Shown here: positions 1 to 26,287 of the stretch, in pieces
Layout of the letters: every line of letters starts with the position of its first letter
Position numbering within the stretch: position 1 is the first letter of the stretch
Source: a virus
Taxonomy: Duplodnaviria; Heunggongvirae; Uroviricota; Caudoviricetes
Reading direction: 5' to 3' (one strand)
Virus record (IMG/VR): IMGVR_UViG_2531839144_000012
Span: 1-26,287 of that record
Length of the DNA stretch: 26,287 bases
Notes under the pieces: model-generated
What the model saw: only the letters and a program-made list of their open reading frames with translations
The model's database searches: none
What the model was told of the DNA's origin: nothing
Program-made: the position numbers and the translations under genes

Positions 1-339
1 TTATAATTTGTTACTGTGCCACTCAAGGGCAATATCTTTGAAGGTGTTGTTTAACTGCGTTTCCCGGGCAATCTTTTCCTCTCGCTTCACTTCCATCAGA
101 TCGATTCCCCCAGAGATACCTCTTTTAGCTTCTTCAAGTTTTGCAGGAGCATCAGCTAAGGTGACCTCAGGATACACACCTAGTGCTAACAGCTTCTCTT
201 TACCAGCTACACGATACTTGAGACGCCAATATTCTCCTCCACCAGGTTTTACCAGGAGGTACAGACCACCACCATCAGCCAACTTGTAAGCCTTCTCTTT
301 TGGCTTGGCAGTGTCTATTTGACGGGCATTGAGTTTCAC
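1..339 (-). CDS. int: Tyrosine integrase, N-terminal part only (P4-type arm-binding domain); gene continues beyond window start
   Basis: Translation KLNARQIDTAKPKEKAYKLADGGGLYLLVKPGGGEYWRLKYR matches the conserved N-terminal domain of P4/CP4-57-type integrases; apparent GTG start at 339..337, upstream in-frame stop at 357..355; sits next to a tRNA 3' fragment. Confidence 0.8.
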   Translation of the reverse strand: MKLNARQIDTAKPKEKAYKLADGGGLYLLVKPGGGEYWRLKYRVAGKEKLLALGVYPEVTLADAPAKLEEAKRGISGGIDLMEVKREEKIARETQLNNTFKDIALEWHSNKL

Positions 340-493
340 TTGGGGGTATCTCCACTAAACTGAACAGCAAATCCCCTCAATTGCTTGTAGAGTTTGGGGT
401 ACTTAAATAGACGTCAAAAGACTAAAAGGGGCATTAATATACTGATTATAAGAGGTTTTTAAATACTTGAGTAGACTTGGGGAGACGTTAGAA

Positions 494-539
494 TGGTGCC
501 GATAATAGGAGTCGAACCTACGACCTTCGCATTACGAAT
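494..539 (-). other. tRNA 3'-end fragment (tRNA-Thr-like: anticodon loop TTCGTAA, variable loop, T-arm GGTTCGACTCC, acceptor 3' strand, CCA) = probable phage attachment core (attP or attR); not an intact tRNA
   Basis: Minus-strand read ATTCGTAATGCGAAGGTCGTAGGTTCGACTCCTATTATCGGCACCA has canonical T-loop, 5-bp T-stem, 7-nt acceptor strand and CCA; no D-arm or 5' acceptor strand upstream; matches my recollection of E. coli thrW 3' half. Confidence 0.6.
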
Positions 540-615
540 TATAAGAATCCGCTGCTAATTCAAAGTATTATCCCATCAACACTGCGCTCACACGTCCCAC
601 CACATCAAAACATGT

Positions 616-675
616 AAAGCCTTGCAAGCCATTGCGAGGCCTTATGTGTCTCAGTTTTGTCCCACCTTGTATTAC
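616..675. repeat. Copy 1 of a ~60-bp imperfect direct repeat; contains a 9-bp-stem hairpin (GCCTTGCAA-GCCA-TTGCGAGGC, 619-640) followed by T-rich tract
   Basis: Aligned by eye to 5128-5186 with about 7 differences over ~60 nt. Confidence 0.7.
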
Positions 676-1006
676 GACTTGCATAGCCAATGAAGATAAA
701 CGTGACGACAAACGGCGCAGCAGTCTTCTTTTCCTTCATACTTTCCCCATCCAGCATGCATACCTTTATGCCATAACTGAAGTTTATGTCTGTTATGAGC
801 GAGAAGCGGAAGTTCAACGTGATAAAGCTCAGGAACATTGTCGTTGATGATGATAAAGAGGATCAGACTAACTTAGCACTTCTCATCACGTTGATAAGGC
901 ATAGAAACCGAAAACACTATTGTGAATATCATTTCACTATAGTAAATTCAGGTAAGCTCTTTTCGTTCGTTATTACATAAAATAAAGTTCTCTCTAAGGT
1001 TGAAAA

Positions 1007-1450
1007 ATGTTAGATATCAGAATGTCACGACCATCTGAAGCATCAGAGATCATACAAATCTGGAAGAGTTCAGTGGATGCTACCCACGACTTTCTTACAG
1101 GTCATGACCGACAAGAAATCGAAAAAGAAGTTATCGGCTTTTTCTCAGAAACTCCTGTATGGGTTGCAACAAATCAGGATGACCAACCGCTAGGATTTAT
1201 GTTTTTGCATGAGGGGCATCTGGAGGCACTTTTTGTAGCAGGCTCTGCTCGCGGACTTGGCGTCGGAAAACGTTTGATCTCTCATGCACTGGCGCTGCAT
1301 CCAGAGCTAAGCGTTGATGTAAATGAACAAAACCAGCAGGCTGTAGGGTTTTATCAGCATATGGGTTTTCAGGTATCAGGGCGTTCCGAGCTGGATAATC
1401 AGGGAAGGCCATACCCCTTGTTGCATCTGAGAATGGCCAATAACATGTAA
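1007..1450 (+). CDS. GNAT-family N-acetyltransferase
   Basis: 147-aa ORF; acetyl-CoA-binding-type motif region LFVAGSARGLGVGKRLISHA and C-terminal GFYQHMGF typical of GNAT fold; alternative start ATG at 1022. Confidence 0.7.
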   Translation: MLDIRMSRPSEASEIIQIWKSSVDATHDFLTGHDRQEIEKEVIGFFSETPVWVATNQDDQPLGFMFLHEGHLEALFVAGSARGLGVGKRLISHALALHPELSVDVNEQNQQAVGFYQHMGFQVSGRSELDNQGRPYPLLHLRMANNM

Positions 1451-1470
1451 CCAATGTGGCAGAGAAGATA

Positions 1471-2055
1471 TCATTGATTTTTTTGGCTAAAAGCCACGAT
1501 GTAAGAACAGCTCTGCTCACTATCTGGATTGCTCATTTGGTACTCGCTTGCAAAGGTAAGGGCAAGACAGTCACCGGCACGTAAATGATGGGTCTGATTT
1601 TTGACTCGAAAATCAAGGCTGCCACTCATCATCCAAAGCGTTTGCCCGGAAAGATGCTCATTTGCGGAGGCGGGTATCGTCAGCTCACCCATTGCAGGGA
1701 TTTCAACTTTGATCAGTTCCGGGCATGCCCCCGCAGGAGACAAAGACCAACGGGTGATGCCTGATTGCTCATCCGTCCAGTGCTGTTGCTGATGAGCAAC
1801 ACGAACCAGGGAATTCTGATGTTGCTCAAGCTCTGCAAAGAGTTTAGATAGCGTTACATTCATGGCGTTGGCCAGGCGGCTAAGGATAGTTGCACTAGGG
1901 CTGGAGATGCCTCGTTCAATCTTACTAATCATGGCCTGACTGACGCCCGATCGTTGAGCAAGCTCTGTTACAGTCAAATTGCGAGCCTTCCTGTGTTTAA
2001 GCAATAAACGTGCAATATCGCTATCTACTATCTGATTTTTAAATTTTTTATCCAT
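1471..2055 (-). CDS. XRE-family HTH transcriptional regulator with C-terminal cupin-like domain
   Basis: HTH motif LTVTELAQRSGVSQAMISKIERG near N-terminus when started at MDKKFKNQ (ATG 2055..2053, preceded by GAGAGGG Shine-Dalgarno); the ORF track extension to 2238 lacks an RBS and looks non-coding. Confidence 0.7.
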   Translation of the reverse strand: MDKKFKNQIVDSDIARLLLKHRKARNLTVTELAQRSGVSQAMISKIERGISSPSATILSRLANAMNVTLSKLFAELEQHQNSLVRVAHQQQHWTDEQSGITRWSLSPAGACPELIKVEIPAMGELTIPASANEHLSGQTLWMMSGSLDFRVKNQTHHLRAGDCLALTFASEYQMSNPDSEQSCSYIVAFSQKNQ

Positions 2056-2359
2056 TTCCGCCCTCTCTTTCACCAACCTGATTATGCCATTACATAAATT
2101 GGCCTGAAATAAATGATTTTGTAAGTCTGTAAATTCACTACTCCTAAGCGCGGCACTTCGTTTATACGCACCTATGACCTTAAAATATGAGTTGGTAAGC
2201 TTAACGTCCGCTTTTGGCACATAGCAGACCAGAGACACTGGCGTAAAGCCATGGAGGATCGGTGGGAGGAGGTAAAAATCCTCTCATGCAAAAAATACGC
2301 AAAATCGATAACAGTTGGAAATCATTCAATACTCGCACTATCGGAAGTTCACCAGCCAG

Positions 2360-2393
2360 TCGTAGCACGTTCTTGCATACGACGTGGCTACGG
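2360..2393 (+). promoter_or_regulatory. Hairpin H1: 5-bp + bulge + 5-bp stem with 11-nt loop TCTTGCATACG
   Basis: CGTAGCACGT / ACGTGGCTACG pairing seen directly; homologous to hairpin at 3381-3412 with compensatory stem substitutions. Confidence 0.45.
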
Positions 2394-2487
2394 GTTTCGA
2401 GACCGACCCGATCATCAAACGAAACATAAAATTAGCTCACATTATGAGGAAAGGTATCTTTTGCGCTATGTAAATTCAAAGGGTTAG

Positions 2488-3357
<870 letters not shown>

Positions 3358-3380
3358 GTATTCAATTGATAAGATTAAAC

Positions 3381-3412
3381 CGCAGCACGTTATTGCATAC
3401 AACGTGTCTGCG
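3381..3412 (+). terminator. Hairpin H2 (CGCAGCACGT-TATTGCATACA-ACGTGTCTGCG) followed by TTTT; candidate terminator for the GIY-YIG-like gene
   Basis: Stem-loop and downstream T-run seen directly; same architecture and loop motif as H1. Confidence 0.45.
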
Positions 3413-3904
3413 TTTTCAACTCCGCCGCCCCCTATCATGATTGGACAGCACTTGCAAAAAAAAGAAATTAGTATTCTCCGCAGGACACCGGTCAGATAGT
3501 GCGGCAGATCAATGTCTGGTGAATATTGATGACCGCTGCCCGCTGATTCTATTGCCGAAACTGTGCGGGAAAAGATGTGGCAAGATATTGTTGGTAAAAA
3601 ATTCTCAGCGACTTTATGCCAGCAAATCAGTTTGCCTGGCATCCAGTATCGTGTGCGGTGGATAATGTCAAAAAACATGGGGAGTCGATTAAACAGGTAT
3701 AATCGTTAAAAACCTTCAAACTCCAGGCAAAACCCTATTTCATAGAACATGTACTTTCATCTGGTATACATGAACGAATTATGACTGCGTTAGTAAAATT
3801 ATCCTGGTTAAATTACAGGCAGAGATATATGTTCCAGTCCAGTGCGTTTTCGTTTACAATATTTATCTTTCATTATCACTTGACTTTATTAAAAGAGGTT
3901 CGTT

Positions 3905-4972
3905 GTGACGAATGTTTTTGGGAAGAGAATATATACACTGGATGTTCTGAGAGGATTTGCCGCACTTTCCGTTGTGTTATGGCATTGGCAACATTTTTTT
4001 ATGAAAAAGAATGCTGCATCTGACATAATCATAAACCGCCAACCTTTTTATGAATTTTTTTCCGTCTTTTATCATTACGGTTTATATGCTGTCGAATTGT
4101 TTTTTATGATTTCTGGATTCATATTTTTTTATCTATACGCTGACAATATACACAGCAATAAAACCTCAGCAAAAACTTTTATAGTTAACCGTGTCAGTAG
4201 ATTATATCCACTTTATATATTTACATTTGCTGTCGTGGCAATATTACAAATTATTTTCTTTAAAAGTCATAATTATTTTTTTGTTTATCCTATGAATGAC
4301 ATTTACCATGCCATTCTGAATTTATTGATGATTCAATCATGGGGATTTGAGCGAGGTTGGTCCTTCAACGCCCCGACATGGTCCGTGTCGATTGAAGTAC
4401 TTATGTATATGATATTTTTTATATTATGCAAGTTCACATCAAAAACAACATTCATATCAATTTTAATAGTTGCATTGTCGTACTACTTTTTCAAAATTAA
4501 CAATCCCATAATGATCGGCGCATTCTCTTTCTTTATTGGTGGTCTGACCTATAAAATTACGATTGCGGCCATAAAAAATATTAGCGCAAAGTTATTTTTT
4601 ATTTTTGCTTGTGTTTTTCTATTGATCTCATGGGGAGTTATCTTTACCCTGCAAGTAGCAGATATATTCTCAATTATCTTATTCGGATTTACCTCCATAA
4701 TCTTTTTCCTTGTATCAATTAGCGCAATACGAAACGATTTTGGAAAAAAAATTGAATGGTTGGGTGATATCAGTTATTCATCTTATCTTTTACATTTTCC
4801 TTTGCAAATCATTGTTGTTTATTTAGCTGACAAGATTGGCTATGGACGCGATCTTTTTTACAGCCCCAAGGTATTCATTTTATTCATGCTTACATTAATG
4901 GCAATTAGCTATATGTCATATATATTCATTGAAAAACCATCGCAACAATTCATCCGAAATAAATTTCATTAA
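3905..4972 (+). CDS. Acyltransferase-3 family integral membrane O-acyltransferase (OafA/Oac-like; candidate O-antigen/surface polysaccharide acetylase, lysogenic conversion gene)
   Basis: 355-aa highly hydrophobic multi-TM protein; N-terminal LDVLRGFAALSVVLWH and VELFFMISGF motifs typical of acyltransferase_3; GTG start with AAGAGG RBS; strongly AT-rich relative to the phage structural genes; position between tail fibre and att as in Sf6 oac. Confidence 0.8.
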   Translation: MTNVFGKRIYTLDVLRGFAALSVVLWHWQHFFMKKNAASDIIINRQPFYEFFSVFYHYGLYAVELFFMISGFIFFYLYADNIHSNKTSAKTFIVNRVSRLYPLYIFTFAVVAILQIIFFKSHNYFFVYPMNDIYHAILNLLMIQSWGFERGWSFNAPTWSVSIEVLMYMIFFILCKFTSKTTFISILIVALSYYFFKINNPIMIGAFSFFIGGLTYKITIAAIKNISAKLFFIFACVFLLISWGVIFTLQVADIFSIILFGFTSIIFFLVSISAIRNDFGKKIEWLGDISYSSYLLHFPLQIIVVYLADKIGYGRDLFYSPKVFILFMLTLMAISYMSYIFIEKPSQQFIRNKFH

Positions 4973-5127
4973 GTAAAGTCACTTTGCAATGATTAGAGTC
5001 AACACCTATTACTTTGACTCTAATCACACTGCATTTTATCCGTATGCTCTATATTCATAAAAATCGACATCAATATATAGAATGGAAATAAACGAAACCG
5101 CGTCACATCCTCAATATAGAAGCGTTC

Positions 5128-5186
5128 AAAGCCTTGCAAACCATTGCGAGGCTTTATGTGTCACAGTTTTGTCCTACTTTTATTAC
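5128..5186. repeat. Copy 2 of the ~60-bp imperfect direct repeat; hairpin GCCTTGCAA-ACCA-TTGCGAGGC (5131-5152) then TTTATGTGTCACAGTTTTG
   Basis: Aligned by eye to 616-675; lies between convergent acyltransferase (+) and tail fibre assembly (-) genes, so likely also a terminator. Confidence 0.7.
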
Positions 5187-5232
5187 ACAAAAAGAATTGA
5201 GTTACAATTAAACCGCTTCTCCTCAACAGATT

Positions 5233-5649
5233 TTATTCAGCGAAGCACGGTTCATCCGGCCACTCAATATCCGGTGCAATGCTGGTATCTGTTGCCGTCA
5301 CAGCCTCGATATAATCCAGCACAACGTTAAGTCGGGTAGTTTCTTCTTGCGTCAGTTTGCGCCCGGCCTGCAGCTTTAACTGAATCACGCTGATATTAGC
5401 CATTGCTGCGTCTGTCAGCGACTGTTTTTTCTGTTCAGCGTCAGCTACCAGTTCATCATGAGAACGTTCCGGAGTGGGTGGTGCAGTAAATCCCCCGTCT
5501 GAATACACCCAGCCGATTCCGGGCTGCTCACTGATATCAGAAATATTAATGAGCTGCTGATTATCCGGCACTGTGAATTCAGCCTCGCCATCCCAGACAA
5601 TGACATTCACAACCATCCCATTTTCAATAACTGCATATGACGCATTCAT
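5233..5649 (-). CDS. Tail fibre assembly protein (Tfa)
   Basis: Start [11 protein letters not shown] (ATG 5649..5647) overlapping stop of upstream tail fibre gene; sequence and position typical of phage tail fibre assembly chaperones. Confidence 0.7.
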   Translation of the reverse strand: MNASYAVIENGMVVNVIVWDGEAEFTVPDNQQLINISDISEQPGIGWVYSDGGFTAPPTPERSHDELVADAEQKKQSLTDAAMANISVIQLKLQAGRKLTQEETTRLNVVLDYIEAVTATDTSIAPDIEWPDEPCFAE

Positions 5650-6575
5650 TATGCAAACTCCTCGATAATACAAATTCCAGCAGCACCTTTCCCGCCCGTC
5701 ATATTAGTTCCGCTATAACCGGCATCGTATGCACCACCGCCACCTGAACCATATGCCTTACCGCTAACACCACCGCCAGCGCCTGCGCGTCCACCGCCTC
5801 CCCAGTACGATGCACCACCTTTACCGCTGACGCCGATATTCCCGGACTGACCGTCGCCTCCATCTCCACCAGTGATGCGGATATCGCCAATATTCGGTAC
5901 GCCTCCGTAACCACCGTTTGTGTTTGTGATTCCTGGTTTTCCGGCACCTTCACCTCCTGGAGCAATTAACGATGAGAACGAGCTATCACCTCCCTTGTAA
6001 CCCACTGACGCACCGACACCGCCTCCACCGCCTGCACCGATAACGACAGGATAACTATTCTCTGTCAGGGTCATTGTTGAAATAATTGTTCCACCTGCTC
6101 CACCGCCTGCACCAAAAAACGTTTCGTTACTGGATGCTGCTTTGCATCCGCCTCCTCCGCCACCGCCGCCCGTTATTGTGACCCTGATCCGTTTTGTTCC
6201 TGGTGTCGGGGTGTACGTACCTGATGACGTGAAAACCCGGGTATTCACCAAGCGTCCCACGTATCCGCTTGTATCTCCCAAACCAAGGTTTTGAAGAGCC
6301 GTTTTCACCGTGCCGTCCGATTTGATATCGCCAAACGGATTTTTGCGACTTAACAGCAGCGCGCGAAGCGCGGTAAGCAGCTGGTCATGCCGCCCCTTCT
6401 CCAGGCTGGCACCGGATGCCTCCACCACGCTGCAGAGCTCTTCCTGCAACATGTCAAAGTAGTCATCATCCAGATCGGTGGCAGGCGAGCCTGTCTGGGG
6501 GTTACCACGGGTAAAACCGTTCTTACCCGCGCCGAACTTATCCTTTTGCGCGGTTTTCGTGTCTATACGATGCAT
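5649..6575 (-). CDS. Tail fibre protein with glycine-rich (collagen-like) repeat region
   Basis: Conserved phage tail-fibre N-terminus [26 protein letters not shown] followed by long Gly-rich tract; located between baseplate genes and Tfa. Confidence 0.7.
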
Positions 6576-6578
6576 GGA

Positions 6579-7163
6579 TTACTCCGGATATTTAAAAATT
6601 ACGTAGGTATGCGACGGGCAGAGTTTGTTAAGCACGCACTCGATAACGGTGTCCCCCCAGATACGCAGTGCGGAATCGCAGGGATCGCCACATGTCATCC
6701 ATGTGGTGTTGGTGGCAGCTGGCATATTGACCTGCCAGTAATACCGCCATTCCGGCGCATTCACCGCGTCAGTACAGGCCGATGAGCAGGTGAACGTGCT
6801 TTTGTCGTATCGCGTGATGGTGGCATCTGGTCTGCCCAGGGCAGCAAGCTGCGCAAGGTAAAAATCCTCATTGATGCCACCCGCCAGGTTAACCTTCGCA
6901 TCCAGCCGTTGCTGACGCTGGCGAAGGGTCTGCGTCCCTGCCGGAATACATTCATCCGGCAGGCCGCACAGACGCTCCCAGCGGTTTATCAGTTCGGTGG
7001 TGGTGCGCGGATCCAGCTCCCGCATCAGGGCATCCGCACGCTGATGAGCACGGGTTAATGACGGTGCCGCACCGGCAATCGCCGGATCGCTGGCTGACCA
7101 CGCCGGACCAGGGGGCAACAGTGCCGACAACAGACGGATGTAATCATCGTTTGTCACGTCCAT
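6579..7163 (-). CDS. Mu gp48-like baseplate/tail protein (DUF2313, YmfQ-like)
   Basis: 194-aa ORF immediately downstream of baseplate J gene in Mu-type order; sequence recalls YmfQ/DUF2313 family. Confidence 0.65.
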
Positions 7164-8212
7164 GAAATCGTCCCCAGAACCGCCAGTTCATTTTTTGCAA
7201 TGGAGATATTGTCCGCCGGAGCAAGCAACTGATGGCTGTATTCCCCGTTCGCACCGGAAATCGCTTCACTGATACGCGATACCTTAAGCTCTCCCTGCGG
7301 ATAACCATCACGCAGCAGGAATGAACGCAACTCCGCGGTGATGGCAGCCCGTATTTCCGGTGTGTCCGGCGTCACGCGGATATGAAAATCCACTTTGTGC
7401 GCCACCGGCCTGAATACATACAAATCAGAGCCTGCCACCGGGGCCAGTGGCTCGATATGTTGTCTTGCCGCCGTTTCCGTTGATTCTTCCGGAATGGGGT
7501 TAATCAGGTCACTGCTGGCAATCATCACACCGACAGTCCCCGTTCCCATCCAGTGTCGGTATGTCCATGCGCGGGTAATGCCGGGCACTTCTTTAGCCCA
7601 GACGACATAGTCCCCGTCAGCCCCGCCCTGAGGCGTCCAGTAATACCGCTCAATGACGCGGGCGCGCCACGTTTCCAGCTCTTCAGTATCAAATCCACCT
7701 GTCAGGGTATCTGCCTCGCCGGAAGACGGCAGACCATTAACCGGCGTGACCAGGATTAATGACGTACCGTCGTCAGCGTTACCGACCGCGCCTGCACTTG
7801 AGCAGGCGATCGGCACGCGCAGGACACCACCGGTGCTGGTTGCATCGGCAGTTGCCGTGTACTGAACCAGGTCATCGCGCTGAATAACACTTCCGGCGGT
7901 CACCTTCAGGCCATCGCTGACACCTTCCCAGCGCATATACCCGCTGGCAGCCGTGGCCCCCTTGCGCGGACACCGTTTCATCGCAGCATGTCGCGCCAGC
8001 CAAGACTCATCGCACAGGTCAGGCAGCATGTTCATTGCCAGATAATCGATGTACCCGTAAACCGTATGCAGCGCCGCCGCATACACCTTTGCCCGCACGT
8101 CTTCATCCATGCGCCGGAGCGTGTCGCTGACGTCCAGCCTGGCGAATAAATCGTTACGGAGCATACTGATATTTTCTGCCAGCGTCGGGCGCTGAAATTC
8201 ACTGTCCGCCAT
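7154..8212 (-). CDS. Baseplate J-like protein (Mu gp47 homologue)
   Basis: 352-aa ORF in conserved Mu tail gene order; overlapping start/stop with neighbours. Confidence 0.75.
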
Positions 8213-8627
8213 GCGTTATCGCACTCCACAGATCATCAAAAGAAATCATTACCGGTCCGTCACGACGCCAGAGAGTGATACTGTTACCCAGTTCATTAAT
8301 CCCGGTGCGGCGGATATCCAGATCAATACGGGACACCACGCCGTCATCAATCATCCATTGCAGGCATTCGCGGATATACCCCCTTACCGTCTGCACCAGT
8401 TGATTGGTCAGTTTGCTGCGCTGAAGCAGCCACAGTCGGGAGCCGTAACGGTCATTCTGTACCGCAGGCCAGGTATCCCCCCACCATCCCATCGGGAGAT
8501 CAGCGTTGTCATCAGGCTCCGCCCGCCGCCAGGTAAACAGGGAAATCACCACGGCGCGGGTCAGCGGATCCAGCTGTGCGCTGGCGCAGGTGCGTTTACC
8601 GTTCACCGTCAGCCACAGTTCCATCAT
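8199..8627 (-). CDS. Mu gp46-like baseplate protein
   Basis: 142-aa ORF between baseplate V and baseplate J homologues, as in Mu. Confidence 0.6.
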   Translation of the reverse strand: MMELWLTVNGKRTCASAQLDPLTRAVVISLFTWRRAEPDDNADLPMGWWGDTWPAVQNDRYGSRLWLLQRSKLTNQLVQTVRGYIRECLQWMIDDGVVSRIDLDIRRTGINELGNSITLWRRDGPVMISFDDLWSAITHGGQ

Positions 8628-9172
8628 GCCTCCATCGCTTTATCAGGTTTGTCGGTGTTACTGCCCTGACCGTTCTCTCTGTGACAATGCCCGTTATAGG
8701 CAAGCCGCATCGCTGACATGGTGGTACCGCCGGAGTCGCACAGGTCTTTCACCTGTCCGGTCACTTCCAGGTCCATTTCAAAACGTGCTCTGGGCGCATT
8801 GCGAAACGTGATCGTTTTACCTGCACCGTCCACCACGATCCCCTCCCGGGTCAGCGTCACAGACTGCCCCTGATCGTCATAGACAGCCACCTCACCCGTC
8901 TGCAGCCCTTTCAGGCGGTAGCGCCGGTCCGACACCGTAACAACCACCGCATGAGAACGGTCGCCATCCGGAAACAACACCACCGCTTCCGCACCGCTGT
9001 TTGCCCTTGCGGTAAAACCGTAGGGTTCAAGATGTTCAACCCCGGCTTTGGGTTCACCGGCAATCAGGGACACATCCACAGTCTGACATTTCGTGGCGGC
9101 ACTGATGCTTTTCACCACTGCCCGCCCAATCAGGCCGAGAAGTTGTCGCTGCATGGCTTCAATCGTCCTCAT
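8624..9172 (-). CDS. Baseplate assembly protein V / spike (Mu gp45-like)
   Basis: 182-aa ORF in Mu-type order; translationally coupled to neighbours. Confidence 0.65.
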   Translation of the reverse strand: MRTIEAMQRQLLGLIGRAVVKSISAATKCQTVDVSLIAGEPKAGVEHLEPYGFTARANSGAEAVVLFPDGDRSHAVVVTVSDRRYRLKGLQTGEVAVYDDQGQSVTLTREGIVVDGAGKTITFRNAPRARFEMDLEVTGQVKDLCDSGGTTMSAMRLAYNGHCHRENGQGSNTDKPDKAMEA

Positions 9173-10251
9173 CAGAACGGGTCCTCCTGTACTCTGGCTT
9201 TTTTCTTTTTCCGCGCGCCGGGGGCTTCGGGTTCAGGCAGATAAGCATCAGGTGGGCCGACACGGATTTCCGTCAGGGTGCCGTTCTGGTCCTGAGTAAA
9301 CGTGACTTCCGAGACAAGCAGTTCGGTATTGTCGAAACCACAGACCGGATCGAAGACAATCACCCGCTGGTTGGGCTGCCACAGCGTACCGTTACCCTGT
9401 CGCCAGCCCTGCACCACATAGGTGGTTTCATCCGTCCGCGCCGCCCGTTGTCGGGCTTCAAAGTCAGCACGCGCAATACAACCTGCCCCCGTGGCCTGCC
9501 CTGTCTGCCTGATATACATCGGACGGTAACGGGCAATAAATGCGTCCTCTGTGCGGGCCCGCAGCGCGGTGGTGGTGGCTTCACCGAAATCATCGTCGTT
9601 TCCGGCACGCTGCCCCGCCACCTGGTAAACAGAAAACCGCTCCCGGATACTCTTCTCCGTATCGCAGGAAAGGATGTTTTCCCCGAGTACCAGCGCAGTA
9701 TGTGCCCGCGTTGAGCCAATACCGCCAATCACCAGCCTGCCGTGCGGGTCGTCGTAAGCCAGTGCCTGCTGCTGACCGAGTATTTTGTTGATTACCTCAA
9801 TCACCGTTTCACCGTGATCAGGCTGAACATCAGGAATAACACCCGACGGCGCACCGCTGTTCACCACCTCAATGCCGAAAGGCGCAGCAAGCGCCTGCGC
9901 AATCTGCACCAGCGAGCGTCCGTTAAACTGTGTCGGTTCGGCTGCACAGTCAATCAGGTCAGCCGTCAGACTGCGTCCGGCAATACCGGTGCTGACCGAA
10001 CGGGAATCGTAACGAACGGGCGTCGCCTCCACCCAGCCGGTGATCACCAGCTCATCACCAATCAGCACTTCCACTTTTGAACCGTTTTTAATGCGCGGCT
10101 GAAGCGTGGTGATACCCTCATCTCCCGGCCACTGGCGGGTGATCTCCACACTGAAATCCCGCGCCAGCCGTTCAATACCGGCACCGATGCGCACCGATGT
10201 CCAGCCATTCCACTCCCGGCCATTTACCCGTAGCGTGACATTGTCGTTCAT
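9172..10251 (-). CDS. Mu gp44-like tail/baseplate hub protein (late control D-like)
   Basis: 359-aa ORF between DNA circulation protein and baseplate V homologues. Confidence 0.6.
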   Translation of the reverse strand: MNDNVTLRVNGREWNGWTSVRIGAGIERLARDFSVEITRQWPGDEGITTLQPRIKNGSKVEVLIGDELVITGWVEATPVRYDSRSVSTGIAGRSLTADLIDCAAEPTQFNGRSLVQIAQALAAPFGIEVVNSGAPSGVIPDVQPDHGETVIEVINKILGQQQALAYDDPHGRLVIGGIGSTRAHTALVLGENILSCDTEKSIRERFSVYQVAGQRAGNDDDFGEATTTALRARTEDAFIARYRPMYIRQTGQATGAGCIARADFEARQRAARTDETTYVVQGWRQGNGTLWQPNQRVIVFDPVCGFDNTELLVSEVTFTQDQNGTLTEIRVGPPDAYLPEPEAPGARKKKKARVQEDPF

Positions 10252-11576
10252 TGCACTGGCACCTTCAGAGGGATCACCGGCACAAAGCCGGGATGCGTAA
10301 TGGCATTACGCCGGATAATGTCCGCGTCACGCGCCGCATTATCAAACCAGGTCGCCGCCAGCACCAGCGCGGGTAAAACCTCATCCGGCGTGCGCTGAAT
10401 GATCCGTGCAGACTGTTCAAGGCGCGTGTTGATATCCGCATTCAGATCTGCTTTCACCCGGCGCAGCGCCAGAAACAGCGCATCACTGGTTGTACGGGAC
10501 AACTCCTTATCAATTGCCGTATTCAGTGTGTCGCGAATGTCAGTCAGTTCTTCCCACGTCGGCAGGTCAACCGTGCTTTTCACCGCCGGAGCATTGTTCA
10601 GTGCCGGATGCGTGACGGAAGGCCAGTCAGTGCTCTGCGCGGGTGTTGTTGCCTGCCCCACTGCGGCATTCTGCATCACCGCGGAAGTTGTTGGCGCAGG
10701 CAATCGGGTGACGGCATACGCCGCTTCGCTGATTGCGGTCGTACGAAGGGTGCTGGCAACCACATTACGCTGCTGCGTAGCCGTGGCGGTGGTTTTACTG
10801 TCCGTTTTCCAGACGCCGCGCGGTTGCAGATCGCTGCCGAGGCTGACACCGGAAAGCGTTTTGATCATGGTGACCAGGTCGCTGGCGTTACCATAAAGGC
10901 GTTTCCCGGTACGCCACATTTTCTGCACCTGCTCAACGAAATTTTTGCCTGACCATGGCGGCGGCAGAAGTACCGAGATATCCCCCTGCAACAGCCTGGC
11001 GGCATCCGATACGGCAGAATCCACCACTTTCATCGCATCAGAAACATACCCAAGCATTGTGCCGGCATTACCGACGACGTCGTTCTGCACAAAATCTGCC
11101 ACGCCATCGATACTGAAACTACTGAAACTGTCACTGATGCAGTCATCCAGTGCAGAACAGGATGACATCAGCGTCTGCGCCGTCGCCGCACCTGATGTGG
11201 GGTAAGAGAGTTCTCCCGCTTCGACAAACTTCAGGTCAAAGCGGACAATACGCCCTTCACTCTTCGATGTGCTGACCCGAACCTCTCCGTCAACACAGAC
11301 TTTCAGCTCACCGTAAGTCGGATGGACAAGCGTGCCGGGACCGGGTTTATTCAGCGCGTCAATCAGGCGATCGCGCTGGTCAAAGCAGTCATCTCCCACC
11401 ACATAAGCTGTGATGGACGGGCGGAAAGTGATTTTCCCCAGGTCTTCGGTATAGGGTTTGTCGCGGTTCGGGTATTCGTGCGTTTCCACACGACGACCGG
11501 TTCCCGTACTTTCTTCTTCAACCTTAAACGGCACACCGCGAAATGACGCGTCCTGAAGTCTGTCTTTCCACGTCAT
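10248..11576 (-). CDS. Mu-like DNA circulation protein (gp43-like)
   Basis: Start taken at MTWKDRLQDASFRGVPF (ATG 11576..11574, GGAG RBS upstream); immediately downstream of tape measure. Confidence 0.7.
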   Translation of the reverse strand: MTWKDRLQDASFRGVPFKVEEESTGTGRRVETHEYPNRDKPYTEDLGKITFRPSITAYVVGDDCFDQRDRLIDALNKPGPGTLVHPTYGELKVCVDGEVRVSTSKSEGRIVRFDLKFVEAGELSYPTSGAATAQTLMSSCSALDDCISDSFSSFSIDGVADFVQNDVVGNAGTMLGYVSDAMKVVDSAVSDAARLLQGDISVLLPPPWSGKNFVEQVQKMWRTGKRLYGNASDLVTMIKTLSGVSLGSDLQPRGVWKTDSKTTATATQQRNVVASTLRTTAISEAAYAVTRLPAPTTSAVMQNAAVGQATTPAQSTDWPSVTHPALNNAPAVKSTVDLPTWEELTDIRDTLNTAIDKELSRTTSDALFLALRRVKADLNADINTRLEQSARIIQRTPDEVLPALVLAATWFDNAARDADIIRRNAITHPGFVPVIPLKVPVQ

Positions 11577-11636
11577 ATAAACTCCGTACATAAAAAATCC
11601 CACCGGAGTGGGACTCATTAACAGATTAATTTTTCA

Positions 11637-13472
11637 TTACCTGCCAAAGCGCGTATAGCCAACATCATGGCTGACATCAAAACCGCTGGATCGCGTTTCC
11701 ATAACCCGCATACCCGGAGGCGAATTCACAAAAGAGACCTTGATCTCACCATCAACTTTTGGCGCAGAAGCTTTGTTGATCATGAAGGGATTCGGGCCTG
11801 TGGCACCGGAGGCGTTGTTTGCCTGAGCCGGATCCACCGCCGGATAAGGAGTGTATCCCCGTGGCGGTATTCCCGTCCCATAAGCATCATAAGCACCCGC
11901 GCCCCACTGCGCCGAGTTAATGGCATCGACCGTGTCACCGGAACTGTCGGTAAACCATTCAATAATCGGCTTCAGCTTGTCCCACATATCCTGAAACCAC
12001 TTAACAACCGGTCCCCAGTTATTGATCACCATCCCCAGCGGCGACCAGGCAAAAACCTTCTTCAGAAGTTCCCAGCCTGCCTCAAAATAAGGACCAATAG
12101 TTTCCCAGAGCTTCTTGAAATAAGGTCCGACAACATCCCAGTTAGTGATAATTAATCCCGCAGCCAGAGCAATCGCCGTCGCAATCATGCCAATCGGCGT
12201 CATCGACATGATCCTGCTGACAATACTGATGGCACCGCCCACGCCCATCAATCCCAGTTTCAGAATCGCAAGACCGGCAGCAAGCCCGACAACGCCGCGA
12301 ATAACCCGGGGATTTTCATCCGCAAACTTCGTGAATTTCTCCCCCAACTCCCCCAGCCACTGCGTGATGTTCTTAGCGTCACCAGAAAATGCGCCGCCAA
12401 TAGCCGCAAGGCCGTTAGTTGCGGTCCCCGTCATTGCCTCCCACAGGTTGGACAGCGTACCAAGCTGGGCCTGAACACGTTTATTCAGGCTGGCCTGTTT
12501 ATTCATCTTCTGCTGGATCTGATCGTAGCCATCCTTTCCTTTATCGATCAGCGCATTGACCACCTGAAGGGTTTCGGCATCATCACCAAATATTGCCTTA
12601 AGTACACCTGTTCGCTTAACGTCGGTCAGTTTTCGCAGCTTTGCCAGTTGCCTGAACATGTTATCAAGACCGCCAAAACTTCCTTTGCCGTCAGTAAAAT
12701 CGAGCTGTACCCCGAGTTTCTGGCGGGCCATAACTTTATTAACGTCCCTGATTTTCTTAACGCTTAATCCGGACTGGATAACTTTTCGCAGGGCATTACC
12801 TGCCGACTCCCCGTTCATCCCCATCTGATCCATCATGACGCTGATGGGGGCAAGGCTCTGTGCAGCCTGAAGACCATCCTTGTTCACCATCTTCAGAACA
12901 GAACTGGTTTTAGTGAAGAAGGACAACATGTTGGTATCGTCAACGCCCAGATAAAACGCCTTCTGGATAGTGTCGAACAGCCCCATCATGTCTTCTGACG
13001 CCGTTCCGGTAGCATCCTGCATCTTTGCAGCAAACTCAGCAGCCGCTTCCGGTGTTTTTTTCAGTTGTACCGCAAGATAAGCTGTCGCTTTACCCACACC
13101 ACCCAGAATGTTTTCTGCCGGGATCCCCTGACGCACCAGCATCTGCATCATGTTCTGGAAATCAGCCGTTGTACCAGGTAGCTGGTTACCCAGGCCAATA
13201 GCCAGTTTATTGATGTCCTGAAAGCTCTTTCCAACCTCGCCGTTCGCATCCATCATGGCAACTTTCAGCCCGGTGGCGGCGTTTTCCTGATCGGCATAAG
13301 ATTTCAGGGAAAGCGTCAGACCCGCTGCCAGTCCGCCACCAAGCGCCAGCCCACCCTGTGACGCTTCTTCCGCCTGGCGTTTAAATCCCCGGATTTTCTT
13401 TTGCATTTTCGACAGCGCGGGAGAAAGCCTGTCGACACCGGTGATCAACGCCTTAAGCTCAAATTCAGCCAT
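11637..13472 (-). CDS. Tail tape measure protein
   Basis: 611-aa ORF with Ala/Gly-rich helical repeats and C-terminal hydrophobic segment, downstream of tail chaperone. Confidence 0.85.
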   Translation of the reverse strand: MAEFELKALITGVDRLSPALSKMQKKIRGFKRQAEEASQGGLALGGGLAAGLTLSLKSYADQENAATGLKVAMMDANGEVGKSFQDINKLAIGLGNQLPGTTADFQNMMQMLVRQGIPAENILGGVGKATAYLAVQLKKTPEAAAEFAAKMQDATGTASEDMMGLFDTIQKAFYLGVDDTNMLSFFTKTSSVLKMVNKDGLQAAQSLAPISVMMDQMGMNGESAGNALRKVIQSGLSVKKIRDVNKVMARQKLGVQLDFTDGKGSFGGLDNMFRQLAKLRKLTDVKRTGVLKAIFGDDAETLQVVNALIDKGKDGYDQIQQKMNKQASLNKRVQAQLGTLSNLWEAMTGTATNGLAAIGGAFSGDAKNITQWLGELGEKFTKFADENPRVIRGVVGLAAGLAILKLGLMGVGGAISIVSRIMSMTPIGMIATAIALAAGLIITNWDVVGPYFKKLWETIGPYFEAGWELLKKVFAWSPLGMVINNWGPVVKWFQDMWDKLKPIIEWFTDSSGDTVDAINSAQWGAGAYDAYGTGIPPRGYTPYPAVDPAQANNASGATGPNPFMINKASAPKVDGEIKVSFVNSPPGMRVMETRSSGFDVSHDVGYTRFGR

Positions 13473-13647
13473 GTGTGCGTTTCTCCTGCTCTATCCTGTT
13501 TGCCTGACTGACCAGTAAGGGAATTTCACTGATCGGCATATTCAGCAATTCGAAAGGATTAATGCGCCAGTAGCTGGCGCAGTCAAAGAAGCGATCAGTG
13601 AGGTATTCAGCCGTCAGGCCTGGAGGAAAAAACCAGCCACAAGCCAC
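13465..13647 (-). CDS. -1 frame extension of tail assembly chaperone (frameshift product analogous to P2 E+E' / lambda GT)
   Basis: Open in -1 frame from slippery heptamer T TTT TTC (minus strand, plus coords 13626-13632) through to tape measure start. Confidence 0.5.
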   Translation of the reverse strand: MACGWFFPPGLTAEYLTDRFFDCASYWRINPFELLNMPISEIPLLVSQANRIEQEKRTHG

Positions 13648-13883
13648 GCCGCTGCATTCAGGTCTGCCGGAGACATCTGGTCGACAGAGCTTTGCGGCAC
13701 TTTCGCCAGCCGCACAATGTATTTCGACACCACATGCGCCAGAAGTTTGACTGACTCATCCTGATTCATCTGGTAGGGATACCCCAGCTCGCGGACATCC
13801 TTCCCGGTGGGCTCATCAAACTCCAGTACGGAGAGTGTCTCGCCATGAGCAGTAATCGGTTTCTTTAACTCAAGCTCTTTCAT
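13614..13883 (-). CDS. Tail assembly chaperone (Mu gp41 / P2 E-like), zero-frame product
   Basis: 89-aa ORF between tail tube and tape measure; ends just after a TTTTTTC slippery site. Confidence 0.6.
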   Translation of the reverse strand: MKELELKKPITAHGETLSVLEFDEPTGKDVRELGYPYQMNQDESVKLLAHVVSKYIVRLAKVPQSSVDQMSPADLNAAAWLVAGFFLQA

Positions 13884-14239
13884 TACTGGTAATCCCCTTC
13901 TTCACCGTGGAACTCAAGATCAACCGTACCTTCTTCAGCATTATGGTTCGCTTCGCCGTGCAGCCAGGCAGACGACAGTACATAGACCTGACCGTTCGCC
14001 AGCTCGGCAGTGATGGTCATCTCATCAGACGAGGTGATTTTGTTCACCGGAAAATTCTTCGGCACCTTGAAAGTCCCTTTGACATAAGGCGCACGGTGAG
14101 TTTCCTTGCGGTCCACTGAACCGTCTAGGCCGATGATGTCATCATTGACCGTCCTGTTCATGGGCACCTCAATGCCGCCGGTCAGCGATAGCTGTTGACC
14201 GTCAATTTTGAAATAACAGGTTCCCCCGATACGGGCCAT
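13883..14239 (-). CDS. Tail tube protein (Mu gp40-like)
   Basis: 118-aa ORF immediately downstream of sheath gene, stop/start overlap. Confidence 0.7.
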   Translation of the reverse strand: MARIGGTCYFKIDGQQLSLTGGIEVPMNRTVNDDIIGLDGSVDRKETHRAPYVKGTFKVPKNFPVNKITSSDEMTITAELANGQVYVLSSAWLHGEANHNAEEGTVDLEFHGEEGDYQ

Positions 14240-15735
14240 TATGCAGACTCCTCTGAATACTGAAGACGGAACTGGTTAACCACGGCAAAGACACGCAACT
14301 GGTTAACATAGTCAGGCGGGAACAGCGTGTTCAGGCGGTTCGGATCGCTGGCATCACGCTCCACAACCAGGTACTGCTTAAACAGTTCGTAGTTTTCCAC
14401 GATCCCCGCACGCTCAAGCTGACGGTAGGTTGCCAGCAGTTCCCCTTTGATCACCGCCGGGGTGACAATCGCCTGACCGGGACCAAAGCGGGTACCGTCA
14501 CTGGCAAGCTTGTGACGCCCGTACTTACTGGTAATGACGGATTTCAGTTTGCGCAGTACATACGCGCTGGTATGCAGAGTCTCACTGTCTAGGTAGCTGT
14601 TATCCGCAACCCCGTAAGCGTTTTTCCTGTACGTGGTGACATCACGCTGAATGCGCAGTACCCCGCTTTCGACATACGCCGTTGCCACGCCATGAGACAG
14701 CAGGGTCTGTTGTTCGGTCATCGTGAACCGTTTCCCCTTCGGCGCAGGCAGCATACCCACCAGCTCACCGGTCTGCGTGGGACGTGCCGGATCGTTGCGA
14801 ATAAACACCGCTGCGCGGGCGGTACGGCTTGCCGCCAGTTCGTCGGCAGGCGTCTGGGTCTCTTTTTCGTACCCCGCCAGGGTAATGTGCTGCTGGTTAA
14901 ACTGGTCACCTGCGGTCACCAGTTCTGACAGCGTGCCGATCTTTGCCGTATACACATGACCATACAGCTGACGCGCATAGCTCCAGCGACCGCTGGTATC
15001 GTTCATCTCGGTCACCAGCGTGTTAACGGAGGCCGTGTCGTTGAACGGCAGACCGATATAATCAAACGGCTCATCCGCCATTGCAGCCACCGCGCCGGTG
15101 AGAACCGGAGCACCCGTTCCGGCGGTACCCGTCGCCACGGCAATCTGTACGCCCGCTGGCAGCACTTCGCCCCCACCGAAGCCGTAGTAATTGAGGCTGA
15201 CAGGAATTTCATTCCCGCAAAGCCCCTTATGACGCGCGGTCAGTGTGACCACGCCTGCCGAAGATGAAGCCGTAAACGGCAGGGCCGGAACGGCATTGAT
15301 GGCATCTTTGATACTGCTGGCAATCGTCGTGACGTTATCGCCGTTGGTCACCGGAGCCTGCACGCGGGTACGTCCCACATAGACATTCACCGTGCCGGTT
15401 TCGGTTGCCGCCCCGGTCACCGTCAGCGTAACCGTTGCCGCCGCGCCTGTGGATTCAGGAACGGCAATCACATACAGCTCGCCAAACGGGTCGGTCTGGC
15501 GATAAGCCTCGACCATACGCGCCAGCTGACTTCCCGCACCACAAATCTGGCGTGCATAGTCTGCCGACGACATCAGTACCAGACTGTTGGCAACAATCTC
15601 TGCACCGTTATTGGCGTGACCAATCAGCAGCGATGCTCCGCTGTCCTGTGCAGTATTCGCCGCCTGGTTATCCATTTCCGCATAAAACAACGGAACCAGC
15701 GTATTCGACGGAATGGTGTTAAAGCTTATCGTCAT
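14239..15735 (-). CDS. Contractile tail sheath protein (Mu gp39-like)
   Basis: 498-aa ORF, size and position typical of sheath; followed by tube and chaperone genes. Confidence 0.85.
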   Translation of the reverse strand: MTISFNTIPSNTLVPLFYAEMDNQAANTAQDSGASLLIGHANNGAEIVANSLVLMSSADYARQICGAGSQLARMVEAYRQTDPFGELYVIAVPESTGAAATVTLTVTGAATETGTVNVYVGRTRVQAPVTNGDNVTTIASSIKDAINAVPALPFTASSSAGVVTLTARHKGLCGNEIPVSLNYYGFGGGEVLPAGVQIAVATGTAGTGAPVLTGAVAAMADEPFDYIGLPFNDTASVNTLVTEMNDTSGRWSYARQLYGHVYTAKIGTLSELVTAGDQFNQQHITLAGYEKETQTPADELAASRTARAAVFIRNDPARPTQTGELVGMLPAPKGKRFTMTEQQTLLSHGVATAYVESGVLRIQRDVTTYRKNAYGVADNSYLDSETLHTSAYVLRKLKSVITSKYGRHKLASDGTRFGPGQAIVTPAVIKGELLATYRQLERAGIVENYELFKQYLVVERDASDPNRLNTLFPPDYVNQLRVFAVVNQFRLQYSEESA

Positions 15736-15889
15736 CGGTATTCACCTTTTTATTCACGCGCCGGATATCACCCGCTGCTTCACGGCGCAGCCAGTAGTTG
15801 TTCTCGTCAACATTTCGCCCTTCGGCGGGCAAAAGGTCGCCGCGGGCAGGGTCAGGAACTGACCGCCCTTTAACAGGTTTGACAAACAT
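15719..15889 (-). CDS. Small conserved protein upstream of sheath (DUF2635-like), 56 aa
   Basis: Hand-translated MFVKPVKGRSVPDPARGDLLPAEGRNVDENNYWLRREAAGDIRRVNKKVNTDDDKL; below the ORF track length cutoff; stop overlaps sheath start. Confidence 0.5.
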   Translation of the reverse strand: MFVKPVKGRSVPDPARGDLLPAEGRNVDENNYWLRREAAGDIRRVNKKVNTDDDKL

Positions 15890-15897
15890 GAGGATCC

Positions 15898-16458
15898 TCA
15901 GGAAGGAAGGGTTATTTCGGTGTGATGTTCGATATCGCCGTCAGGCCCGTTACCGAGATCGAGATAATCAACATCAATCGCCAGCGTTCGCAGTTCATCC
16001 AGACTGTTCAGCTCATCCTGCTGGCGGGTATCGTCTTCGGTCAGCTCGCTGATGACCGAAAAATCGAACTGATAAATCAGCTCATGACGATTCAGATCCA
16101 GCAGCGTGCCGCCGTCATAGGTAATCGGGTTACCGCACGCTTCCGGGTTCCAGCCCAGAAGGGCCTTAAAGAGCATCTGCCGGACTTCGTCCACCACATC
16201 ATACGAAGCAAACTGACCGCGCTCATCACGTCCGTTACTCAGTATGACAACCACGGAGAAGCCCTCTTTCAGCTCCTGCCAGTAGTCGGTCTGGCTTTTG
16301 TTTTCTCCCGGAGAGTCATCACCCGGTACCACATACGCCGCCGGGAGTCTCAGCTTTCCGACCTCCGGCAGATTTTTGAACTGTGCCGCGCCTGCCACCC
16401 GGTTTTCAAAATACGGGCAGCGGGCACGCAGCGCAGCAATAACAGGCGTCAGTTTCAT
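15898..16458 (-). CDS. Mu gp37-like protein (DUF1834-like)
   Basis: 186-aa ORF in conserved position upstream of sheath cluster. Confidence 0.5.
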   Translation of the reverse strand: MKLTPVIAALRARCPYFENRVAGAAQFKNLPEVGKLRLPAAYVVPGDDSPGENKSQTDYWQELKEGFSVVVILSNGRDERGQFASYDVVDEVRQMLFKALLGWNPEACGNPITYDGGTLLDLNRHELIYQFDFSVISELTEDDTRQQDELNSLDELRTLAIDVDYLDLGNGPDGDIEHHTEITLPS

Positions 16459-16961
16459 CTGCGTCGTCGCTCCGGCTTCAGTGATTTACGTAATTCCCGC
16501 GCCAGAAAATAGCGTGTCCAGCTGCGGTTCTTTTCAAGCGTTTCCACCATAAAGTTATTACGTGGAGCCAGCCGCCAGCCGCTGCCACCGGATGCACCAC
16601 GATGATGACTACGACGACGTTTTGCTCCTCCCCGGACACCAAAAAACAGAAACGCCGGATAGAAGTCACCAGAGATCATCCGGTTCCCCTTCCCGTTGCG
16701 CTGGTTAGGGGCAATGCGTGTCATAAAACCAGGGCGATGTTTACTGGCTCTGGGTACCATGTAACCAATCGAACGAGCCAGGCGTCCGGTCTGATAACCG
16801 GGGTTTTCACCCGGTGCCGACCGCGCACGGCGCATCACCAGCCGACGGGCATCACGCATATGACGCTGCCCAATCGTGACAAACGCCCGCCTGACACGGG
16901 CACGGTTAAAGCGCATCTCCGCGGGCTGCTGAACATCAACGTGAAAAAAGGGAGTCGCCAT
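16455..16961 (-). CDS. Arg-rich virion morphogenesis / tail completion protein
   Basis: 168-aa basic protein in head-tail joining region; family assignment uncertain. Confidence 0.45.
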   Translation of the reverse strand: MATPFFHVDVQQPAEMRFNRARVRRAFVTIGQRHMRDARRLVMRRARSAPGENPGYQTGRLARSIGYMVPRASKHRPGFMTRIAPNQRNGKGNRMISGDFYPAFLFFGVRGGAKRRRSHHRGASGGSGWRLAPRNNFMVETLEKNRSWTRYFLARELRKSLKPERRRR

Positions 16962-17346
16962 TGCTGCCTCCGTGACTCTGCGTAAATTCGCCCAGTTCCG
17001 TACACTCCAGCAGCAGAAAGCGCCGCGCCCCGTTCAGATCGCGCTGACGTTTCACCCGGTACACACTGTCATCACAGACCACCTCATAATCAGCAGTGAT
17101 CCCCCGGCGGTAGCGAATGGTGATGTAATGGGTGATGGCGTCTCCGGTCTGCGCGGTTTCCTGCCAGGTGGTGGCACTGGTCTGGATAACCTTCGCCCAT
17201 GCCCGGAACGCAACCGGGTATTGAGGCTCCACGCCAAAGTTATCCGCGGGCATATCCACCCGCTGTCGGATCAGGACGCGTTTATTCAGTTCGCCGGGGT
17301 CCGGCAGAATGTAGGTTGCGCTGGTCTGCGCCTGACGAATTTTCAT
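16936..17346 (-). CDS. Head-tail adaptor (head closure) protein
   Basis: 136-aa ORF downstream of connector gene; sequence features (IRYR motif) recall head-tail joining family. Confidence 0.55.
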   Translation of the reverse strand: MKIRQAQTSATYILPDPGELNKRVLIRQRVDMPADNFGVEPQYPVAFRAWAKVIQTSATTWQETAQTGDAITHYITIRYRRGITADYEVVCDDSVYRVKRQRDLNGARRFLLLECTELGEFTQSHGGSNGDSLFSR

Positions 17347-17666
17347 TGCGGAAAGTACCTGTACGGGCCGACAAGCCAGCCAAAACTCTGCGGCATGTCG
17401 AGTTTCTCTACTTCCGTAACCGACGAGCGGTTTTCGTAAAAATGGCTGATAAGCATCAGCATCCCCAGACGAATATCATCCGGCAGGTACAGCCCGTCCG
17501 GATCGCTGTCCGGAATGGTTTCATCCGGTGCATAGAGCTTCCGGTTCAGATACGTTTCCGTCCGCTTTTGCGCCGCACAGGCCAGCAGTTGCAGATGGCG
17601 GTCATCAGCATCGAAATCCTCATCCAGCCGGAGTTGGGCTTTAATCTCTTCCATTGTCAGAAGCAT
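17343..17666 (-). CDS. gp6-like head-tail connector protein
   Basis: 107-aa ORF with N-terminal EEIKAQLRLDEDFDADD typical of gp6-like connector proteins. Confidence 0.6.
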   Translation of the reverse strand: MLLTMEEIKAQLRLDEDFDADDRHLQLLACAAQKRTETYLNRKLYAPDETIPDSDPDGLYLPDDIRLGMLMLISHFYENRSSVTEVEKLDMPQSFGWLVGPYRYFPQ

Positions 17667-17668
17667 AC

Positions 17669-17869
17669 TCAGCCCTCTTTACTGGTCGTGGCTTTTTTCT
17701 CTTTTGCTGCTTTACTGCTTTTTGCACTGGTTCCGCGCTCTGCTAAACCGGCCTGAAGTGCAATCTCCTGCACCCGGGCAGGAAGCGCCCCGTCGTCATA
17801 CTCACCGGCCCGAATGACCTCAACACGCATACCGTCCGGTGACCATTTCAGATCTTGTTTCAGGATCAT
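17669..17869 (-). CDS. Small hypothetical protein downstream of major capsid gene
   Basis: 66-aa ORF in operon context only; Lys-rich C-terminus. Confidence 0.35.
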   Translation of the reverse strand: MILKQDLKWSPDGMRVEVIRAGEYDDGALPARVQEIALQAGLAERGTSAKSSKAAKEKKATTSKEG

Positions 17870-17918
17870 GATTCTTCACCCGTCAGAACAGGGGGCGCGG
17901 TTCCGCGCCCCTGAATGA

Positions 17919-19124
17919 TTACGCCGCAGCAATCTTCAGCAGTTTGATGGCCTGCGAATCGACCAGCATCCCGCCGGTGCGCTTGGTGGTATAAAAACCG
18001 ACAAACGGTTTATTGGTGTACGGGTCACGCAGAATGCGGGTGCCGATACGGTCAACGATGGTGTAACCCCGTTTGAAGTTACCAAATGCAATGGCTTTCG
18101 CATCAGCGGCGATATCCGGCATCTGCTCGTTTTCAGCGATACCGTAACCCGCCAGAGAGGACGGCTGCCCCAGTTCCAGCCCCGGACGCCACAGATAGTT
18201 ACCCTCGCTGTCTTTAAGCAGACGGATGGCAAAAAGGCTGTTGTTGTTCATCATGAACTTCGCGCCAGTGCGGTGTGCCTTACGCAGCGTGTAAATCAGT
18301 TTGATAATGGCGTCTGCGGTCACCGCCGTCGCTTCGCCGGATACAATATGCTGAAGTTTGCCGAACGCCCGGACCTTATCGGTTTCATCAGTGGATTCAT
18401 ACGCCAGGAACCCTTTCGGCTTCTTGGTACCATCGCCGGTGGTAAAGGCAATTTCTTCCTGTTCAGCAAACTCGGTTGCCAGCTCGCTGTTGATCCAGGC
18501 CTCCACGTTGAAGAAGGCATCGTCCAGCATTTTCTGGGTAGCCTGCGGGTTGCCGTAGATTTCCCCCATGAGAGGTTCAATCAGCTCCAGTCTGGAGGTG
18601 GCAGTCTGGGATCGCGTATCCGTTTCCCCCACCCATCCGGAAGCCGTGCCGCCCAGATTCACCAGTTTTTTGTAGTCGGAACCGCCAACGGTGATCACCG
18701 TGGCTTCCTGACGCATCACCACTTCATCTTTCAGCAGGTTGAGAATGTTGCGATCCAGTTCTTCCGGCACGGCGTAGCCACCGTCTTCATCGGTGCCCAC
18801 CTGCAATGCCTTACGCTCCAGATCGCGCAGACCATCTTCACGGCCTTTACGCAGGAAGCCCACAAAAGCCTCTTTATGCTCAGTGGCCAGTTTATTTTGC
18901 ACACCACCTGCCGGACGTTTCAGCTCAAGCAGCTCTTTTTCAAGGTCGCTTTTGAGATTTTCCAGCTCGCTGAGTTTCCCGTTCAGGGTTTCCACCTGCC
19001 CGGCAAGTTTGCCTTTTTCCTGCTCAATCGCATCCACGCGCTTGTCGTTCTTTGCCTTGAAGTCGTCAAACTTCTGCTGCAGCTCCTGCGCGACCTGTTC
19101 GACATCTTTAATATCAACCGCCAT
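17919..19124 (-). CDS. Major capsid protein, HK97 family
   Basis: 401-aa ORF with N-terminal coiled-coil-like delta domain followed by capsid core; follows prohead protease. Confidence 0.9.
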   Translation of the reverse strand: MAVDIKDVEQVAQELQQKFDDFKAKNDKRVDAIEQEKGKLAGQVETLNGKLSELENLKSDLEKELLELKRPAGGVQNKLATEHKEAFVGFLRKGREDGLRDLERKALQVGTDEDGGYAVPEELDRNILNLLKDEVVMRQEATVITVGGSDYKKLVNLGGTASGWVGETDTRSQTATSRLELIEPLMGEIYGNPQATQKMLDDAFFNVEAWINSELATEFAEQEEIAFTTGDGTKKPKGFLAYESTDETDKVRAFGKLQHIVSGEATAVTADAIIKLIYTLRKAHRTGAKFMMNNNSLFAIRLLKDSEGNYLWRPGLELGQPSSLAGYGIAENEQMPDIAADAKAIAFGNFKRGYTIVDRIGTRILRDPYTNKPFVGFYTTKRTGGMLVDSQAIKLLKIAAA

Positions 19125-19138
19125 CGTATTTCTCCTGA

Positions 19139-19789
19139 TTAGAAGTTCAGATTTTTCAGTGCATTCAGTGCAGAGCCCACATCCTCAGCGTCGCGCAGGG
19201 ACAGTGCGCCATAGCCCCCGGCCATGAATGCTTTGGCCTGGGTACGGGAGAGTCCGACATCACGCAGGACTCTTTCGATTTTTTTCTGTTCAGGGATTTC
19301 CCCGCGGGCCAGCGCGTTCTTGACGTCGCTGATCCGCGCCTCGTCGTTAGACGGAAACGTCACCAGACTGACTTCCCAGAGGTCGATTTCTTTCAGCAAA
19401 AAGGCTTCTTTCGTCCGGTCGTATTCCCAGTCTTTCAGGACGTACCCAATAGAAAGGCCGGTTAACGAACCGGCCTTCATGTGTGCATGTGCGCGTTTTG
19501 CCAGGGGATCATCATCAATGAGCAACCGCCCCCTGACGTAAAGCCCGACATCGTCTTCCTTCATTTCGGTGTAAACTCCGATGGGCTCATCCATGCGGTG
19601 CTGCCAGAGCAGCGCAGGTAACGCTTTTCTGTCACTCCATGCCCGCAGGGAAGCAGCAAATGCCCCGGACATCACCACATCATCGTGGCTGTCCTTTACA
19701 CCAAAGACGGAGCCATACCCTTCAAACTCACCGGAGTCACTGACAGATTTCAGACTCAGCGGTACATCAAGACGTTGTTTCGTCTGCAT
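19139..19789 (-). CDS. Prohead protease, HK97 family
   Basis: Start taken at MQTKQRLDVPL (ATG 19789..19787, AAGGA RBS); ORF track start 19825 has no RBS; between portal and capsid. Confidence 0.85.
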   Translation of the reverse strand: MQTKQRLDVPLSLKSVSDSGEFEGYGSVFGVKDSHDDVVMSGAFAASLRAWSDRKALPALLWQHRMDEPIGVYTEMKEDDVGLYVRGRLLIDDDPLAKRAHAHMKAGSLTGLSIGYVLKDWEYDRTKEAFLLKEIDLWEVSLVTFPSNDEARISDVKNALARGEIPEQKKIERVLRDVGLSRTQAKAFMAGGYGALSLRDAEDVGSALNALKNLNF

Positions 19790-21008
19790 TGGCGTTATCC
19801 TTCTGCTTACCGGCTTTACTGCCATCGGAGGGTTTCGTGGTCATGTTCATCGGTGTGAGATAGACATCACCACCGGGACGCGGATTCATATCTTCCAGGT
19901 CGCGGCAGTCATTGGGAGAGTAAATTCCCCAGTTGATCCCGGTGGCGTAGGCTTCAAAACGGGACTTCATATCCCCGCGCAGTAACGCCCCGGCGTTAAA
20001 TTTGGCGTAATAAACGCCCTGCTTACTTTTTCGTACCAGTCCGGTGTTGATCCGCTGTTCGATGCGGGTCAGATACGGCACCAGTGAATAGTTGATAAAT
20101 CCCAGCCCCAGCTCTTCGATATTGTTGAAGGTGGCGCGATCGGTGTTCTGCACCATGTGCAACGGCACCCGGAACAGACGACAGATTTCTTCAAGCTGAA
20201 ACTTGCGGGTTTCCAGGAACTGGCTGTCCTCGGCGTTCAGCGCCATCGACTTCCAGTCCAGCCCCATCTCAAGGATCATCGGGCGGTGAGCATTGCCAAG
20301 CCCGGTGTGACGCTCCTCAAAATCTTTCTTCAGGCGCTCATAAGCCTGATCTGACAGCGTCTGCTCTGTACGCAACACACCCGACGTCACCGCGCCATTG
20401 CTGAACAGTCTGGCCCCGTGCTCTTCGGTCGCTGCCGCCAGCGATATTGCCTCGCGGGCATAGGCGATGGGATTCAGCCCCACCAGTCCGTCCAGCGTCA
20501 GCGTGCGCACATGCCAGATATCCTCCTGGCTCAGTACATCCGTGGAGCCATCCGGGAATGTGACCTGATAGATCGGCTCCCAGCTACTGTTAAGCTTCGG
20601 TACCACACAGCCGGGATCGACGGGCAGCAGTTCAGCCACTTCGCCAAATGCTTTCACTTTGTAGGCGTAAAAGTTTCCCCGCAGGCACAGACAGGTGACC
20701 ACCAGCTCCCAGAACTCCTGTGGCGTCATATAGCCATTGGGATGCGTGGAGATCAGCTTATGCAGACGTTCGCCAGTGGCTCTCTGCTTCAGGCTGCCGT
20801 TCAGGTGATACAGGTTGCAGGGCAACATCCCGACCGACTCTGCCAGCACCCTGACACAGGAAAAAACCGCCGTCAGTCGCATGGCCCGCTGGCTGCTGAT
20901 CTGCTTTCCGGTATAGGTGTCGTAGGACAACCCGATAGCATCCGCCAGCTCTGCTGGCGTGGTCATCGGTGCGTCACTTTTTCGTTGAAATAATCCCGAA
21001 AAGAACAC
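19767..21008 (-). CDS. Portal protein, HK97 family
   Basis: 413-aa ORF; GTG start at 21008 with GGAGG RBS (alternative ATG at 20966); downstream of large terminase. Confidence 0.85.
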   Translation of the reverse strand: MFFSGLFQRKSDAPMTTPAELADAIGLSYDTYTGKQISSQRAMRLTAVFSCVRVLAESVGMLPCNLYHLNGSLKQRATGERLHKLISTHPNGYMTPQEFWELVVTCLCLRGNFYAYKVKAFGEVAELLPVDPGCVVPKLNSSWEPIYQVTFPDGSTDVLSQEDIWHVRTLTLDGLVGLNPIAYAREAISLAAATEEHGARLFSNGAVTSGVLRTEQTLSDQAYERLKKDFEERHTGLGNAHRPMILEMGLDWKSMALNAEDSQFLETRKFQLEEICRLFRVPLHMVQNTDRATFNNIEELGLGFINYSLVPYLTRIEQRINTGLVRKSKQGVYYAKFNAGALLRGDMKSRFEAYATGINWGIYSPNDCRDLEDMNPRPGGDVYLTPMNMTTKPSDGSKAGKQKDNANADETTS

Positions 21009-21190
21009 TATTTACCTCCGCCGACAGACGACTGTGTACGGTCAAGATATCGCGCCACCAGCCACGACCAGAACAGGCACAACGCCCCGGCAACAACAAA
21101 CCCCGCCGGGGGATAAATCAGCCAGGCACCATACGCCAGCAAAAGCGCCCCCAGCACGCCCACCAGAGGCGCGAGAATCAGCATGATCAT
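21008..21190 (-). CDS. Small hydrophobic (two predicted TM segments) protein between terminase and portal
   Basis: 60-aa ORF with GAGG RBS 6 nt upstream of ATG 21190; stop overlaps portal start (TAGTG). Confidence 0.4.
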
Positions 21191-21201
21191 AATTACCTCA
21201 G

Positions 21202-22935
21202 TTAAAGCGAGCGGATCCCATAGGACTCAATGTGGTCAGACAACGTGTCTTCTTTCTCGTACAGCATGGCTCTGCCAACCGCCATAATCAGCGCAACTGC
21301 ACCATCGATTTTGTTTTCCGCCTGCTCTTTGACGGGCTTCACTAAATCATCGTTACCTGGCATGTTTTTGCCGACCACATTGCCGATACACCAGGTCATG
21401 ATGGGATTGCCGTCATGATGAAAGCGTCCCGATTCAATCGCTGCCTCCAGCTCTTTCATCGGGTCGGACATATTGGCGAAGTTCTGGACTATAGTAACGG
21501 GATTCAGGTCTTCATCAGCAAGGTCATGTGACAGCCCGGTCGCTCCGAAAGGGTCGATGGGTGACTCACTGACCGGGCTGATTTTGTTCGCCGCTTTGGC
21601 CTCTTCGAGGATGTAGCGATAATCCACCTCTGCACCATCGGTAACGGTCAGAACGCCCATTTCCACCCATTTCTGAAAGCGTTCGGCTGTCCGGCGATCT
21701 TCATTTTTCTCGACGCTATACACCGTGTCATACGGTACCCAGAAACGCGGGGCCACACTGTAGTAATGCGTTTTACCGTCAATCTCGCGGGTATAAAGTC
21801 GCGCCATGCTGTTCATATCCAGCTTACGCGCCAGGTCAAAGGCCAGAATGCACGGCTGCCCCTCGAACTGCTCAAGAGTCAGTGATTTATCCTCGCAGCT
21901 CTGCCAGCTCACCAGGTTGAAATACGCCGAACGCGCCGACACCCAGATATTGAGGTGTTTTGTTTTAAAGACGTTTGCCAGACGGGCGTTATTTTTCGCA
22001 CGCTGCTGCTGACTTAACAAAAATTCGCGATAAACCGACACGCCAATATTTGGATTGGCTTTTTCCAGCACCTGCGGGTCGGTCCAGTCGTCACCTTCAT
22101 CAACGGTATAGATGATCCCGAACAGTTCATCGTTAGGCACCGAGCCGTTGAGCATCTCGATGACTTCCCGCCGTTTGTCGTAGCACGGCCCCTCAATGTT
22201 GTACCCGGCGGTGGTGATGGCCCACATCAGTGGCTGACGTCGCGCCCCCATCCCGGTAAGCATTGTGGTATAAAGCGCATCGGTGGCATGCTCGTGATAT
22301 TCATCAACCACGGCACAGTGGGGTGATGAACCATCACCTGGGTTGCCGATCAGCGGTTCAAACCGCGCGCCATCCTCCGGACGGTTCATGTTTGAGGCGT
22401 TAACCTCAATCCCGAAAGCTTCCGTCAGCATGGGTGTGCGTTTACACATCAGTCGCGCCGGGCGAAAGACTTCCCACGCCTGTTTCTCTGTCGTGGCACC
22501 GGAATACACTTCCGCGCCAAACTCGTTATCACAGGCAAAACAATACAGGGCGACACCGGCAGAGATTGCCGATTTGCCGTTCTTACGGGGGATTTCGGTA
22601 TACACCTCACGGAAGCGGCGCAGCCGGGAGCCTTTATTGACCCAGCCAAACGCACAGCAGATCACAAAGAGCTGCCACGGTTCCAGCGTGATGGGCATCC
22701 TCTTGAATGCCCACTCCCCCTTGGTGTGTGGCAACAGCTGAATAAATTTCGCGGCCCGTTCAGCCAGGTCCTTGTCGAAGCGGTAACGAAACGACTTACT
22801 TTTTTCCGCCATCAGGTCATCAAGATGGCGCTGGCAGGCCTGAATCACAAACTGGCAGGCCACAATCTTTCCGCGCACGACATCACGGGCATACTGATTG
22901 GCAGCATTTACGTTGGGGTAAGATTTCCGGCTCAT
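21202..22935 (-). CDS. Terminase large subunit
   Basis: 577-aa ORF with ATPase region (PRKNGKS Walker A-like) and C-terminal nuclease region; ATGA overlap with small subunit stop. Confidence 0.9.
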
Positions 22936-23426
22936 GATTCGATGATTTTCAGAAACGGGTTAGTGGCTTTCTTCTGCCCCGCCAGGCCAATCAGACGCTG
23001 GCGGCTGCTGGGGTCGAGTCCGAGCATTGCCCCCGTGCTGCTCATCTCGGACTCCTGTTCTTTCTTGGCGGTCAGCTCCGGATTTTTGACCATACCGCCC
23101 ATTGCACCGGTGATGGTGTTGCCCTGTCTGGCAATATTTTTCACGGCACGTCGCCAGAACTCATAGGCCACGCACCACCGCTCAAGTACCGCTAGGTCAG
23201 TCACGCACAGCAGGCCCTGACCGCAGAGTTCTTTGGTTGTCAGTTGCCACATGATCGTGGCGAGAGGGAGATCCTCTTCAGCGAACCACTCCGGTGGCTC
23301 AACACCTTTGATGGGCGTAAAAACAGGTTCATCTTTGTTCAGGGCTCGCTTGCCGGGGTTTCCGGACAGCGCCTTGCGCGCCGTTGGCTTGGGGCGACGC
23401 CCGGAACGCCCCGCCGTTCCAGCCAT
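22932..23426 (-). CDS. Terminase small subunit (P27-like)
   Basis: Start ATG 23426..23424 preceded by AGGAG; basic N-terminus [14 protein letters not shown]; immediately upstream of large terminase. Confidence 0.75.
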
Positions 23427-23464
23427 ATGCGGCACTCCTGGTTAAATTTCATTTTTCGCGGGTA

Positions 23465-23525
23465 TAAAAAAACGATGGGGCGGGCAGTCCGGAAGACGTC
23501 AGGTCACAGAGATTTGACCCGCCCC
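23465..23525 (-). terminator. GC-rich stem (GGGGCGGG...CCCGCCCC) with T7 tract on minus strand between HNH and terminase small subunit; candidate terminator and/or part of cos region
   Basis: 8-bp G/C stem with inner GGTCA/TGACC pairing and run of 7 T on minus strand seen directly. Confidence 0.35.
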
Positions 23526-23551
23526 TCCCCTCAGACAGTTGAGAATTATTA

Positions 23552-23902
23552 TCACTTTAGCCGTTCACGGGCCGTCTTCGCCTTATGACACGGCCAGCAC
23601 AAACTCTGCAGATTGCAGTCAGCATCAGTGCCGCCATGCGCTTTAGGGATAATGTGGTCAACGGTTTTCGCCTCACGCACCACACCGGCACGCAGGCACA
23701 ACTGGCACAGGCCTTTGTCACGCTTCAGCACACGCGCGCGGATAACGTCCCACTTCGAACCATAACCGCGCTGGTGTCGGGACTGTCCAGGTTTGTACTG
23801 CTTCCAGCCTTCGCTTTTGTGGCTTTCGCAGTAGCCTGACGGGTCTGTGGTTGTAGAGCGGCAGCCGCGAACACGGCAGGCTTTTGGGGTTCGTGAGGGC
23901 AT
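23552..23902 (-). CDS. HNH endonuclease (terminase-associated)
   Basis: 116-aa Cys/His-rich protein with DHIIPKAHGG and CWPCH motifs; placed immediately upstream of terminase genes as in HK97-like phages. Confidence 0.8.
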   Translation of the reverse strand: MPSRTPKACRVRGCRSTTTDPSGYCESHKSEGWKQYKPGQSRHQRGYGSKWDVIRARVLKRDKGLCQLCLRAGVVREAKTVDHIIPKAHGGTDADCNLQSLCWPCHKAKTARERLK

Positions 23903-24077
23903 TGCATAATACTCTTGGTTGGTTCACGTGCGATATGTGGCATCCTTTTCAGGATCGAAGCGTACTCCACTACGGTTTTGCCATAAAAACCTCAGGATTT
24001 TTTTGTTAGACAAATCGATAGTAAACGTTCAAATTTACAAGATATTAGCAACAAAATAGCCTCTACAAGGAATCAAT

Positions 24078-24626
24078 ATGTTTGATTTTACTCATTTTGA
24101 AGAGTTGACTTTAGCATCACATCAACCCGATAGAATAATGACTATAGTTCGGTCCCAAGATGACATTGGTATCTATCTCCGCACTCACCTTTTGATTGAA
24201 CAAATCTTGGAAGCTTGGATTATCTGTGCCTCTGGTAACAGGGATTTCTTCAGCGGTTTTGGCGAAAATATCAACATGGATTTTGCCATTAAAGCTCAGC
24301 TTGCGATGAACTATGGTATGAGCTCAGAGCTAAACAAATTTATTCGAAGGTTCAACAACTTCAGAAACAAACGTTCACATCAAATTAACAACTCTGACAT
24401 CACTAACAGTGAGATTGACTCCTTAACAAGTCTAATGGAGCACGGTTACCCTGATAGCTTGACCCCCATTAGAGATTTTAAGCTTGGGGTTTACGGAGCA
24501 GAAACTAGGGTTGTAAGTTTCACGGGATCCTCTACAAGCTTACGCGATAAGCTCATTATGTTATTCGCTATGTTTTCCATGAGGGTACATTACGAAGCAA
24601 AATGCTTAAGCACGCCACAGAGCTAG
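24078..24626 (+). CDS. Hypothetical protein with Rx4H (HEPN-like) motif; first gene of AT-rich two-gene insert
   Basis: 182-aa ORF with AAGGA RBS; motif FRNKRSHQ; opposite strand to flanking phage late genes; AT-rich. Confidence 0.55.
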   Translation: MFDFTHFEELTLASHQPDRIMTIVRSQDDIGIYLRTHLLIEQILEAWIICASGNRDFFSGFGENINMDFAIKAQLAMNYGMSSELNKFIRRFNNFRNKRSHQINNSDITNSEIDSLTSLMEHGYPDSLTPIRDFKLGVYGAETRVVSFTGSSTSLRDKLIMLFAMFSMRVHYEAKCLSTPQS

Positions 24627-24704
24627 GCTCTACTTTGATGCTCTAATAACATTCGATTATTTGCATTTCCTGTTGCATTAGCGACCTGCCATTGAGGAGT
24701 AAAA

Positions 24705-25265
24705 ATGATCCATACGGTACATTTTTTGACAGATGTTACAGTTGCCTCTGTAACTAATCTGATGGATGTCTGCTTAAAAGCAGTTTCAAATACTAATCAA
24801 CCAGCAACAGAAATTAAGCTCTATATTTCCAGCAAAGGTGGAGATACAGTTTCAGGCTTTACTGCTTACAATTTTTTAAAGTCACTTGGTGTAAAGGTTA
24901 CTACGCATAACCTCAGTAATGTTGAATCAATCGCAAACGTGATCTATATGGCTGGAGAAGTGCGAACTGCCAACCCACTTTCTCGCTTCCTTCTTCACCC
25001 ACTGCATTGGGGGTTCGCCGCACCCAGCGCAGATCACCTACGATTGAGAGAATGGGCTTCATGCCTCGATGACGATCTAAATCGATTTATTCAAATCATG
25101 GATATTGAAACAAAAAAGAAAAATCCAAGTGAGATTGCTGATTGGAAGGATTTGATCACTTCGGCAACCATCCTTCATCCCGGAAGGGCCTCCGAGTTGG
25201 GAATTGTTCATCAAGTCGAGGCTGCAACCATACCCACGGAATCGATCCGCTGGTGGGTACTTTAA
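24705..25265 (+). CDS. ClpP-family (S14-like) serine protease homologue, short form
   Basis: 186 aa; aligns by eye to E. coli ClpP core: IKLYISSKGG vs IYLYINSPGG, Ser in NVESI vs QAASM, His in LLHP vs MIHQP, Asp in KDL vs RDRF; GAGGAG RBS. Confidence 0.65.
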   Translation: MIHTVHFLTDVTVASVTNLMDVCLKAVSNTNQPATEIKLYISSKGGDTVSGFTAYNFLKSLGVKVTTHNLSNVESIANVIYMAGEVRTANPLSRFLLHPLHWGFAAPSADHLRLREWASCLDDDLNRFIQIMDIETKKKNPSEIADWKDLITSATILHPGRASELGIVHQVEAATIPTESIRWWVL

Positions 25266-25286
25266 AATCATAATATTCACCATAAT

Positions 25287-25313
25287 GCGGGCTTAGAAGC
25301 CCGCTCTTTTTTT
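25287..25313 (+). terminator. Rho-independent terminator (GCGGGC-TTAGAA-GCCCGC + TCTTTTTTT) between convergent ClpP-like and Rz1 genes
   Basis: Perfect GC-rich stem and 7-T run seen directly; Rz1 stop codon lies in the loop. Confidence 0.6.
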
Positions 25314-25550
25314 CTCAGCCTGCCTGATATCAGCCTTATCCCGATTGCACTGGCCAAGTGCCGATAGCAGACTGACATTTAAATTAAGACTATTACCCCA
25401 TGTCATATTATCCGGAATGTCAGGATAAGGCGTTTCAGCCGTCAGGGTGGCTGGTAACGGAACCACCGGAATGCTCACGTAAACTGTTCGCGTACTTCCG
25501 CAACCGGTCAGCAGCGGCAGCAGGCACATGACGTGAAGCACAATCATCAT
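25293..25550 (-). CDS. Rz1: o-spanin (Rz1-like outer membrane lipoprotein), overlapping Rz
   Basis: Start at tandem ATGs 25550/25547; signal peptide with lipobox LLTGC; Pro-rich mature region; begins in the +1 frame inside Rz and extends past it. Confidence 0.6.
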   Translation of the reverse strand: MMIVLHVMCLLPLLTGCGSTRTVYVSIPVVPLPATLTAETPYPDIPDNMTWGNSLNLNVSLLSALGQCNRDKADIRQAEKKRAGF

Positions 25551-25827
25551 CCGCAACAGCCACTTTGATATCTTCCTGGGTTCTCTGTGACTCCAGTGTG
25601 ATCTGCTGTTTTGCATGCTGGTTAGCCTCCAGAACTGTATTGACGATTTGCAGTGATTGCAGGACGTTATTGGTAATGACAGTTGCCGATTTGGCATTTT
25701 GTACAGCCTCATCAGCACGTTTCTTTTCGTGCTGATATTTGCTGTAGTAGTGGTTGGCAGACCAGATGAAAGAACCGATGACAGTAAAGAAGAATGCAGC
25801 GATAACCAGCTTATAGCTCAACTTCAT
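25435..25827 (-). CDS. Rz: i-spanin (Rz-like)
   Basis: 130-aa protein with N-terminal TM helix and coiled-coil-like periplasmic domain; immediately downstream of endolysin. Confidence 0.7.
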   Translation of the reverse strand: MKLSYKLVIAAFFFTVIGSFIWSANHYYSKYQHEKKRADEAVQNAKSATVITNNVLQSLQIVNTVLEANQHAKQQITLESQRTQEDIKVAVADDDCASRHVPAAAADRLRKYANSLREHSGGSVTSHPDG

Positions 25828-26287
25828 TTACCACCCCACCAGCCTCTTTAAACCGGGAAATCAGGTCACTGATTTTATGTTCATACTGACCATAACCTGC
25901 ACCAGGTAACGACGCCCAGATATTGCTGCAACGATCGATAGCCTGACGGATATCACCGCGATCAATCATCGGTAAAGCGCCACGTTCTTTAATCTGCTGC
26001 AATGCCACTGCGTCCTGGCTTTTGGGGGAGAAGTCTTTCAGGCCAAGCTGCTTACGGTAAGCATCCCACCAGCGTGAAAGAAGCTGATAACGTCCGGCTG
26101 CTGTTGATTTGAGTTTGGGGTTTAGCGTGACAAGCTTGCGAGGGTGATCGGAGTAATCAGTGAAGAGTTCTCCACCGACAATAACATCATAACCGTGGTT
26201 ACGTGTCGGTTGTCGCCCGTTATCCGTTCCTTCTGACCATGCCACCATATCGAGGAAAGCTTTACGCTGAGGATTAAGATTTTGCAT
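25811..26287 (-). CDS. R: Endolysin, lambda R-like lytic transglycosylase
   Basis: 158-aa translation near-identical along most of its length to my recollection of lambda R (QRKAFLDM.AWSEGTDNGRQ.TRNHGYDVIVGGELFTDYSDHPRKLV...); ATG is the last three bases of the window. Confidence 0.9.
   Translation of the reverse strand: MQNLNPQRKAFLDMVAWSEGTDNGRQPTRNHGYDVIVGGELFTDYSDHPRKLVTLNPKLKSTAAGRYQLLSRWWDAYRKQLGLKDFSPKSQDAVALQQIKERGALPMIDRGDIRQAIDRCSNIWASLPGAGYGQYEHKISDLISRFKEAGGVVNEVEL

Follow-up and report, generated by a model that had tools for sequence, protein, structure and literature searches.

The window analyzed here, a 26,287-nt stretch of Caudoviricetes DNA (IMG/VR record IMGVR_UViG_2531839144_000012), carries the 3′ end of a tRNA-Thr gene between the start of an integrase gene and a block of cargo genes. 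Very probably, this fragment is attR, the junction at the int-distal end of an integrated SfV-like temperate phage, which forms part of a tandem array at the thrW hotspot. An earlier, sequence-only reading had weighed a free or circular phage genome with its attP against a second int-bearing element in tandem downstream of the prophage's attR. The tandem arrangement is the one borne out: the flank left of the core is 100% identical to a chromosomal allele in which an int remnant precedes thrW, homology to the SfV attP arm starts at 492, and in relatives the SfV-type integrase lies at the far prophage end beside an intact thrW. The free attP fails because the integrase beside the core is not that of the phage: it is of another family, a remnant of 112 codons from the vat islet. 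The main parts of the junction are as follows.

1–339, minus strand: P4-type tyrosine integrase remnant, arm-binding domain only (GTG start 337–339, stop 1–3, 112 codons)
340–493, minus strand: int-proximal arm of the presumably older element's att site (attL-type, P4-type integrase), 100% identical to EcN
494–539, minus strand: att core, the 3′ 46 nt of thrW (positions 31–76), read here as attR of the SfV-like prophage
540–664, no strand assigned: phage-derived arm of attR (P′ arm, the gtrA-side arm of an SfV-type attP), from the 96.5% SfV match over 492–664

A Core Identical to the 3′ End of thrW

On the minus strand, 494–539 reads ATTCGTAATGCGAAGGTCGTAGGTTCGACTCCTATTATCGGCACCA and matches positions 31–76 of an intact 76-nt tRNA-Thr(CGT) at 46 of 46 bases, the reference being an ARAGORN-called gene of a related E. 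coli (L004 1742–1817). Two bases beyond the CCA also match, which extends the block identical to intact thrW to 48 bp (492–539), and at position 540 the aligned window sequence departs from thrW. The sequence-only reading was thus right that just the 3′ ~46 nt of a tRNA-Thr are present; compared with host tRNA genes, as it had proposed, the core is an exact match to the 3′ end of E. coli thrW. It had also allowed for a tRNA 5′ half immediately beside the fragment, and searches with ARAGORN and Rfam found none: ARAGORN called no tRNA in the whole window and there was no Rfam tRNA match in 1–3000 at E ≤ 1, where the sole Rfam match, to CssrB, is not significant (E = 0.53). A complete tRNA or a concealed 5′ half is thereby ruled out, for the window by ARAGORN and for 1–3000 by Rfam.

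The 48-bp core is present as a single copy (blastn-short, E = 1.6e-23), and the same search gave no further copy of it within the window. An intact tRNA-Thr and a second core copy, which the sequence-only reading had suggested looking for, would both lie outside the window, and both are seen in relatives. The 46-base att core of SfI, SfII, SfV, SfX and P22 has been published (PMC3636060), and the 46-nt core of the window is identical to it.

Flank Homologies Meet in the Core

The Nissle-type chromosome EcN_Sk is 100% identical to window 1–539 and then continues with the 5′ half of thrW (local blastn). SfV (U82619) matches window 492–664 at 96.5% identity (local blastn), in the region between int and gtrA, and left of 492 has its own integrase in place of the window sequence. 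The two homologies share just 492–539, the 48-bp core, and flank homologies that meet solely in the core are the signature of a hybrid attR. The same phage-side arm also occurs in strains a15, 2009C-3133 and Z247. Conversely, the counterpart of the SfV attP int-side arm is found in the a15 prophage, on its thrW-proximal (attL) side, and not in the left flank of the window.

We then joined window 1–539, the missing part of thrW and the flank with proA into an empty-site query of 902 nt. Several genomes contain it at 100% identity across all 902 nt, and it is covered to at least 80% in 707 of the 5426 complete E. coli genomes; in this empty-site allele, the 112-codon int stub lies 154 nt from intact thrW, which is followed by proA. 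The junction itself (window 400–700, at least 80% coverage) is present in 144 of the 5426 genomes. The entire window was found in no complete E. coli genome of the collection, the best matches reaching 90% coverage at ~97% identity.

The complete arrangement is seen in strains a15 and 2009C-3133, where a prophage of this type stands at the corresponding junction. In both, the order is P4-type int (full length in a15, a stub in 2009C-3133), 48-bp core, cargo, Mu-like baseplate and tail, HK97-type head and terminase, followed by lysis and early genes, xis, SfV-type integrase, intact tRNA-Thr and proA-proB. Two copies of the 48-bp core bracket the prophage, 41.2 kb apart in a15 and 38.6 kb in 2009C-3133, a spacing that fits SfV-like genome sizes, and the second copy lies within the intact thrW beside the cognate phage integrase at the far prophage end. 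The window is limited on the left by the stop codon of the stub and on the right inside the lysis genes, so that the phage integrase and the intact thrW fall beyond it; its own contig presumably continues past both edges as the relatives do.

A metagenome contig provides a further copy of the same prophage end with identical cargo order (L097 9467–20444, 98.1% identical to window 472–11447). The match begins 20 nt left of the core, and beyond it lie genes for NleG, OspG-like kinases and sulfite-reductase-like proteins; the integrase stub is absent from the L097 neighborhood left of the core.

The Neighboring Integrase Is a Remnant of the vat Islet

The minus-strand ORF at 1–339 contains a Pfam Arm-DNA-bind_3 domain (PF13356, E = 9e-24, residues 3–88) and aligns with P4 Int and 79 relatives. 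The sequence-only reading had placed the start of a P4-type integrase here; the P4-type N terminus stands, and the gene is in fact a 112-codon remnant. The C-terminal catalytic (Phage_integrase) domain is absent, the ORF ending at codon 112. Homology to the full-length 404-aa int of E. coli a15 ends at about window position 1–6, which makes the stub a deletion remnant and not a gene merely cut by the window edge; past this point, vat-islet strains have unrelated AT-rich DNA. RefSeq annotates the stub as a pseudogene with its C terminus missing. It carries the changes R to P, R to L and P to L at positions conserved in nearly all aligned relatives, and it keeps a Shine-Dalgarno sequence, a start codon and one cognate GGGGGTA site.

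In EcN, the gene order is yagU, hypothetical gene, integrase remnant, IS1 remnant, vat (S6 peptidase), MarR-type vatX, Arm-domain stub, tRNA-Thr and proA, and the counterpart of window 340–493 sits between the int remnant and intact thrW. A vat island between yagU and proA at thrW has been described (PMC6592367; Parreira and Gyles 2003). In the assembly collection, ~46,000 blocks list the exact 112-aa stub. Ten contexts were sampled, and in every one the stub is followed by vatX, vat and yagU; toward thrW, it is bordered either by proA itself or by inserted elements of various kinds. Where the thrW site beside the stub is not empty, elements of at least four kinds have entered it independently: SfV-like prophages, prophages of the lambda type, a CbtA/CbeA-carrying CP4-like island, and an element that combines phage capsid genes with a DUF6538-type integrase.

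Near yagU, a distal direct repeat of the vat islet was sought in EcN and 2009C-3133, and nothing above 9–12 nt, the chance level, was found. Among EcN, 2009C-3133 and a15, only the intact P4-type element of a15 showed a distal repeat. There, where the P4-type integrase is intact, a third, shorter repeat at the far end reads AATGGTGC-GATAATAGGA (~19 nt, one indel) and adjoins a lysR fragment and paoD (L089 5005–5024). This imperfect ~19-nt copy of the 3′ end of thrW closes the a15 P4-type element, so that the locus holds three thrW-derived repeats in a row. This short repeat places the P4-type core within the last ~19 nt of thrW, and the fragment in the window therefore holds both cores, its final ~19 nt being also the core used by the P4-type element. 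The a15 element itself, of ~18.5 kb, encodes P4-like functions, namely a TOPRIM/DUF927 primase and Ash, together with P22-like DNA-ejection proteins and an Abi protein (L003 1–9573). Lacking both a catalytic domain and a distal repeat, the islet is no longer mobile by means of its own integrase.

Proposed Sequence of Insertions and Its Alternatives

The locus would have been assembled in two steps. An element with a P4-type integrase would first have inserted at the 3′ end of thrW and would then have decayed to the vat islet, giving yagU, int′, IS1′, vat, vatX, 112-codon stub, thrW and proA in this order. Later, the SfV-type integrase of the phage would have recombined its attP, which carries a 46-bp copy of thrW 31–76, with the still-intact thrW. 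The phage's 46-nt copy would now complete thrW at the far prophage end, beside the phage int and proA, and the displaced original 3′ end would stay joined to the islet, with phage cargo on one side and the dead integrase on the other. The 154 nt from the stub to the core would be what is left of the P4-type att arm. A step of this kind has been shown experimentally for SfI, which inserted into the thrW attL of a resident SfX and left an internal copy of the core (Sun et al. 2011, PMC3306764).

The two 46-nt copies do not differ, and the core itself therefore gives no indication of which insertion came first. We infer that the islet came before the phage, as argued by the dead integrase, by the widespread allele with stub and intact thrW, and by the varied elements found beside the stub. 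The reverse order, in which the phage came first and the P4-type element later entered the displaced 3′ fragment, is very improbable. Such an entry could have used the P4-type core, which, at the ~19 nt of the a15 distal repeat, is short and lies wholly inside the 46-nt fragment and is thus a possible target. However, the stub has no catalytic domain and carries substitutions at otherwise conserved positions, 707 genomes have the same stub, with the same breakpoint and up to 100% identical, beside an intact thrW, and the stub adjoins at least four unrelated kinds of inserted element. A stub found beside intact thrW so widely, and with such varied neighbors, indicates an old, fixed islet with repeated later arrivals.

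Stub and arm might instead have been captured into the phage genome from the vat islet to give a phage-borne hybrid att region: aberrant excision is known to capture flanking DNA, and the window starts exactly at the stop codon of the stub, with nothing visible further left. We consider this origin highly unlikely, since the linkage of the exact stub to vatX, vat and yagU holds in all 10 of the sampled contexts, window 1–539 is without substitution relative to the EcN chromosome, and close relatives with the same cargo have other left flanks, which break at the core or ~20 nt to its left (the match to the window starts at 472 in L097 and at 492 in both Z247 and SfV). That the window is an unintegrated (circular or packaged) phage genome, with the fragment as attP between the phage's own int and its conversion genes, has next to no probability: the order int, core, cargo superficially resembles int, attP, gtrABV of SfV, but the neighboring integrase is of another family than the SfV-type integrase of this phage type and, as a 112-codon remnant, is neither complete nor cognate, homology to SfV attP begins only at 492, and the stub and its 154-nt spacer are 100% identical to the chromosome of prophage-free strains, where they adjoin intact thrW and proA.

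Arm Repeats in the Spacer between Stub and Core

With an SfV-like prophage standing in tandem beside the vat islet as the preferred reading, the spacer at 340–493 can be compared with the att arms of other P4-type elements. The repeats recognized in it are as follows.

340–348, minus strand: putative P4-type arm repeat, inverted copy, int-sense TACCCCCAA
368–380, minus strand: putative collapsed tandem arm-repeat pair, one degenerate copy, int-sense TTGAGGGGATTTG
387–392, 407–412 and 471–476, plus strand: three RTCTAC-type repeats, a pattern common to relatives

The comparison covered 80 loci with relatives of the full-length integrase (61%–97% aa identity), and the spacers of 79 of them were compared. 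Nearly all of the loci have an intact tRNA on the same strand, usually 164–166 nt upstream of the int start. The target is tRNA-Thr-CGT for relatives at or above 71% aa identity and Arg-TCT, Gly-CCC, SeC, Ser-TGA, Phe or Arg-CCT for more distant ones. In the int sense, the spacers of relatives follow a common plan of three or four RTCTAC-type repeats, a tandem pair, a Shine-Dalgarno sequence and an inverted copy. The tandem pair, GGGGG(T/C)A-n5-GGGGG(T/C)A with a 12-nt period, is present at 65 of the 79 loci. After ~27 nt come the Shine-Dalgarno sequence and then the inverted (T/C)(A/G)CCCCC just before the start codon, which is present at 60 of the 79 loci, counted as a CCCC run no more than 8 nt from the start codon. 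At nine loci, all three copies are exchanged together, for GTATAG, GTATAG and CTATAC.

The window departs from this plan at the tandem pair. The counterpart of 368–380 in relatives reads GGGGGTAnnTTnGGGGGTA, with a 12-nt period, and the alignment shows a 12-nt gap relative to a15 at this point; a loss of 12 nt from the pair accounts for the spacer of 154 nt in the window as against 164–166 nt in most relatives. The inverted copy is kept, and 340–348 separates the Shine-Dalgarno sequence GGAGATA from the GTG start. The P4 record annotates 12-bp "attP arm sequence repeats" with the sequence TGGGGGCATAAT, two of them in tandem at 3942–3965, one inverted over the int start at 3915–3926 and two on the other arm. 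Window 340–348 has the same position and orientation as the P4 repeat at 3915–3926.

An int gene beside attL with a promoter region that overlaps the arm sites and is repressed by the integrase together with the excision factor is an established arrangement, as for IntS of KplE1 (PMC2951348). A study cited there (Piazzolla et al. 2006) reportedly found the same for P4 Int and Vis.

The sequence-only reading had pointed to repeated G-runs upstream of int as possible arm-type sites. Their positions are as it gave them, with GGGG runs at 342/343, 396, 428 and 479. The plus strand of the window has 39 runs of at least four Gs in 26,287 nt, four of them in this 154-nt stretch of 38% G+C, a density unmatched by any span of that length elsewhere in the window; of the 10 TTGGGG occurrences in the window, three are here. 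Such clustering places the G-runs above chance. As arm-type sites they fare unevenly: 340–348 matches the P4 arm repeat, whereas those at 396, 428 and 479 are conserved solely among the closest relatives (such as E. ruysiae L008) and are absent at the same positions elsewhere, so that their role is uncertain. Furthermore, the main tandem pair of the family lies on the other strand and was missing from that reading.

Arm Motifs Pair with Residues of the Arm-Binding Domain

The arm motif of a locus goes together with residues in the N-terminal domain of its integrase. GGGGGTA pairs with (Y/F/H)LL and KEKL, GGGGGCA (P4 included) with YL(E/Q) and KEKR, and GTATAG with S(L/I)L and K(P/T)KM. Counted across 79 relatives without correction for shared ancestry, the pairing at these two positions is without exception in the pure-motif classes and is found inside each of six tRNA target groups. 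A change of motif and residues in concert, as seen by sequence comparison, supports the repeats as predicted binding sites of the arm domain; the coding sequence of this domain adjoins the sites, and co-inheritance as one module could contribute to the pairing. A literature search for covariation of arm sites and arm domains (DUF4102, arm-type) found nothing specific, although such covariation may nonetheless be published. Should the pairing hold experimentally, it could help to predict att arms and the compatibility of satellites. It would be a long shot that the stub, if made, acts in trans on the arm sites of incoming thrW-targeting P4-type satellites, in interference or regulation. More broadly, and no more probably, the pairing might be read as a recognition code of the arm domain.

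Cargo and Late Genes

The genes to the right of the core divide into a cargo region and a late region.

616–680, no strand assigned: hairpin-containing element of ~65 nt, with a direct repeat at 5128–5190
1007–4972, no strand assigned: cargo (moron) region, where SfV has gtrABV (Pfam, PHROGs)
1007–1450, plus strand: GNAT acetyltransferase (Pfam)
1471–2238, minus strand: HTH/cupin regulator (Pfam)
2533–3357, plus strand: LEM-3-like GIY-YIG protein (Pfam)
3905–4972, plus strand: Acyl_transf_3 O-acetyltransferase-type protein (Pfam, PHROGs)
5233–26287, minus strand: SfV-like late region (Pfam, PHROGs, nucleotide identity)
25293–25718: Rz/Rz1-like lysis gene
25811–26287: endolysin, a lysis gene at the right edge

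The cargo noted beside the core in the sequence-only reading is present as described, at 1007–4972. PHROGs matches within it are to O-acetyltransferase phrog_3333 (1.5e-40) and O-antigen acetylase phrog_6705. The two copies of the ~65-nt element (616–680 and 5128–5190), which were also found by local blastn and share ~84% column identity in the alignment, bracket the cargo between the att arm and the tail-fiber assembly gene, and a GC-rich, terminator-like stem lies at 619–640. The left copy is also found in SfV, and part of window 605–802 matches phage 21 and lambda variants at ~89%. Scans of 1–5700 for promoter and terminator consensus sequences gave counts at or below shuffle expectation and were not used as evidence.

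Within the cargo, the GNAT gene and the convergent HTH/cupin regulator form a cassette of ~1.44 kb (788–2229) that recurs at 99.4%–99.7% identity in mobile elements of unrelated kinds, namely in P2-like prophages, in lambda-like thrW prophages, in CP4-like islands and in this SfV-like phage; in the P2-like prophages, it lies between the sheath and tail-fiber genes. No convincing terminal repeats that would explain the mobility of 788–2229 were found. A further ~90 nt (2296–2385) are 84% identical to sequence near ykgJ/yagU in EcN and 2009C-3133, and they overlap the non-significant Rfam match (2361–2412, E = 0.53) to the Shigella sRNA CssrB.

The late region encodes tail-fiber assembly, a Mu-like baseplate, sheath, tube, an HK97-type head, portal, terminase, HNH and lysis functions. 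It is ~96.6%–98% identical at the nucleotide level to annotated E. coli thrW prophages, and its baseplate genes are ~96% identical to those of SfV, SfI, SfII and SfIV. No phage integrase was found inside the window with Pfam or PHROGs. Two genes at 24078–25265 (plus) run against the late operon and separate the HNH/terminase block from the lysis genes; they encode a phrog_5483 protein, whose function is not known, and a protease of the ClpP type (PF00574, E = 2e-12). Their position resembles a second moron slot, in which the a15 and 2009C-3133 prophages have other genes.

Consequences for Annotation

The main value of these results lies in correct annotation, and nothing here is new in kind. 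The prophage boundary is placed at 492–539, the ORF at 1–339 is a gene of the vat islet and is to be kept off the phage gene list, and the real integrase of the phage is expected ~12–16 kb past position 26287. Such a locus would be misread by programs that call prophages with an integrase plus a tRNA fragment as the end marker. More broadly, thrW gathers elements successively, for example SfV-like, lambda-like, DUF6538-type-integrase and CP4-like ones beside one and the same stub.

Comparison with Known Systems

Each component of this locus is already known, namely the SfV-group core at thrW, the tandem occupation of thrW, the vat islet and the P4-type arm repeats. Like the thrW att sites of SfV, SfI, SfII, SfX and P22, the window has the identical 46-base core, and as in the SfV group, O-antigen-modification or other cargo genes lie directly beside it and the phage int at the opposite prophage end. 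The cargo itself differs, being gtrA-gtrB-gtr(type) in SfV and a GNAT protein, an HTH regulator, a GIY-YIG protein and an Acyl_transf_3 protein here. On the bacterial side of attR lies the integrase stub of another island, in contrast to yaiC in Shigella (PMC3306764).

The tandem of SfI at SfX is a further close parallel (PMC3306764). There, likewise, the newcomer uses the reconstituted intact thrW beside proA, and an internal core is left between the elements; however, the resident is an inducible phage, whereas here it is a decayed islet with the remnant of a P4-type integrase and a different, shorter core. Compared with the vat island (PMC6592367), the 112-aa stub of the window is the thrW-proximal gene of the islet. 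The window differs in that only the 3′ 46 nt of the tRNA lie beside the stub, with the prophage splitting thrW, and in that vat itself falls outside it.

With P4 Int and attP (NC_001609), the older element shares an N-terminal arm-binding domain and an int start ~150–165 nt from the tRNA 3′ end. The 12-bp G5 arm repeats of P4, a tandem pair and an inverted copy over the int start, recur in the family to which the stub belongs. The motif is GGGGGTA here and GGGGGCA in P4, and the window retains only a stub and a collapsed tandem pair. The target is thrW here and not that of P4, which we take to be leuX, and on the int-sense strand the P4 core closes with GGCACCA, as the 3′ end of a tRNA does.

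Follow-up and report, generated by a model that had tools for sequence, protein, structure and literature searches.

The 1,442-bp segment at positions 788-2229 of the window (the whole 26,287-nucleotide stretch of DNA analysed here) is a cassette that has moved between unrelated elements. We found it, at 97.4-99.5% identity and with the same limits, in five settings: the slot between G and FI of P2-like prophages, the nin region of lambdoid prophages, a lambdoid prophage end, CP4-like islands and SfV-like prophages. It holds a gene for a small GNAT acetyltransferase and a gene for an XRE-cupin regulator, together with the putative promoters of both, and we consider it probable that it is an autonomous cargo cassette in which a ligand-gated local repressor controls a YjaB-type acetyltransferase.

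The prophage setting and the two genes

The window carries an SfV/SfII-like prophage, positions 492-23,900 being approximately 97% identical to phages SfII, SfV and SfI. The pair lies some 300 bp in from the attR end of this prophage, in a variable slot delimited on one side by the prophage end (approximately 488-492) and on the other by a tail-fibre assembly gene. The original prediction had read this region as phage cargo consisting of a GNAT gene and an HTH-cupin regulator gene placed tail-to-tail, 20 bp apart, in an accessory region. Coordinates, Pfam matches and a structural model all agreed with this layout (Table 1), and the variable slot confirmed the cargo status of the pair. A terminator scan revealed no obvious bidirectional terminator in the gap separating the two stop codons, whose length ranged from 19 to 25 bp among the Enterobacterales loci and from approximately 63 to 90 bp in Acinetobacter. 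A longer, GTG-started ORF reaching position 2238 is also possible for the regulator; the methionine at 2055 was used by 21/21 aligned homologues. When compared to alleles approximately 81% identical in DNA, both genes gave dN/dS values of 0.05-0.10, indicating that both ORFs are real genes under purifying selection. No tRNA was detected in a scan of the window, and an Rfam scan of positions 1-5300 gave no match at E ≤ 1, so that the repeats and conserved non-coding blocks described below are not explained by any known RNA element.

Table 1 Features of the cassette, in window coordinates
Feature	Position	Strand	Remarks
Left terminal inverted repeat, type A	788-814	+	GTCTGTTATG-AGCGAG-AAGCGGAAGTT; hairpin-type, outer arm partly decayed
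Dual-box operator candidate	916-943	+	ACTATTGT-N12-ACTATAGT; near-palindromic, overlies the putative GNAT promoter
Putative GNAT promoter	920-925 (-35), 943-948 (-10)	+	-35 TTGTGA, 17-nt spacer, -10 TAAATT; our reading
GNAT gene	1007-1450	+	ATG start, 147 aa
Intergenic gap	1451-1470		20 bp, stop-to-stop, between convergent genes
XRE-HTH/cupin regulator gene	1471-2055	-	194 aa from the ATG at 2055
-10-like hexamer of the putative regulator promoter	2081-2086	-	CATAAT; within conserved block 2056-2140
Right terminal inverted repeat, type B	2203-2229	-	GTCTGCTATG-TGCCAA-AAGCGGACGTT; right limit of the cassette in all contexts

Judging from its sequence, the first gene encodes a YjaB-family paralogue and predicted acetyltransferase. 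The protein matched the Pfam families Acetyltransf_10, Acetyltransf_7 and Acetyltransf_1 (E values from 2.5e-13 to 1.7e-11) and scored 230.3 bits against the equivalog model NCBIfam NF007807 (PRK10514), whose cutoff is 134, with residues 1-144 aligned to model positions 2-145 of 147. The structure of E. coli YjaB (PDB 2KCW) was matched over residues 2-142 (E 2.1e-49). Both proteins are 147 aa long, are recognised by the same family model and align from end to end. The acetyl-CoA motif of the R/Q-x-x-G-x-G/A type reads RGLGVG in the cassette protein, aligned to RGCGVG in YjaB, and Tyr116 (AVGFYQHMGF) aligns with the catalytic Y117 of YjaB (AVGFYKKVGF), the residue whose replacement by alanine or phenylalanine leads to loss of activity (PMC6199490). 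The lysine acetyltransferase activity of YjaB itself was seen only on overexpression (PMC6199490). With 52.7% identity to K-12 YjaB and a different gene neighbourhood, the cassette enzyme is not an orthologue of E. coli yjaB in the sense of the same locus and near-identity. The two also differ in context: yjaB is monocistronic, lies between yjaA and metA and has neither an XRE-cupin neighbour nor the ACTATWGT box described below, whereas the cassette gene is mobile. The cassette enzyme belongs to a distinct, regulator-linked subclade of the YjaB family, its identity to the regulator-linked GNAT of Acinetobacter being higher (73%). The partner GNATs of Serratia and Acinetobacter likewise scored above the NF007807 cutoff. 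Models of known resistance or detoxifying GNATs (PaiA, ArsN1, streptothricin acetyltransferase), as well as those of RimI and MshD, gave weak matches, far below cutoff, and these identities were discarded.

The product of the second gene is, on the evidence of its domain match and predicted fold, a transcription factor combining an XRE-type HTH with a cupin. Its N-terminal XRE/Cro-C1 HTH matched Pfam HTH_3 with 61.7 bits (E 6.9e-17; cutoff 23), and its Cupin_2 match remained below threshold (17.9 vs 27.2 bits). In the AlphaFold2 model (pLDDT 82) five helices are followed by a beta-barrel. The HTH-cupin regulator 1Y9Q, which was the best match by sequence, was also the top Foldseek match of the model (E 4.7e-14), and isolated cupins fitted the latter at 1.9-3.3 Å rmsd over approximately 95 residues. 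The family alignment showed an invariant HTH segment (SGVSQAMISKxERG) and no conserved histidine metal triad in the cupin barrel. Regulators of the PuuR/1Y9Q type share this two-domain architecture; the difference from PuuR is that no puu genes lie near the cassette and that the full-length match to the PuuR model was weak, at 44.6 bits far under the equivalog cutoff of 211.

The 27-bp repeats and their cargo

The cassette is bounded by two heterotypic 27-bp inverted repeats of the hairpin type. The left one marks the left limit of the segment common to the P2-like, lambdoid and CP4-island contexts. Repeats of this family have either GAGCGA (type A) or GTGCCA (type B) at their centre; 167 copies were found in 80 viral loci and none in shuffled sequences, and 63 of the 65 cassettes examined obeyed an A...B end rule. 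In the left repeat, the outer 10 nt track the backbone and the inner 17 nt track the cargo; the exchange junctions lie inside the repeats. The SfV-like backbone carries the GNAT-XRE pair, SIR2 or a 314-aa protein between the repeats, and repeats of this family also flank P2 fun(Z), DarTG, Tmn, SIR2 and no fewer than 30 further kinds of cargo. Cassettes can also follow one another in tandem, joined by a constant junction. A 72-bp repeat-linker-repeat junction (27 + 18 + 27 bp), which is unannotated, was present in at least 690 of the 5,426 complete E. coli genomes. In P2-like prophages, fun(Z) occupies exactly the same site as our cassette, with a type-A repeat on the FI side, a type-B repeat on the G side and identical flanks outside them, but its cargo is unrelated and blocks phage T5.

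Integron cassettes and the pdif modules of Acinetobacter plasmids are likewise gene modules which are bounded by short recombination-site-like repeats and found in many backbones. The sites of the present cassette differ from both in being two heterotypic inverted hairpins, for which we found no similarity to integrase or Xer-like sites. When compared by eye with Tn3-family terminal repeats, dif/Xer sites and invertase sites, the 27-bp repeats showed no convincing likeness, and no recombinase acting on them was identified. The junction pattern fits site-specific recombination and short-homology recombination alike, and recombination of the latter kind by phage Red/RecET-type systems could equally account for it (PMC2327257). 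We tentatively propose that the pair belongs to a large and for the most part unannotated system of cassette exchange, in which the A and B repeats behave like two incompatible recombination sites, and that a double exchange, A with A and B with B, would swap entire cargo units (defence systems, conversion genes and metabolic modules among them) between P2-like, SfV-like and lambdoid prophages and integrative islands; the pair carried here may then represent a new ligand-gated acetylation function altering lysogen physiology or phage susceptibility. A full-text literature search for the repeat sequence returned unrelated primers only, and the repeats go unmentioned in recent papers on hotspots. 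Going by its title, Nilsson et al. 2004 (Mol Biol Evol 21:1) is the paper most likely to have described them before.

The wider value of these observations resides in the packaging, the same repeats framing defence, conversion and iron-uptake cargo. Should the repeats be exchange handles, they would give direct experimental entry to the question of how hotspots swap their cargo, and would serve as a simple sequence signature to delimit cargo and to find new defence or conversion genes. Cassette exchange would likewise account for the rapid 'shuttling' of cargo among hotspots, which lacks a mechanism and is called unexplained in a 2026 survey of P2/P4 hotspots.

The company kept by the cassette also raises the alternative that the pair is itself an anti-phage or anti-mobile-element defence system, in which the regulator or the GNAT senses infection and the invader is blocked through acetylation of a target in the phage or the host. 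The known defence gene PD-T4-3 is the immediate neighbour of the pair (PADLOC 3.8e-140), and in related SfV-like prophages its slot is occupied by SIR2, a restriction-modification pair, a kinase or a lipase. P2-like prophages carry the cassette in place of fun(Z), between G and FI, a slot published as a defence hotspot (PMC9122126). Two of the cargoes sharing its terminal repeats, DarTG and Tmn, point in the same direction, and one of its contexts adjoins a dynamin/patatin cluster. The genes themselves argue otherwise: the GNAT matched 0 families of PADLOC-DB v2.0 at E ≤ 0.01, the PADLOC matches of the regulator were to generic HTH domains only (HTH_VI, the RmrA N-terminus and capH), and YjaB, the nearest relative, is an enzyme of the housekeeping type. 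Moreover, the same repeats frame cargo unrelated to defence, such as a TonB receptor together with a Fec-type ABC transporter, or NUDIX with HAD, and the pair is also found as a single copy at a fixed chromosomal site of Serratia marcescens, flanked by nrdDG on one side and a permease/phn operon on the other, and among ordinary metabolic neighbours in Acinetobacter. We regard a defence role as unlikely.

Conservation of the pair, the operator candidate and the proposed function

Coupling of the two genes was one line of evidence for a local regulatory unit, the reading that we favour. Among the 12 gammaproteobacterial loci whose regulator is at least 59% identical to that of the cassette (Enterobacterales and Acinetobacter), 11 kept the convergent GNAT gene and all had different flanking genes, adjacency persisting down to 60% identity for the regulator and 73% for the GNAT. 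In the wider regulator family a GNAT gene was directly adjacent in 45 out of 80 loci, in three arrangements, and wherever the identical regulator protein was found, in five different element contexts, this GNAT was alongside. The pair was present in 53 of the 5,426 complete E. coli genomes (approximately 1%), and lay within mobile elements in each context opened. The neighbours of the chromosomal copies gave no functional hints, their flanks varying by genus; a link to arsenic or phosphonate genes, suggested by Serratia and Acinetobacter, failed elsewhere.

Another line of evidence is a pair of ACTATWGT boxes at a constant distance from the GNAT start, from the E. coli elements to Acinetobacter. 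The dual box was kept in 8/8 Enterobacterales and 6/6 Acinetobacter loci while its spacer and flanks diverged, it was unique in the 26-kb window (0.03 occurrences expected), and it was absent from the yjaB promoter of K-12. We infer that it is a candidate operator bound by the regulator, although such a conserved element may just be a promoter or be recognised by a different factor. The GNAT promoter hexamers that it overlies agree with the consensus at 8 of 12 positions, which is below the threshold of the scan tool, and the promoter consensus scan scored nothing at either gene's promoter. Within the block upstream of the regulator gene, GGCATAATCAGG did not vary among 8 Enterobacterales loci, and CGCATAATA was kept in Acinetobacter. 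No ACTATWGT box was found upstream of the regulator gene, so that autoregulation, common in the XRE-cupin family, is not indicated.

A precedent for such a unit exists in Pseudomonas aeruginosa, where every XRE-cupin factor characterised is a repressor that acts locally, binding palindromes and presumably set free by a metabolite, and where RNA-seq, DAP-seq, RT-qPCR and EMSA identified the adjacent GNAT gene PA1885 as the sole target of PA1884, which represses it by way of a promoter site (PMC7901475). The same study describes such local units as able to spread horizontally (PMC7901475). The likeness of the cassette to PA1884/PA1885, drawn from architecture alone, is that of an XRE-cupin factor beside a small GNAT gene; gene orientation may differ, and the cassette pair is bounded by repeats inside prophages. 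For regulator-target pairs in general, a convergent layout is less usual than a divergent one.

Because of the gene identities, their coupling, the conserved box, the PA1884/PA1885 precedent and the autonomy of the cassette, we consider that the pair probably works as a local regulatory unit. The XRE-cupin protein, made from its own promoter, would bind the dual ACTATWGT boxes as a dimer or a pair of dimers and, the boxes overlying the GNAT promoter, would keep the convergent gene off until a small molecule entered the non-metal cupin barrel and released the repressor. Small-molecule-responsive control, already suggested by the original prediction, would by analogy with the P. aeruginosa factors be the most likely logic. 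The YjaB-type enzyme would then be made and transfer an acetyl group from acetyl-CoA to an amine substrate, which might be protein lysines, as demonstrated for YjaB, or else the very metabolite or xenobiotic that is sensed. In a lysogen, the outcome would be a function in conversion or fitness, expressed under certain conditions only, outside phage development, and perhaps beneficial to the host; the cassette carrying it would have reached the attR-proximal cargo hotspot by exchange at the two heterotypic 27-bp repeats. With this pair, the known class of XRE-cupin/GNAT local units gains a mobile member carried by a prophage. On its own the pair is of modest importance, but a regulator-linked YjaB subclade with a candidate operator and a putative ligand-sensing partner could help to reveal the substrates of the poorly understood YjaB-type enzymes.

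It could also be argued that the two genes are functionally unrelated and merely travel together, as an acetyltransferase moron and an orphan regulator acting elsewhere. They are convergent, they have separate promoters and no operator common to both upstream regions was found; one locus has the regulator without the GNAT, and two Pantoea plasmids match the GNAT part only. This explanation is difficult to reconcile with an adjacency that survives complete turnover of the flanks, that extends to more than half of the loci in the wider family and that has its counterpart in PA1884/PA1885, and we judge it improbable.

A further alternative is a toxin-antitoxin pair, with a tRNA-acetylating GNAT toxin of the TacT/AtaT/ItaT kind and an XRE antitoxin; the original prediction had mentioned tRNA-acetylating toxins among the possible roles of GNAT enzymes in mobile elements. 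GNAT toxins are known on mobile elements, those systems likewise combine a small GNAT with a DNA-binding partner, and the regulator gave generic matches to the HTH antitoxin models HipB, HigA and PezA, all weak and below cutoff (17-33 bits). However, the cassette GNAT falls in another subfamily, above the YjaB equivalog cutoff, and had no NCBIfam match naming a GNAT toxin. Structures of the TacT, AtaT, KacT and ItaT toxins are present in the PDB, and 0 of the 34 PDB chains matched by the GNAT at E ≤ 10 were of this kind. The genes are convergent, not in an operon, and no antitoxin ORF of the RHH/DUF1778 type was found. Upstream of the GNAT gene, where the original prediction had advised looking for an antitoxin-like ORF, the only ORF (786-980, 64 aa) matched no NCBIfam family, runs across part of the terminal repeat and the operator candidate, and is not conserved in Serratia. 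YjaB itself can be overexpressed in E. coli (PMC6199490). Taken together, these data make a toxin-antitoxin function very improbable.

Finally, a functionless, dead fragment of host DNA captured by imprecise excision is hardly credible: the pair is approximately 81% identical in DNA (83-89% aa) to an orthologous chromosomal locus of Serratia marcescens, with which the homology of the window begins only at approximately 910, but the near-identity to chromosomal housekeeping loci anticipated for such an origin was not seen in E. coli (nearest protein, YjaB), both ORFs are intact and under purifying selection, and identical cassette limits recur in the five unrelated elements.

Identity and conservation of the convergent pair

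We found that the GNAT gene and the XRE-HTH/cupin regulator gene converge on a short inter-stop gap (see table), with the assigned regulator start used in all 21 aligned homologues. Three Pfam GNAT models matched the acetyltransferase (2.5e-13 to 1.7e-11), and the regulator matched HTH_3 (6.9e-17) and, below threshold, Cupin_2. An AlphaFold2 model of the regulator, computed from a 21-sequence family alignment (pLDDT 82), consisted of a five-helix HTH domain followed by a beta-barrel; its best Foldseek match was the Vibrio HTH-cupin regulator 1Y9Q (4.7e-14), followed by stand-alone cupins at 2-3 A rmsd. These ORFs, Pfam matches and fold showed that the convergent pair had been correctly described and placed in the original prediction.

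Features of the stretch discussed in the text
Feature	Position	Strand	Remarks
P4-type integrase, N-terminal stump	1-339	-	112 aa; stop at 1-3; Arm-DNA-bind_3 9.3e-24; outside the prophage
Prophage end (attR)	~488-492
72-nt direct repeat, left copy	597-668
Cassette	788-2229		1,442 bp
27-bp terminal inverted repeat, left	788-814		partly decayed
Operator candidate (dual box)	916-943
GNAT ORF	1007-1450	+	ATG start; 147 aa
Inter-stop gap	1451-1470		20 bp
Regulator ORF	1471-2055	-	ATG at 2055; 194 aa; convergent to GNAT
27-bp terminal inverted repeat, right	2203-2229		partly decayed
Non-coding segment	2290-2398
PD-T4-3	2584-3357	+	GIY-YIG single-gene anti-phage system; PADLOC 3.8e-140; PHROG 5356; Pfam LEM-3_GIY-YIG
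Membrane acyltransferase (Acyl_transf_3)	3905-4972	+	PHROG 3333 'O-acetyltransferase', 1.5e-40
72-nt direct repeat, right copy	5109-5180
Cargo region	prophage end to tail-fibre assembly gene (5233-5673)

The GNAT scored 230 bits against the NCBIfam YjaB equivalog model NF007807 (PRK10514; cutoff 134), and the solved E. coli YjaB (2KCW) aligned with it end to end (2.1e-49). Christensen et al. identified four lysine acetyltransferases, among them YjaB, whose activity requires Y117 (PMC6199490); the counterpart of this residue, Y116, and the acetyl-CoA motif are kept in the GNAT. Because the protein is 73% identical to the Acinetobacter GNAT adjoining the orthologous regulator, yet only 52.7% identical to K-12 YjaB, it is assigned on identity to a separate, regulator-linked subclade. 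The tRNA-acetylating toxin envisaged in the original prediction proved wrong. A TacT/AtaT-like class was not supported, none of the 34 PDB matches at E<=10 is a toxin GNAT, the partner gene lies convergent to it, and no antitoxin-type ORF was found beside the GNAT: the one small upstream ORF (786-980) matched no family, runs across both the terminal repeat and the operator candidate, and falls outside the segment conserved in Serratia. No resistance-enzyme model matched the GNAT in the NCBIfam profile search.

The exact regulator protein occurred in 267 blocks of public assemblies, and the 147-aa GNAT was its convergent neighbour in each of the five non-redundant contexts recovered. On the Serratia marcescens chromosome the pair (regulator 89%, GNAT 83% identical) occupies a fixed site between nrdDG and an ArsP-type permease/phn operon, and the Acinetobacter pair is 60% and 73% identical, respectively. 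Scanning one genome per species yielded 12 gammaproteobacterial loci (Raoultella, Mangrovibacter, Cedecea, Pseudescherichia, Leclercia, one Enterobacteriaceae isolate and six Acinetobacter species), 11 of which keep the convergent GNAT, one interrupted by an insertion; the flanking genes differ in every genus. Large plasmids of Pantoea also carry the pair. Strong purifying selection acts on the two genes (dN/dS 0.05-0.10). Distant regulator relatives (36-46% identity; alpha- and deltaproteobacteria, actinobacteria; L028-L095) lack this GNAT, and a different GNAT of ~170 aa, divergent or co-directional, directly adjoins them in 34 of 68 loci, so the regulator family appears to be tied to GNAT genes in general. 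In Acinetobacter haemolyticus CIP 64.3 (L026, 4658-7591), an insertion of ~2.5 kb splits the regulator-linked GNAT gene, residues 1-81 and 79-145 mapping 2.5 kb apart.

Candidate operator and proposed control of the acetyltransferase

Phylogenetic footprinting of the region upstream of the GNAT revealed one sharply conserved element, ACTATTGT-N12-ACTATAGT. Its two boxes are retained at every Enterobacterales and Acinetobacter locus, in contrast to the drifting spacer and surroundings. ACTATAGT forms a perfect palindrome, from which ACTATTGT deviates by a single base, and the box centres lie 20 bp apart; the element is unique in the window (0.03 expected). It overlies a putative promoter, TTGTGA-17-TAAATT, which fell below the threshold of the scan tool. 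The dual box was found neither in the stand-alone yjaB promoter nor in the regulator's own upstream region, which has a conserved CATAAT in its place. The family alignment showed no conserved His triad in the regulator's cupin domain, so the domain resembles a pocket for a ligand more than it does a metal centre.

Every XRE-cupin factor studied in P. aeruginosa acts locally as a repressor, recognising palindromes in a neighbouring gene's promoter, and is believed to come off the DNA once a metabolite occupies the cupin; PA1884 is such a factor, and its single target is the GNAT gene beside it, PA1885 (PMC7901475). Like PA1884/PA1885, the cassette pair joins an XRE-cupin factor to an adjoining GNAT gene, and is a new mobile member of this known unit type, an XRE-cupin repressor plus a GNAT. 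From the conserved dual box, the cupin pocket and the PA1884/PA1885 precedent, we infer that a ligand-released repressor controls a YjaB-type acetyltransferase: the regulator, through presumed binding to the dual box, would repress the GNAT gene, and a presumed ligand would release it, allowing the enzyme to be made and to act on a putative substrate. The idea of a ligand-sensing regulator was probably right.

A mobile cassette bounded by hairpin repeats

The most interesting aspect of this locus is its repeat-bounded cassette architecture. The whole cassette recurs at 97.4-99.5% identity in several settings: in P2-like prophages between the tail-fibre assembly gene and the sheath gene (the fun(Z) position), in lambdoid prophages (phage Evi among them), where it separates the replication genes from hokD/Q, at a lambdoid prophage end, and in CP4-like islands beside a dynamin/RdcB/patatin cluster and an iron-uptake operon. 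The pair was present in 53 of 5,426 complete E. coli genomes, always chromosomal and in single copy, 13 with the window's allele and 40 with an 81% allele (e.g. strain 536), which in the one genome examined, where a second GNAT and sitABCD adjoin it, lay between an icd remnant and lambdoid tail genes. In E. coli 95-3322 (L003, 8001-9958), which belongs to the allele class of strain 536, an icd remnant adjoins the 81% allele; a second, unrelated GNAT comes next, in a repeat-bounded cassette of its own, then sitABCD and finally lambdoid tail genes.

Each terminal repeat is a hairpin, canonically GTCCGCTT-N8-AAGCGGAC followed by GTT (folding energy -15 kcal/mol). The same 27-bp repeats bound P2 fun(Z), SIR2 (strain a15), a 314-aa protein (NCTC11129), a TonB receptor with an ABC transporter (M15), a 592-aa protein (Z247) and the second GNAT of the 536-type locus; besides the window, the repeats occur in L096, L097, L099, L002, L003, L198 (phage P2) and L104-L183. 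They may already have been described by Nilsson et al. in 2004. An IMG/VR pattern scan hit 93 contigs; the 80 loci examined contain 167 sites (none in shuffles), forming 56 convergent pairs that enclose at least 34 cargo classes, including NUDIX+HAD, Tmn, DarTG and a RES-domain protein. Cassettes of this family are carried by prophages and islands, and their cargo also includes an iron-uptake operon. The 6-nt centre distinguishes two repeat types, A (GAGCGA) from B (GTGCCA), and 63 of 65 cassettes have one of each. Tandem cassettes are joined as repeat, 18-bp linker and repeat; a 72-bp junction of this kind has matches in at least 690 of the 5,426 complete E. coli genomes, none of which annotates it.

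Since the outer ~10 nt of the repeats track the backbone and the inner ~15 nt the cargo, the exchange junctions are placed by this comparison in the repeat centre. Such a pattern would arise by double exchange at two heterospecific sites, and also if phage Red/RecET-type functions made double crossovers on short homologies (PMC2327257). According to a 2026 study of P2/P4 hotspots, it is not known how their cargo is exchanged (PMC13586616).

Prophage setting and cargo slot

From 492 to ~23,900 the window shares ~97% identity with the Shigella/E. coli serotype-converting myoviruses SfII, SfV, SfI and SfIV. The prophage end is placed at ~488-492 because homology to NCTC11129 begins at 492, right after chromosomal paoD and a LysR remnant. 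The integrase stump, with the adjoining ~340-492, lies just outside this end; the integrase is full-length (404 aa) in strain a15, suggesting that the stump is the remnant of a tandem island at the same attachment site.

The pair was rightly regarded as phage cargo in an accessory region, as it lies between the prophage end and the tail-fibre assembly gene. The right part of this region (~2203-5230) is conserved in many E. coli prophages, PD-T4-3, the neighbour of the pair, and the downstream acyltransferase being kept together in many of this type. The acyltransferase, probably an O-antigen acetylase, sits where SfV/SfII phages have gtr serotype-conversion genes. The left part, from the prophage end to PD-T4-3 (~813-2203), is variable relative to L096, L097, L098 and other loci: in related, otherwise collinear prophages the pair is replaced by SIR2, a type II restriction-modification pair, a protein kinase, a lipase, DUF6650, an AraC regulator or proteins without assigned function. 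This slot is a cargo hotspot, and residence in defence hotspots is suggestive of a possible defence role for the pair. No complete E. coli genome carried the pair in this SfV/SfII-like backbone; one metagenome contig (L005) did.

The cargo region as a whole lies between the two copies of the 72-nt direct repeat (81% identity, ~90% in the core), each with a GC-rich hairpin (GCCTTGCAAGCCATTGCGAGGC) that reads as a putative terminator for the minus-strand tail operon. Unannotated DNA of HK97, HK106 and numerous Stx-converting phages matches the non-coding segment between the cassette and PD-T4-3 at ~90% identity (119 phage records), and this segment explains most of the ~3,200 E. coli genomes matched by a 700-2500 query. 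Strain AH04 has a restriction-modification pair inserted directly next to its counterpart of the segment.

Follow-up and report, generated by a model that had tools for sequence, protein, structure and literature searches.

A membrane acyltransferase gene in the cargo slot of an SfII/SfV-type Escherichia coli prophage: a candidate for O-antigen modification

Does a membrane acyltransferase gene that lies between the tail-fibre genes and the attachment site of an E. coli prophage alter the surface of the lysogen and, if so, which sugar does its product modify? The gene was found on a stretch of 26,287 nucleotides (IMG/VR record IMGVR_UViG_2531839144_000012), the whole of which was analysed and is referred to here as the window. 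An initial annotation, made from the sequence alone, had proposed an ‘Oac-like’ multi-transmembrane enzyme at positions 3905-4972, probably responsible for serotype conversion. The gene and its ribosome-binding site were located as follows:

3905..4972, plus strand: AT3-only membrane acyltransferase gene, 355 aa (open reading frame and PF01757 match)
3894..3898, plus strand: Shine-Dalgarno-like AGAGG, 6 nt 5′ of the GTG start, read from the sequence

The proposed interval proved to be an exact open reading frame, and the same 1068-bp coding sequence is annotated in RefSeq in related E. coli genomes. A profile search with Acyl_transf_3 (PF01757), which the initial annotation had suggested as a check, returned E=2.3e-24 and 86.5 bits (cut-off 31), with protein residues 10-334 aligned to profile positions 2-320 of 326; the protein also matched PHROG 3333, ‘O-acetyltransferase’ (E=1.5e-40). 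In an alignment with 21 homologues, R16-X10-H27, R96xxR99 (R96-V-S-R99), E164 and E343 were invariant. Within the AT3 family, the R-X10-H motif of TMH1 is reported to be absolutely conserved and essential, and the RXXR motif, on the cytoplasmic side of TMH3, to be essential as well (PMC9833829). An AlphaFold (AF2) model contained ten long helices (mean pLDDT 89.5, pTM 0.89), which are predicted to span the membrane, in keeping with the multi-transmembrane protein first proposed. The protein ends at residue 355, straight after its single PF01757 domain, and carries no fused SGNH domain.

Fold searches gained nothing over the Pfam result: Foldseek detected nothing significant in the PDB (best E=0.2) and no solved AT3 structure was found, while a search of BFVD returned a single match, an unnamed 637-aa viral protein (TM 0.62). 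No NCBIfam equivalog matched, models of enterobacterial families included. A megablast search with the gene found no match in 50,697 phage records and, at the protein level, the best among named phages were 26-28% identical.

The gene has a GC content of 31.6%, against 55.6% for the structural genes (6579-23435), so the AT-richness noted at the outset is real. It was present in 49 of 5426 complete E. coli genomes (~1%) and at several integration sites. Its alleles are under purifying selection (pN/pS 0.04-0.26 among 10 distinct alleles). Two of 16 sampled copies (loci L107 and L108) carry a frameshift or indel, and a truncated version of 331 aa forms protein cluster P0004.

The identity of the prophage was approached through its morphogenesis module and the end of the window that bears the attachment site:

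494..539, minus strand: 46-nt att core of the prophage, identical to the 3′ end of the tRNA-Thr gene thrW
597..668, plus strand: copy 1 of a 72-nt direct repeat, within the attP arm
1..339, minus strand: P4-type integrase arm-domain fragment, 112 aa (PF13356 only), outside the att core

Window positions 6274-23900, the morphogenesis module, are 97-98% identical at the nucleotide level to SfII, SfI, SfIV and SfV. The att core is an exact 46-nt match to K-12 thrW, and the att core published for SfI, SfII, SfV, SfX and P22 is the same 46-nt string (PMC3636060). Homology to the attP arm of SfII begins at 492, and the SfII counterpart of the first repeat copy carries a terminator annotation; a tRNA search of the window found no complete tRNA. 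Judged by these sequence matches, the prophage is an E. coli element of SfII/SfV type, integrated at thrW and closely related to the Shigella serotype-converting phages.

Of the ‘att/int’ pair in the initial annotation, the attachment site was thus recovered; the supposed int was not. We rejected the fragment at 1-339 as the integrase of this prophage because it lies beyond the att core, comprises only 112 aa and has its matches elsewhere: an annotated pseudogene next to the vat island of E. coli 2009C-3133 shares 99% identity with it, and a 90%-identical N-terminal arm region forms part of a full-length, satellite-type integrase beside satellite-like genes in strain a15. It is most likely what remains of an adjacent island at thrW.

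Between the attachment site and the structural genes, the acyltransferase gene is accompanied by the following:

1007-1450, plus strand: GNAT acetyltransferase gene, neighbouring cargo
1471-2238, minus strand: HTH/cupin regulator gene, neighbouring cargo
2533..3357, plus strand: GIY-YIG protein gene, neighbouring cargo (PF22945; PD-T4-3 anti-phage defence model)
5233..5673, minus strand: tail-fibre assembly protein gene, tfa (PF02413, E=7e-21), convergent with the acyltransferase gene
5649..6575, minus strand: tail fibre gene (PF21722) with a variable glycine-rich tip

The gene does sit between the tail fibre genes and att, as first described, but it does not adjoin att: ~3.4 kb with three other cargo genes intervene. 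In SfI/SfII/SfV-type phages, O-antigen modification genes adjoin attP (PMC3636060). The claim that this is a position used for such genes held up, given that oacD of SfII occupies the same place, convergent with tfa, in a phage whose structural genes are 97-98% identical. No gtr families, and hence no gtrA-gtrB-gtr(type) cluster beside att, were found among the open reading frames between att and tfa.

The surroundings of the slot are a mosaic of swapped cargo. E. coli Z247 has the same GNAT and HTH/cupin pair, there at the end of a different prophage, and related prophages carry a restriction-modification (RM) system, SIR2, McrA or a retron in the same slot. On the other side, nucleotide homology to the Sf phages starts at 6274, within the tail fibre gene, the N-terminal ~103 aa of whose product are common to SfII and e14-type phages (94% identical to SfII). 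Co-variation of the acyltransferase with one fibre tip was ruled out. At least three different tips accompany it, so a specific tie to the phage’s own receptor is not evident.

Three further elements flank the gene:

3358..3904, plus strand: non-coding upstream region of 547 bp that travels with the gene; presumed promoter location
4985..5033, plus strand: strong hairpin, candidate terminator, 13 nt past the stop codon, with a 13-bp perfect stem
5109..5180, plus strand: copy 2 of the 72-nt direct repeat, candidate terminator separating the acyltransferase gene from tfa

The upstream region is 97-99% identical in all loci that carry the acyltransferase, including L104, which has no GIY-YIG gene. 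A sigma-70 scan 5′ of the acyltransferase start found no consensus site, with site counts below shuffle expectation, and an Rfam scan of 300-5400 returned nothing real. Operons of the gtr type have a Dam/OxyR phase-variation arrangement; a single GATC lies upstream of the acyltransferase gene, which therefore shows no sign of such an arrangement. The hairpin at 4985..5033 (fold energy -19.8 kcal/mol, z=-5.9) is kept in all acyltransferase-carrying loci, and the second repeat copy contains a 12-bp hairpin (5128-5155) followed by a T-rich tract (-20 kcal/mol, z=-3.9). With its own Shine-Dalgarno sequence, an upstream region that moves with it and a pair of strong hairpins downstream, the gene looks self-contained, and we regard it as a horizontally acquired moron in a variable cargo slot.

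As the product of an intact gene in the cargo slot of a relative of serotype-converting phages, the enzyme most likely acylates a sugar on the lysogen surface. The reading towards which we lean, with modest confidence and by analogy with characterised systems, is that the enzyme O-acylates the O-antigen and is encoded by a lysogenic-conversion gene of this thrW prophage. On its side we count the AT3 motifs, the fold, the phage lineage, the oacD slot, the corresponding slot in Citrobacter, the relatives placed with receptor-binding genes in other tail lineages, the O-antigen and rml contexts of homologues, the self-contained character of the gene, the PHROG 3333 match shared with Sf6 Oac and low pN/pS. 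Against it we count the want of a significant pairwise match to proven O-antigen enzymes, the non-glycan contexts of many homologues, the failure to find a promoter, the variety of fibre tips (at least three) and the two indel copies among 16.

Homologues were surveyed for what they might reveal of the acceptor. Relatives in the subfamily are 43-86% identical over their full length and share 74 invariant residues. The closest, from Citrobacter (86% identity), lies in the order host genes, AT3 gene, a 144-aa open reading frame weakly similar to the window tfa, and fibre gene; on this gene order the cargo slot is conserved across genera. In Klebsiella aerogenes, Serratia and a metagenome, relatives at 46-50% identity are surrounded by the receptor-binding genes of different tail lineages. 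A relative in P. savastanoi (43% identity) resides inside an O-antigen cluster with wzt, GT4, GT2 and rmlA/D/B and, across 80 species-representative genome loci, rmlBDAC lay upstream of the homologue in 11-12, at distances from abutting to ~8 kb. Many other homologues are found outside glycan loci; examples are an orphan in Kluyvera and, in fluorescent Pseudomonas, a neighbour of an FAD-dependent protein. A Pfam survey of neighbours at 40 species-representative loci gave mixed contexts and so lends a glycan role partial support only. A search of the literature found no relative in the Citrobacter/Klebsiella/Serratia/Pseudomonas subfamily with an experimentally defined substrate. The initial annotation had conceded that its case would fail if the best homology were to peptidoglycan or other non-O-antigen acyltransferases of chromosomal origin; the best homologues turned out to be prophage-borne or to be located within or next to O-antigen and rhamnose clusters, with no peptidoglycan, OPG or ECA enzyme among them.

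The same survey bears on the alternative that survives best, doubtful as we judge it: that the enzyme is active on some other envelope glycan (ECA, group 1/4 capsule or colanic acid, LPS core or periplasmic glucans) and leaves the O-serotype unchanged. AT3-only proteins are known for ECA (WecH), OPG (OpgC) and exopolysaccharides (PMC9558356). Several fibre tips and integration sites would agree better with a conserved acceptor than with a single O-type, and the N-terminal 69 aa are 36% identical to WecH. The Klebsiella and Serratia relatives, moreover, adjoin beta-helix tailspikes, and such tailspikes often target capsule. Set against this, the resemblance to WecH is confined to the region of the TM1 motif, that to OpgC is insignificant and no NCBIfam equivalog was matched; the phage lineage and slot are those that serve O-antigen modification, and the Pseudomonas relatives are in or beside O-antigen and rhamnose loci.

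A broader proposal, which we consider rather unlikely, is that this AT3 subfamily is a dedicated partner of phage receptor-binding modules, with an acceptor that may be, in place of the serotype-specific O-unit, a conserved envelope glycan (ECA or core) or a common sugar (rhamnose or GlcNAc). Members recur next to fibre or tailspike genes; at least three distinct tail lineages are involved, and four genera. Were the acceptor conserved, one enzyme could move between serotypes and provide broad receptor masking alongside PD-T4-3.

Improbable, in our view, is a main role in defence against unrelated phages, in which the acyltransferase would mask receptors as part of an islet with PD-T4-3 and would serve neither serotype conversion nor self-exclusion. 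The adjoining GIY-YIG protein matches the PADLOC PD-T4-3 model over its full length (E=3.8e-140), RM, SIR2, McrA and retron genes fill the same slot in related prophages and the acyltransferase is not bound to one fibre tip. The acyltransferase itself, however, has no PADLOC match, and the two genes are separable: locus L179 has the GIY-YIG gene without the AT3 gene, while L104 and Citrobacter have the AT3 gene without the GIY-YIG gene. The mechanism in any case overlaps with O-antigen modification and does not exclude it.

Least probable of all is a silent or decaying passenger, functionless in the lysogen, that was carried along into a recombination hotspot where the prophage ends, a reading which can point to the absence of a recognisable promoter, the atypical GC content, the mosaic slot, the indel or frameshift copies and the truncated cluster, but which sits badly with an intact frame holding all essential residues, with low pN/pS, with 86% protein conservation in the same slot in Citrobacter and with an upstream region and downstream hairpins conserved along with the gene.

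Under the O-antigen reading, a course of events can be sketched by analogy with characterised AT3-only enzymes. If expressed in the lysogen, the protein is predicted to be active in the inner membrane, where cytoplasmic acyl-CoA would supply it with an acyl group, most likely acetyl. The group would pass through a membrane pore lined by R16, H27, R96 and R99 and, once on the periplasmic side, would form an ester with a sugar hydroxyl of an envelope polysaccharide, the likeliest acceptor being the O-antigen repeat unit or polymer. The outcome would be an altered surface antigen on the lysogen and altered susceptibility to O-antigen-dependent phages.

The acyltransferase gene is an ordinary, expected and known kind of prophage cargo. 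If its product does acylate the O-antigen, ~1% of complete E. coli genomes would carry this phage-borne modification, and O-factors and phage susceptibility could change with no change in the O-antigen locus, which would be relevant to genome-based serotyping, glycoconjugate vaccine design and the choice of therapeutic phages. The Shigella SfII/oacD paradigm would then take in E. coli, commensal as well as pathogenic, and Citrobacter, and a substrate would be defined for a widespread AT3 subfamily found near phage receptor-binding genes and Pseudomonas rhamnose and O-antigen genes.

Known enzymes resemble this one to differing degrees. WecH and OpgC of E. coli K-12 (ECA O-acetyltransferase and OPG succinyltransferase, respectively) are likewise AT3-only inner-membrane proteins of similar size; they differ in being encoded by chromosomal core genes rather than phage cargo, and in BLASTP WecH aligned only over N-terminal residues 7-75 (E=1.4e-5), while OpgC gave E=1.3. 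OafB/GtrC of Salmonella phage BTP1 and OafA, O-antigen acetyltransferases of AT3-SGNH type, share the R-X10-H and RXXR motifs, and the AT3 domain of OafB aligned over its full length (22.7% identity, E=3e-5). BTP1 also integrates at thrW, with an att arm that contains the same hairpin element. OafB, however, has 640 aa, whereas the 355-aa protein studied here has no periplasmic SGNH domain of the kind fused C-terminally in OafA, OafB and OatA, so the final transfer step would fall to the AT3 domain itself or to a partner protein.

The label ‘Oac-like’ stands at the level of the family (Pfam and PHROG 3333) and falls at the level of pairs: single-pair BLASTP against Oac and OacD, two enzymes with a proven O-antigen substrate, gave no significant match. 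Oac (OacA) of Sf6, which 2-O-acetylates O-antigen rhamnose, is AT3-only and has PF01757 and PHROG 3333 in common with the acyltransferase, and its gene lies between the receptor-binding gene and int/att as a moron equipped with a promoter and a terminator of its own. Its BLASTP alignment, by contrast, covered only 86 C-terminal residues (E=0.011), and Sf6 is a tailspike-bearing, P22-like podovirus, in contrast to the SfII-type phage with a contractile tail considered here.

Separately, the ‘lysogenic conversion protein’ annotated in ZYS9073 was considered as an OacD homologue and ruled out, having no similarity and no Pfam match.

The nearest counterpart in setting is oacD of SfII, whose product (SfII_25) is credited in PMC9558356 with 6-O-acetylation of O-antigen GlcNAc. 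The proteins diverge in sequence (BLASTP E=0.09), OacD has no PHROG 3333 match and in SfII it is gtrA/B/II that adjoin attP, where the window instead has the GNAT, HTH and PD-T4-3 genes. Both are nevertheless PF01757 proteins of ~350 aa without an SGNH domain, each gene is followed by a terminator-like hairpin, and the two genes lie in the same phage lineage and in the same slot and orientation, convergent with tfa on its attP side.

The open reading frame at 3905–4972 (plus strand, 355 aa) has exactly the coordinates given in the initial annotation; it begins with a GTG codon, AGAGG lying 6 nt 5′ of it, and the same 1068-bp CDS appears as ‘acyltransferase family protein’ in the RefSeq annotation of related E. 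coli genomes. Its assignment to the acyltransferase-3 (AT3) family was confirmed using Pfam, where PF01757 (Acyl_transf_3) covered the full length of the protein (E = 2.3e-24; score 86.5 bits, cut-off 31 bits), and PHROGs assigned it to phrog_3333, ‘O-acetyltransferase’ (E = 1.5e-40). It is also, as first claimed, AT-rich compared with the structural genes (31.6% GC versus 55.6% for the module at 6579–23435). Two motifs reported to be essential for AT3 function, R-X10-H in TMH1 and RXXR in TMH3 (PMC9833829), are present as R16 + H27 and R96 + R99; these residues, together with E164 and E343, do not vary when 21 homologues are aligned. From the same alignment AlphaFold gave a confident model (pLDDT 89.5, pTM 0.89) with ten long predicted helices, which fits the ten-helix AT3 fold; as the protein has no SGNH domain, it classes as an ‘AT3-only’ enzyme. 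Comparison of the window copy with ten distinct E. coli alleles gave pN/pS values of 0.04–0.26, indicating purifying selection, and indels occurred in two of 16 sampled copies. This is a real, intact, phage-borne AT3-only gene. Its surroundings are as follows.

Features at the att end of the prophage
1–339, minus: P4-type integrase arm-domain fragment, 112 aa, beyond the att core (340–493 lies between)
494–539, minus: att core, 46-nt thrW match
597–668, plus: hairpin-containing repeat, copy 1
1007–1450, plus: GNAT acetyltransferase
1471–2238, minus: HTH/cupin regulator
2533–3357, plus: GIY-YIG protein
between the GIY-YIG gene and the acyltransferase: 547-bp spacer
3905–4972, plus: acyltransferase
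4985–5033: hairpin 3′ of the acyltransferase
5109–5180, plus: repeat, copy 2
5233–5673, minus: tail-fibre assembly gene (tfa)
5649–6575, minus: tail fibre

From 6274 to 23900, spanning the fibre N-terminus, baseplate, tail, head and terminase, the window shares 97–98% nucleotide identity with SfII, SfI, SfIV and SfV, which are serotype-converting phages of Shigella flexneri. Homology to SfII returns at 492–661 (97.6% to the attP arm between int and gtrA). Here the 46 nt at 494–539 (minus strand) match the 3′ end of E. coli thrW (tRNA-Thr) exactly, and they are identical to the att core published for SfI, SfII, SfV, SfX and P22 (PMC3636060). ARAGORN found no complete tRNA in the window, so this is a partial att copy marking a prophage end without int. 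The integrase fragment most likely does not belong to this phage but is left over from a neighbouring island at thrW: it is only 112 aa long, lies beyond the att core, and shares 99% identity with a sequence annotated as a pseudogene next to a MarR/vat island in E. coli 2009C-3133. Strain a15 has a full-length integrase, with satellite-like genes on either side, whose N-terminal arm region is 90% identical to the fragment. Its place immediately beyond the att core and its match to the pseudogene beside the vat autotransporter island suggest that the prophage and a degraded island occupy thrW in tandem.

The slot between tfa and att is a cargo hotspot, carrying in related E. coli prophages a restriction–modification (RM) system with DinI, a lipase, SIR2, a ‘lysogenic conversion protein’, a retron, or pin with McrA. 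In the window, the LEM-3-like GIY-YIG protein adjoining the acyltransferase matches, over its full length, the PADLOC model for PD-T4-3, a single-gene anti-phage system (E = 3.8e-140). The two genes are separable: the compared locus L179 has the GIY-YIG gene without the acyltransferase, and L104 and Citrobacter the reverse. The att-proximal cargo (1007–2238) is a divergently arranged GNAT gene (NCBIfam PRK10514 equivalog, E = 7.5e-69) and HTH/cupin regulator, a pair that also ends an unrelated prophage in E. coli Z247. A second AT-rich islet (24078–25265, plus; 38–40% GC), between the HNH/terminase and lysis genes, contains two ORFs that run opposite to the phage late genes: one of 182 aa that matches no family, and one of 186 aa for a ClpP-like protease (PF00574, E = 2e-12).

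The entire cargo region is flanked by the 72-nt direct repeat (81% identity between copies), each copy of which forms a strong terminator-like hairpin. Copy 1 is part of the thrW attP arm and has counterparts in SfII and, close to int, in BTP1. Copy 2 accompanies the acyltransferase even in a dusA-integrating relative. The two repeats could mark the limits within which cargo is exchanged by recombination. The 547-bp upstream region is conserved among loci with the acyltransferase, and two strong hairpins (z = −5.9 and z = −3.9) follow the gene, which together suggest an autonomous, moron-type transcription unit; a promoter search for the gene identified none.

Among 5426 complete E. coli genomes, 49 carry the gene (~99% identity), with copies at several sites in the chromosome; it is also present at 97–100% identity on 11 IMG/VR contigs. 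A nucleotide search of the isolated-phage collection gave no match. A 43,680-bp circular sequence from E. coli AH02 (‘plasmid unnamed3’, NZ_CP081704.1; our L001) is a whole phage genome carrying the acyltransferase; it probably represents a prophage, excised or replicating, that was taken for a plasmid in the assembly. It has a dusA-fragment attP and its own dusA-type integrase, and its cargo slot is occupied by DinI plus a type II RM system; the AH02 chromosome bears a further acyltransferase copy.

Full-length relatives are numerous. In Citrobacter freundii (86% identity) a similar prophage has the AT3 gene as its sole cargo in the interval separating host genes from the fibre region, next to a 144-aa ORF weakly similar to the window tfa. 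The genes in Klebsiella aerogenes and Serratia (46–49%) point the opposite way within the receptor-binding array of Mu-type tails, with a Gp53-like fibre gene on one side and large tailspike-like receptor-binding genes (beta-helix in Klebsiella) on the other, and a metagenomic relative (50%) occupies the same position in another tail lineage (Wedge1/Apex type). The Pseudomonas savastanoi relative (43%) is part of an O-antigen cluster that also contains wzt, GT4, GT2 and rmlA/D/B, and an rmlBDAC operon lies upstream of the homologue, directly abutting or up to ~8 kb away, in 11–12 of 80 species-representative loci, mostly Pseudomonas. Counter-examples are an orphan homologue in Kluyvera (59%) and several in fluorescent Pseudomonas that adjoin a gene for an FAD-dependent protein. 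On balance, the subfamily is tied to surface-polysaccharide biology and phage receptor-binding modules; no member with a defined substrate emerged from the literature searched.

In Serratia marcescens prophages (L010–L013, 7660–8004), an ORF of 114 aa that has no Pfam hit shares 4 nt with the start of the AT3 homologue, an overlap that points to a co-translated partner; no equivalent was evident in the window. Another phage with a 98–99% identical baseplate (L159; IMG/VR UViG_2585427747_000001, 141–4225) has a different AT3 (26% identity, also PHROG 3333) in the equivalent slot, directly between a full P4-type integrase and tfa, and its fibre tip and tfa differ from ours.

Phage lineage, slot and the contexts of relatives make O-antigen the likeliest acceptor, at somewhat better than even chances; the main rival, a different envelope glycan, we place well below even chances. 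By analogy with AT3-only enzymes (PMC9558356, PMC9833829), the protein would bind cytoplasmic acyl-CoA and present the thioester via a central pore to H27 near the periplasmic face, where the acyl group would form an ester with a sugar hydroxyl on a glycan that is either lipid-linked or polymerised. At least three different fibre tips accompany the same acyltransferase, so specific self-exclusion via the phage’s own receptor is not supported by linkage, though it may still operate. The window fibre is itself mosaic, with a junction near 6274: the first ~103 aa share 94% identity with SfII and e14-type fibres, from which its glycine-rich C-terminal tip and tfa differ.

The initial reading of an Oac-like, probably serotype-converting gene stands in part. 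Pairwise BLASTP gave E = 0.011 over just 86 residues against Sf6 Oac, E = 0.09 against SfII OacD, 22.7% identity to the OafB AT3 domain, 26.5% to the putative O-acetyltransferase of TL-2011b, for WecH a match confined to residues 7–75 and nothing significant for OpgC; zero NCBIfam models matched. ‘Oac-like’ therefore holds for family, architecture and probable genomic role, not for orthology. The claimed positional likeness to O-antigen-modifying phages, whose modification genes lie immediately beside attP (PMC3636060), is correct, and firmer than the initial reading could foresee, apart from two details. In SfII the genes are arranged in the corresponding way, with tfa followed by a convergent ‘acyltransferase’ (SfII_25, 349 aa), an IS, gtrII-gtrB-gtrA, attP and int; the window, by contrast, lacks gtr genes, and its acyltransferase is not the att-proximal gene. 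SfII_25 corresponds to oacD, whose product carries out 6-O-acetylation of GlcNAc in the O-antigen (Sun et al. 2014, cited in PMC9558356), and the window acyltransferase occupies the canonical O-antigen-modification slot of an SfII-type prophage.

Follow-up and report, generated by a model that had tools for sequence, protein, structure and literature searches.

The window is a 26,287-nucleotide stretch of a tailed-phage record in IMG/VR (IMGVR_UViG_2531839144_000012). Its positions 5233-23902 hold a single minus-strand operon of 26 intact, tightly packed genes, flanked by lysis genes and attR. The operon runs from an HNH endonuclease gene through TerS, TerL, portal, S78 protease, major capsid and neck proteins to sheath, tube, a putatively frameshifted chaperone, tape measure, homologues of Mu N, P, gp45, gp46, gp47 and gp48, fibre and Tfa. 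Employing Pfam and PHROG profiles, we assigned the virion genes to families; matches to the archetypes were obtained by tblastn against the Mu and HK97 genomes. The genes named in an earlier, sequence-only reading of this DNA were all found in place, intact and on the minus strand. The features are listed below (percentages are protein identities).

23552-23902, minus: HNH endonuclease, packaging accessory beside cos/terminase (Pfam HNH E 5e-15; 42% to HK97 gp74 over 48 aa)
23436-23551, minus: intergenic, probable cos site (placed by the ends of linear phage records only)
22932-23435, minus: TerS, P27/Terminase_4 family (Pfam E 2e-21)
21202-22935, minus: TerL (Pfam TerL ATPase and nuclease domains; 26% to HK97 gp2, E 2e-28)
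21008-21190, minus: 60-aa membrane protein, YmfR-like (phrog_502, E 2.5e-28)
19767-21008, minus: portal, HK97 family (Phage_portal E 6e-108; 32% to HK97 gp3)
19139-19825, minus: prohead serine protease, S78 (Peptidase_S78 E 1.5e-31; 36% to HK97 gp4)
17919-19124, minus: major capsid protein with N-terminal delta-like domain (Phage_capsid, residues 115-398, E 4e-79; 26% to HK97 gp5)
17669-17869, minus: 66-aa protein of unknown role that accompanies the head cassette (phrog_1020)
17343-17666, minus: head-tail adaptor, HK97 gp6 type (gp6-like connector)
17250-17350, no strand: recombination breakpoint, head cassette versus neck/tail block (sliding identity)
16936-17346, minus: head closure, HK97 gp7 type (head completion)
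16455-16961, minus: neck protein, Neck1/tail completion type (phrog_879)
15898-16458, minus: tail terminator in the Mu gp37 position (PF23840 E 1e-26, phrog_209)
15719-15889, minus: DUF2635 protein, Mu gp38 homologue (Pfam E 1e-16; 42% to Mu gp38)
14239-15735, minus: tail sheath (three sheath Pfam domains; 36% to Mu gpL, E 7e-84)
13883-14239, minus: tail tube (PF10618, Tail_tube, E 3e-33, the family of Mu gpM)
13465-13883, minus: tail assembly chaperone with predicted -1 frameshift extension (PF10109, Phage_TAC_7, E 1e-16)
11637-13472, minus: tape measure (PF10145, PhageMin_Tail, E 1e-26)
10248-11618, minus: DNA circulation protein, Mu N homologue (PF07157, DNA_circ_N, E 6e-34; 43% to Mu N, N-terminal domain only)
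9172-10251, minus: baseplate hub, Mu P/gp44 homologue (GpP and gp44 Pfam domains; 35% to Mu P)
8624-9172, minus: baseplate spike/assembly, Mu gp45 homologue (PF06890, Mu_Gp45, E 1.5e-24; 30%)
8199-8627, minus: baseplate wedge, Mu gp46 homologue (PF07409, GP46, E 5e-33; 45%)
7154-8212, minus: Baseplate J-like, Mu gp47 homologue (PF04865 E 4e-52; 30%)
6579-7163, minus: baseplate wedge, Mu gp48 homologue, YmfQ (PF10076 E 1e-26; 29%)
5649-6575, minus: tail fibre (PF21722 over residues 117-305)
5233-5649, minus: Tfa, tail fibre assembly (PF02413, Caudo_TAP, E 7e-21; ORF 5233-5673)
492-539, no strand: attR, a 48-bp copy of the 3' end of tRNA-Thr (thrW) (exact 48/48 match)

By comparison with annotated relatives, TerS, the protease and Tfa probably start at 23426, 19789 and 5649, respectively. 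The linear records that place the cos site end at window position ~23493 (SfV and SfIV) and at 23551 (SfII), and cos sites are given as identical in SfI/II/IV/V in PMC3851460. The zero-frame ORF of the chaperone gene spans 13614-13883 and contains a slippery heptamer (T TTT TTC, 13632-13626) in the correct register, 5 codons ahead of the stop; the -1 frame is open to 13465. From this arrangement we infer -1 frameshifting. A scan for promoters and terminators gave signals no higher than those of shuffled sequence.

In the tblastn comparison, HNH, TerL, portal, protease and capsid matched HK97 colinearly, and eight proteins matched Mu (gp38, L, N, P, gp45, gp46, gp47 and gp48). The eight stand in Mu's order without exception (8/8; chance, about 1 in 40,000). 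The E-values of the family and genome matches are far beyond chance, and no module protein matched both genomes. The Pfam families and the tblastn matches thus bear out the proposed HK97-type head joined to a Mu-type contractile tail, as read from the sequence. Here, "HK97-like" is a family-level statement, the head and packaging proteins being 26-36% identical in amino acids. The adaptor belongs to the families of HK97 gp6 (PF05135/phrog_40) and the head closure protein to those of HK97 gp7 (PF05521/phrog_25). At the family level, HK97-type genes reach down to 16936 and Mu-type genes begin at 15889. The neck protein at 16455-16961 fell into no Pfam family and into neither the HK97 gp10 nor the Mu G family.

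The tail had been said to follow Mu exactly. This holds for gene order but not for families: Mu gp42 is in another family (PF20155) than the tape measure, and the terminator is a positional analogue only, because Mu gp37 is PF08873/phrog_490. Neither is the fibre Mu-like (no similarity to Mu S by tblastn against the Mu genome), and over its C-terminal half, Tfa shares 70% identity with that of HK97.

Among solved structures, the portal is nearest to 8cez/8fql (both "Portal protein", 424 aa; E 1e-51), the sheath to 9khy (495-aa tail sheath, E 4e-80) and 9ki1, and the baseplate hub to 3cdd (E 3e-52) and 1wru (E 5e-50), the latter being Mu gp44. For the capsid, the top structure in the PDB search was the Rhodobacter GTA capsid (6tb9, E 2e-75), far closer than any HK97 gp5 chain. 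In a low-identity, low-confidence alignment, the module capsid has R, a gap and T opposite K169, N356 and E363 of HK97, and the residues of the chainmail cross-link thus appear not to be conserved. The capsid's more distant relatives come mostly from phages infecting Gram-positive bacteria (Streptococcus, Streptomyces phiC31), Vibrio or Burkholderia; one of them, Bcep176, has tail genes of lambda-like type. For the sheath, the more distant relatives belong to Mu, D108 and other Mu-like phages.

Assignment to the SfV lineage, also proposed in the sequence-only reading, was confirmed by DNA identity and by the thrW att end. Identity was 97.7% to SfII over window positions 6274-23551 (17,278 bp), and 97.1% to phage vB_EcoM-689R6; for SfV it was 96.4% over 6274-17667 and 98.0% over 21263-23493. 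The 22 proteins from TerS to gp48 are 93-100% identical to those of SfII at 98-100% coverage, and the range is the same for 24 proteins when the count runs to the fibre N-terminal domain. HNH and Tfa had no counterpart in the compared SfII stretch; HNH is 95% identical to that of 689R6. TerS is 99% identical to those of SfV and SfII and 88% to that of ST64B; TerL is 99-100% and the tape measure 99-100% identical to SfV and SfII, the latter only 23% to ST64B.

The likeness to SfV covers the plan, the terminase and the tail but not the head cassette. The portal is 99% identical to those of SfII and ST64B but 28% to that of SfV, and the capsid 99% to SfII but 25% to SfV; therefore, in its head cassette the element carries the SfII/SfI/ST64B allele. 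The protease and the YmfR-like protein are each 100% identical to SfII, and the 66-aa protein is 98% identical to SfII and 82% to ST64B; none of the three was detected in SfV by tblastn. The adaptor is 93% identical to SfII and 62% to SfV, and the head closure protein 100% to SKA5 and 60% to ST64B. SfV and SKA5 share the tail at 98-100% aa, with portal and capsid at 25-28% and the protease undetected. The head difference between SfI/II/IV and SfV is already recorded in PMC3851460, whose references include Allison et al.

Sliding identity to SKA5 and SfV is 95-100% below 17300, then 76-57%, and ~30-40% beyond 17650. To ST64B, the step is opposite: 53-78% (about 65%) below 17300 and 82-92% (about 88%) above. 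The breakpoint of a recent recombination is therefore placed at ~17.30 kb, where the adaptor gene gives way to that for head closure; the head/tail junction had been expected at 15.9-17.3 kb, and the breakpoint is at the upper edge of that interval.

Could the HK97/Mu combination instead be old and vertically inherited, "mosaic" reflecting the choice of references, with no relevant module exchange? Head and tail do have the same nearest relatives (SfII, SfI and 689R6, 97-98% DNA across the whole block). The combination also appears stable across genera, because ST64B, Yersinia YeP phages and Edwardsiella phage EPP-1 are among the capsid and/or sheath relatives. Against this stand the sharp identity steps at ~17.30 kb and ~21.26 kb versus SfV/SKA5, the opposite step versus ST64B, and Klebsiella phage ST101-KPC2phi6.3, which joins the same packaging/head block to a non-contractile-type tail set. 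In that phage, identity is 62-86% from HNH (67%) to the capsid (84%), 42% for the 66-aa protein and 37% for the adaptor; no match was found from the head-closure gene onward, and the annotated tail genes are of non-contractile type, without a sheath. Both the steps and the Klebsiella phage show exchange of exactly these modules, and we consider purely vertical inheritance unlikely. Within the lineage, the portal-to-adaptor cassette (~17.3-21.26 kb) is one exchange unit.

The fibre tip and Tfa (5233-6273) form a second exchange unit. The fibre, a single 308-aa ORF, consists of a conserved N-terminal anchor of ~100 aa and an exchanged, glycine-rich C-terminal domain. SfII, SfV and SKA5 match its first third only, and DNA homology to the Sf phages ends at 6274. 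By tblastn, Tfa had no match in SfV or SfII.

The 48/48 attR match was found in E. coli fS58a, at thrW; in that strain, a related prophage sits between thrW-proA and the attR junction. According to PMC3851460, thrW is the att site of SfI/SfII/SfIV/SfV, and a 46-bp attP, with the same core as here, is reported for SfI, SfIV and SfV. Conversion genes had been expected near att. A single Acyl_transf_3 gene lies beside attR, unrelated in sequence to the SfII acyltransferase SfII_25, and gtrABC is absent from the element. Among the cargo are genes for PD-T4-3 defence, for a GNAT protein and for an HTH regulator.

Another reading takes the block for a prophage remnant, defective like e14 of E. coli K-12, or for a tailocin-type cluster of tail genes; it is very improbable. 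In its favour, RefSeq annotation of close relatives carries the e14-derived names ymfQ, ymfR and stfP and splits the fibre into a pseudogene and a separate ORF, and Pseudomonas has adapted Mu/SfV-like tails as tailocins (PMC4542187). Here, however, none of the 26 genes is interrupted, no head or packaging gene is missing, the fibre is one ORF, attR and lysis genes border the block, and the 22 proteins from TerS to gp48 match those of SfII, an isolated, plaque-forming phage.

Almost certainly, then, the genes at 5233-23902 make up the whole late (virion) operon, mosaic in build, of an SfII/SfI/SfIV/SfV-type temperate myovirus with its prophage at thrW. None of the evidence contradicts this assignment. 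The module is real but ordinary: its architecture and the findings are already published, and mosaicism is the known, defining architecture of the SfII/SfV-type module. The HK97-style head and Mu-style contractile tail of SfI, SfII, SfIV and SfV, temperate phages of Shigella/E. coli, were reportedly described more than 20 years ago.

Judging from the families, concatemeric DNA would be cut at cos by HNH, TerS and TerL and packed via the HK97-family portal. The capsid would assemble without a separate scaffold gene, and the S78 protease would remove the N-terminal delta-like domain. The gp6-type adaptor and the gp7-type head-closure protein may seal the head and dock a Mu-type contractile tail of sheath, tube and tape measure, with the chaperone made in two forms via -1 frameshifting and a baseplate built of the N, P, gp45, gp46, gp47 and gp48 homologues. 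Host range would be set by the fibre with its exchangeable glycine-rich tip, aided by the Tfa chaperone.

Compared to HK97 (NC_002167), the module likewise has HNH adjoining the terminase genes, and TerL is followed by portal, S78 protease, capsid, gp6-type adaptor and gp7-type head closure, without a separate scaffold gene; identities range from 26 to 42%. Unlike the module, HK97 has a non-contractile, lambda-like tail, and the module capsid aligns to only 42% of gp5. With Mu (NC_000929), it shares the gene order from gp38 through sheath, tube, chaperone, tape measure, N, P, gp45, gp46, gp47, gp48 and fibre to Tfa, eight proteins at 29-45% identity and the tube Pfam family; it lacks the Mu head, transposase and invertible G segment, its tape measure, tail terminator, fibre and one of its neck proteins are unlike those of Mu, and its Tfa is nearer the lambda/HK97 type.

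Salmonella phage ST64B (NC_004313) has the same overall architecture and portal, protease and capsid at 97-99%, whereas its tail proteins are 23-85% identical. SfV (U82619/NC_003444) shares the HK97-type-head and Mu-type-tail plan, the att site, the terminase (99% aa) and the proteins from head closure to gp48 (92-100% aa). It differs in its head-cassette allele (portal and capsid 25-28%, adaptor 62%), with DNA homology lost from 17667 to 21263, and itself carries gtrA/B/V. In SfII (NC_021857/KC736978; with SfI and SfIV), the fibre C-terminal domain and Tfa are those replaced here, and the present element lacks gtrABC and ISSfl9; the gene order, the portal/protease/capsid allele, the thrW att core and an acyltransferase-family gene in the same slot next to Tfa are common to both.

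From 23902 down to 5233, the ORF map showed an uninterrupted run of minus-strand genes with stops and starts abutting or overlapping. Within the run the GC content was 51-59%; the flanks were poorer in GC, with 31-42% at ~3000-5000 on the left and 39% at ~24000-25000 on the right. Employing the Pfam and PHROGs libraries, we put names on nearly all genes of this late operon, listed below in the order of transcription.

23902 to 5233, minus strand, part 1: HNH endonuclease, TerS, TerL, 60-aa membrane protein, portal, S78 prohead protease
Part 2: major capsid protein, 66-aa protein, gp6-type adaptor, gp7-type head-closure protein, Neck1-type protein, tail terminator
Part 3: DUF2635 protein, sheath, tube, tail chaperone, tape measure, DNA-circulation protein, gp44/P hub
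Part 4: gp45, gp46, Baseplate_J protein (gp47), gp48, fibre with a glycine-rich C-terminal domain, tail-fibre assembly protein (Tfa)

Scans of 4900-24100 for promoter-like sites (6 found, 11.3 expected) and terminator-like sites (22 found, 19 expected) were uninformative. The sole scan hit coinciding with a terminator annotated in Shigella phage SfII was a terminator-like hairpin at 11616-11595, in the gap (11595-11636) between the tape-measure and DNA-circulation genes. Relatives have an extra gene at this place: phage SKA5 encodes a hypothetical protein there, and E. coli a15 an OB-fold protein. The gap apparently serves as an insertion point for morons within the tail operon.

The sequence-only reading had proposed that an HK97-type head is joined here to a Mu-type tail, and both the Pfam/PHROG families and colinear matches to the two archetypes bore this out. 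When the 26 proteins of the operon were compared by tblastn with the complete genomes of Mu and HK97, five head and packaging proteins matched HK97 and eight tail proteins matched Mu; both sets of matches were colinear, and none of the 26 proteins matched both genomes. TerS, TerL, portal, S78 protease and capsid are in the HK97-type order, without a separate scaffold gene. Amino acid identities to HK97 were 42% for the HNH protein (gp74), 26% for TerL (gp2), 32% for the portal (gp3), 36% for the protease (gp4) and 26% for the capsid (gp5, with the match spanning 42% of the length), with E-values of 2e-28 to 3e-7 for gp2, gp3, gp4 and gp5. Matches to PF04860, PF04586 and PF05065 were all well over the cut-offs. 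We also scanned the HK97 and Mu proteins against the same Pfam and PHROG libraries: the adaptor and HK97 gp6 both belong to PF05135/phrog_40, and the head-closure protein and HK97 gp7 both belong to PF05521/phrog_25.

The tail genes, all on one strand, follow the order gp38, L, M, gp41, gp42, N, P, gp45, gp46, gp47, gp48, fibre and Tfa. Identities to Mu were 42% for gp38, 36% for the sheath L (E 7e-84), 43% for N (N-terminal domain), 35% for P, 30% for gp45, 45% for gp46, 30% for gp47 and 29% for gp48, and the tube has PF10618 in common with Mu gpM. The tail was said to follow Mu exactly; this is true of the gene order but not of the families of the tape measure, tail terminator and fibre. The tape measure belongs to PF10145, whereas Mu gp42 belongs to PF20155, and the tail terminator belongs to PF23840/phrog_209 rather than to PF08873/phrog_490 of Mu gp37. 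The neck protein (16455-16961) belongs to phrog_879, a family of neither Mu nor HK97. As judged from what is known of these families, the tail would be of the Mu-type contractile kind with a simple baseplate.

The 3' end of the tail chaperone gene is overlapped by a small ORF in the -1 frame (13465-13647), and a canonical slippery heptamer, T TTT TTC, is located at 13632-13626 in the correct register, 5 codons before the chaperone stop. We read this as the usual two-product arrangement, with the -1 frameshifting itself predicted.

Comparison with solved structures agreed with the family assignments of sheath, hub, portal and capsid. The nearest chains were 9khy/9ki1 (495-aa tail sheath, E 4e-80) for the sheath, MuSo2 3cdd and Mu gp44 1wru for the hub, and 8cez/8fql (424-aa portal, E 1e-51) for the portal. 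For the capsid (17919-19124, minus strand), the nearest solved structure by sequence was the Rhodobacter capsulatus gene-transfer-agent capsid 6tb9 (E 2e-75), and no HK97 gp5 chains were retrieved in this search at E 1e-3 or better. The Pfam capsid domain begins at residue 115, and residues 1-114 gave only a weak coiled-coil-type match; by analogy with the family, a delta-type N-terminal domain, which the S78 protease may remove, would stand in for a separate scaffold in capsid assembly. In an alignment with HK97 that is unreliable at 20% identity, the HK97 cleavage site K103/S104 aligned to K105/A106, and the cross-link residues K169, N356 and E363 aligned to R171, a gap and T380. Taken at face value, these positions (R, a gap and T) speak against chainmail cross-linking of the capsid, although the alignment is weak.

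To which lineage the element belongs was determined by megablast against deposited phages and pairwise blastn. SfII showed 97.7% DNA identity over window 6274-23551 (17,278 bp) in a single piece, and SfI and Escherichia phage vB_EcoM-689R6 showed 97.3% and 97.1%, respectively. SfV was 96.4% identical over 6274-17667 and 98.0% identical over 21263-23493, in these two blocks only. Close relatives reside in E. coli chromosomes: 30 of 5426 complete genomes covered 80% or more of the first 25 kb of the window. In E. coli fS58a, a related prophage occupies the stretch from tRNA-Thr (thrW)-proA to a junction equivalent to window 492, and alignment with a related lysogen's thrW region identified window 492-539 as an exact copy (48/48) of the thrW 3' end. 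A tRNA scan of the window was negative, as only part of a tRNA is copied at the att site. For SfI, SfIV and SfV, a 46-bp attP core at thrW has been reported, with the conversion genes adjoining int-attP (PMC3851460). Taken together, the thrW copy, the fS58a junction and the reported att core therefore identify the element, at the level of sequence, as a temperate myovirus prophage of the SfI/SfII/SfIV/SfV group integrated at thrW, with its attR end in the window. The SfV lineage that had been suggested for it was confirmed by the extended identity to SfII and the thrW att site.

The HNH, TerS and TerL genes are present and 95-100% identical to those of relatives. The linear records of SfV, SfIV and SfII terminate at positions corresponding to window 23493-23551, and the cos site has been reported as identical among SfI, SfII, SfIV and SfV (PMC3851460). 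Packaging would be HK97-like and cos-based, with the HNH protein and terminase acting at a predicted cos between HNH and TerS.

At the other end of the operon, homology to the DNA of the Sf phages ends at 6274. The fibre retains an N-terminal anchor of ~100 residues, 95-96% identical to those of SfII and SKA5, and showed no similarity to Mu S in the tblastn comparison with the Mu genome. Like Mu U, Tfa belongs to PF02413, yet over its C-terminal half it shares 70% identity with HK97 Tfa. The window has no gene for an invertase, as would accompany Mu S/U with an invertible G segment. Probably, the glycine-rich fibre tip was swapped together with its matching Tfa, the usual exchange of a host-range cassette.

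Per-gene identities delimited a second exchangeable part, the head cassette from portal to adaptor. From head closure to gp48, the proteins were 92-100% identical to those of SfV and SKA5, and the SfV terminase was 99% identical. Within the cassette, identities to the same two phages were 28% for the portal, 25% for the capsid and 61-62% for the adaptor, and the S78 protease and two small head-cassette proteins were not detected in them in this comparison. An HK97-like head in an SfV-lineage phage is therefore correct at the family level, but the allele is that of SfII, SfI and ST64B, not that of SfV. In agreement, portal, protease and capsid have been reported to share >90% identity among SfI, SfII and SfIV and 'very little identity' with SfV, all being of the HK97 family (PMC3851460).

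In Salmonella phage ST64B, the portal, protease and capsid were 99%, 98% and 97% identical and the tail and neck proteins 23-85%. We ruled out ST64B as a head donor with another tail type: it has the same HK97/Mu architecture, and only the level of divergence shifts at 17.3 kb. Klebsiella phage ST101-KPC2phi6.3 matched from HNH to capsid (62-86%), in the 66-aa protein (42%) and in the adaptor (37%), and did not match the window proteins from the head-closure gene onward; its tail is annotated as non-contractile (HK97 gp10-family protein, DUF3168, 3.4-kb tape measure, DUF1833), without a sheath. Distant relatives told the same mosaic story. Those of the capsid were mostly phages of Streptococcus, Streptomyces (phiC31), Vibrio, Burkholderia and Brucella, of which Bcep176 has a lambda-like tail gene set; those of the sheath were Mu, D108 and Mu-like phages of Vibrio, Shewanella, Haemophilus and Burkholderia.

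Sliding DNA identity to SKA5/SfV was 95-100% up to ~17300, 76-57% across the adaptor gene and ~30-40% past 17650; to ST64B it was 53-78% below 17300 and 82-92% above. These steps place the recent exchange point at the boundary between the adaptor (17343-17666) and head-closure (16936-17346) genes; the other edge of the cassette, at ~21.26 kb, is in the final TerL codons. By family, the HK97 type extends down to 16936 and the Mu type starts at 15889, with two neck genes of neither type between them. Both the breakpoint at ~17.30 kb and the family-level changeover (16936/15889) fall inside the 15.9-17.3 kb interval initially given for the junction.

The flanks of the operon and the slot between Tfa and att (540-5232), which is occupied by the GNAT, HTH regulator, PD-T4-3 and Acyl_transf_3 genes, contain the following features.

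1-339, minus strand: N-terminus of a P4-type integrase (Arm-DNA-bind_3, E 9e-24)
1007-1450, plus strand: GNAT acetyltransferase
1471-2238, minus strand: HTH_3 regulator with a weak cupin-like C-terminus
2533-3357, plus strand: PD-T4-3, GIY-YIG (LEM-3-like) protein (PADLOC model matched nearly end to end, E 3.8e-140)
3905-4972, plus strand: Acyl_transf_3 membrane acyltransferase (Pfam E 2e-24; GC 31-34%)
24078-25265, plus strand: 182-aa protein without family and 186-aa ClpP-like protein (Pfam CLP_protease, E 2e-12)
25293-26287, minus strand: partial lysis cassette with an Rz-type ORF that matches the Rz1-like LysC Pfam family in its C-terminal part

Conversion genes had been expected near att. 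One candidate, the Acyl_transf_3 gene, is there, but gtrA-gtrB-gtr(type) O-antigen glucosylation genes are absent from 540-5232. The acyltransferase was rejected as an orthologue of that of SfII (SfII_25): it occupies the same slot, but BLASTP showed no significant similarity. Its best match among deposited phages was a faecal phage contig (38% identity). It is possibly a surface-polysaccharide O-acetyltransferase and plausibly an O-antigen modifier. The missing gtr cluster is a matter of accessory cargo and has no bearing on the virion module.

Located between the tail genes and attR, the anti-phage defence gene PD-T4-3 is part of the prophage's cargo. The GNAT and HTH_3 genes (1007-2238) are convergent; E. 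coli a15 and fS58a have a 2.8-kb SIR2-family gene in their place, and the pair recurs at 98-99% identity in further E. coli genomes. Given this replacement, the region adjoining attR looks like a swap site for cargo and defence genes. The P4-type integrase lies left of the attR core (492-539), reads away from att and is not an int of the SfV type. The arrangement recurs in E. coli a15, where it runs on into HTH, AntA/AntB, DUF4222 and Ash-family genes; this points to another integrative element, placed in tandem left of attR at the duplicated thrW end.

On the right, the 24078-25265 pair forms a 39% GC island between HNH and the lysis genes, on the strand opposite to the virion operon. Among 5426 complete E. 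coli genomes, only 15 have it, and in the 8 records listed lysC falls within the same match. PADLOC gave no matches to this pair, the GNAT protein or the acyltransferase. The lysis cassette is 86-91% identical to those of relatives, below the level of the virion module; an ORF in this region aligned to the relatives' glycoside hydrolase family 24 endolysin and itself had no Pfam match.

A broader reading can be formulated, which as a whole we regard as unlikely. The adaptor/head-closure boundary (~17.30 kb) would be a preferred, functionally tolerated joint at which one packaging and head cassette couples either to a Mu-type contractile tail, as in this element, SfII and ST64B, or to a tail of the non-contractile type, as in ST101-KPC2phi6.3; the gp6-type adaptor would serve as a universal interface and the necks (15898-16961) as hybrid-specific adapters; and, separately, the 24078-25265 pair would have an undescribed defence or counter-defence function.

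As a discovery the module is of little weight, and its practical use is in annotation. The window can now be recognised as a thrW-integrated SfII-type prophage, and its conserved scaffold can be told from the exchangeable parts, namely the head cassette, the fibre tip with Tfa and the cargo adjoining attR, here PD-T4-3 and a different putative acyltransferase instead of the classical gtr serotype-conversion cluster. The HK97-head and Mu-tail plan of SfV-type phages has been in print since 2002-2003 (as cited in PMC3851460 and PMC4542187), and a paper of 2013 already noted the two head-cassette alleles. Departing only in accessory parts (a fibre tip and Tfa of another kind, and cargo that lacks gtrABC), the virion module is a further copy of this known, published architecture, and everything essential about it is already in the literature.

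What the first reader, a model, noticed from the sequence alone, without database searches (positions are those of the whole stretch)
13465..13883. Programmed -1 ribosomal frameshift site in the tail assembly chaperone (T TTT TTC)
The 89-aa chaperone ORF ends ...AGFFLQA* and contains GGT TTT TTC; shifting -1 at the heptamer T-TTT-TTC enters a frame that stays open for a further 55 codons up to the tape measure start. This is the conserved G/GT (lambda) or E/E+E' (P2) arrangement, and the heptamer is visible directly in the sequence.
Basis: partly seen in the sequence, partly recalled or inferred. Interest (0 to 1): 0.4.

Follow-up and report, generated by a model that had tools for sequence, protein, structure and literature searches.

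The report
Tail chaperone programmed -1 frameshift site
An SfV-like prophage of E. coli carries the textbook "slippery" site that lets some ribosomes slip back one base and make a longer second version of a tail-assembly helper protein. The site is real and conserved but ordinary, and public records simply fail to annotate it.

Summary
An 89-aa tail assembly chaperone (13883..13614, Pfam PF10109) carries an in-phase T_TTT_TTC heptamer (13632..13626) three codons before its stop. The -1 frame stays open for 53 more codons. It ends in a TGA that overlaps the tape-measure ATG (ATGGCTGA).

- 35 of 38 loci from other species, and 6 related phages, keep a T6C or T7 heptamer at the same codon, with a -1 frame running to the tape-measure start.
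- Substitutions in the extension fall mainly on the third codon position of the -1 frame.
- The -1 peptide is conserved down to about 35% identity.
- GGT-TTT-TTC are the only 3 of 32 conserved-residue codons with no synonymous variation.
- Most relatives have no start codon for the -1 ORF.

The geometry matches the experimentally characterised P2 E/E+E' frameshift: same Pfam family, same site, same 8-nt overlap with the tape-measure gene. I found no stimulatory RNA structure.

The window is 99% identical to phage SfV. None of the inspected public records joins the two frames. This is a missed annotation of a well-known mechanism, so interest is low. Transcriptional slippage at the T run would give the same protein and cannot be excluded here.

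The parts
13614..13883 (-). Short (zero-frame) tail assembly chaperone, 89 aa, gpE-like. The ATG overlaps the tube gene stop (TAATG). The stop is TGA at 13616..13614.
   Evidence: ORF list and sequence. Pfam PF10109 Phage_TAC_7, E=1e-16, residues 4-86 to profile 2-78/79. phrog_166 'tail protein', E=5e-24. Annotated 'phage tail assembly protein' in RefSeq E. coli and as SfV orf13.
13626..13632 (-). Slippery heptamer T_TTT_TTC in X_XXY_YYZ phase (zero-frame codons GGT TTT TTC, residues G84 F85 F86), three codons before the zero-frame stop.
   Evidence: Sequence. Phase check. Conserved as T6C or T7 at the same codon in 35 of 38 species loci and 6 phages. GGT/TTT/TTC are the only 3 of 32 invariant-residue codons with no synonymous variation among 13 relatives. 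U_UUU_UUC is a proven -1 shifter in E. coli.
13465..13626 (-). -1 frame extension (E'-like): 53 codons PPGLTAEYLTDRFFDCASYWRINPFELLNMPISEIPLLVSQANRIEQEKRTHG plus TGA. The predicted fusion CDS is complement(join(13626..13883, 13465..13626)), with base 13626 read twice, giving 139 aa.
   Evidence: Translation. phrog_32181, E=4e-40. Third-position bias of substitutions in the -1 frame, for example 9/7/28 against phage EPP-1. BLASTP against the phiP27 extension gives 35% identity, E=3e-11. No conserved start codon or SD. Fills the otherwise unannotated 141-nt gap.
11637..13472 (-). Tape measure protein gene, the inferred binding partner of the chaperone. Its ATG overlaps the extension stop (ATGGCTGA). 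Its AGGAG ribosome-binding site lies inside the last codons of the extension.
   Evidence: PF10145 PhageMin_Tail, E=1e-26. Junction sequence. Same 8-nt overlap as P2 E+E'/T.
13883..14239 (-). Tail tube protein gene immediately upstream. It is the inferred target of the extension domain, by analogy with lambda gpGT-gpV.
   Evidence: PF10618 Tail_tube, E=3e-33. The role is inferred from the lambda model as reviewed in PMC5009743.
13563..13581 (-). Stable hairpin UGCGCCAG-CUA-CUGGCGCA starting 45 nt 3' of the heptamer. It is listed for completeness and is probably not a frameshift stimulator.
   Evidence: Predicted in the folds. Kept in 10 of 13 relatives but with no compensatory changes, and 3 relatives break it. 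It lies too far from the heptamer for a canonical stimulator, which sits 5-9 nt away (general knowledge).

Best explanation
The 89-aa ORF is the tail assembly chaperone of an SfV-like myovirus prophage. Most ribosomes translate it to the TGA at 13616..13614. A minority slip back one base while tRNA-Phe occupies UUU (P site) and UUC (A site) of U_UUU_UUC. Both tRNAs re-pair with UUU UUU, and decoding continues with CCU in the -1 frame for 53 codons. The result is a 139-aa fusion that ends where the tape-measure gene begins.

By analogy with lambda gpG/gpGT and P2 gpE/gpE+E', the shared N-terminal domain coats the tape-measure protein. The rarer frameshift-encoded C-terminal domain recruits the tube protein, so that tail polymerisation starts on the tape measure. 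The fixed low ratio of long to short form is set by slip efficiency.

Shown here: the site, its phase, its conservation, and the coding nature of the -1 frame. Inferred: that the slip is ribosomal, its efficiency, and the roles of the two proteins.
For: - Anatomy.
- Family and position: PF10109 between tube (PF10618) and tape measure (PF10145). P2 gpE is in the same Pfam family, with the site at the same profile position. The P2 record annotates a joined E+E' CDS with a '-1 translational frameshift' at T_TTT_TTG and the same 8-nt overlap with gene T.
- Conservation: 35 of 38 species loci plus 6 phages keep an in-phase T6C or T7 heptamer and a -1 ORF of 50-59 codons reaching the tape-measure start. 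The 3 exceptions are frame-disrupted copies in endosymbiont genomes.
- The -1 frame is coding. Substitutions are 9/7/28, 10/8/29 and 6/3/25 by codon position. Amino-acid identity in the -1 frame is 0.54-0.83, against 0.27-0.53 with stops in the other two frames. Motif columns are invariant across 30-40% identity relatives. BLASTP between extensions gives E=3e-11.
- Nucleotide-level selection: only GGT, TTT and TTC lack synonymous variation among 32 invariant-residue codons.
- No own start: 18 of 26 relatives have no ATG/GTG/TTG in the -1 frame before the conserved part, and none has an SD.
- U_UU.U_UU.C is in the efficient class of E. coli -1 motifs.
- The lambda and P2 mechanism and product ratio are reviewed in PMC5009743 and PMC3091744.
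Against: - There is no direct evidence for the 139-aa product in this phage.
- The bare UUUUUUC motif gave only 0.12% frameshifting in an E. coli reporter without a stimulator. This is far below the roughly 3% of lambda or the higher P2 value. I found no stimulator: no SD-like element upstream, no structure within 50 nt (z=+0.16 here, median +0.03 over 29 relatives), and no Rfam match.
- The extension does not hit the P2 E' Pfam model PF06528.
- Five IMG/VR contigs carry GGG instead of GGT and so lack the full heptamer, yet keep the extension ORF.
- Transcriptional slippage would produce the same protein.
Confidence: 0.85

Rival explanations
1. Transcriptional slippage. RNA polymerase occasionally adds one U at the U6 run, and standard translation of the U7 mRNA gives exactly the same 139-aa protein (G-F-F-P-P...).
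For: The shift site is a homopolymer, T6 here and T7 in many relatives. The product would be indistinguishable in sequence (inference). Sharma et al. attribute the depletion of U7 and A7 in E. coli genes partly to transcriptional slippage. The bare heptamer is a weak ribosomal shifter at 0.12%.
Against: - Productive bacterial slippage is described for runs of about 9 A or T (PMC5009743). Across 40+ relatives the run never exceeds 7, and it always starts at codon position 3, which is what tandem tRNA slippage needs.
- P2, the experimentally studied homologue, is annotated and reviewed as translational frameshifting at T6G.
Confidence: 0.08
2. The -1 ORF is an independent small gene translated from its own start, the GTG at 13647, as annotated in phage vB_EcoM-689R6.
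For: A GTG opens a 60-codon ORF 13647..13465. One GenBank record and 11 protein clusters call it a separate hypothetical protein.
Against: - No SD-like sequence precedes the GTG.
- 18 of 26 relatives have no ATG/GTG/TTG anywhere in that frame before the conserved part of the peptide. The few that have one use varying codons and none has an SD.
- Gene callers find it in only 11 clusters, against more than 150 for the chaperone.
Confidence: 0.03
3. There is no recoding. The open -1 frame and the heptamer are coincidental, or the locus is a frameshift-mutated or mis-sequenced single gene.
For: Within the window alone the statistics are modest. 7% of codon positions have 53 or more open -1 codons, and there are 9 in-phase heptamers in 17.5 kb.
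Against: - The same two-frame layout occurs in 1083 of 5426 complete E. coli genomes, in 119 or more IMG/VR contigs, in 35 other species loci and in 6 phages.
- The -1 frame shows a coding substitution pattern and protein conservation.
- The heptamer shows synonymous-site conservation.
- The only database proteins that fuse the two parts in one frame are singleton, visibly error-laden assemblies.
Confidence: 0.02

Closest known systems
Phage P2 gpE / gpE+E' (FETUD operon), programmed -1 frameshift at T_TTT_TTG
   Same: - Same Pfam family for the short protein: PF10109, P2 E=1.5e-12, here 1e-16.
- The site lies in the same ...(A/V)GF(F/L) motif at the end of the domain.
- Same U6N heptamer class.
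- Similar sizes: 91/142 aa against 89/139 aa.
- The extension runs to the tape-measure gene and overlaps its start by 8 nt in both.
- Neither has a downstream structure.
- The profile alignment is collinear over 118 columns.
   Different: - The last base of the heptamer is C, not G.
- The extension does not match the P2 E' Pfam model PF06528. The hhalign support is weak (E=0.0027, probability 11%).
- The surrounding tail module (sheath, tube, DNA-circularisation protein, baseplate) is Mu/SfV-like rather than P2-like.
Phage lambda gpG / gpGT, -1 frameshift at G_GGA_AAG
   Same: - Same genomic position, between the major tail (tube) gene and the tape-measure gene.
- Same logic: a short abundant form and a rare C-terminally extended form from one start.
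- No RNA stimulator is needed.
- It is the source of the mechanistic model, in which the G domain binds the tape measure and the T domain binds the tube subunit, at a ratio of about 30:1.
   Different: - No detectable sequence similarity: only PF10109 was hit.
- A different heptamer and different tRNAs (Gly/Lys against Phe/Phe).
- A siphovirus tail rather than a contractile tail.
Phage Mu gp41, tail assembly chaperone with a reported -2 frameshift
   Same: - The same Mu-like tail module order: sheath, tube, chaperone, gap of about 145 nt, tape measure, DNA-circularisation protein.
- gp41 has a weak PF10109 match.
- An open alternative frame spans the gap.
   Different: - Mu is reported to shift -2, not -1. 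In Mu the extension lies in the +1/-2 frame and there is no T-run heptamer.
- Mu gp41 is 144 aa and belongs to PF23746, which the protein here does not hit.

Membership tests
P2 gpE/E+E'-type tail assembly chaperone with programmed -1 frameshift (Pfam PF10109 Phage_TAC_7) | The short protein belongs to the gpE/gp41/gp14 chaperone family. | tested here: met
   PF10109, E=1e-16, 61 bits against a cut-off of 25, covering profile 2-78 of 79. P2 gpE hits the same model over the same positions.
P2 gpE/E+E'-type tail assembly chaperone with programmed -1 frameshift (Pfam PF10109 Phage_TAC_7) | The gene lies between the tail tube gene and the tape-measure gene. | tested here: met
   Tube (PF10618) at 14239..13883, chaperone at 13883..13614, tape measure (PF10145) at 13472..11637.
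P2 gpE/E+E'-type tail assembly chaperone with programmed -1 frameshift (Pfam PF10109 Phage_TAC_7) | [quoted passage not shown] | tested here: met
   T_TTT_TTC at 13632..13626, three codons before the stop. T6C or T7 at the same codon in 35 of 38 loci and 6 phages. Synonymous sites are frozen.
P2 gpE/E+E'-type tail assembly chaperone with programmed -1 frameshift (Pfam PF10109 Phage_TAC_7) | The -1 frame is open from the heptamer to the tape-measure start and evolves as coding sequence. | tested here: met
   53 codons, with the stop overlapping the tape-measure ATG. Third-position substitution bias. Conserved peptide, E=3e-11 at 35% identity.
P2 gpE/E+E'-type tail assembly chaperone with programmed -1 frameshift (Pfam PF10109 Phage_TAC_7) | The extension is homologous to P2 E' (Pfam PF06528 Phage_P2_GpE). 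| tested here: inconclusive
   No PF06528 hit at E<=1, while P2 E' scores 2e-22. The profile-sequence alignment of the whole fusion is collinear through the extension but weak (E=0.0027, probability 11%).
P2 gpE/E+E'-type tail assembly chaperone with programmed -1 frameshift (Pfam PF10109 Phage_TAC_7) | Two products from one start codon are made in vivo, and both are required for tail assembly. | not testable with these tools
   This needs protein detection and genetics. It is known for P2 and lambda only from the literature.
Lambda gpG/gpGT | Sequence membership in the gpG/gpT families and a G_GGA_AAG heptamer. | tested here: not met
   Pfam and NCBIfam scans of the short form, the fusion and the extension give only PF10109. 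The heptamer is T_TTT_TTC. The system works like G/GT but is not a sequence member.
Mu gp41 (PF23746) with -2 frameshift | A Gp41_Mu domain, with the extension in the -2/+1 frame. | tested here: not met
   No PF23746 hit here, whereas Mu gp41 scores 9e-35. Here the +1 frame closes after a further 2 codons (stop 7 nt past the zero-frame stop), while the -1 frame is open.

The most novel reading that the evidence does not exclude
The native mRNA context may contain an unrecognised, non-canonical stimulator of -1 frameshifting. The bare UUUUUUC motif shifts only about 0.1% in E. coli reporters, whereas tail chaperones need a few percent. No SD-like element or nearby structure is present. Candidates are the strong, sequence-conserved hairpin 45 nt downstream (13581..13563), acting for instance by pausing a leading ribosome so that a queued ribosome sits near the heptamer, or the conserved hydrophobic nascent peptide ...WLVAGFF.
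Probability: 0.12. Interest if true: 0.45.

Novelty: new member of a known kind. Interest (0 to 1): 0.15.

Why it matters
The main value is for annotation. About one in five complete E. coli genomes (1083 of 5426) carries this locus. Every record inspected, including RefSeq SfV, SfI, SfII, SfIV, phiP27, ST64B and PGAP-annotated chromosomes, leaves a 85-142-nt 'intergenic' gap where an essential 139-aa tail protein is probably encoded. The 35 diverse loci also provide a clean set of U6N sites that lack recognisable stimulators. That set could help calibrate frameshift predictors and test how such sites reach useful efficiencies. It does not change the current understanding of phage tail assembly.

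Tried and rejected
- **Downstream stimulatory structure.** Folding of 36-121-nt windows gave nothing significant next to the heptamer. Over 29 relatives the median z-score was +0.03, and only two GC-rich distant relatives fell below -2. RNAalifold found only the distant hairpin, with no covariation.
- **Rfam.** No frameshift element was found.
- **Upstream SD-like stimulator.** None was found.
- **Natural in-frame fusions as proof of the fused product.** The three full-length database hits are singleton assemblies full of indel errors and were rejected.
- **Structure.** The AlphaFold2 model of the fusion has mean pLDDT 55 and pTM 0.33. That is too poor for fold search, so none was run. It shows only a helical extension after a low-confidence linker at the slip site.
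- **Solved structures by sequence.** No relatives were found.
- **NCBIfam.** No hits, for this protein or for P2 E+E'.
- **Literature.** Xu et al. 2004, Christie et al. 2002 and the SfV genome paper are not held. Full-text searches found no paper describing this site in SfV-like phages. I therefore cannot say whether SfV is in Xu et al.'s list of 28 phages.
- **ORF length alone.** It was rejected as evidence, because 7% of positions do as well.

Full report
**What is in the sequence.** All relevant genes are on the minus strand. The order is:
- tail sheath, 15735..14239 (PF04984);
- tail tube, 14239..13883 (PF10618);
- an 89-aa ORF, 13883..13614 (PF10109 Phage_TAC_7, E=1e-16);
- a 141-nt stretch with no annotated gene;
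- tape measure, 13472..11637 (PF10145);
- a Mu-N-like DNA-circularisation protein, 11618..10248 (PF07157).

The 89-aa ORF ends GCT GGT TTT TTC CTC CAG GCC TGA (...AGFFLQA*). T_TTT_TTC therefore occupies 13632..13626 in the X_XXY_YYZ phase. After a -1 slip the next codon is CCT. The frame reads PPGLTAEYLTDRFFDCASYWRINPFELLNMPISEIPLLVSQANRIEQEKRTHG, which is 53 codons. It stops at TGA 13467..13465 inside ATGGCTGA, where ATG is the tape-measure start. Its '55 codons' counts the two re-read Phe codons.

**Origin.** The 701 nt around the site are 99.0% identical to Shigella phage SfV and 100% identical to a prophage of E. coli T16R. 1083 of 5426 complete E. coli genomes carry the locus. No inspected record joins the two frames: RefSeq E. 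coli, SfV, EPP-1, AH07, phiP27, ST64B, SfIV and YeP1. One record calls the -1 ORF a separate hypothetical protein starting at a GTG. The -1 peptide is PHROG 32181, 'unknown function'. It appears in only 11 protein clusters, against more than 150 for the chaperone.

**Is it more than chance?** Inside the window the case is only moderate. Nine in-phase heptamers occur in 17.5 kb of CDS, and 7% of codon positions have 53 or more open -1 codons. Only this heptamer gives a product longer than the zero-frame protein. The comparative evidence is decisive.
1. Six related phages at 30-77% protein identity all have an in-phase T6C or T7 heptamer at the same ..FF.. codons and a -1 frame that runs to the tape-measure start.
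2. A scan of one genome per species returned 38 loci, and 35 keep the arrangement. They include Derxia, a Methylococcales MAG and other distant hosts. The three exceptions are frame-disrupted copies in insect endosymbionts.
3. Substitutions in the extension fall on the third position of the -1 frame: 9/7/28 against EPP-1, and 10/8/29 and 6/3/25 within the phiP27 group. The other two frames have stops and much lower identity.
4. The -1 peptides of the two subgroups align at 35% identity, E=3e-11, although their DNA no longer aligns. The columns A103, W106, N109, P110, A128, R130 and I131 are invariant.
5. Among 13 relatives of the SfV subgroup, 32 codons in the last 80 of the chaperone encode an invariant residue. 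29 of them vary synonymously. The only three that do not are GGT, TTT and TTC.
6. 18 of 26 relatives have no ATG/GTG/TTG in the -1 frame upstream of the conserved peptide, and none has an SD. The peptide can therefore only be reached from the chaperone frame.

**Mechanism.** The best-supported reading is tandem slippage of tRNA-Phe from UUU-UUC to UUU-UUU. U_UU.U_UU.C belongs to the efficient H_HH.U_UU.Y class of E. coli -1 motifs. In reporters it gave 0.12% without a stimulator, 0.89% with the IS911 stimulator and 7.6% with the IS3 pseudoknot.

The functional model is taken from lambda and P2 as reviewed in PMC5009743. The short form and the shared part of the long form bind the tape-measure protein. 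The frameshift-encoded domain binds the tube subunit. The ratio matters: about 30:1 in lambda, with 2-3-fold higher frameshifting in P2. These roles are inferred here, not shown.

The last codons of the extension also carry the AGGAG ribosome-binding site of the tape-measure gene. This probably contributes to the conservation of its C-terminus.

**Stimulators.** I found none.
- The 36 nt after the heptamer fold no better than shuffles (z=+0.39).
- The 45-nt segment gives z=+0.16 here and a median of +0.03 over 29 relatives including P2.
- No SD-like sequence lies upstream.
- Rfam has no match.
- A strong hairpin (UGCGCCAG-CUA-CUGGCGCA, 13581..13563) starts 45 nt downstream and is kept in 10 of 13 close relatives. 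Its stem never covaries, three relatives break it, and the distant subgroup lacks it. I treat it as a by-product of the conserved C-A-S-Y-W-R codons.

The absence of structure matches what is reported for P2. It leaves open how a few-percent efficiency is reached.

**Comparison with known systems.** P2 gpE is in the same Pfam family, matched over the same profile positions. The P2 record annotates a joined E+E' CDS with a -1 frameshift at T_TTT_TTG in ...VGFL, 91/142 aa, overlapping gene T by 8 nt. Here the values are ...AGFF, 89/139 aa and an 8-nt overlap. A profile alignment of the fusion with P2 E+E' is collinear over 118 columns but weak (E=0.0027, probability 11%). The extension does not hit the P2 E' model PF06528.

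Lambda G/GT is a functional analogue without detectable sequence similarity. Mu has the most similar tail module but is reported to shift -2. Its extension lies in the +1/-2 frame with no T run, and gp41 belongs to PF23746. The SfV-type tail therefore combines a Mu-like module with a P2-like chaperone frameshift.

**Rivals.**
- Transcriptional slippage at the T run would give an identical protein and cannot be excluded computationally. Against it, the run is only 6-7 nt in all relatives and always in the tRNA-slippage phase, while productive bacterial slippage is described for runs of about 9.
- Independent initiation is contradicted by the lack of conserved starts.
- Chance or sequencing error is contradicted by the population and cross-species data.

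**Dead ends.**
- Fused proteins in the big protein database are indel-ridden singletons.
- The AlphaFold2 model is unreliable (pLDDT 55).
- There are no PDB or NCBIfam relatives.
- The key primary papers are not held.

**Verdict.** This is an unannotated instance of the well-known tail-assembly-chaperone frameshift (Xu et al. 2004, as cited). It is useful for annotation but not surprising. Interest is 0.15.

Noticed in passing
window 13632 (first T of the heptamer); loci L055, L083, L115, L121, L130-L134: A synonymous GGT->GGG change removes the first base of the heptamer, giving G_TTT_TTC or G_TTT_TTT and leaving only a U_UUY tetramer. It occurs in 5 IMG/VR contigs on at least two haplotype backgrounds, against 119 or more contigs with the canonical site. 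The extension ORF is intact in the 4 variant copies translated. These could be tolerated low-efficiency variants or decaying prophages.
   Followed up: partly
window 13563-13581 (-): An 8-bp GC-rich hairpin lies 45 nt 3' of the slip site. Its sequence is conserved in 10 of 13 close relatives, with variation in the loop only. It shows no covariation and is broken in 3 relatives. It is too far away to be a canonical stimulator.
   Followed up: yes
window 3905-4972 (+): A 355-aa Acyl_transf_3 (PF01757) gene sits in a 31% GC island next to the tail-fibre and fibre-assembly genes. It looks like an O-antigen acetyltransferase-type moron, as expected for a serotype-converting SfV-like prophage.
   Followed up: no
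window 1007-3357 and 24078-25265: Low-GC accessory ORFs flank the structural operon: a GNAT acetyltransferase (1007..1450 +), an HTH_3 repressor-like protein (1471..2238 -), a GIY-YIG LEM-3-like protein (2533..3357 +) and a ClpP-like ORF (24705..25265 +).
   Followed up: no
L042, L044, L046 (Candidatus Pantoea bathycoeliae; Arsenophonus endosymbiont): Copies of the chaperone locus in insect endosymbiont genomes carry extra indels and stops in both frames. They appear to be decaying prophages and are the only loci that break the conserved arrangement.
   Followed up: partly
window 13465-13490 (-): The last codons of the -1 extension (..EQEKRTHG) contain the AGGAG ribosome-binding site of the tape-measure gene, and the extension stop overlaps its ATG (ATGGCTGA). 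Ribosomes that frameshift therefore terminate on the tape-measure start, which could allow translational coupling. P2 E+E'/T has the same 8-nt overlap.
   Followed up: partly
L023, L028, L041 (distant GC-rich relatives): Unlike the enterobacterial copies, these have good hairpins 3-8 nt after the heptamer, for example GGGCUCG-GCGG-CGAGCCC. Two of them, L023 and L028, have z-scores below -2. A stimulatory structure may exist in some lineages of the family.
   Followed up: no

Follow-up and report, generated by a model that had tools for sequence, protein, structure and literature searches.

A very probable HK97-type cos site between the HNH endonuclease and small terminase genes of an SfI/SfII/SfV-like prophage

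The stretch of viral DNA analysed here (IMGVR_UViG_2531839144_000012:1-26287; 26,287 nucleotides, hereafter the window) matches the serotype-converting Shigella myophages SfII, SfI, SfIV and SfV at 97–98% identity across 54–71% of its length, and likewise matches E. coli phages, for example vB_EcoM-689R6, at 97–98%. Every relevant gene lies on the minus strand, in the order HNH, gap, small terminase subunit (TerS), large terminase subunit (TerL) and portal:

~25293 to 26287, minus strand: lysis genes
24078-25265, plus strand: two ORFs between the lysis cassette and the HNH gene
[quoted passage not shown]
22932..23439, minus strand: TerS gene (22932-23426, start ATG 23426) with its RBS AGGAG (23435-23439); P27 family (Pfam Terminase_4 PF05119, E 2e-21; TIGR01558, E 2e-21)
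21202..22935, minus strand: TerL gene, HK97 type (Pfam TerL_ATPase PF03354 and TerL_nuclease PF20441)
19767-21008, minus strand: portal gene

The HNH protein has as its best PDB match a phage HNH endonuclease (5h0m, E 1.6e-12, full length), shares 35% identity with N.phiGamma, the HNH enzyme of phage Gamma (E 5e-16), and is 41% identical to HK97 gp74 across 46 aa. TerL is 26% identical to HK97 gp2 over its full length (E 1e-30), and the same two domains are present in gp2. PADLOC returned zero matches for both plus-strand ORFs. For TerS, the ATG at 23426 is a more likely start than the GTG at 23435, because AGGAG lies 8 nt upstream, the start of SfV orf1 agrees and the N-terminus MAGTAGR is common with the closest homologue; on this start the gap between HNH and TerS spans 23427-23551 and is 125 bp long rather than the 116 bp given in a preliminary description of this DNA. 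Within and around the gap we distinguish the following elements, with distances counted from the cut and the cut itself marked by a vertical bar:

23540..23554, minus strand: Fur-box-like dyad TGATAATAATTCTCA (7-1-7), which starts at the stop codon of HNH
23511..23532, minus strand: G-box GAGGGGAGGGGCGGGTCAAATC, conserved upstream cos subsite, ~31 bp upstream of the cut; contains stem arm 23518-23525
23487..23510, minus strand: spacer of fixed length and variable sequence, ending GGAC, with the conserved AC directly 5' of the cut
23486..23487, plus strand: predicted nick 5'-GGGCA^GTCC-3', at the left boundary of the 10-nt gap of SfI and at the conserved AC|YG; putatively made by HNH
23477..23486, minus strand: cohesive-end 10-mer (cosN) 5'-TGCCCGCCCC-3', an exact match to the SfI end; contains stem arm 23477-23484
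23476..23477, minus strand: predicted nick CCCC^ATCG, where the SfI gap has its right boundary and the SfI record its position 1; putatively made by the TerL nuclease
23466..23472, minus strand: T7 tract, +5 to +11, a conserved A-tract cos element and not a terminator tail
23442..23465, minus strand: cosB-like box ATACCCGCGAAAAATGAAATTTAA, +12 to +35, with CCGCGAAA at 23454-23461

The preliminary description had offered the gap as a candidate cos region, and this is borne out by the exact occurrence at 23477-23486 of the cohesive end mapped in SfI. Direct run-off sequencing of both termini of SfI virion DNA, compared with the prophage, left a 10-nucleotide gap, 5'-TGCCCGCCCC-3', and its authors concluded that SfI uses a cos packaging mechanism like that of SfV (PMC3636060); according to the SfIV paper, the cos sites of SfI, SfII, SfIV and SfV are identical (PMC3851460). 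The linear GenBank records of SfV, SfIV, SfI and SfII all start inside the gap (megablast), position 1 of the SfI record being window position 23476. SfI, a relative of the window prophage, is where the end position is shown, on DNA that matches the window exactly from the G-box through the 10-mer; the sole mismatch in the compared region falls at +1. The cos site itself is therefore already known, having been mapped in near-identical Shigella phages. DNA and flanks (HNH and a P27-family TerS) are essentially the same in the two; the window differs in carrying other genes between the lysis cassette and HNH, and the published descriptions of SfI, SfV, SfII and SfIV give the 10-mer only, without flanking subsites.

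Gene context agrees with this placement. As the preliminary description had supposed for phages with adjacent HNH and terminase genes, the order is HNH, cos, TerS, HK97-type TerL and portal: the site lies between the HNH gene (23552-23902) and the TerS and TerL genes (22932-23426 and 21202-22935), and both TerL domains are present. The polarity of the overhang in SfI and the window is most plausibly 3', as judged from the run-off method and from homologous systems, because missing bases, rather than an overlap, in both run-off reads are what recessed 5' ends are expected to give. The overhang length of 10 nt is taken from SfI, and the homologous sites aligned with it have proven 3' ends: HK97 has 10-nt 3' overhangs (PMC9410871; PMC11331095), and the Burkholderia phages phi644-2 and phiE125 end in 3' extensions of ten bases, the right one being 5'-CGCCCGCTTC-3' (PMC2920897). 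The mapped ends of HK97, phi644-2/phiE125 and phage Gamma fall in the same alignment columns as the SfI/window end, and in Burkholderia loci the aligned 10-mer is exactly the phi644-2/phiE125 end (GGGAC|CGCCCGCTTC|GTCG). We regard it as highly likely that the HNH–TerS gap serves an SfI/SfII/SfV-like prophage as its cos site, at which concatemers are recognised and cut for packaging, and that this site is of HK97 type, HNH-assisted and with 3' overhangs. Of 5426 complete E. coli genomes, 1124 carry the 134-bp cos region; the result fixes the genome ends of a very common E. coli/Shigella prophage family, and for the window itself it amounts to routine annotation.

Two sets of relatives were used to delimit the subsites. 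The close set comprised 80 IMG/VR loci with a TerS at least 99% identical to that of the window, which yielded 54 gap variants. For the diverse set, a TerS alignment (A1) was scanned against one genome per species, giving 80 loci with a TerS identity of 48–98% from Enterobacterales, Pseudomonas, Burkholderia, Comamonas and other genera, to which phage records from Burkholderia, Pseudomonas, Moraxella and Klebsiella were added. Eighty distinct cos regions (Enterobacterales, Pseudomonas, Burkholderia, Comamonas and Moraxella) align nearly without gaps over 105 nt (A2). Information per column in this alignment was 1.21 bits in the G-box, 1.38 in the TCAAA, 0.56 in the spacer, 1.25 in GGAC|YGC, 1.48 in the T-tract, 1.62 in the CCGCGAAA box and 1.49 in the A/T block after it. 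At the cut, the A (A2 column 50) is invariant and the C (column 51) is at least 90% conserved. The T at A2 column 69 (base 68 of the window row) in the T-tract is invariant in all 80 loci, whether or not a stem is possible, as are the CCGCG and the two A's after it in the cosB-like box, the most conserved block of all. Among the 54 close variants, hardly any change is seen from TTCCGGAC to the ATG, and the G-box stands out as a conserved island; variation is found between the G-box and TTCCGGAC and upstream of the G-box. How far CCGCGAAA lies from the TerS start differs among loci, with tens of extra bases in Xenorhabdus and Photorhabdus. The boxes thus keep their phase with the cut site and not with the gene or its expression. 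Judged by sequence conservation, the cos layout is modular: G-box, ~31 bp, AC|YG, a 9–11-nt 3' overhang and a TerS box.

The gap also contains a perfect inverted repeat, GGGGCGGG (23477-23484) and CCCGCCCC (23518-23525; plus strand), with arms of 8 nt that are 100% complementary and 33 nt apart. The preliminary description had read this as an 8-bp G/C stem, with an inner GGTCA/TGACC pairing and a following T7 on the minus strand, in a structured element that was a candidate cos or terminator region. Its sequences are all there: the outer arms are perfect, and on the minus strand GGTCA lies at 23515-23519, TGACC at 23502-23506 and T7 at 23466-23472. The geometry is less favourable than described, with only TCA/TGA truly enclosed by the outer stem and the T7 separated from it by 4 nt (ATCG); since the G's at 23518-23519 of GGTCA also belong to the outer stem, the outer and inner helices cannot both form fully. 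Nor does the repeat exceed chance or show covariation. Of the dinucleotide shuffles of the gap, 6.0% contain a perfect inverted repeat of at least 8 nt (loop 3–60), as do 8.6% of 116-nt segments of the 26-kb window, and the folding energy of the gap is unremarkable (z = -0.91 as RNA and -1.18 as DNA). In the 80 distinct relatives, the outer stem can pair in 67.1% of cells compared with 69.4 +/- 0.8% after column shuffling (500 of 500 shuffles at or above the observed value); slid registers give similar values, and any double change is seen in only 3 pairs. For the inner stem the corresponding figures are 52.3% and 53.6%. In seven close variants the upstream arm has become GGGGGAGG, and the other arm shows no compensating change. 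An Rfam search of the gap at a permissive threshold gave no match, and a promoter and terminator scan found nothing in the gap. A conserved RNA or DNA hairpin was rejected on these grounds (no compensatory change, a fold no more stable than shuffles and no Rfam match), and with it the reading of the gap as a structured element.

We conclude that the stem is a by-product: the G-box and the C-rich cohesive end are separately conserved cos subsites that happen to be complementary in this lineage. The apparent pairing is explained wholly by a G-rich block of columns facing a C-rich one. Both blocks (G-box and AC|CG cut) persist without complementarity in HK97, in phage Gamma and in phages of Klebsiella, Moraxella and Pseudomonas. 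This corrects a tempting interpretation as a hairpin or terminator. A small dyad in the spacer between G-box and cut, an idea that arose from Burkholderia, Psychrobacter and Pseudomonas sequences, was likewise not general (mean best stem 4.04 nt compared with 3.73 nt in shuffles; p ≤ 0.05 in 3 of 80 loci), and a G-quadruplex in the G-box was set aside on inspection by eye, the G-tracts not consistently forming four runs of three.

Three other accounts of the gap were weighed against this one. That the 8-bp arms are half-sites for a dimeric protein, or a cruciform recognised by a nuclease, is very improbable: the repeat is perfect, one of its arms lies at the cleavage site and some lineages have other G-box inverted repeats (for example one of 10–11 bp in Burkholderia), but the symmetry centre (~23501) is ~15–25 bp from each nick, the arms do not covary, such a repeat arises by chance in 6–9% of comparable windows and, as described above, several phages keep the G-box and the AC|CG cut without the complementarity. 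It is extremely unlikely that the stem and a U7 tail form an intrinsic (Rho-independent) terminator or RNA hairpin that stops or attenuates late transcription between the HNH and terminase genes. The minus strand does read stem, 4 nt and T7, and the minimum-free-energy RNA fold includes the 8-bp stem; against this, terminators of this class need a short loop (3–8 nt) where the loop here is 33 nt, the U-tract is not adjacent, the scan was silent, and neither the fold z-score, the Rfam search nor the covariation counts lend support. Close variants tolerate uncompensated arm changes, the T-tract is kept even where the stem is impossible, and the structural genes would lose late transcription. Hardly any probability attaches to the gap being an ordinary intergenic spacer, with the packaging site elsewhere or packaging by headful, for although the site in the window prophage is placed from the mapped ends of a relative and the homologous HNH and TerS genes of Vibrio phage H2 abut with no gap, showing that cos is not always between them, the SfI ends map to this very sequence, the non-coding blocks are extremely conserved and gapless across genera, and the terminase is of the HK97 type, a cos user.

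With the gap taken as a cos site, its parts can be set beside those of HK97, whose gene order is the same (HNH gp74, cos, TerS gp1, TerL gp2) and whose TerL and HNH are homologous to those of the window; gp74 stimulates cos cleavage (PMC9410871; PMC11331095). The HK97 junction reads ...GGGCAGGGGGGGGGATCAAATCTTCAAAACCTTTGCCCCAAATGAC|CGCCGCCAAA|GTTTGAATTTAACGCTAACCCGATTTTTTTAG..., with the TerS ATG at +50, and the window ...GAGGGGAGGGGCGGGTCAAATCTCTGTGACCTGACGTCTTCCGGAC|TGCCCGCCCC|ATCGTTTTTTTATACCCGCGAAAAATGAAATTTAACCAGGAGTGCCGCATATG, with the ATG at +51. Both have a G-run and then TCAAATC 31 bp upstream of the cut, GAC directly before the 10-mer, and CCCG with an A/T-tract downstream of the cut, in what is the TerS-binding region of HK97. 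They differ in the cohesive end itself (CGCCGCCAAA in HK97 and TGCCCGCCCC in the window), in the position of the T-tract (+24 to +30 in HK97, +5 to +11 in the window) and in TerS, for which no sequence similarity is detectable and which in HK97 (gp1) has no Pfam family; HK97 gp74 also lacks the N-terminal zinc ribbon of the window HNH (PMC3592412).

The box at 23442-23465 is probably the binding site of the P27-family TerS, by analogy with HK97. There, TerS recognises a 15-bp site at +15 to +29, CTAACCCGATTTTTTT, consisting of a G:C pair (position 21) and an A-tract that is recognised through its shape (PMC11331095); the block of T-tract, CCGCGAAA and A-tract downstream of the window cut occupies the position of this site and is best conserved among phages with a P27 TerS. 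In phage Gamma, whose TerS is also of the P27 family, CGCAGAAAAAT is found at +9 to +19. BLASTP detected no similarity between the window TerS and HK97 gp1, and a profile search of the PDB with the window TerS found nothing. When an AlphaFold model of this protein (pLDDT 75.6) was compared with the PDB using Foldseek, HK97 TerS chains had the top target-length-normalised TM scores, 0.42–0.50, but these were weak matches (E 1.3–3). The DNA-binding model of HK97 TerS is thus not simply transferable, given a window TerS with no sequence similarity to gp1 and only a weak fold match.

A second comparison, with Bacillus phage Gamma and the related cos-linked nickases of phi105 and GVE2, bears on the enzymes. 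Gamma shares with the window an HNH protein with zinc ribbon and HNH domain (35% identity), a P27-family TerS and a G-rich stretch, GGGTAGGGGCGGGTCGAAA, 31 bp upstream of GTAC|CGCCGCCCC, which is how its right end reads; it differs in its Gram-positive host, in a 9-nt end in the record and in its TerS-side sequence. Xu and Gupta measured phage HNH enzymes encoded beside cos and terminase genes and found that N.phiGamma nicks CG^GT (AC^CG on the other strand), that N.phiE2 has the same specificity and that N.phi105 nicks YG^GTY (PMC3592412). In Gamma, this measured specificity coincides with the overhang boundary, and the AC|YG kept across the alignment at the 5' edge of the cohesive end corresponds to the HNH nickase site CG^GT on the opposite strand. 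The window has AC|TG, so its nick core is CA^GT where that of Gamma is CG^GT, one mismatch from the CGGT core. The opposite boundary, the predicted minus-strand nick, shares its column with the junction in the HK97 record.

In a published model, one strand is nicked by HNH and the other by TerL (PMC12967558; PMC11331095). For the window we consider it about an even chance that HNH nicks the plus strand at 23486|23487 and TerL the minus strand at 23477|23476. The plus-strand nick is assigned to HNH because AC|YG matches the nickase specificity and the window HNH is homologous to N.phiGamma; the assignment is uncertain because HK97 gp74 (PMC3592412) and sk1 HrdP (PMC12967558) are non-specific nucleases when alone, and because gp74 has been described as stimulating terminase-mediated cos cleavage (PMC13595911). 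A plausible sequence of events would begin with the P27-family TerS binding the downstream T-tract/CCGCGAAA box and positioning TerL and HNH on the cut site. The plus strand would then be nicked at 5'-GGGCA^GTCC-3', probably by HNH, and the minus strand 10 nt away, probably by TerL, leaving 10-nt 3' cohesive ends. Packaging would run toward TerS, TerL and portal and stop at the next cos site, where the motor would meet the G-box first, so that the G-box may act like lambda cosQ.

As for the G-box, at least 10 G in 14 nt at -52 to -27 were found in 75 of the 80 loci, compared with 0.3% of background windows. Each of the nine other 3'-cos phages checked, from three phyla, also had a G- or C-rich box at its right end. 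These were HK97, Gamma, mycobacteriophages 244 and L5, phi3626, D3, phi105, sk1 and phiC31; the spacing could be read in eight of them and placed the box ~25–32 bp upstream of the mapped end. The Gamma record ends ...GGGTAGGGGCGGGTCGAAAAACATTCAGGGCGGTCTGTCCGTAC|CGCCGCCCC, mycobacteriophage 244 ends ...GAGGGGGTGGGGGTGG-31 nt-...GGGGAC|CGCTTGTCA and L5 has GAAGGGGTAGGGGGG-25 nt-...GAC|CGGTCGGTTA. Clostridium phi3626, in whose record the cohesive end is annotated, ends ...GGGGAGGGGTAGGG-29 nt-...GGT|CGCAGTGTC, and D3 reads GGGGTGGGGCGGGTCAAAAC...GACAC|CGCGCCCCC. In phi105 and sk1 a C-run takes the place of the G-run, 30 nt upstream of the cut, while in phiC31 the G-box directly follows the HNH stop codon and its spacing could not be read. 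The record of Geobacillus E2 does not end at cos and was left out of this comparison. The box thus spans Proteobacteria (this prophage, HK97, D3 and phiE125-like phages), Firmicutes (Gamma, phi3626, phi105 and sk1) and Actinobacteria (244, L5 and phiC31).

By analogy with lambda, the G-box may be a cosQ-like signal for TerL and/or HNH. These are likelier readers of the box than TerS, because it is kept in HK97, whose TerS has no detectable similarity to that of the window, and in phages with other downstream sequences, and because HK97 TerS binding has been mapped only downstream of the cut. The G-box lies on the last-packaged side of the cut, parallel to the position of cosQ, which in lambda is needed for nicking at termination (PMC4669245). 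More broadly, and with rather less than even confidence, we propose that a G-rich box (C-rich in some Firmicutes) ~29–32 bp, or some three turns of the helix, upstream of the AC|CG nick is a general cis-element of the 3'-overhang cos sites of HK97-type terminases, read by TerL and/or HNH rather than TerS. No description of the fixed G-box spacing, the AC|YG rule across phyla or the dyad shared with lambda was found in the literature searched. If the rule holds, the box together with AC|YG would let packaging ends and their polarity be read from the sequence itself in prophages and in contigs from metagenomes, and there would be concrete sites at which to ask how HNH and TerL divide the two nicks.

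The lambda cos site has three parts, the upstream termination signal cosQ, the nick site cosN and the downstream TerS-binding region cosB (PMC4669245), and the window site follows the same three-part logic. Lambda cosQ, GGGTCCT, is similar to the GGGTCAA of the G-box and sits ~23 bp upstream of the cut closest to it, whereas the 12-nt 5' extension, the Nu1/gpA terminase, the IHF sites and the lack of an HNH gene and of a G-run all set lambda apart. The relationship is one of functional analogy only and not of membership; a lambda-type cos (12-nt 5' overhang, Nu1/gpA and an IHF-assisted cosB) was rejected for the window, where TerS is of the P27 family, TerL is HK97-type and the 10-nt overhang is homologous to 3' ends. 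One further resemblance is a Fur-box-like dyad, TGATAATCATTATCA in lambda, just upstream of cosQ. A literature search on this motif found nothing relevant. In the form TGA[GT]A-N5-T[CA]TCA (at most one mismatch), it occurs in 31 of 79 diverse cos loci, ending 5–20 nt upstream of the G core, compared with a background of 0.0034 per locus, and besides its place beside cosQ in lambda it is found in HK97 and D3; an upstream dyad held in common with lambda hints at a further conserved factor.

A run of G or C residues was found at the right end in every 3'-cos phage that we examined (n = 9), comprising HK97 (L006), Gamma (L178), Myco 244 (L180), phi3626 (L181), D3 (L183), phi105 (L184), phiC31 (L185), sk1 (L186) and L5 (L187), whose hosts span the Proteobacteria, Firmicutes and Actinobacteria. 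The run consists of C rather than G in phi105 and sk1. For most of these phages, the box is located 29-32 nt upstream of an AC|CG-type nick; the distance is 25 nt in L5, and phiC31 gave no clear value. A passage in PMC13595911 offers a formal parallel to the arrangement in the window, where the G-box is followed by the cut, a T-tract and a CCGCG box; the resemblance may be a coincidence.

In several lineages, the G-box participates in an inverted repeat. At three Burkholderia loci (L092, L151 and L174), a GC-rich repeat of 7-11 bp extends into the 5' part of the box, its longest form being CCCGCCCGGCG-gatg-CGCCGGGCGGG, and a 14-bp repeat terminates in the box at a Pseudomonas locus (L158). At these loci the G-box is therefore complementary to an upstream partner and not to the cohesive end. 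In L144-L146 (Phytopseudomonas and Pseudomonas sp. PA15), the aligned cohesive-end 10-mer is G-rich instead of C-rich (GAC|GGGGGGAGCC) and a second sequence of this form, GAC|CGCCCGAAC, occurs 10 nt upstream, leaving the position of the cut in this lineage ambiguous. In Vibrio phage H2 (L094), the homologous HNH and P27-family TerS genes are separated by only 6 nt, and so its cos site cannot fall between them.

Upstream of the G-box, the window carries a dyad:

23540-23554, minus strand: Fur-box-like 7-1-7 dyad, TGATAATAATTCTCA, beginning at the HNH stop codon

The 22-nt G-box follows 7 nt downstream of this element, and the G core of the box 14 nt downstream. Of 79 diverse cos loci, 31 carry the motif TGA[GT]A-N5-T[CA]TCA with up to one mismatch allowed; the background is 0.0034 per locus. 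HK97 and D3 also have the motif, as does lambda (L179, positions 76-90), in which the copy is perfect (TGATAATCATTATCA) and cosQ follows 6 nt downstream. Among the loci scanned, the motif was not found in those from Xenorhabdus, Photorhabdus and Burkholderia. Host Fur and a packaging factor are both possible, putative readers of the dyad.

Two open reading frames on the opposite strand are located between the lysis cassette and HNH:

24078-24626, plus strand: open reading frame
24705-25265, plus strand: open reading frame

One has no family match. The other resembles ClpP, with a Pfam match to CLP_protease (E = 2e-12), but scores far under the NCBIfam cut-offs for a head-maturation protease. 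PADLOC returned no match for either, and the pair may represent a moron or accessory cassette.

The longest TerS reading frame begins at a GTG codon (23435). An alternative ATG start (23426) is preceded by AGGAG 8 nt upstream, agrees with the annotation of SfV orf1 and yields the N-terminus MAGTAGR, which is common to the closest homologue. A TerS 98% identical to that of the window, together with a near-identical cos region, was also observed on a 5.6-kb contig binned as Bacillota (L098; JAEWTL010000102.1, 'MAG: Bacillota bacterium'), which is probably a mis-binned fragment of an enterobacterial prophage.
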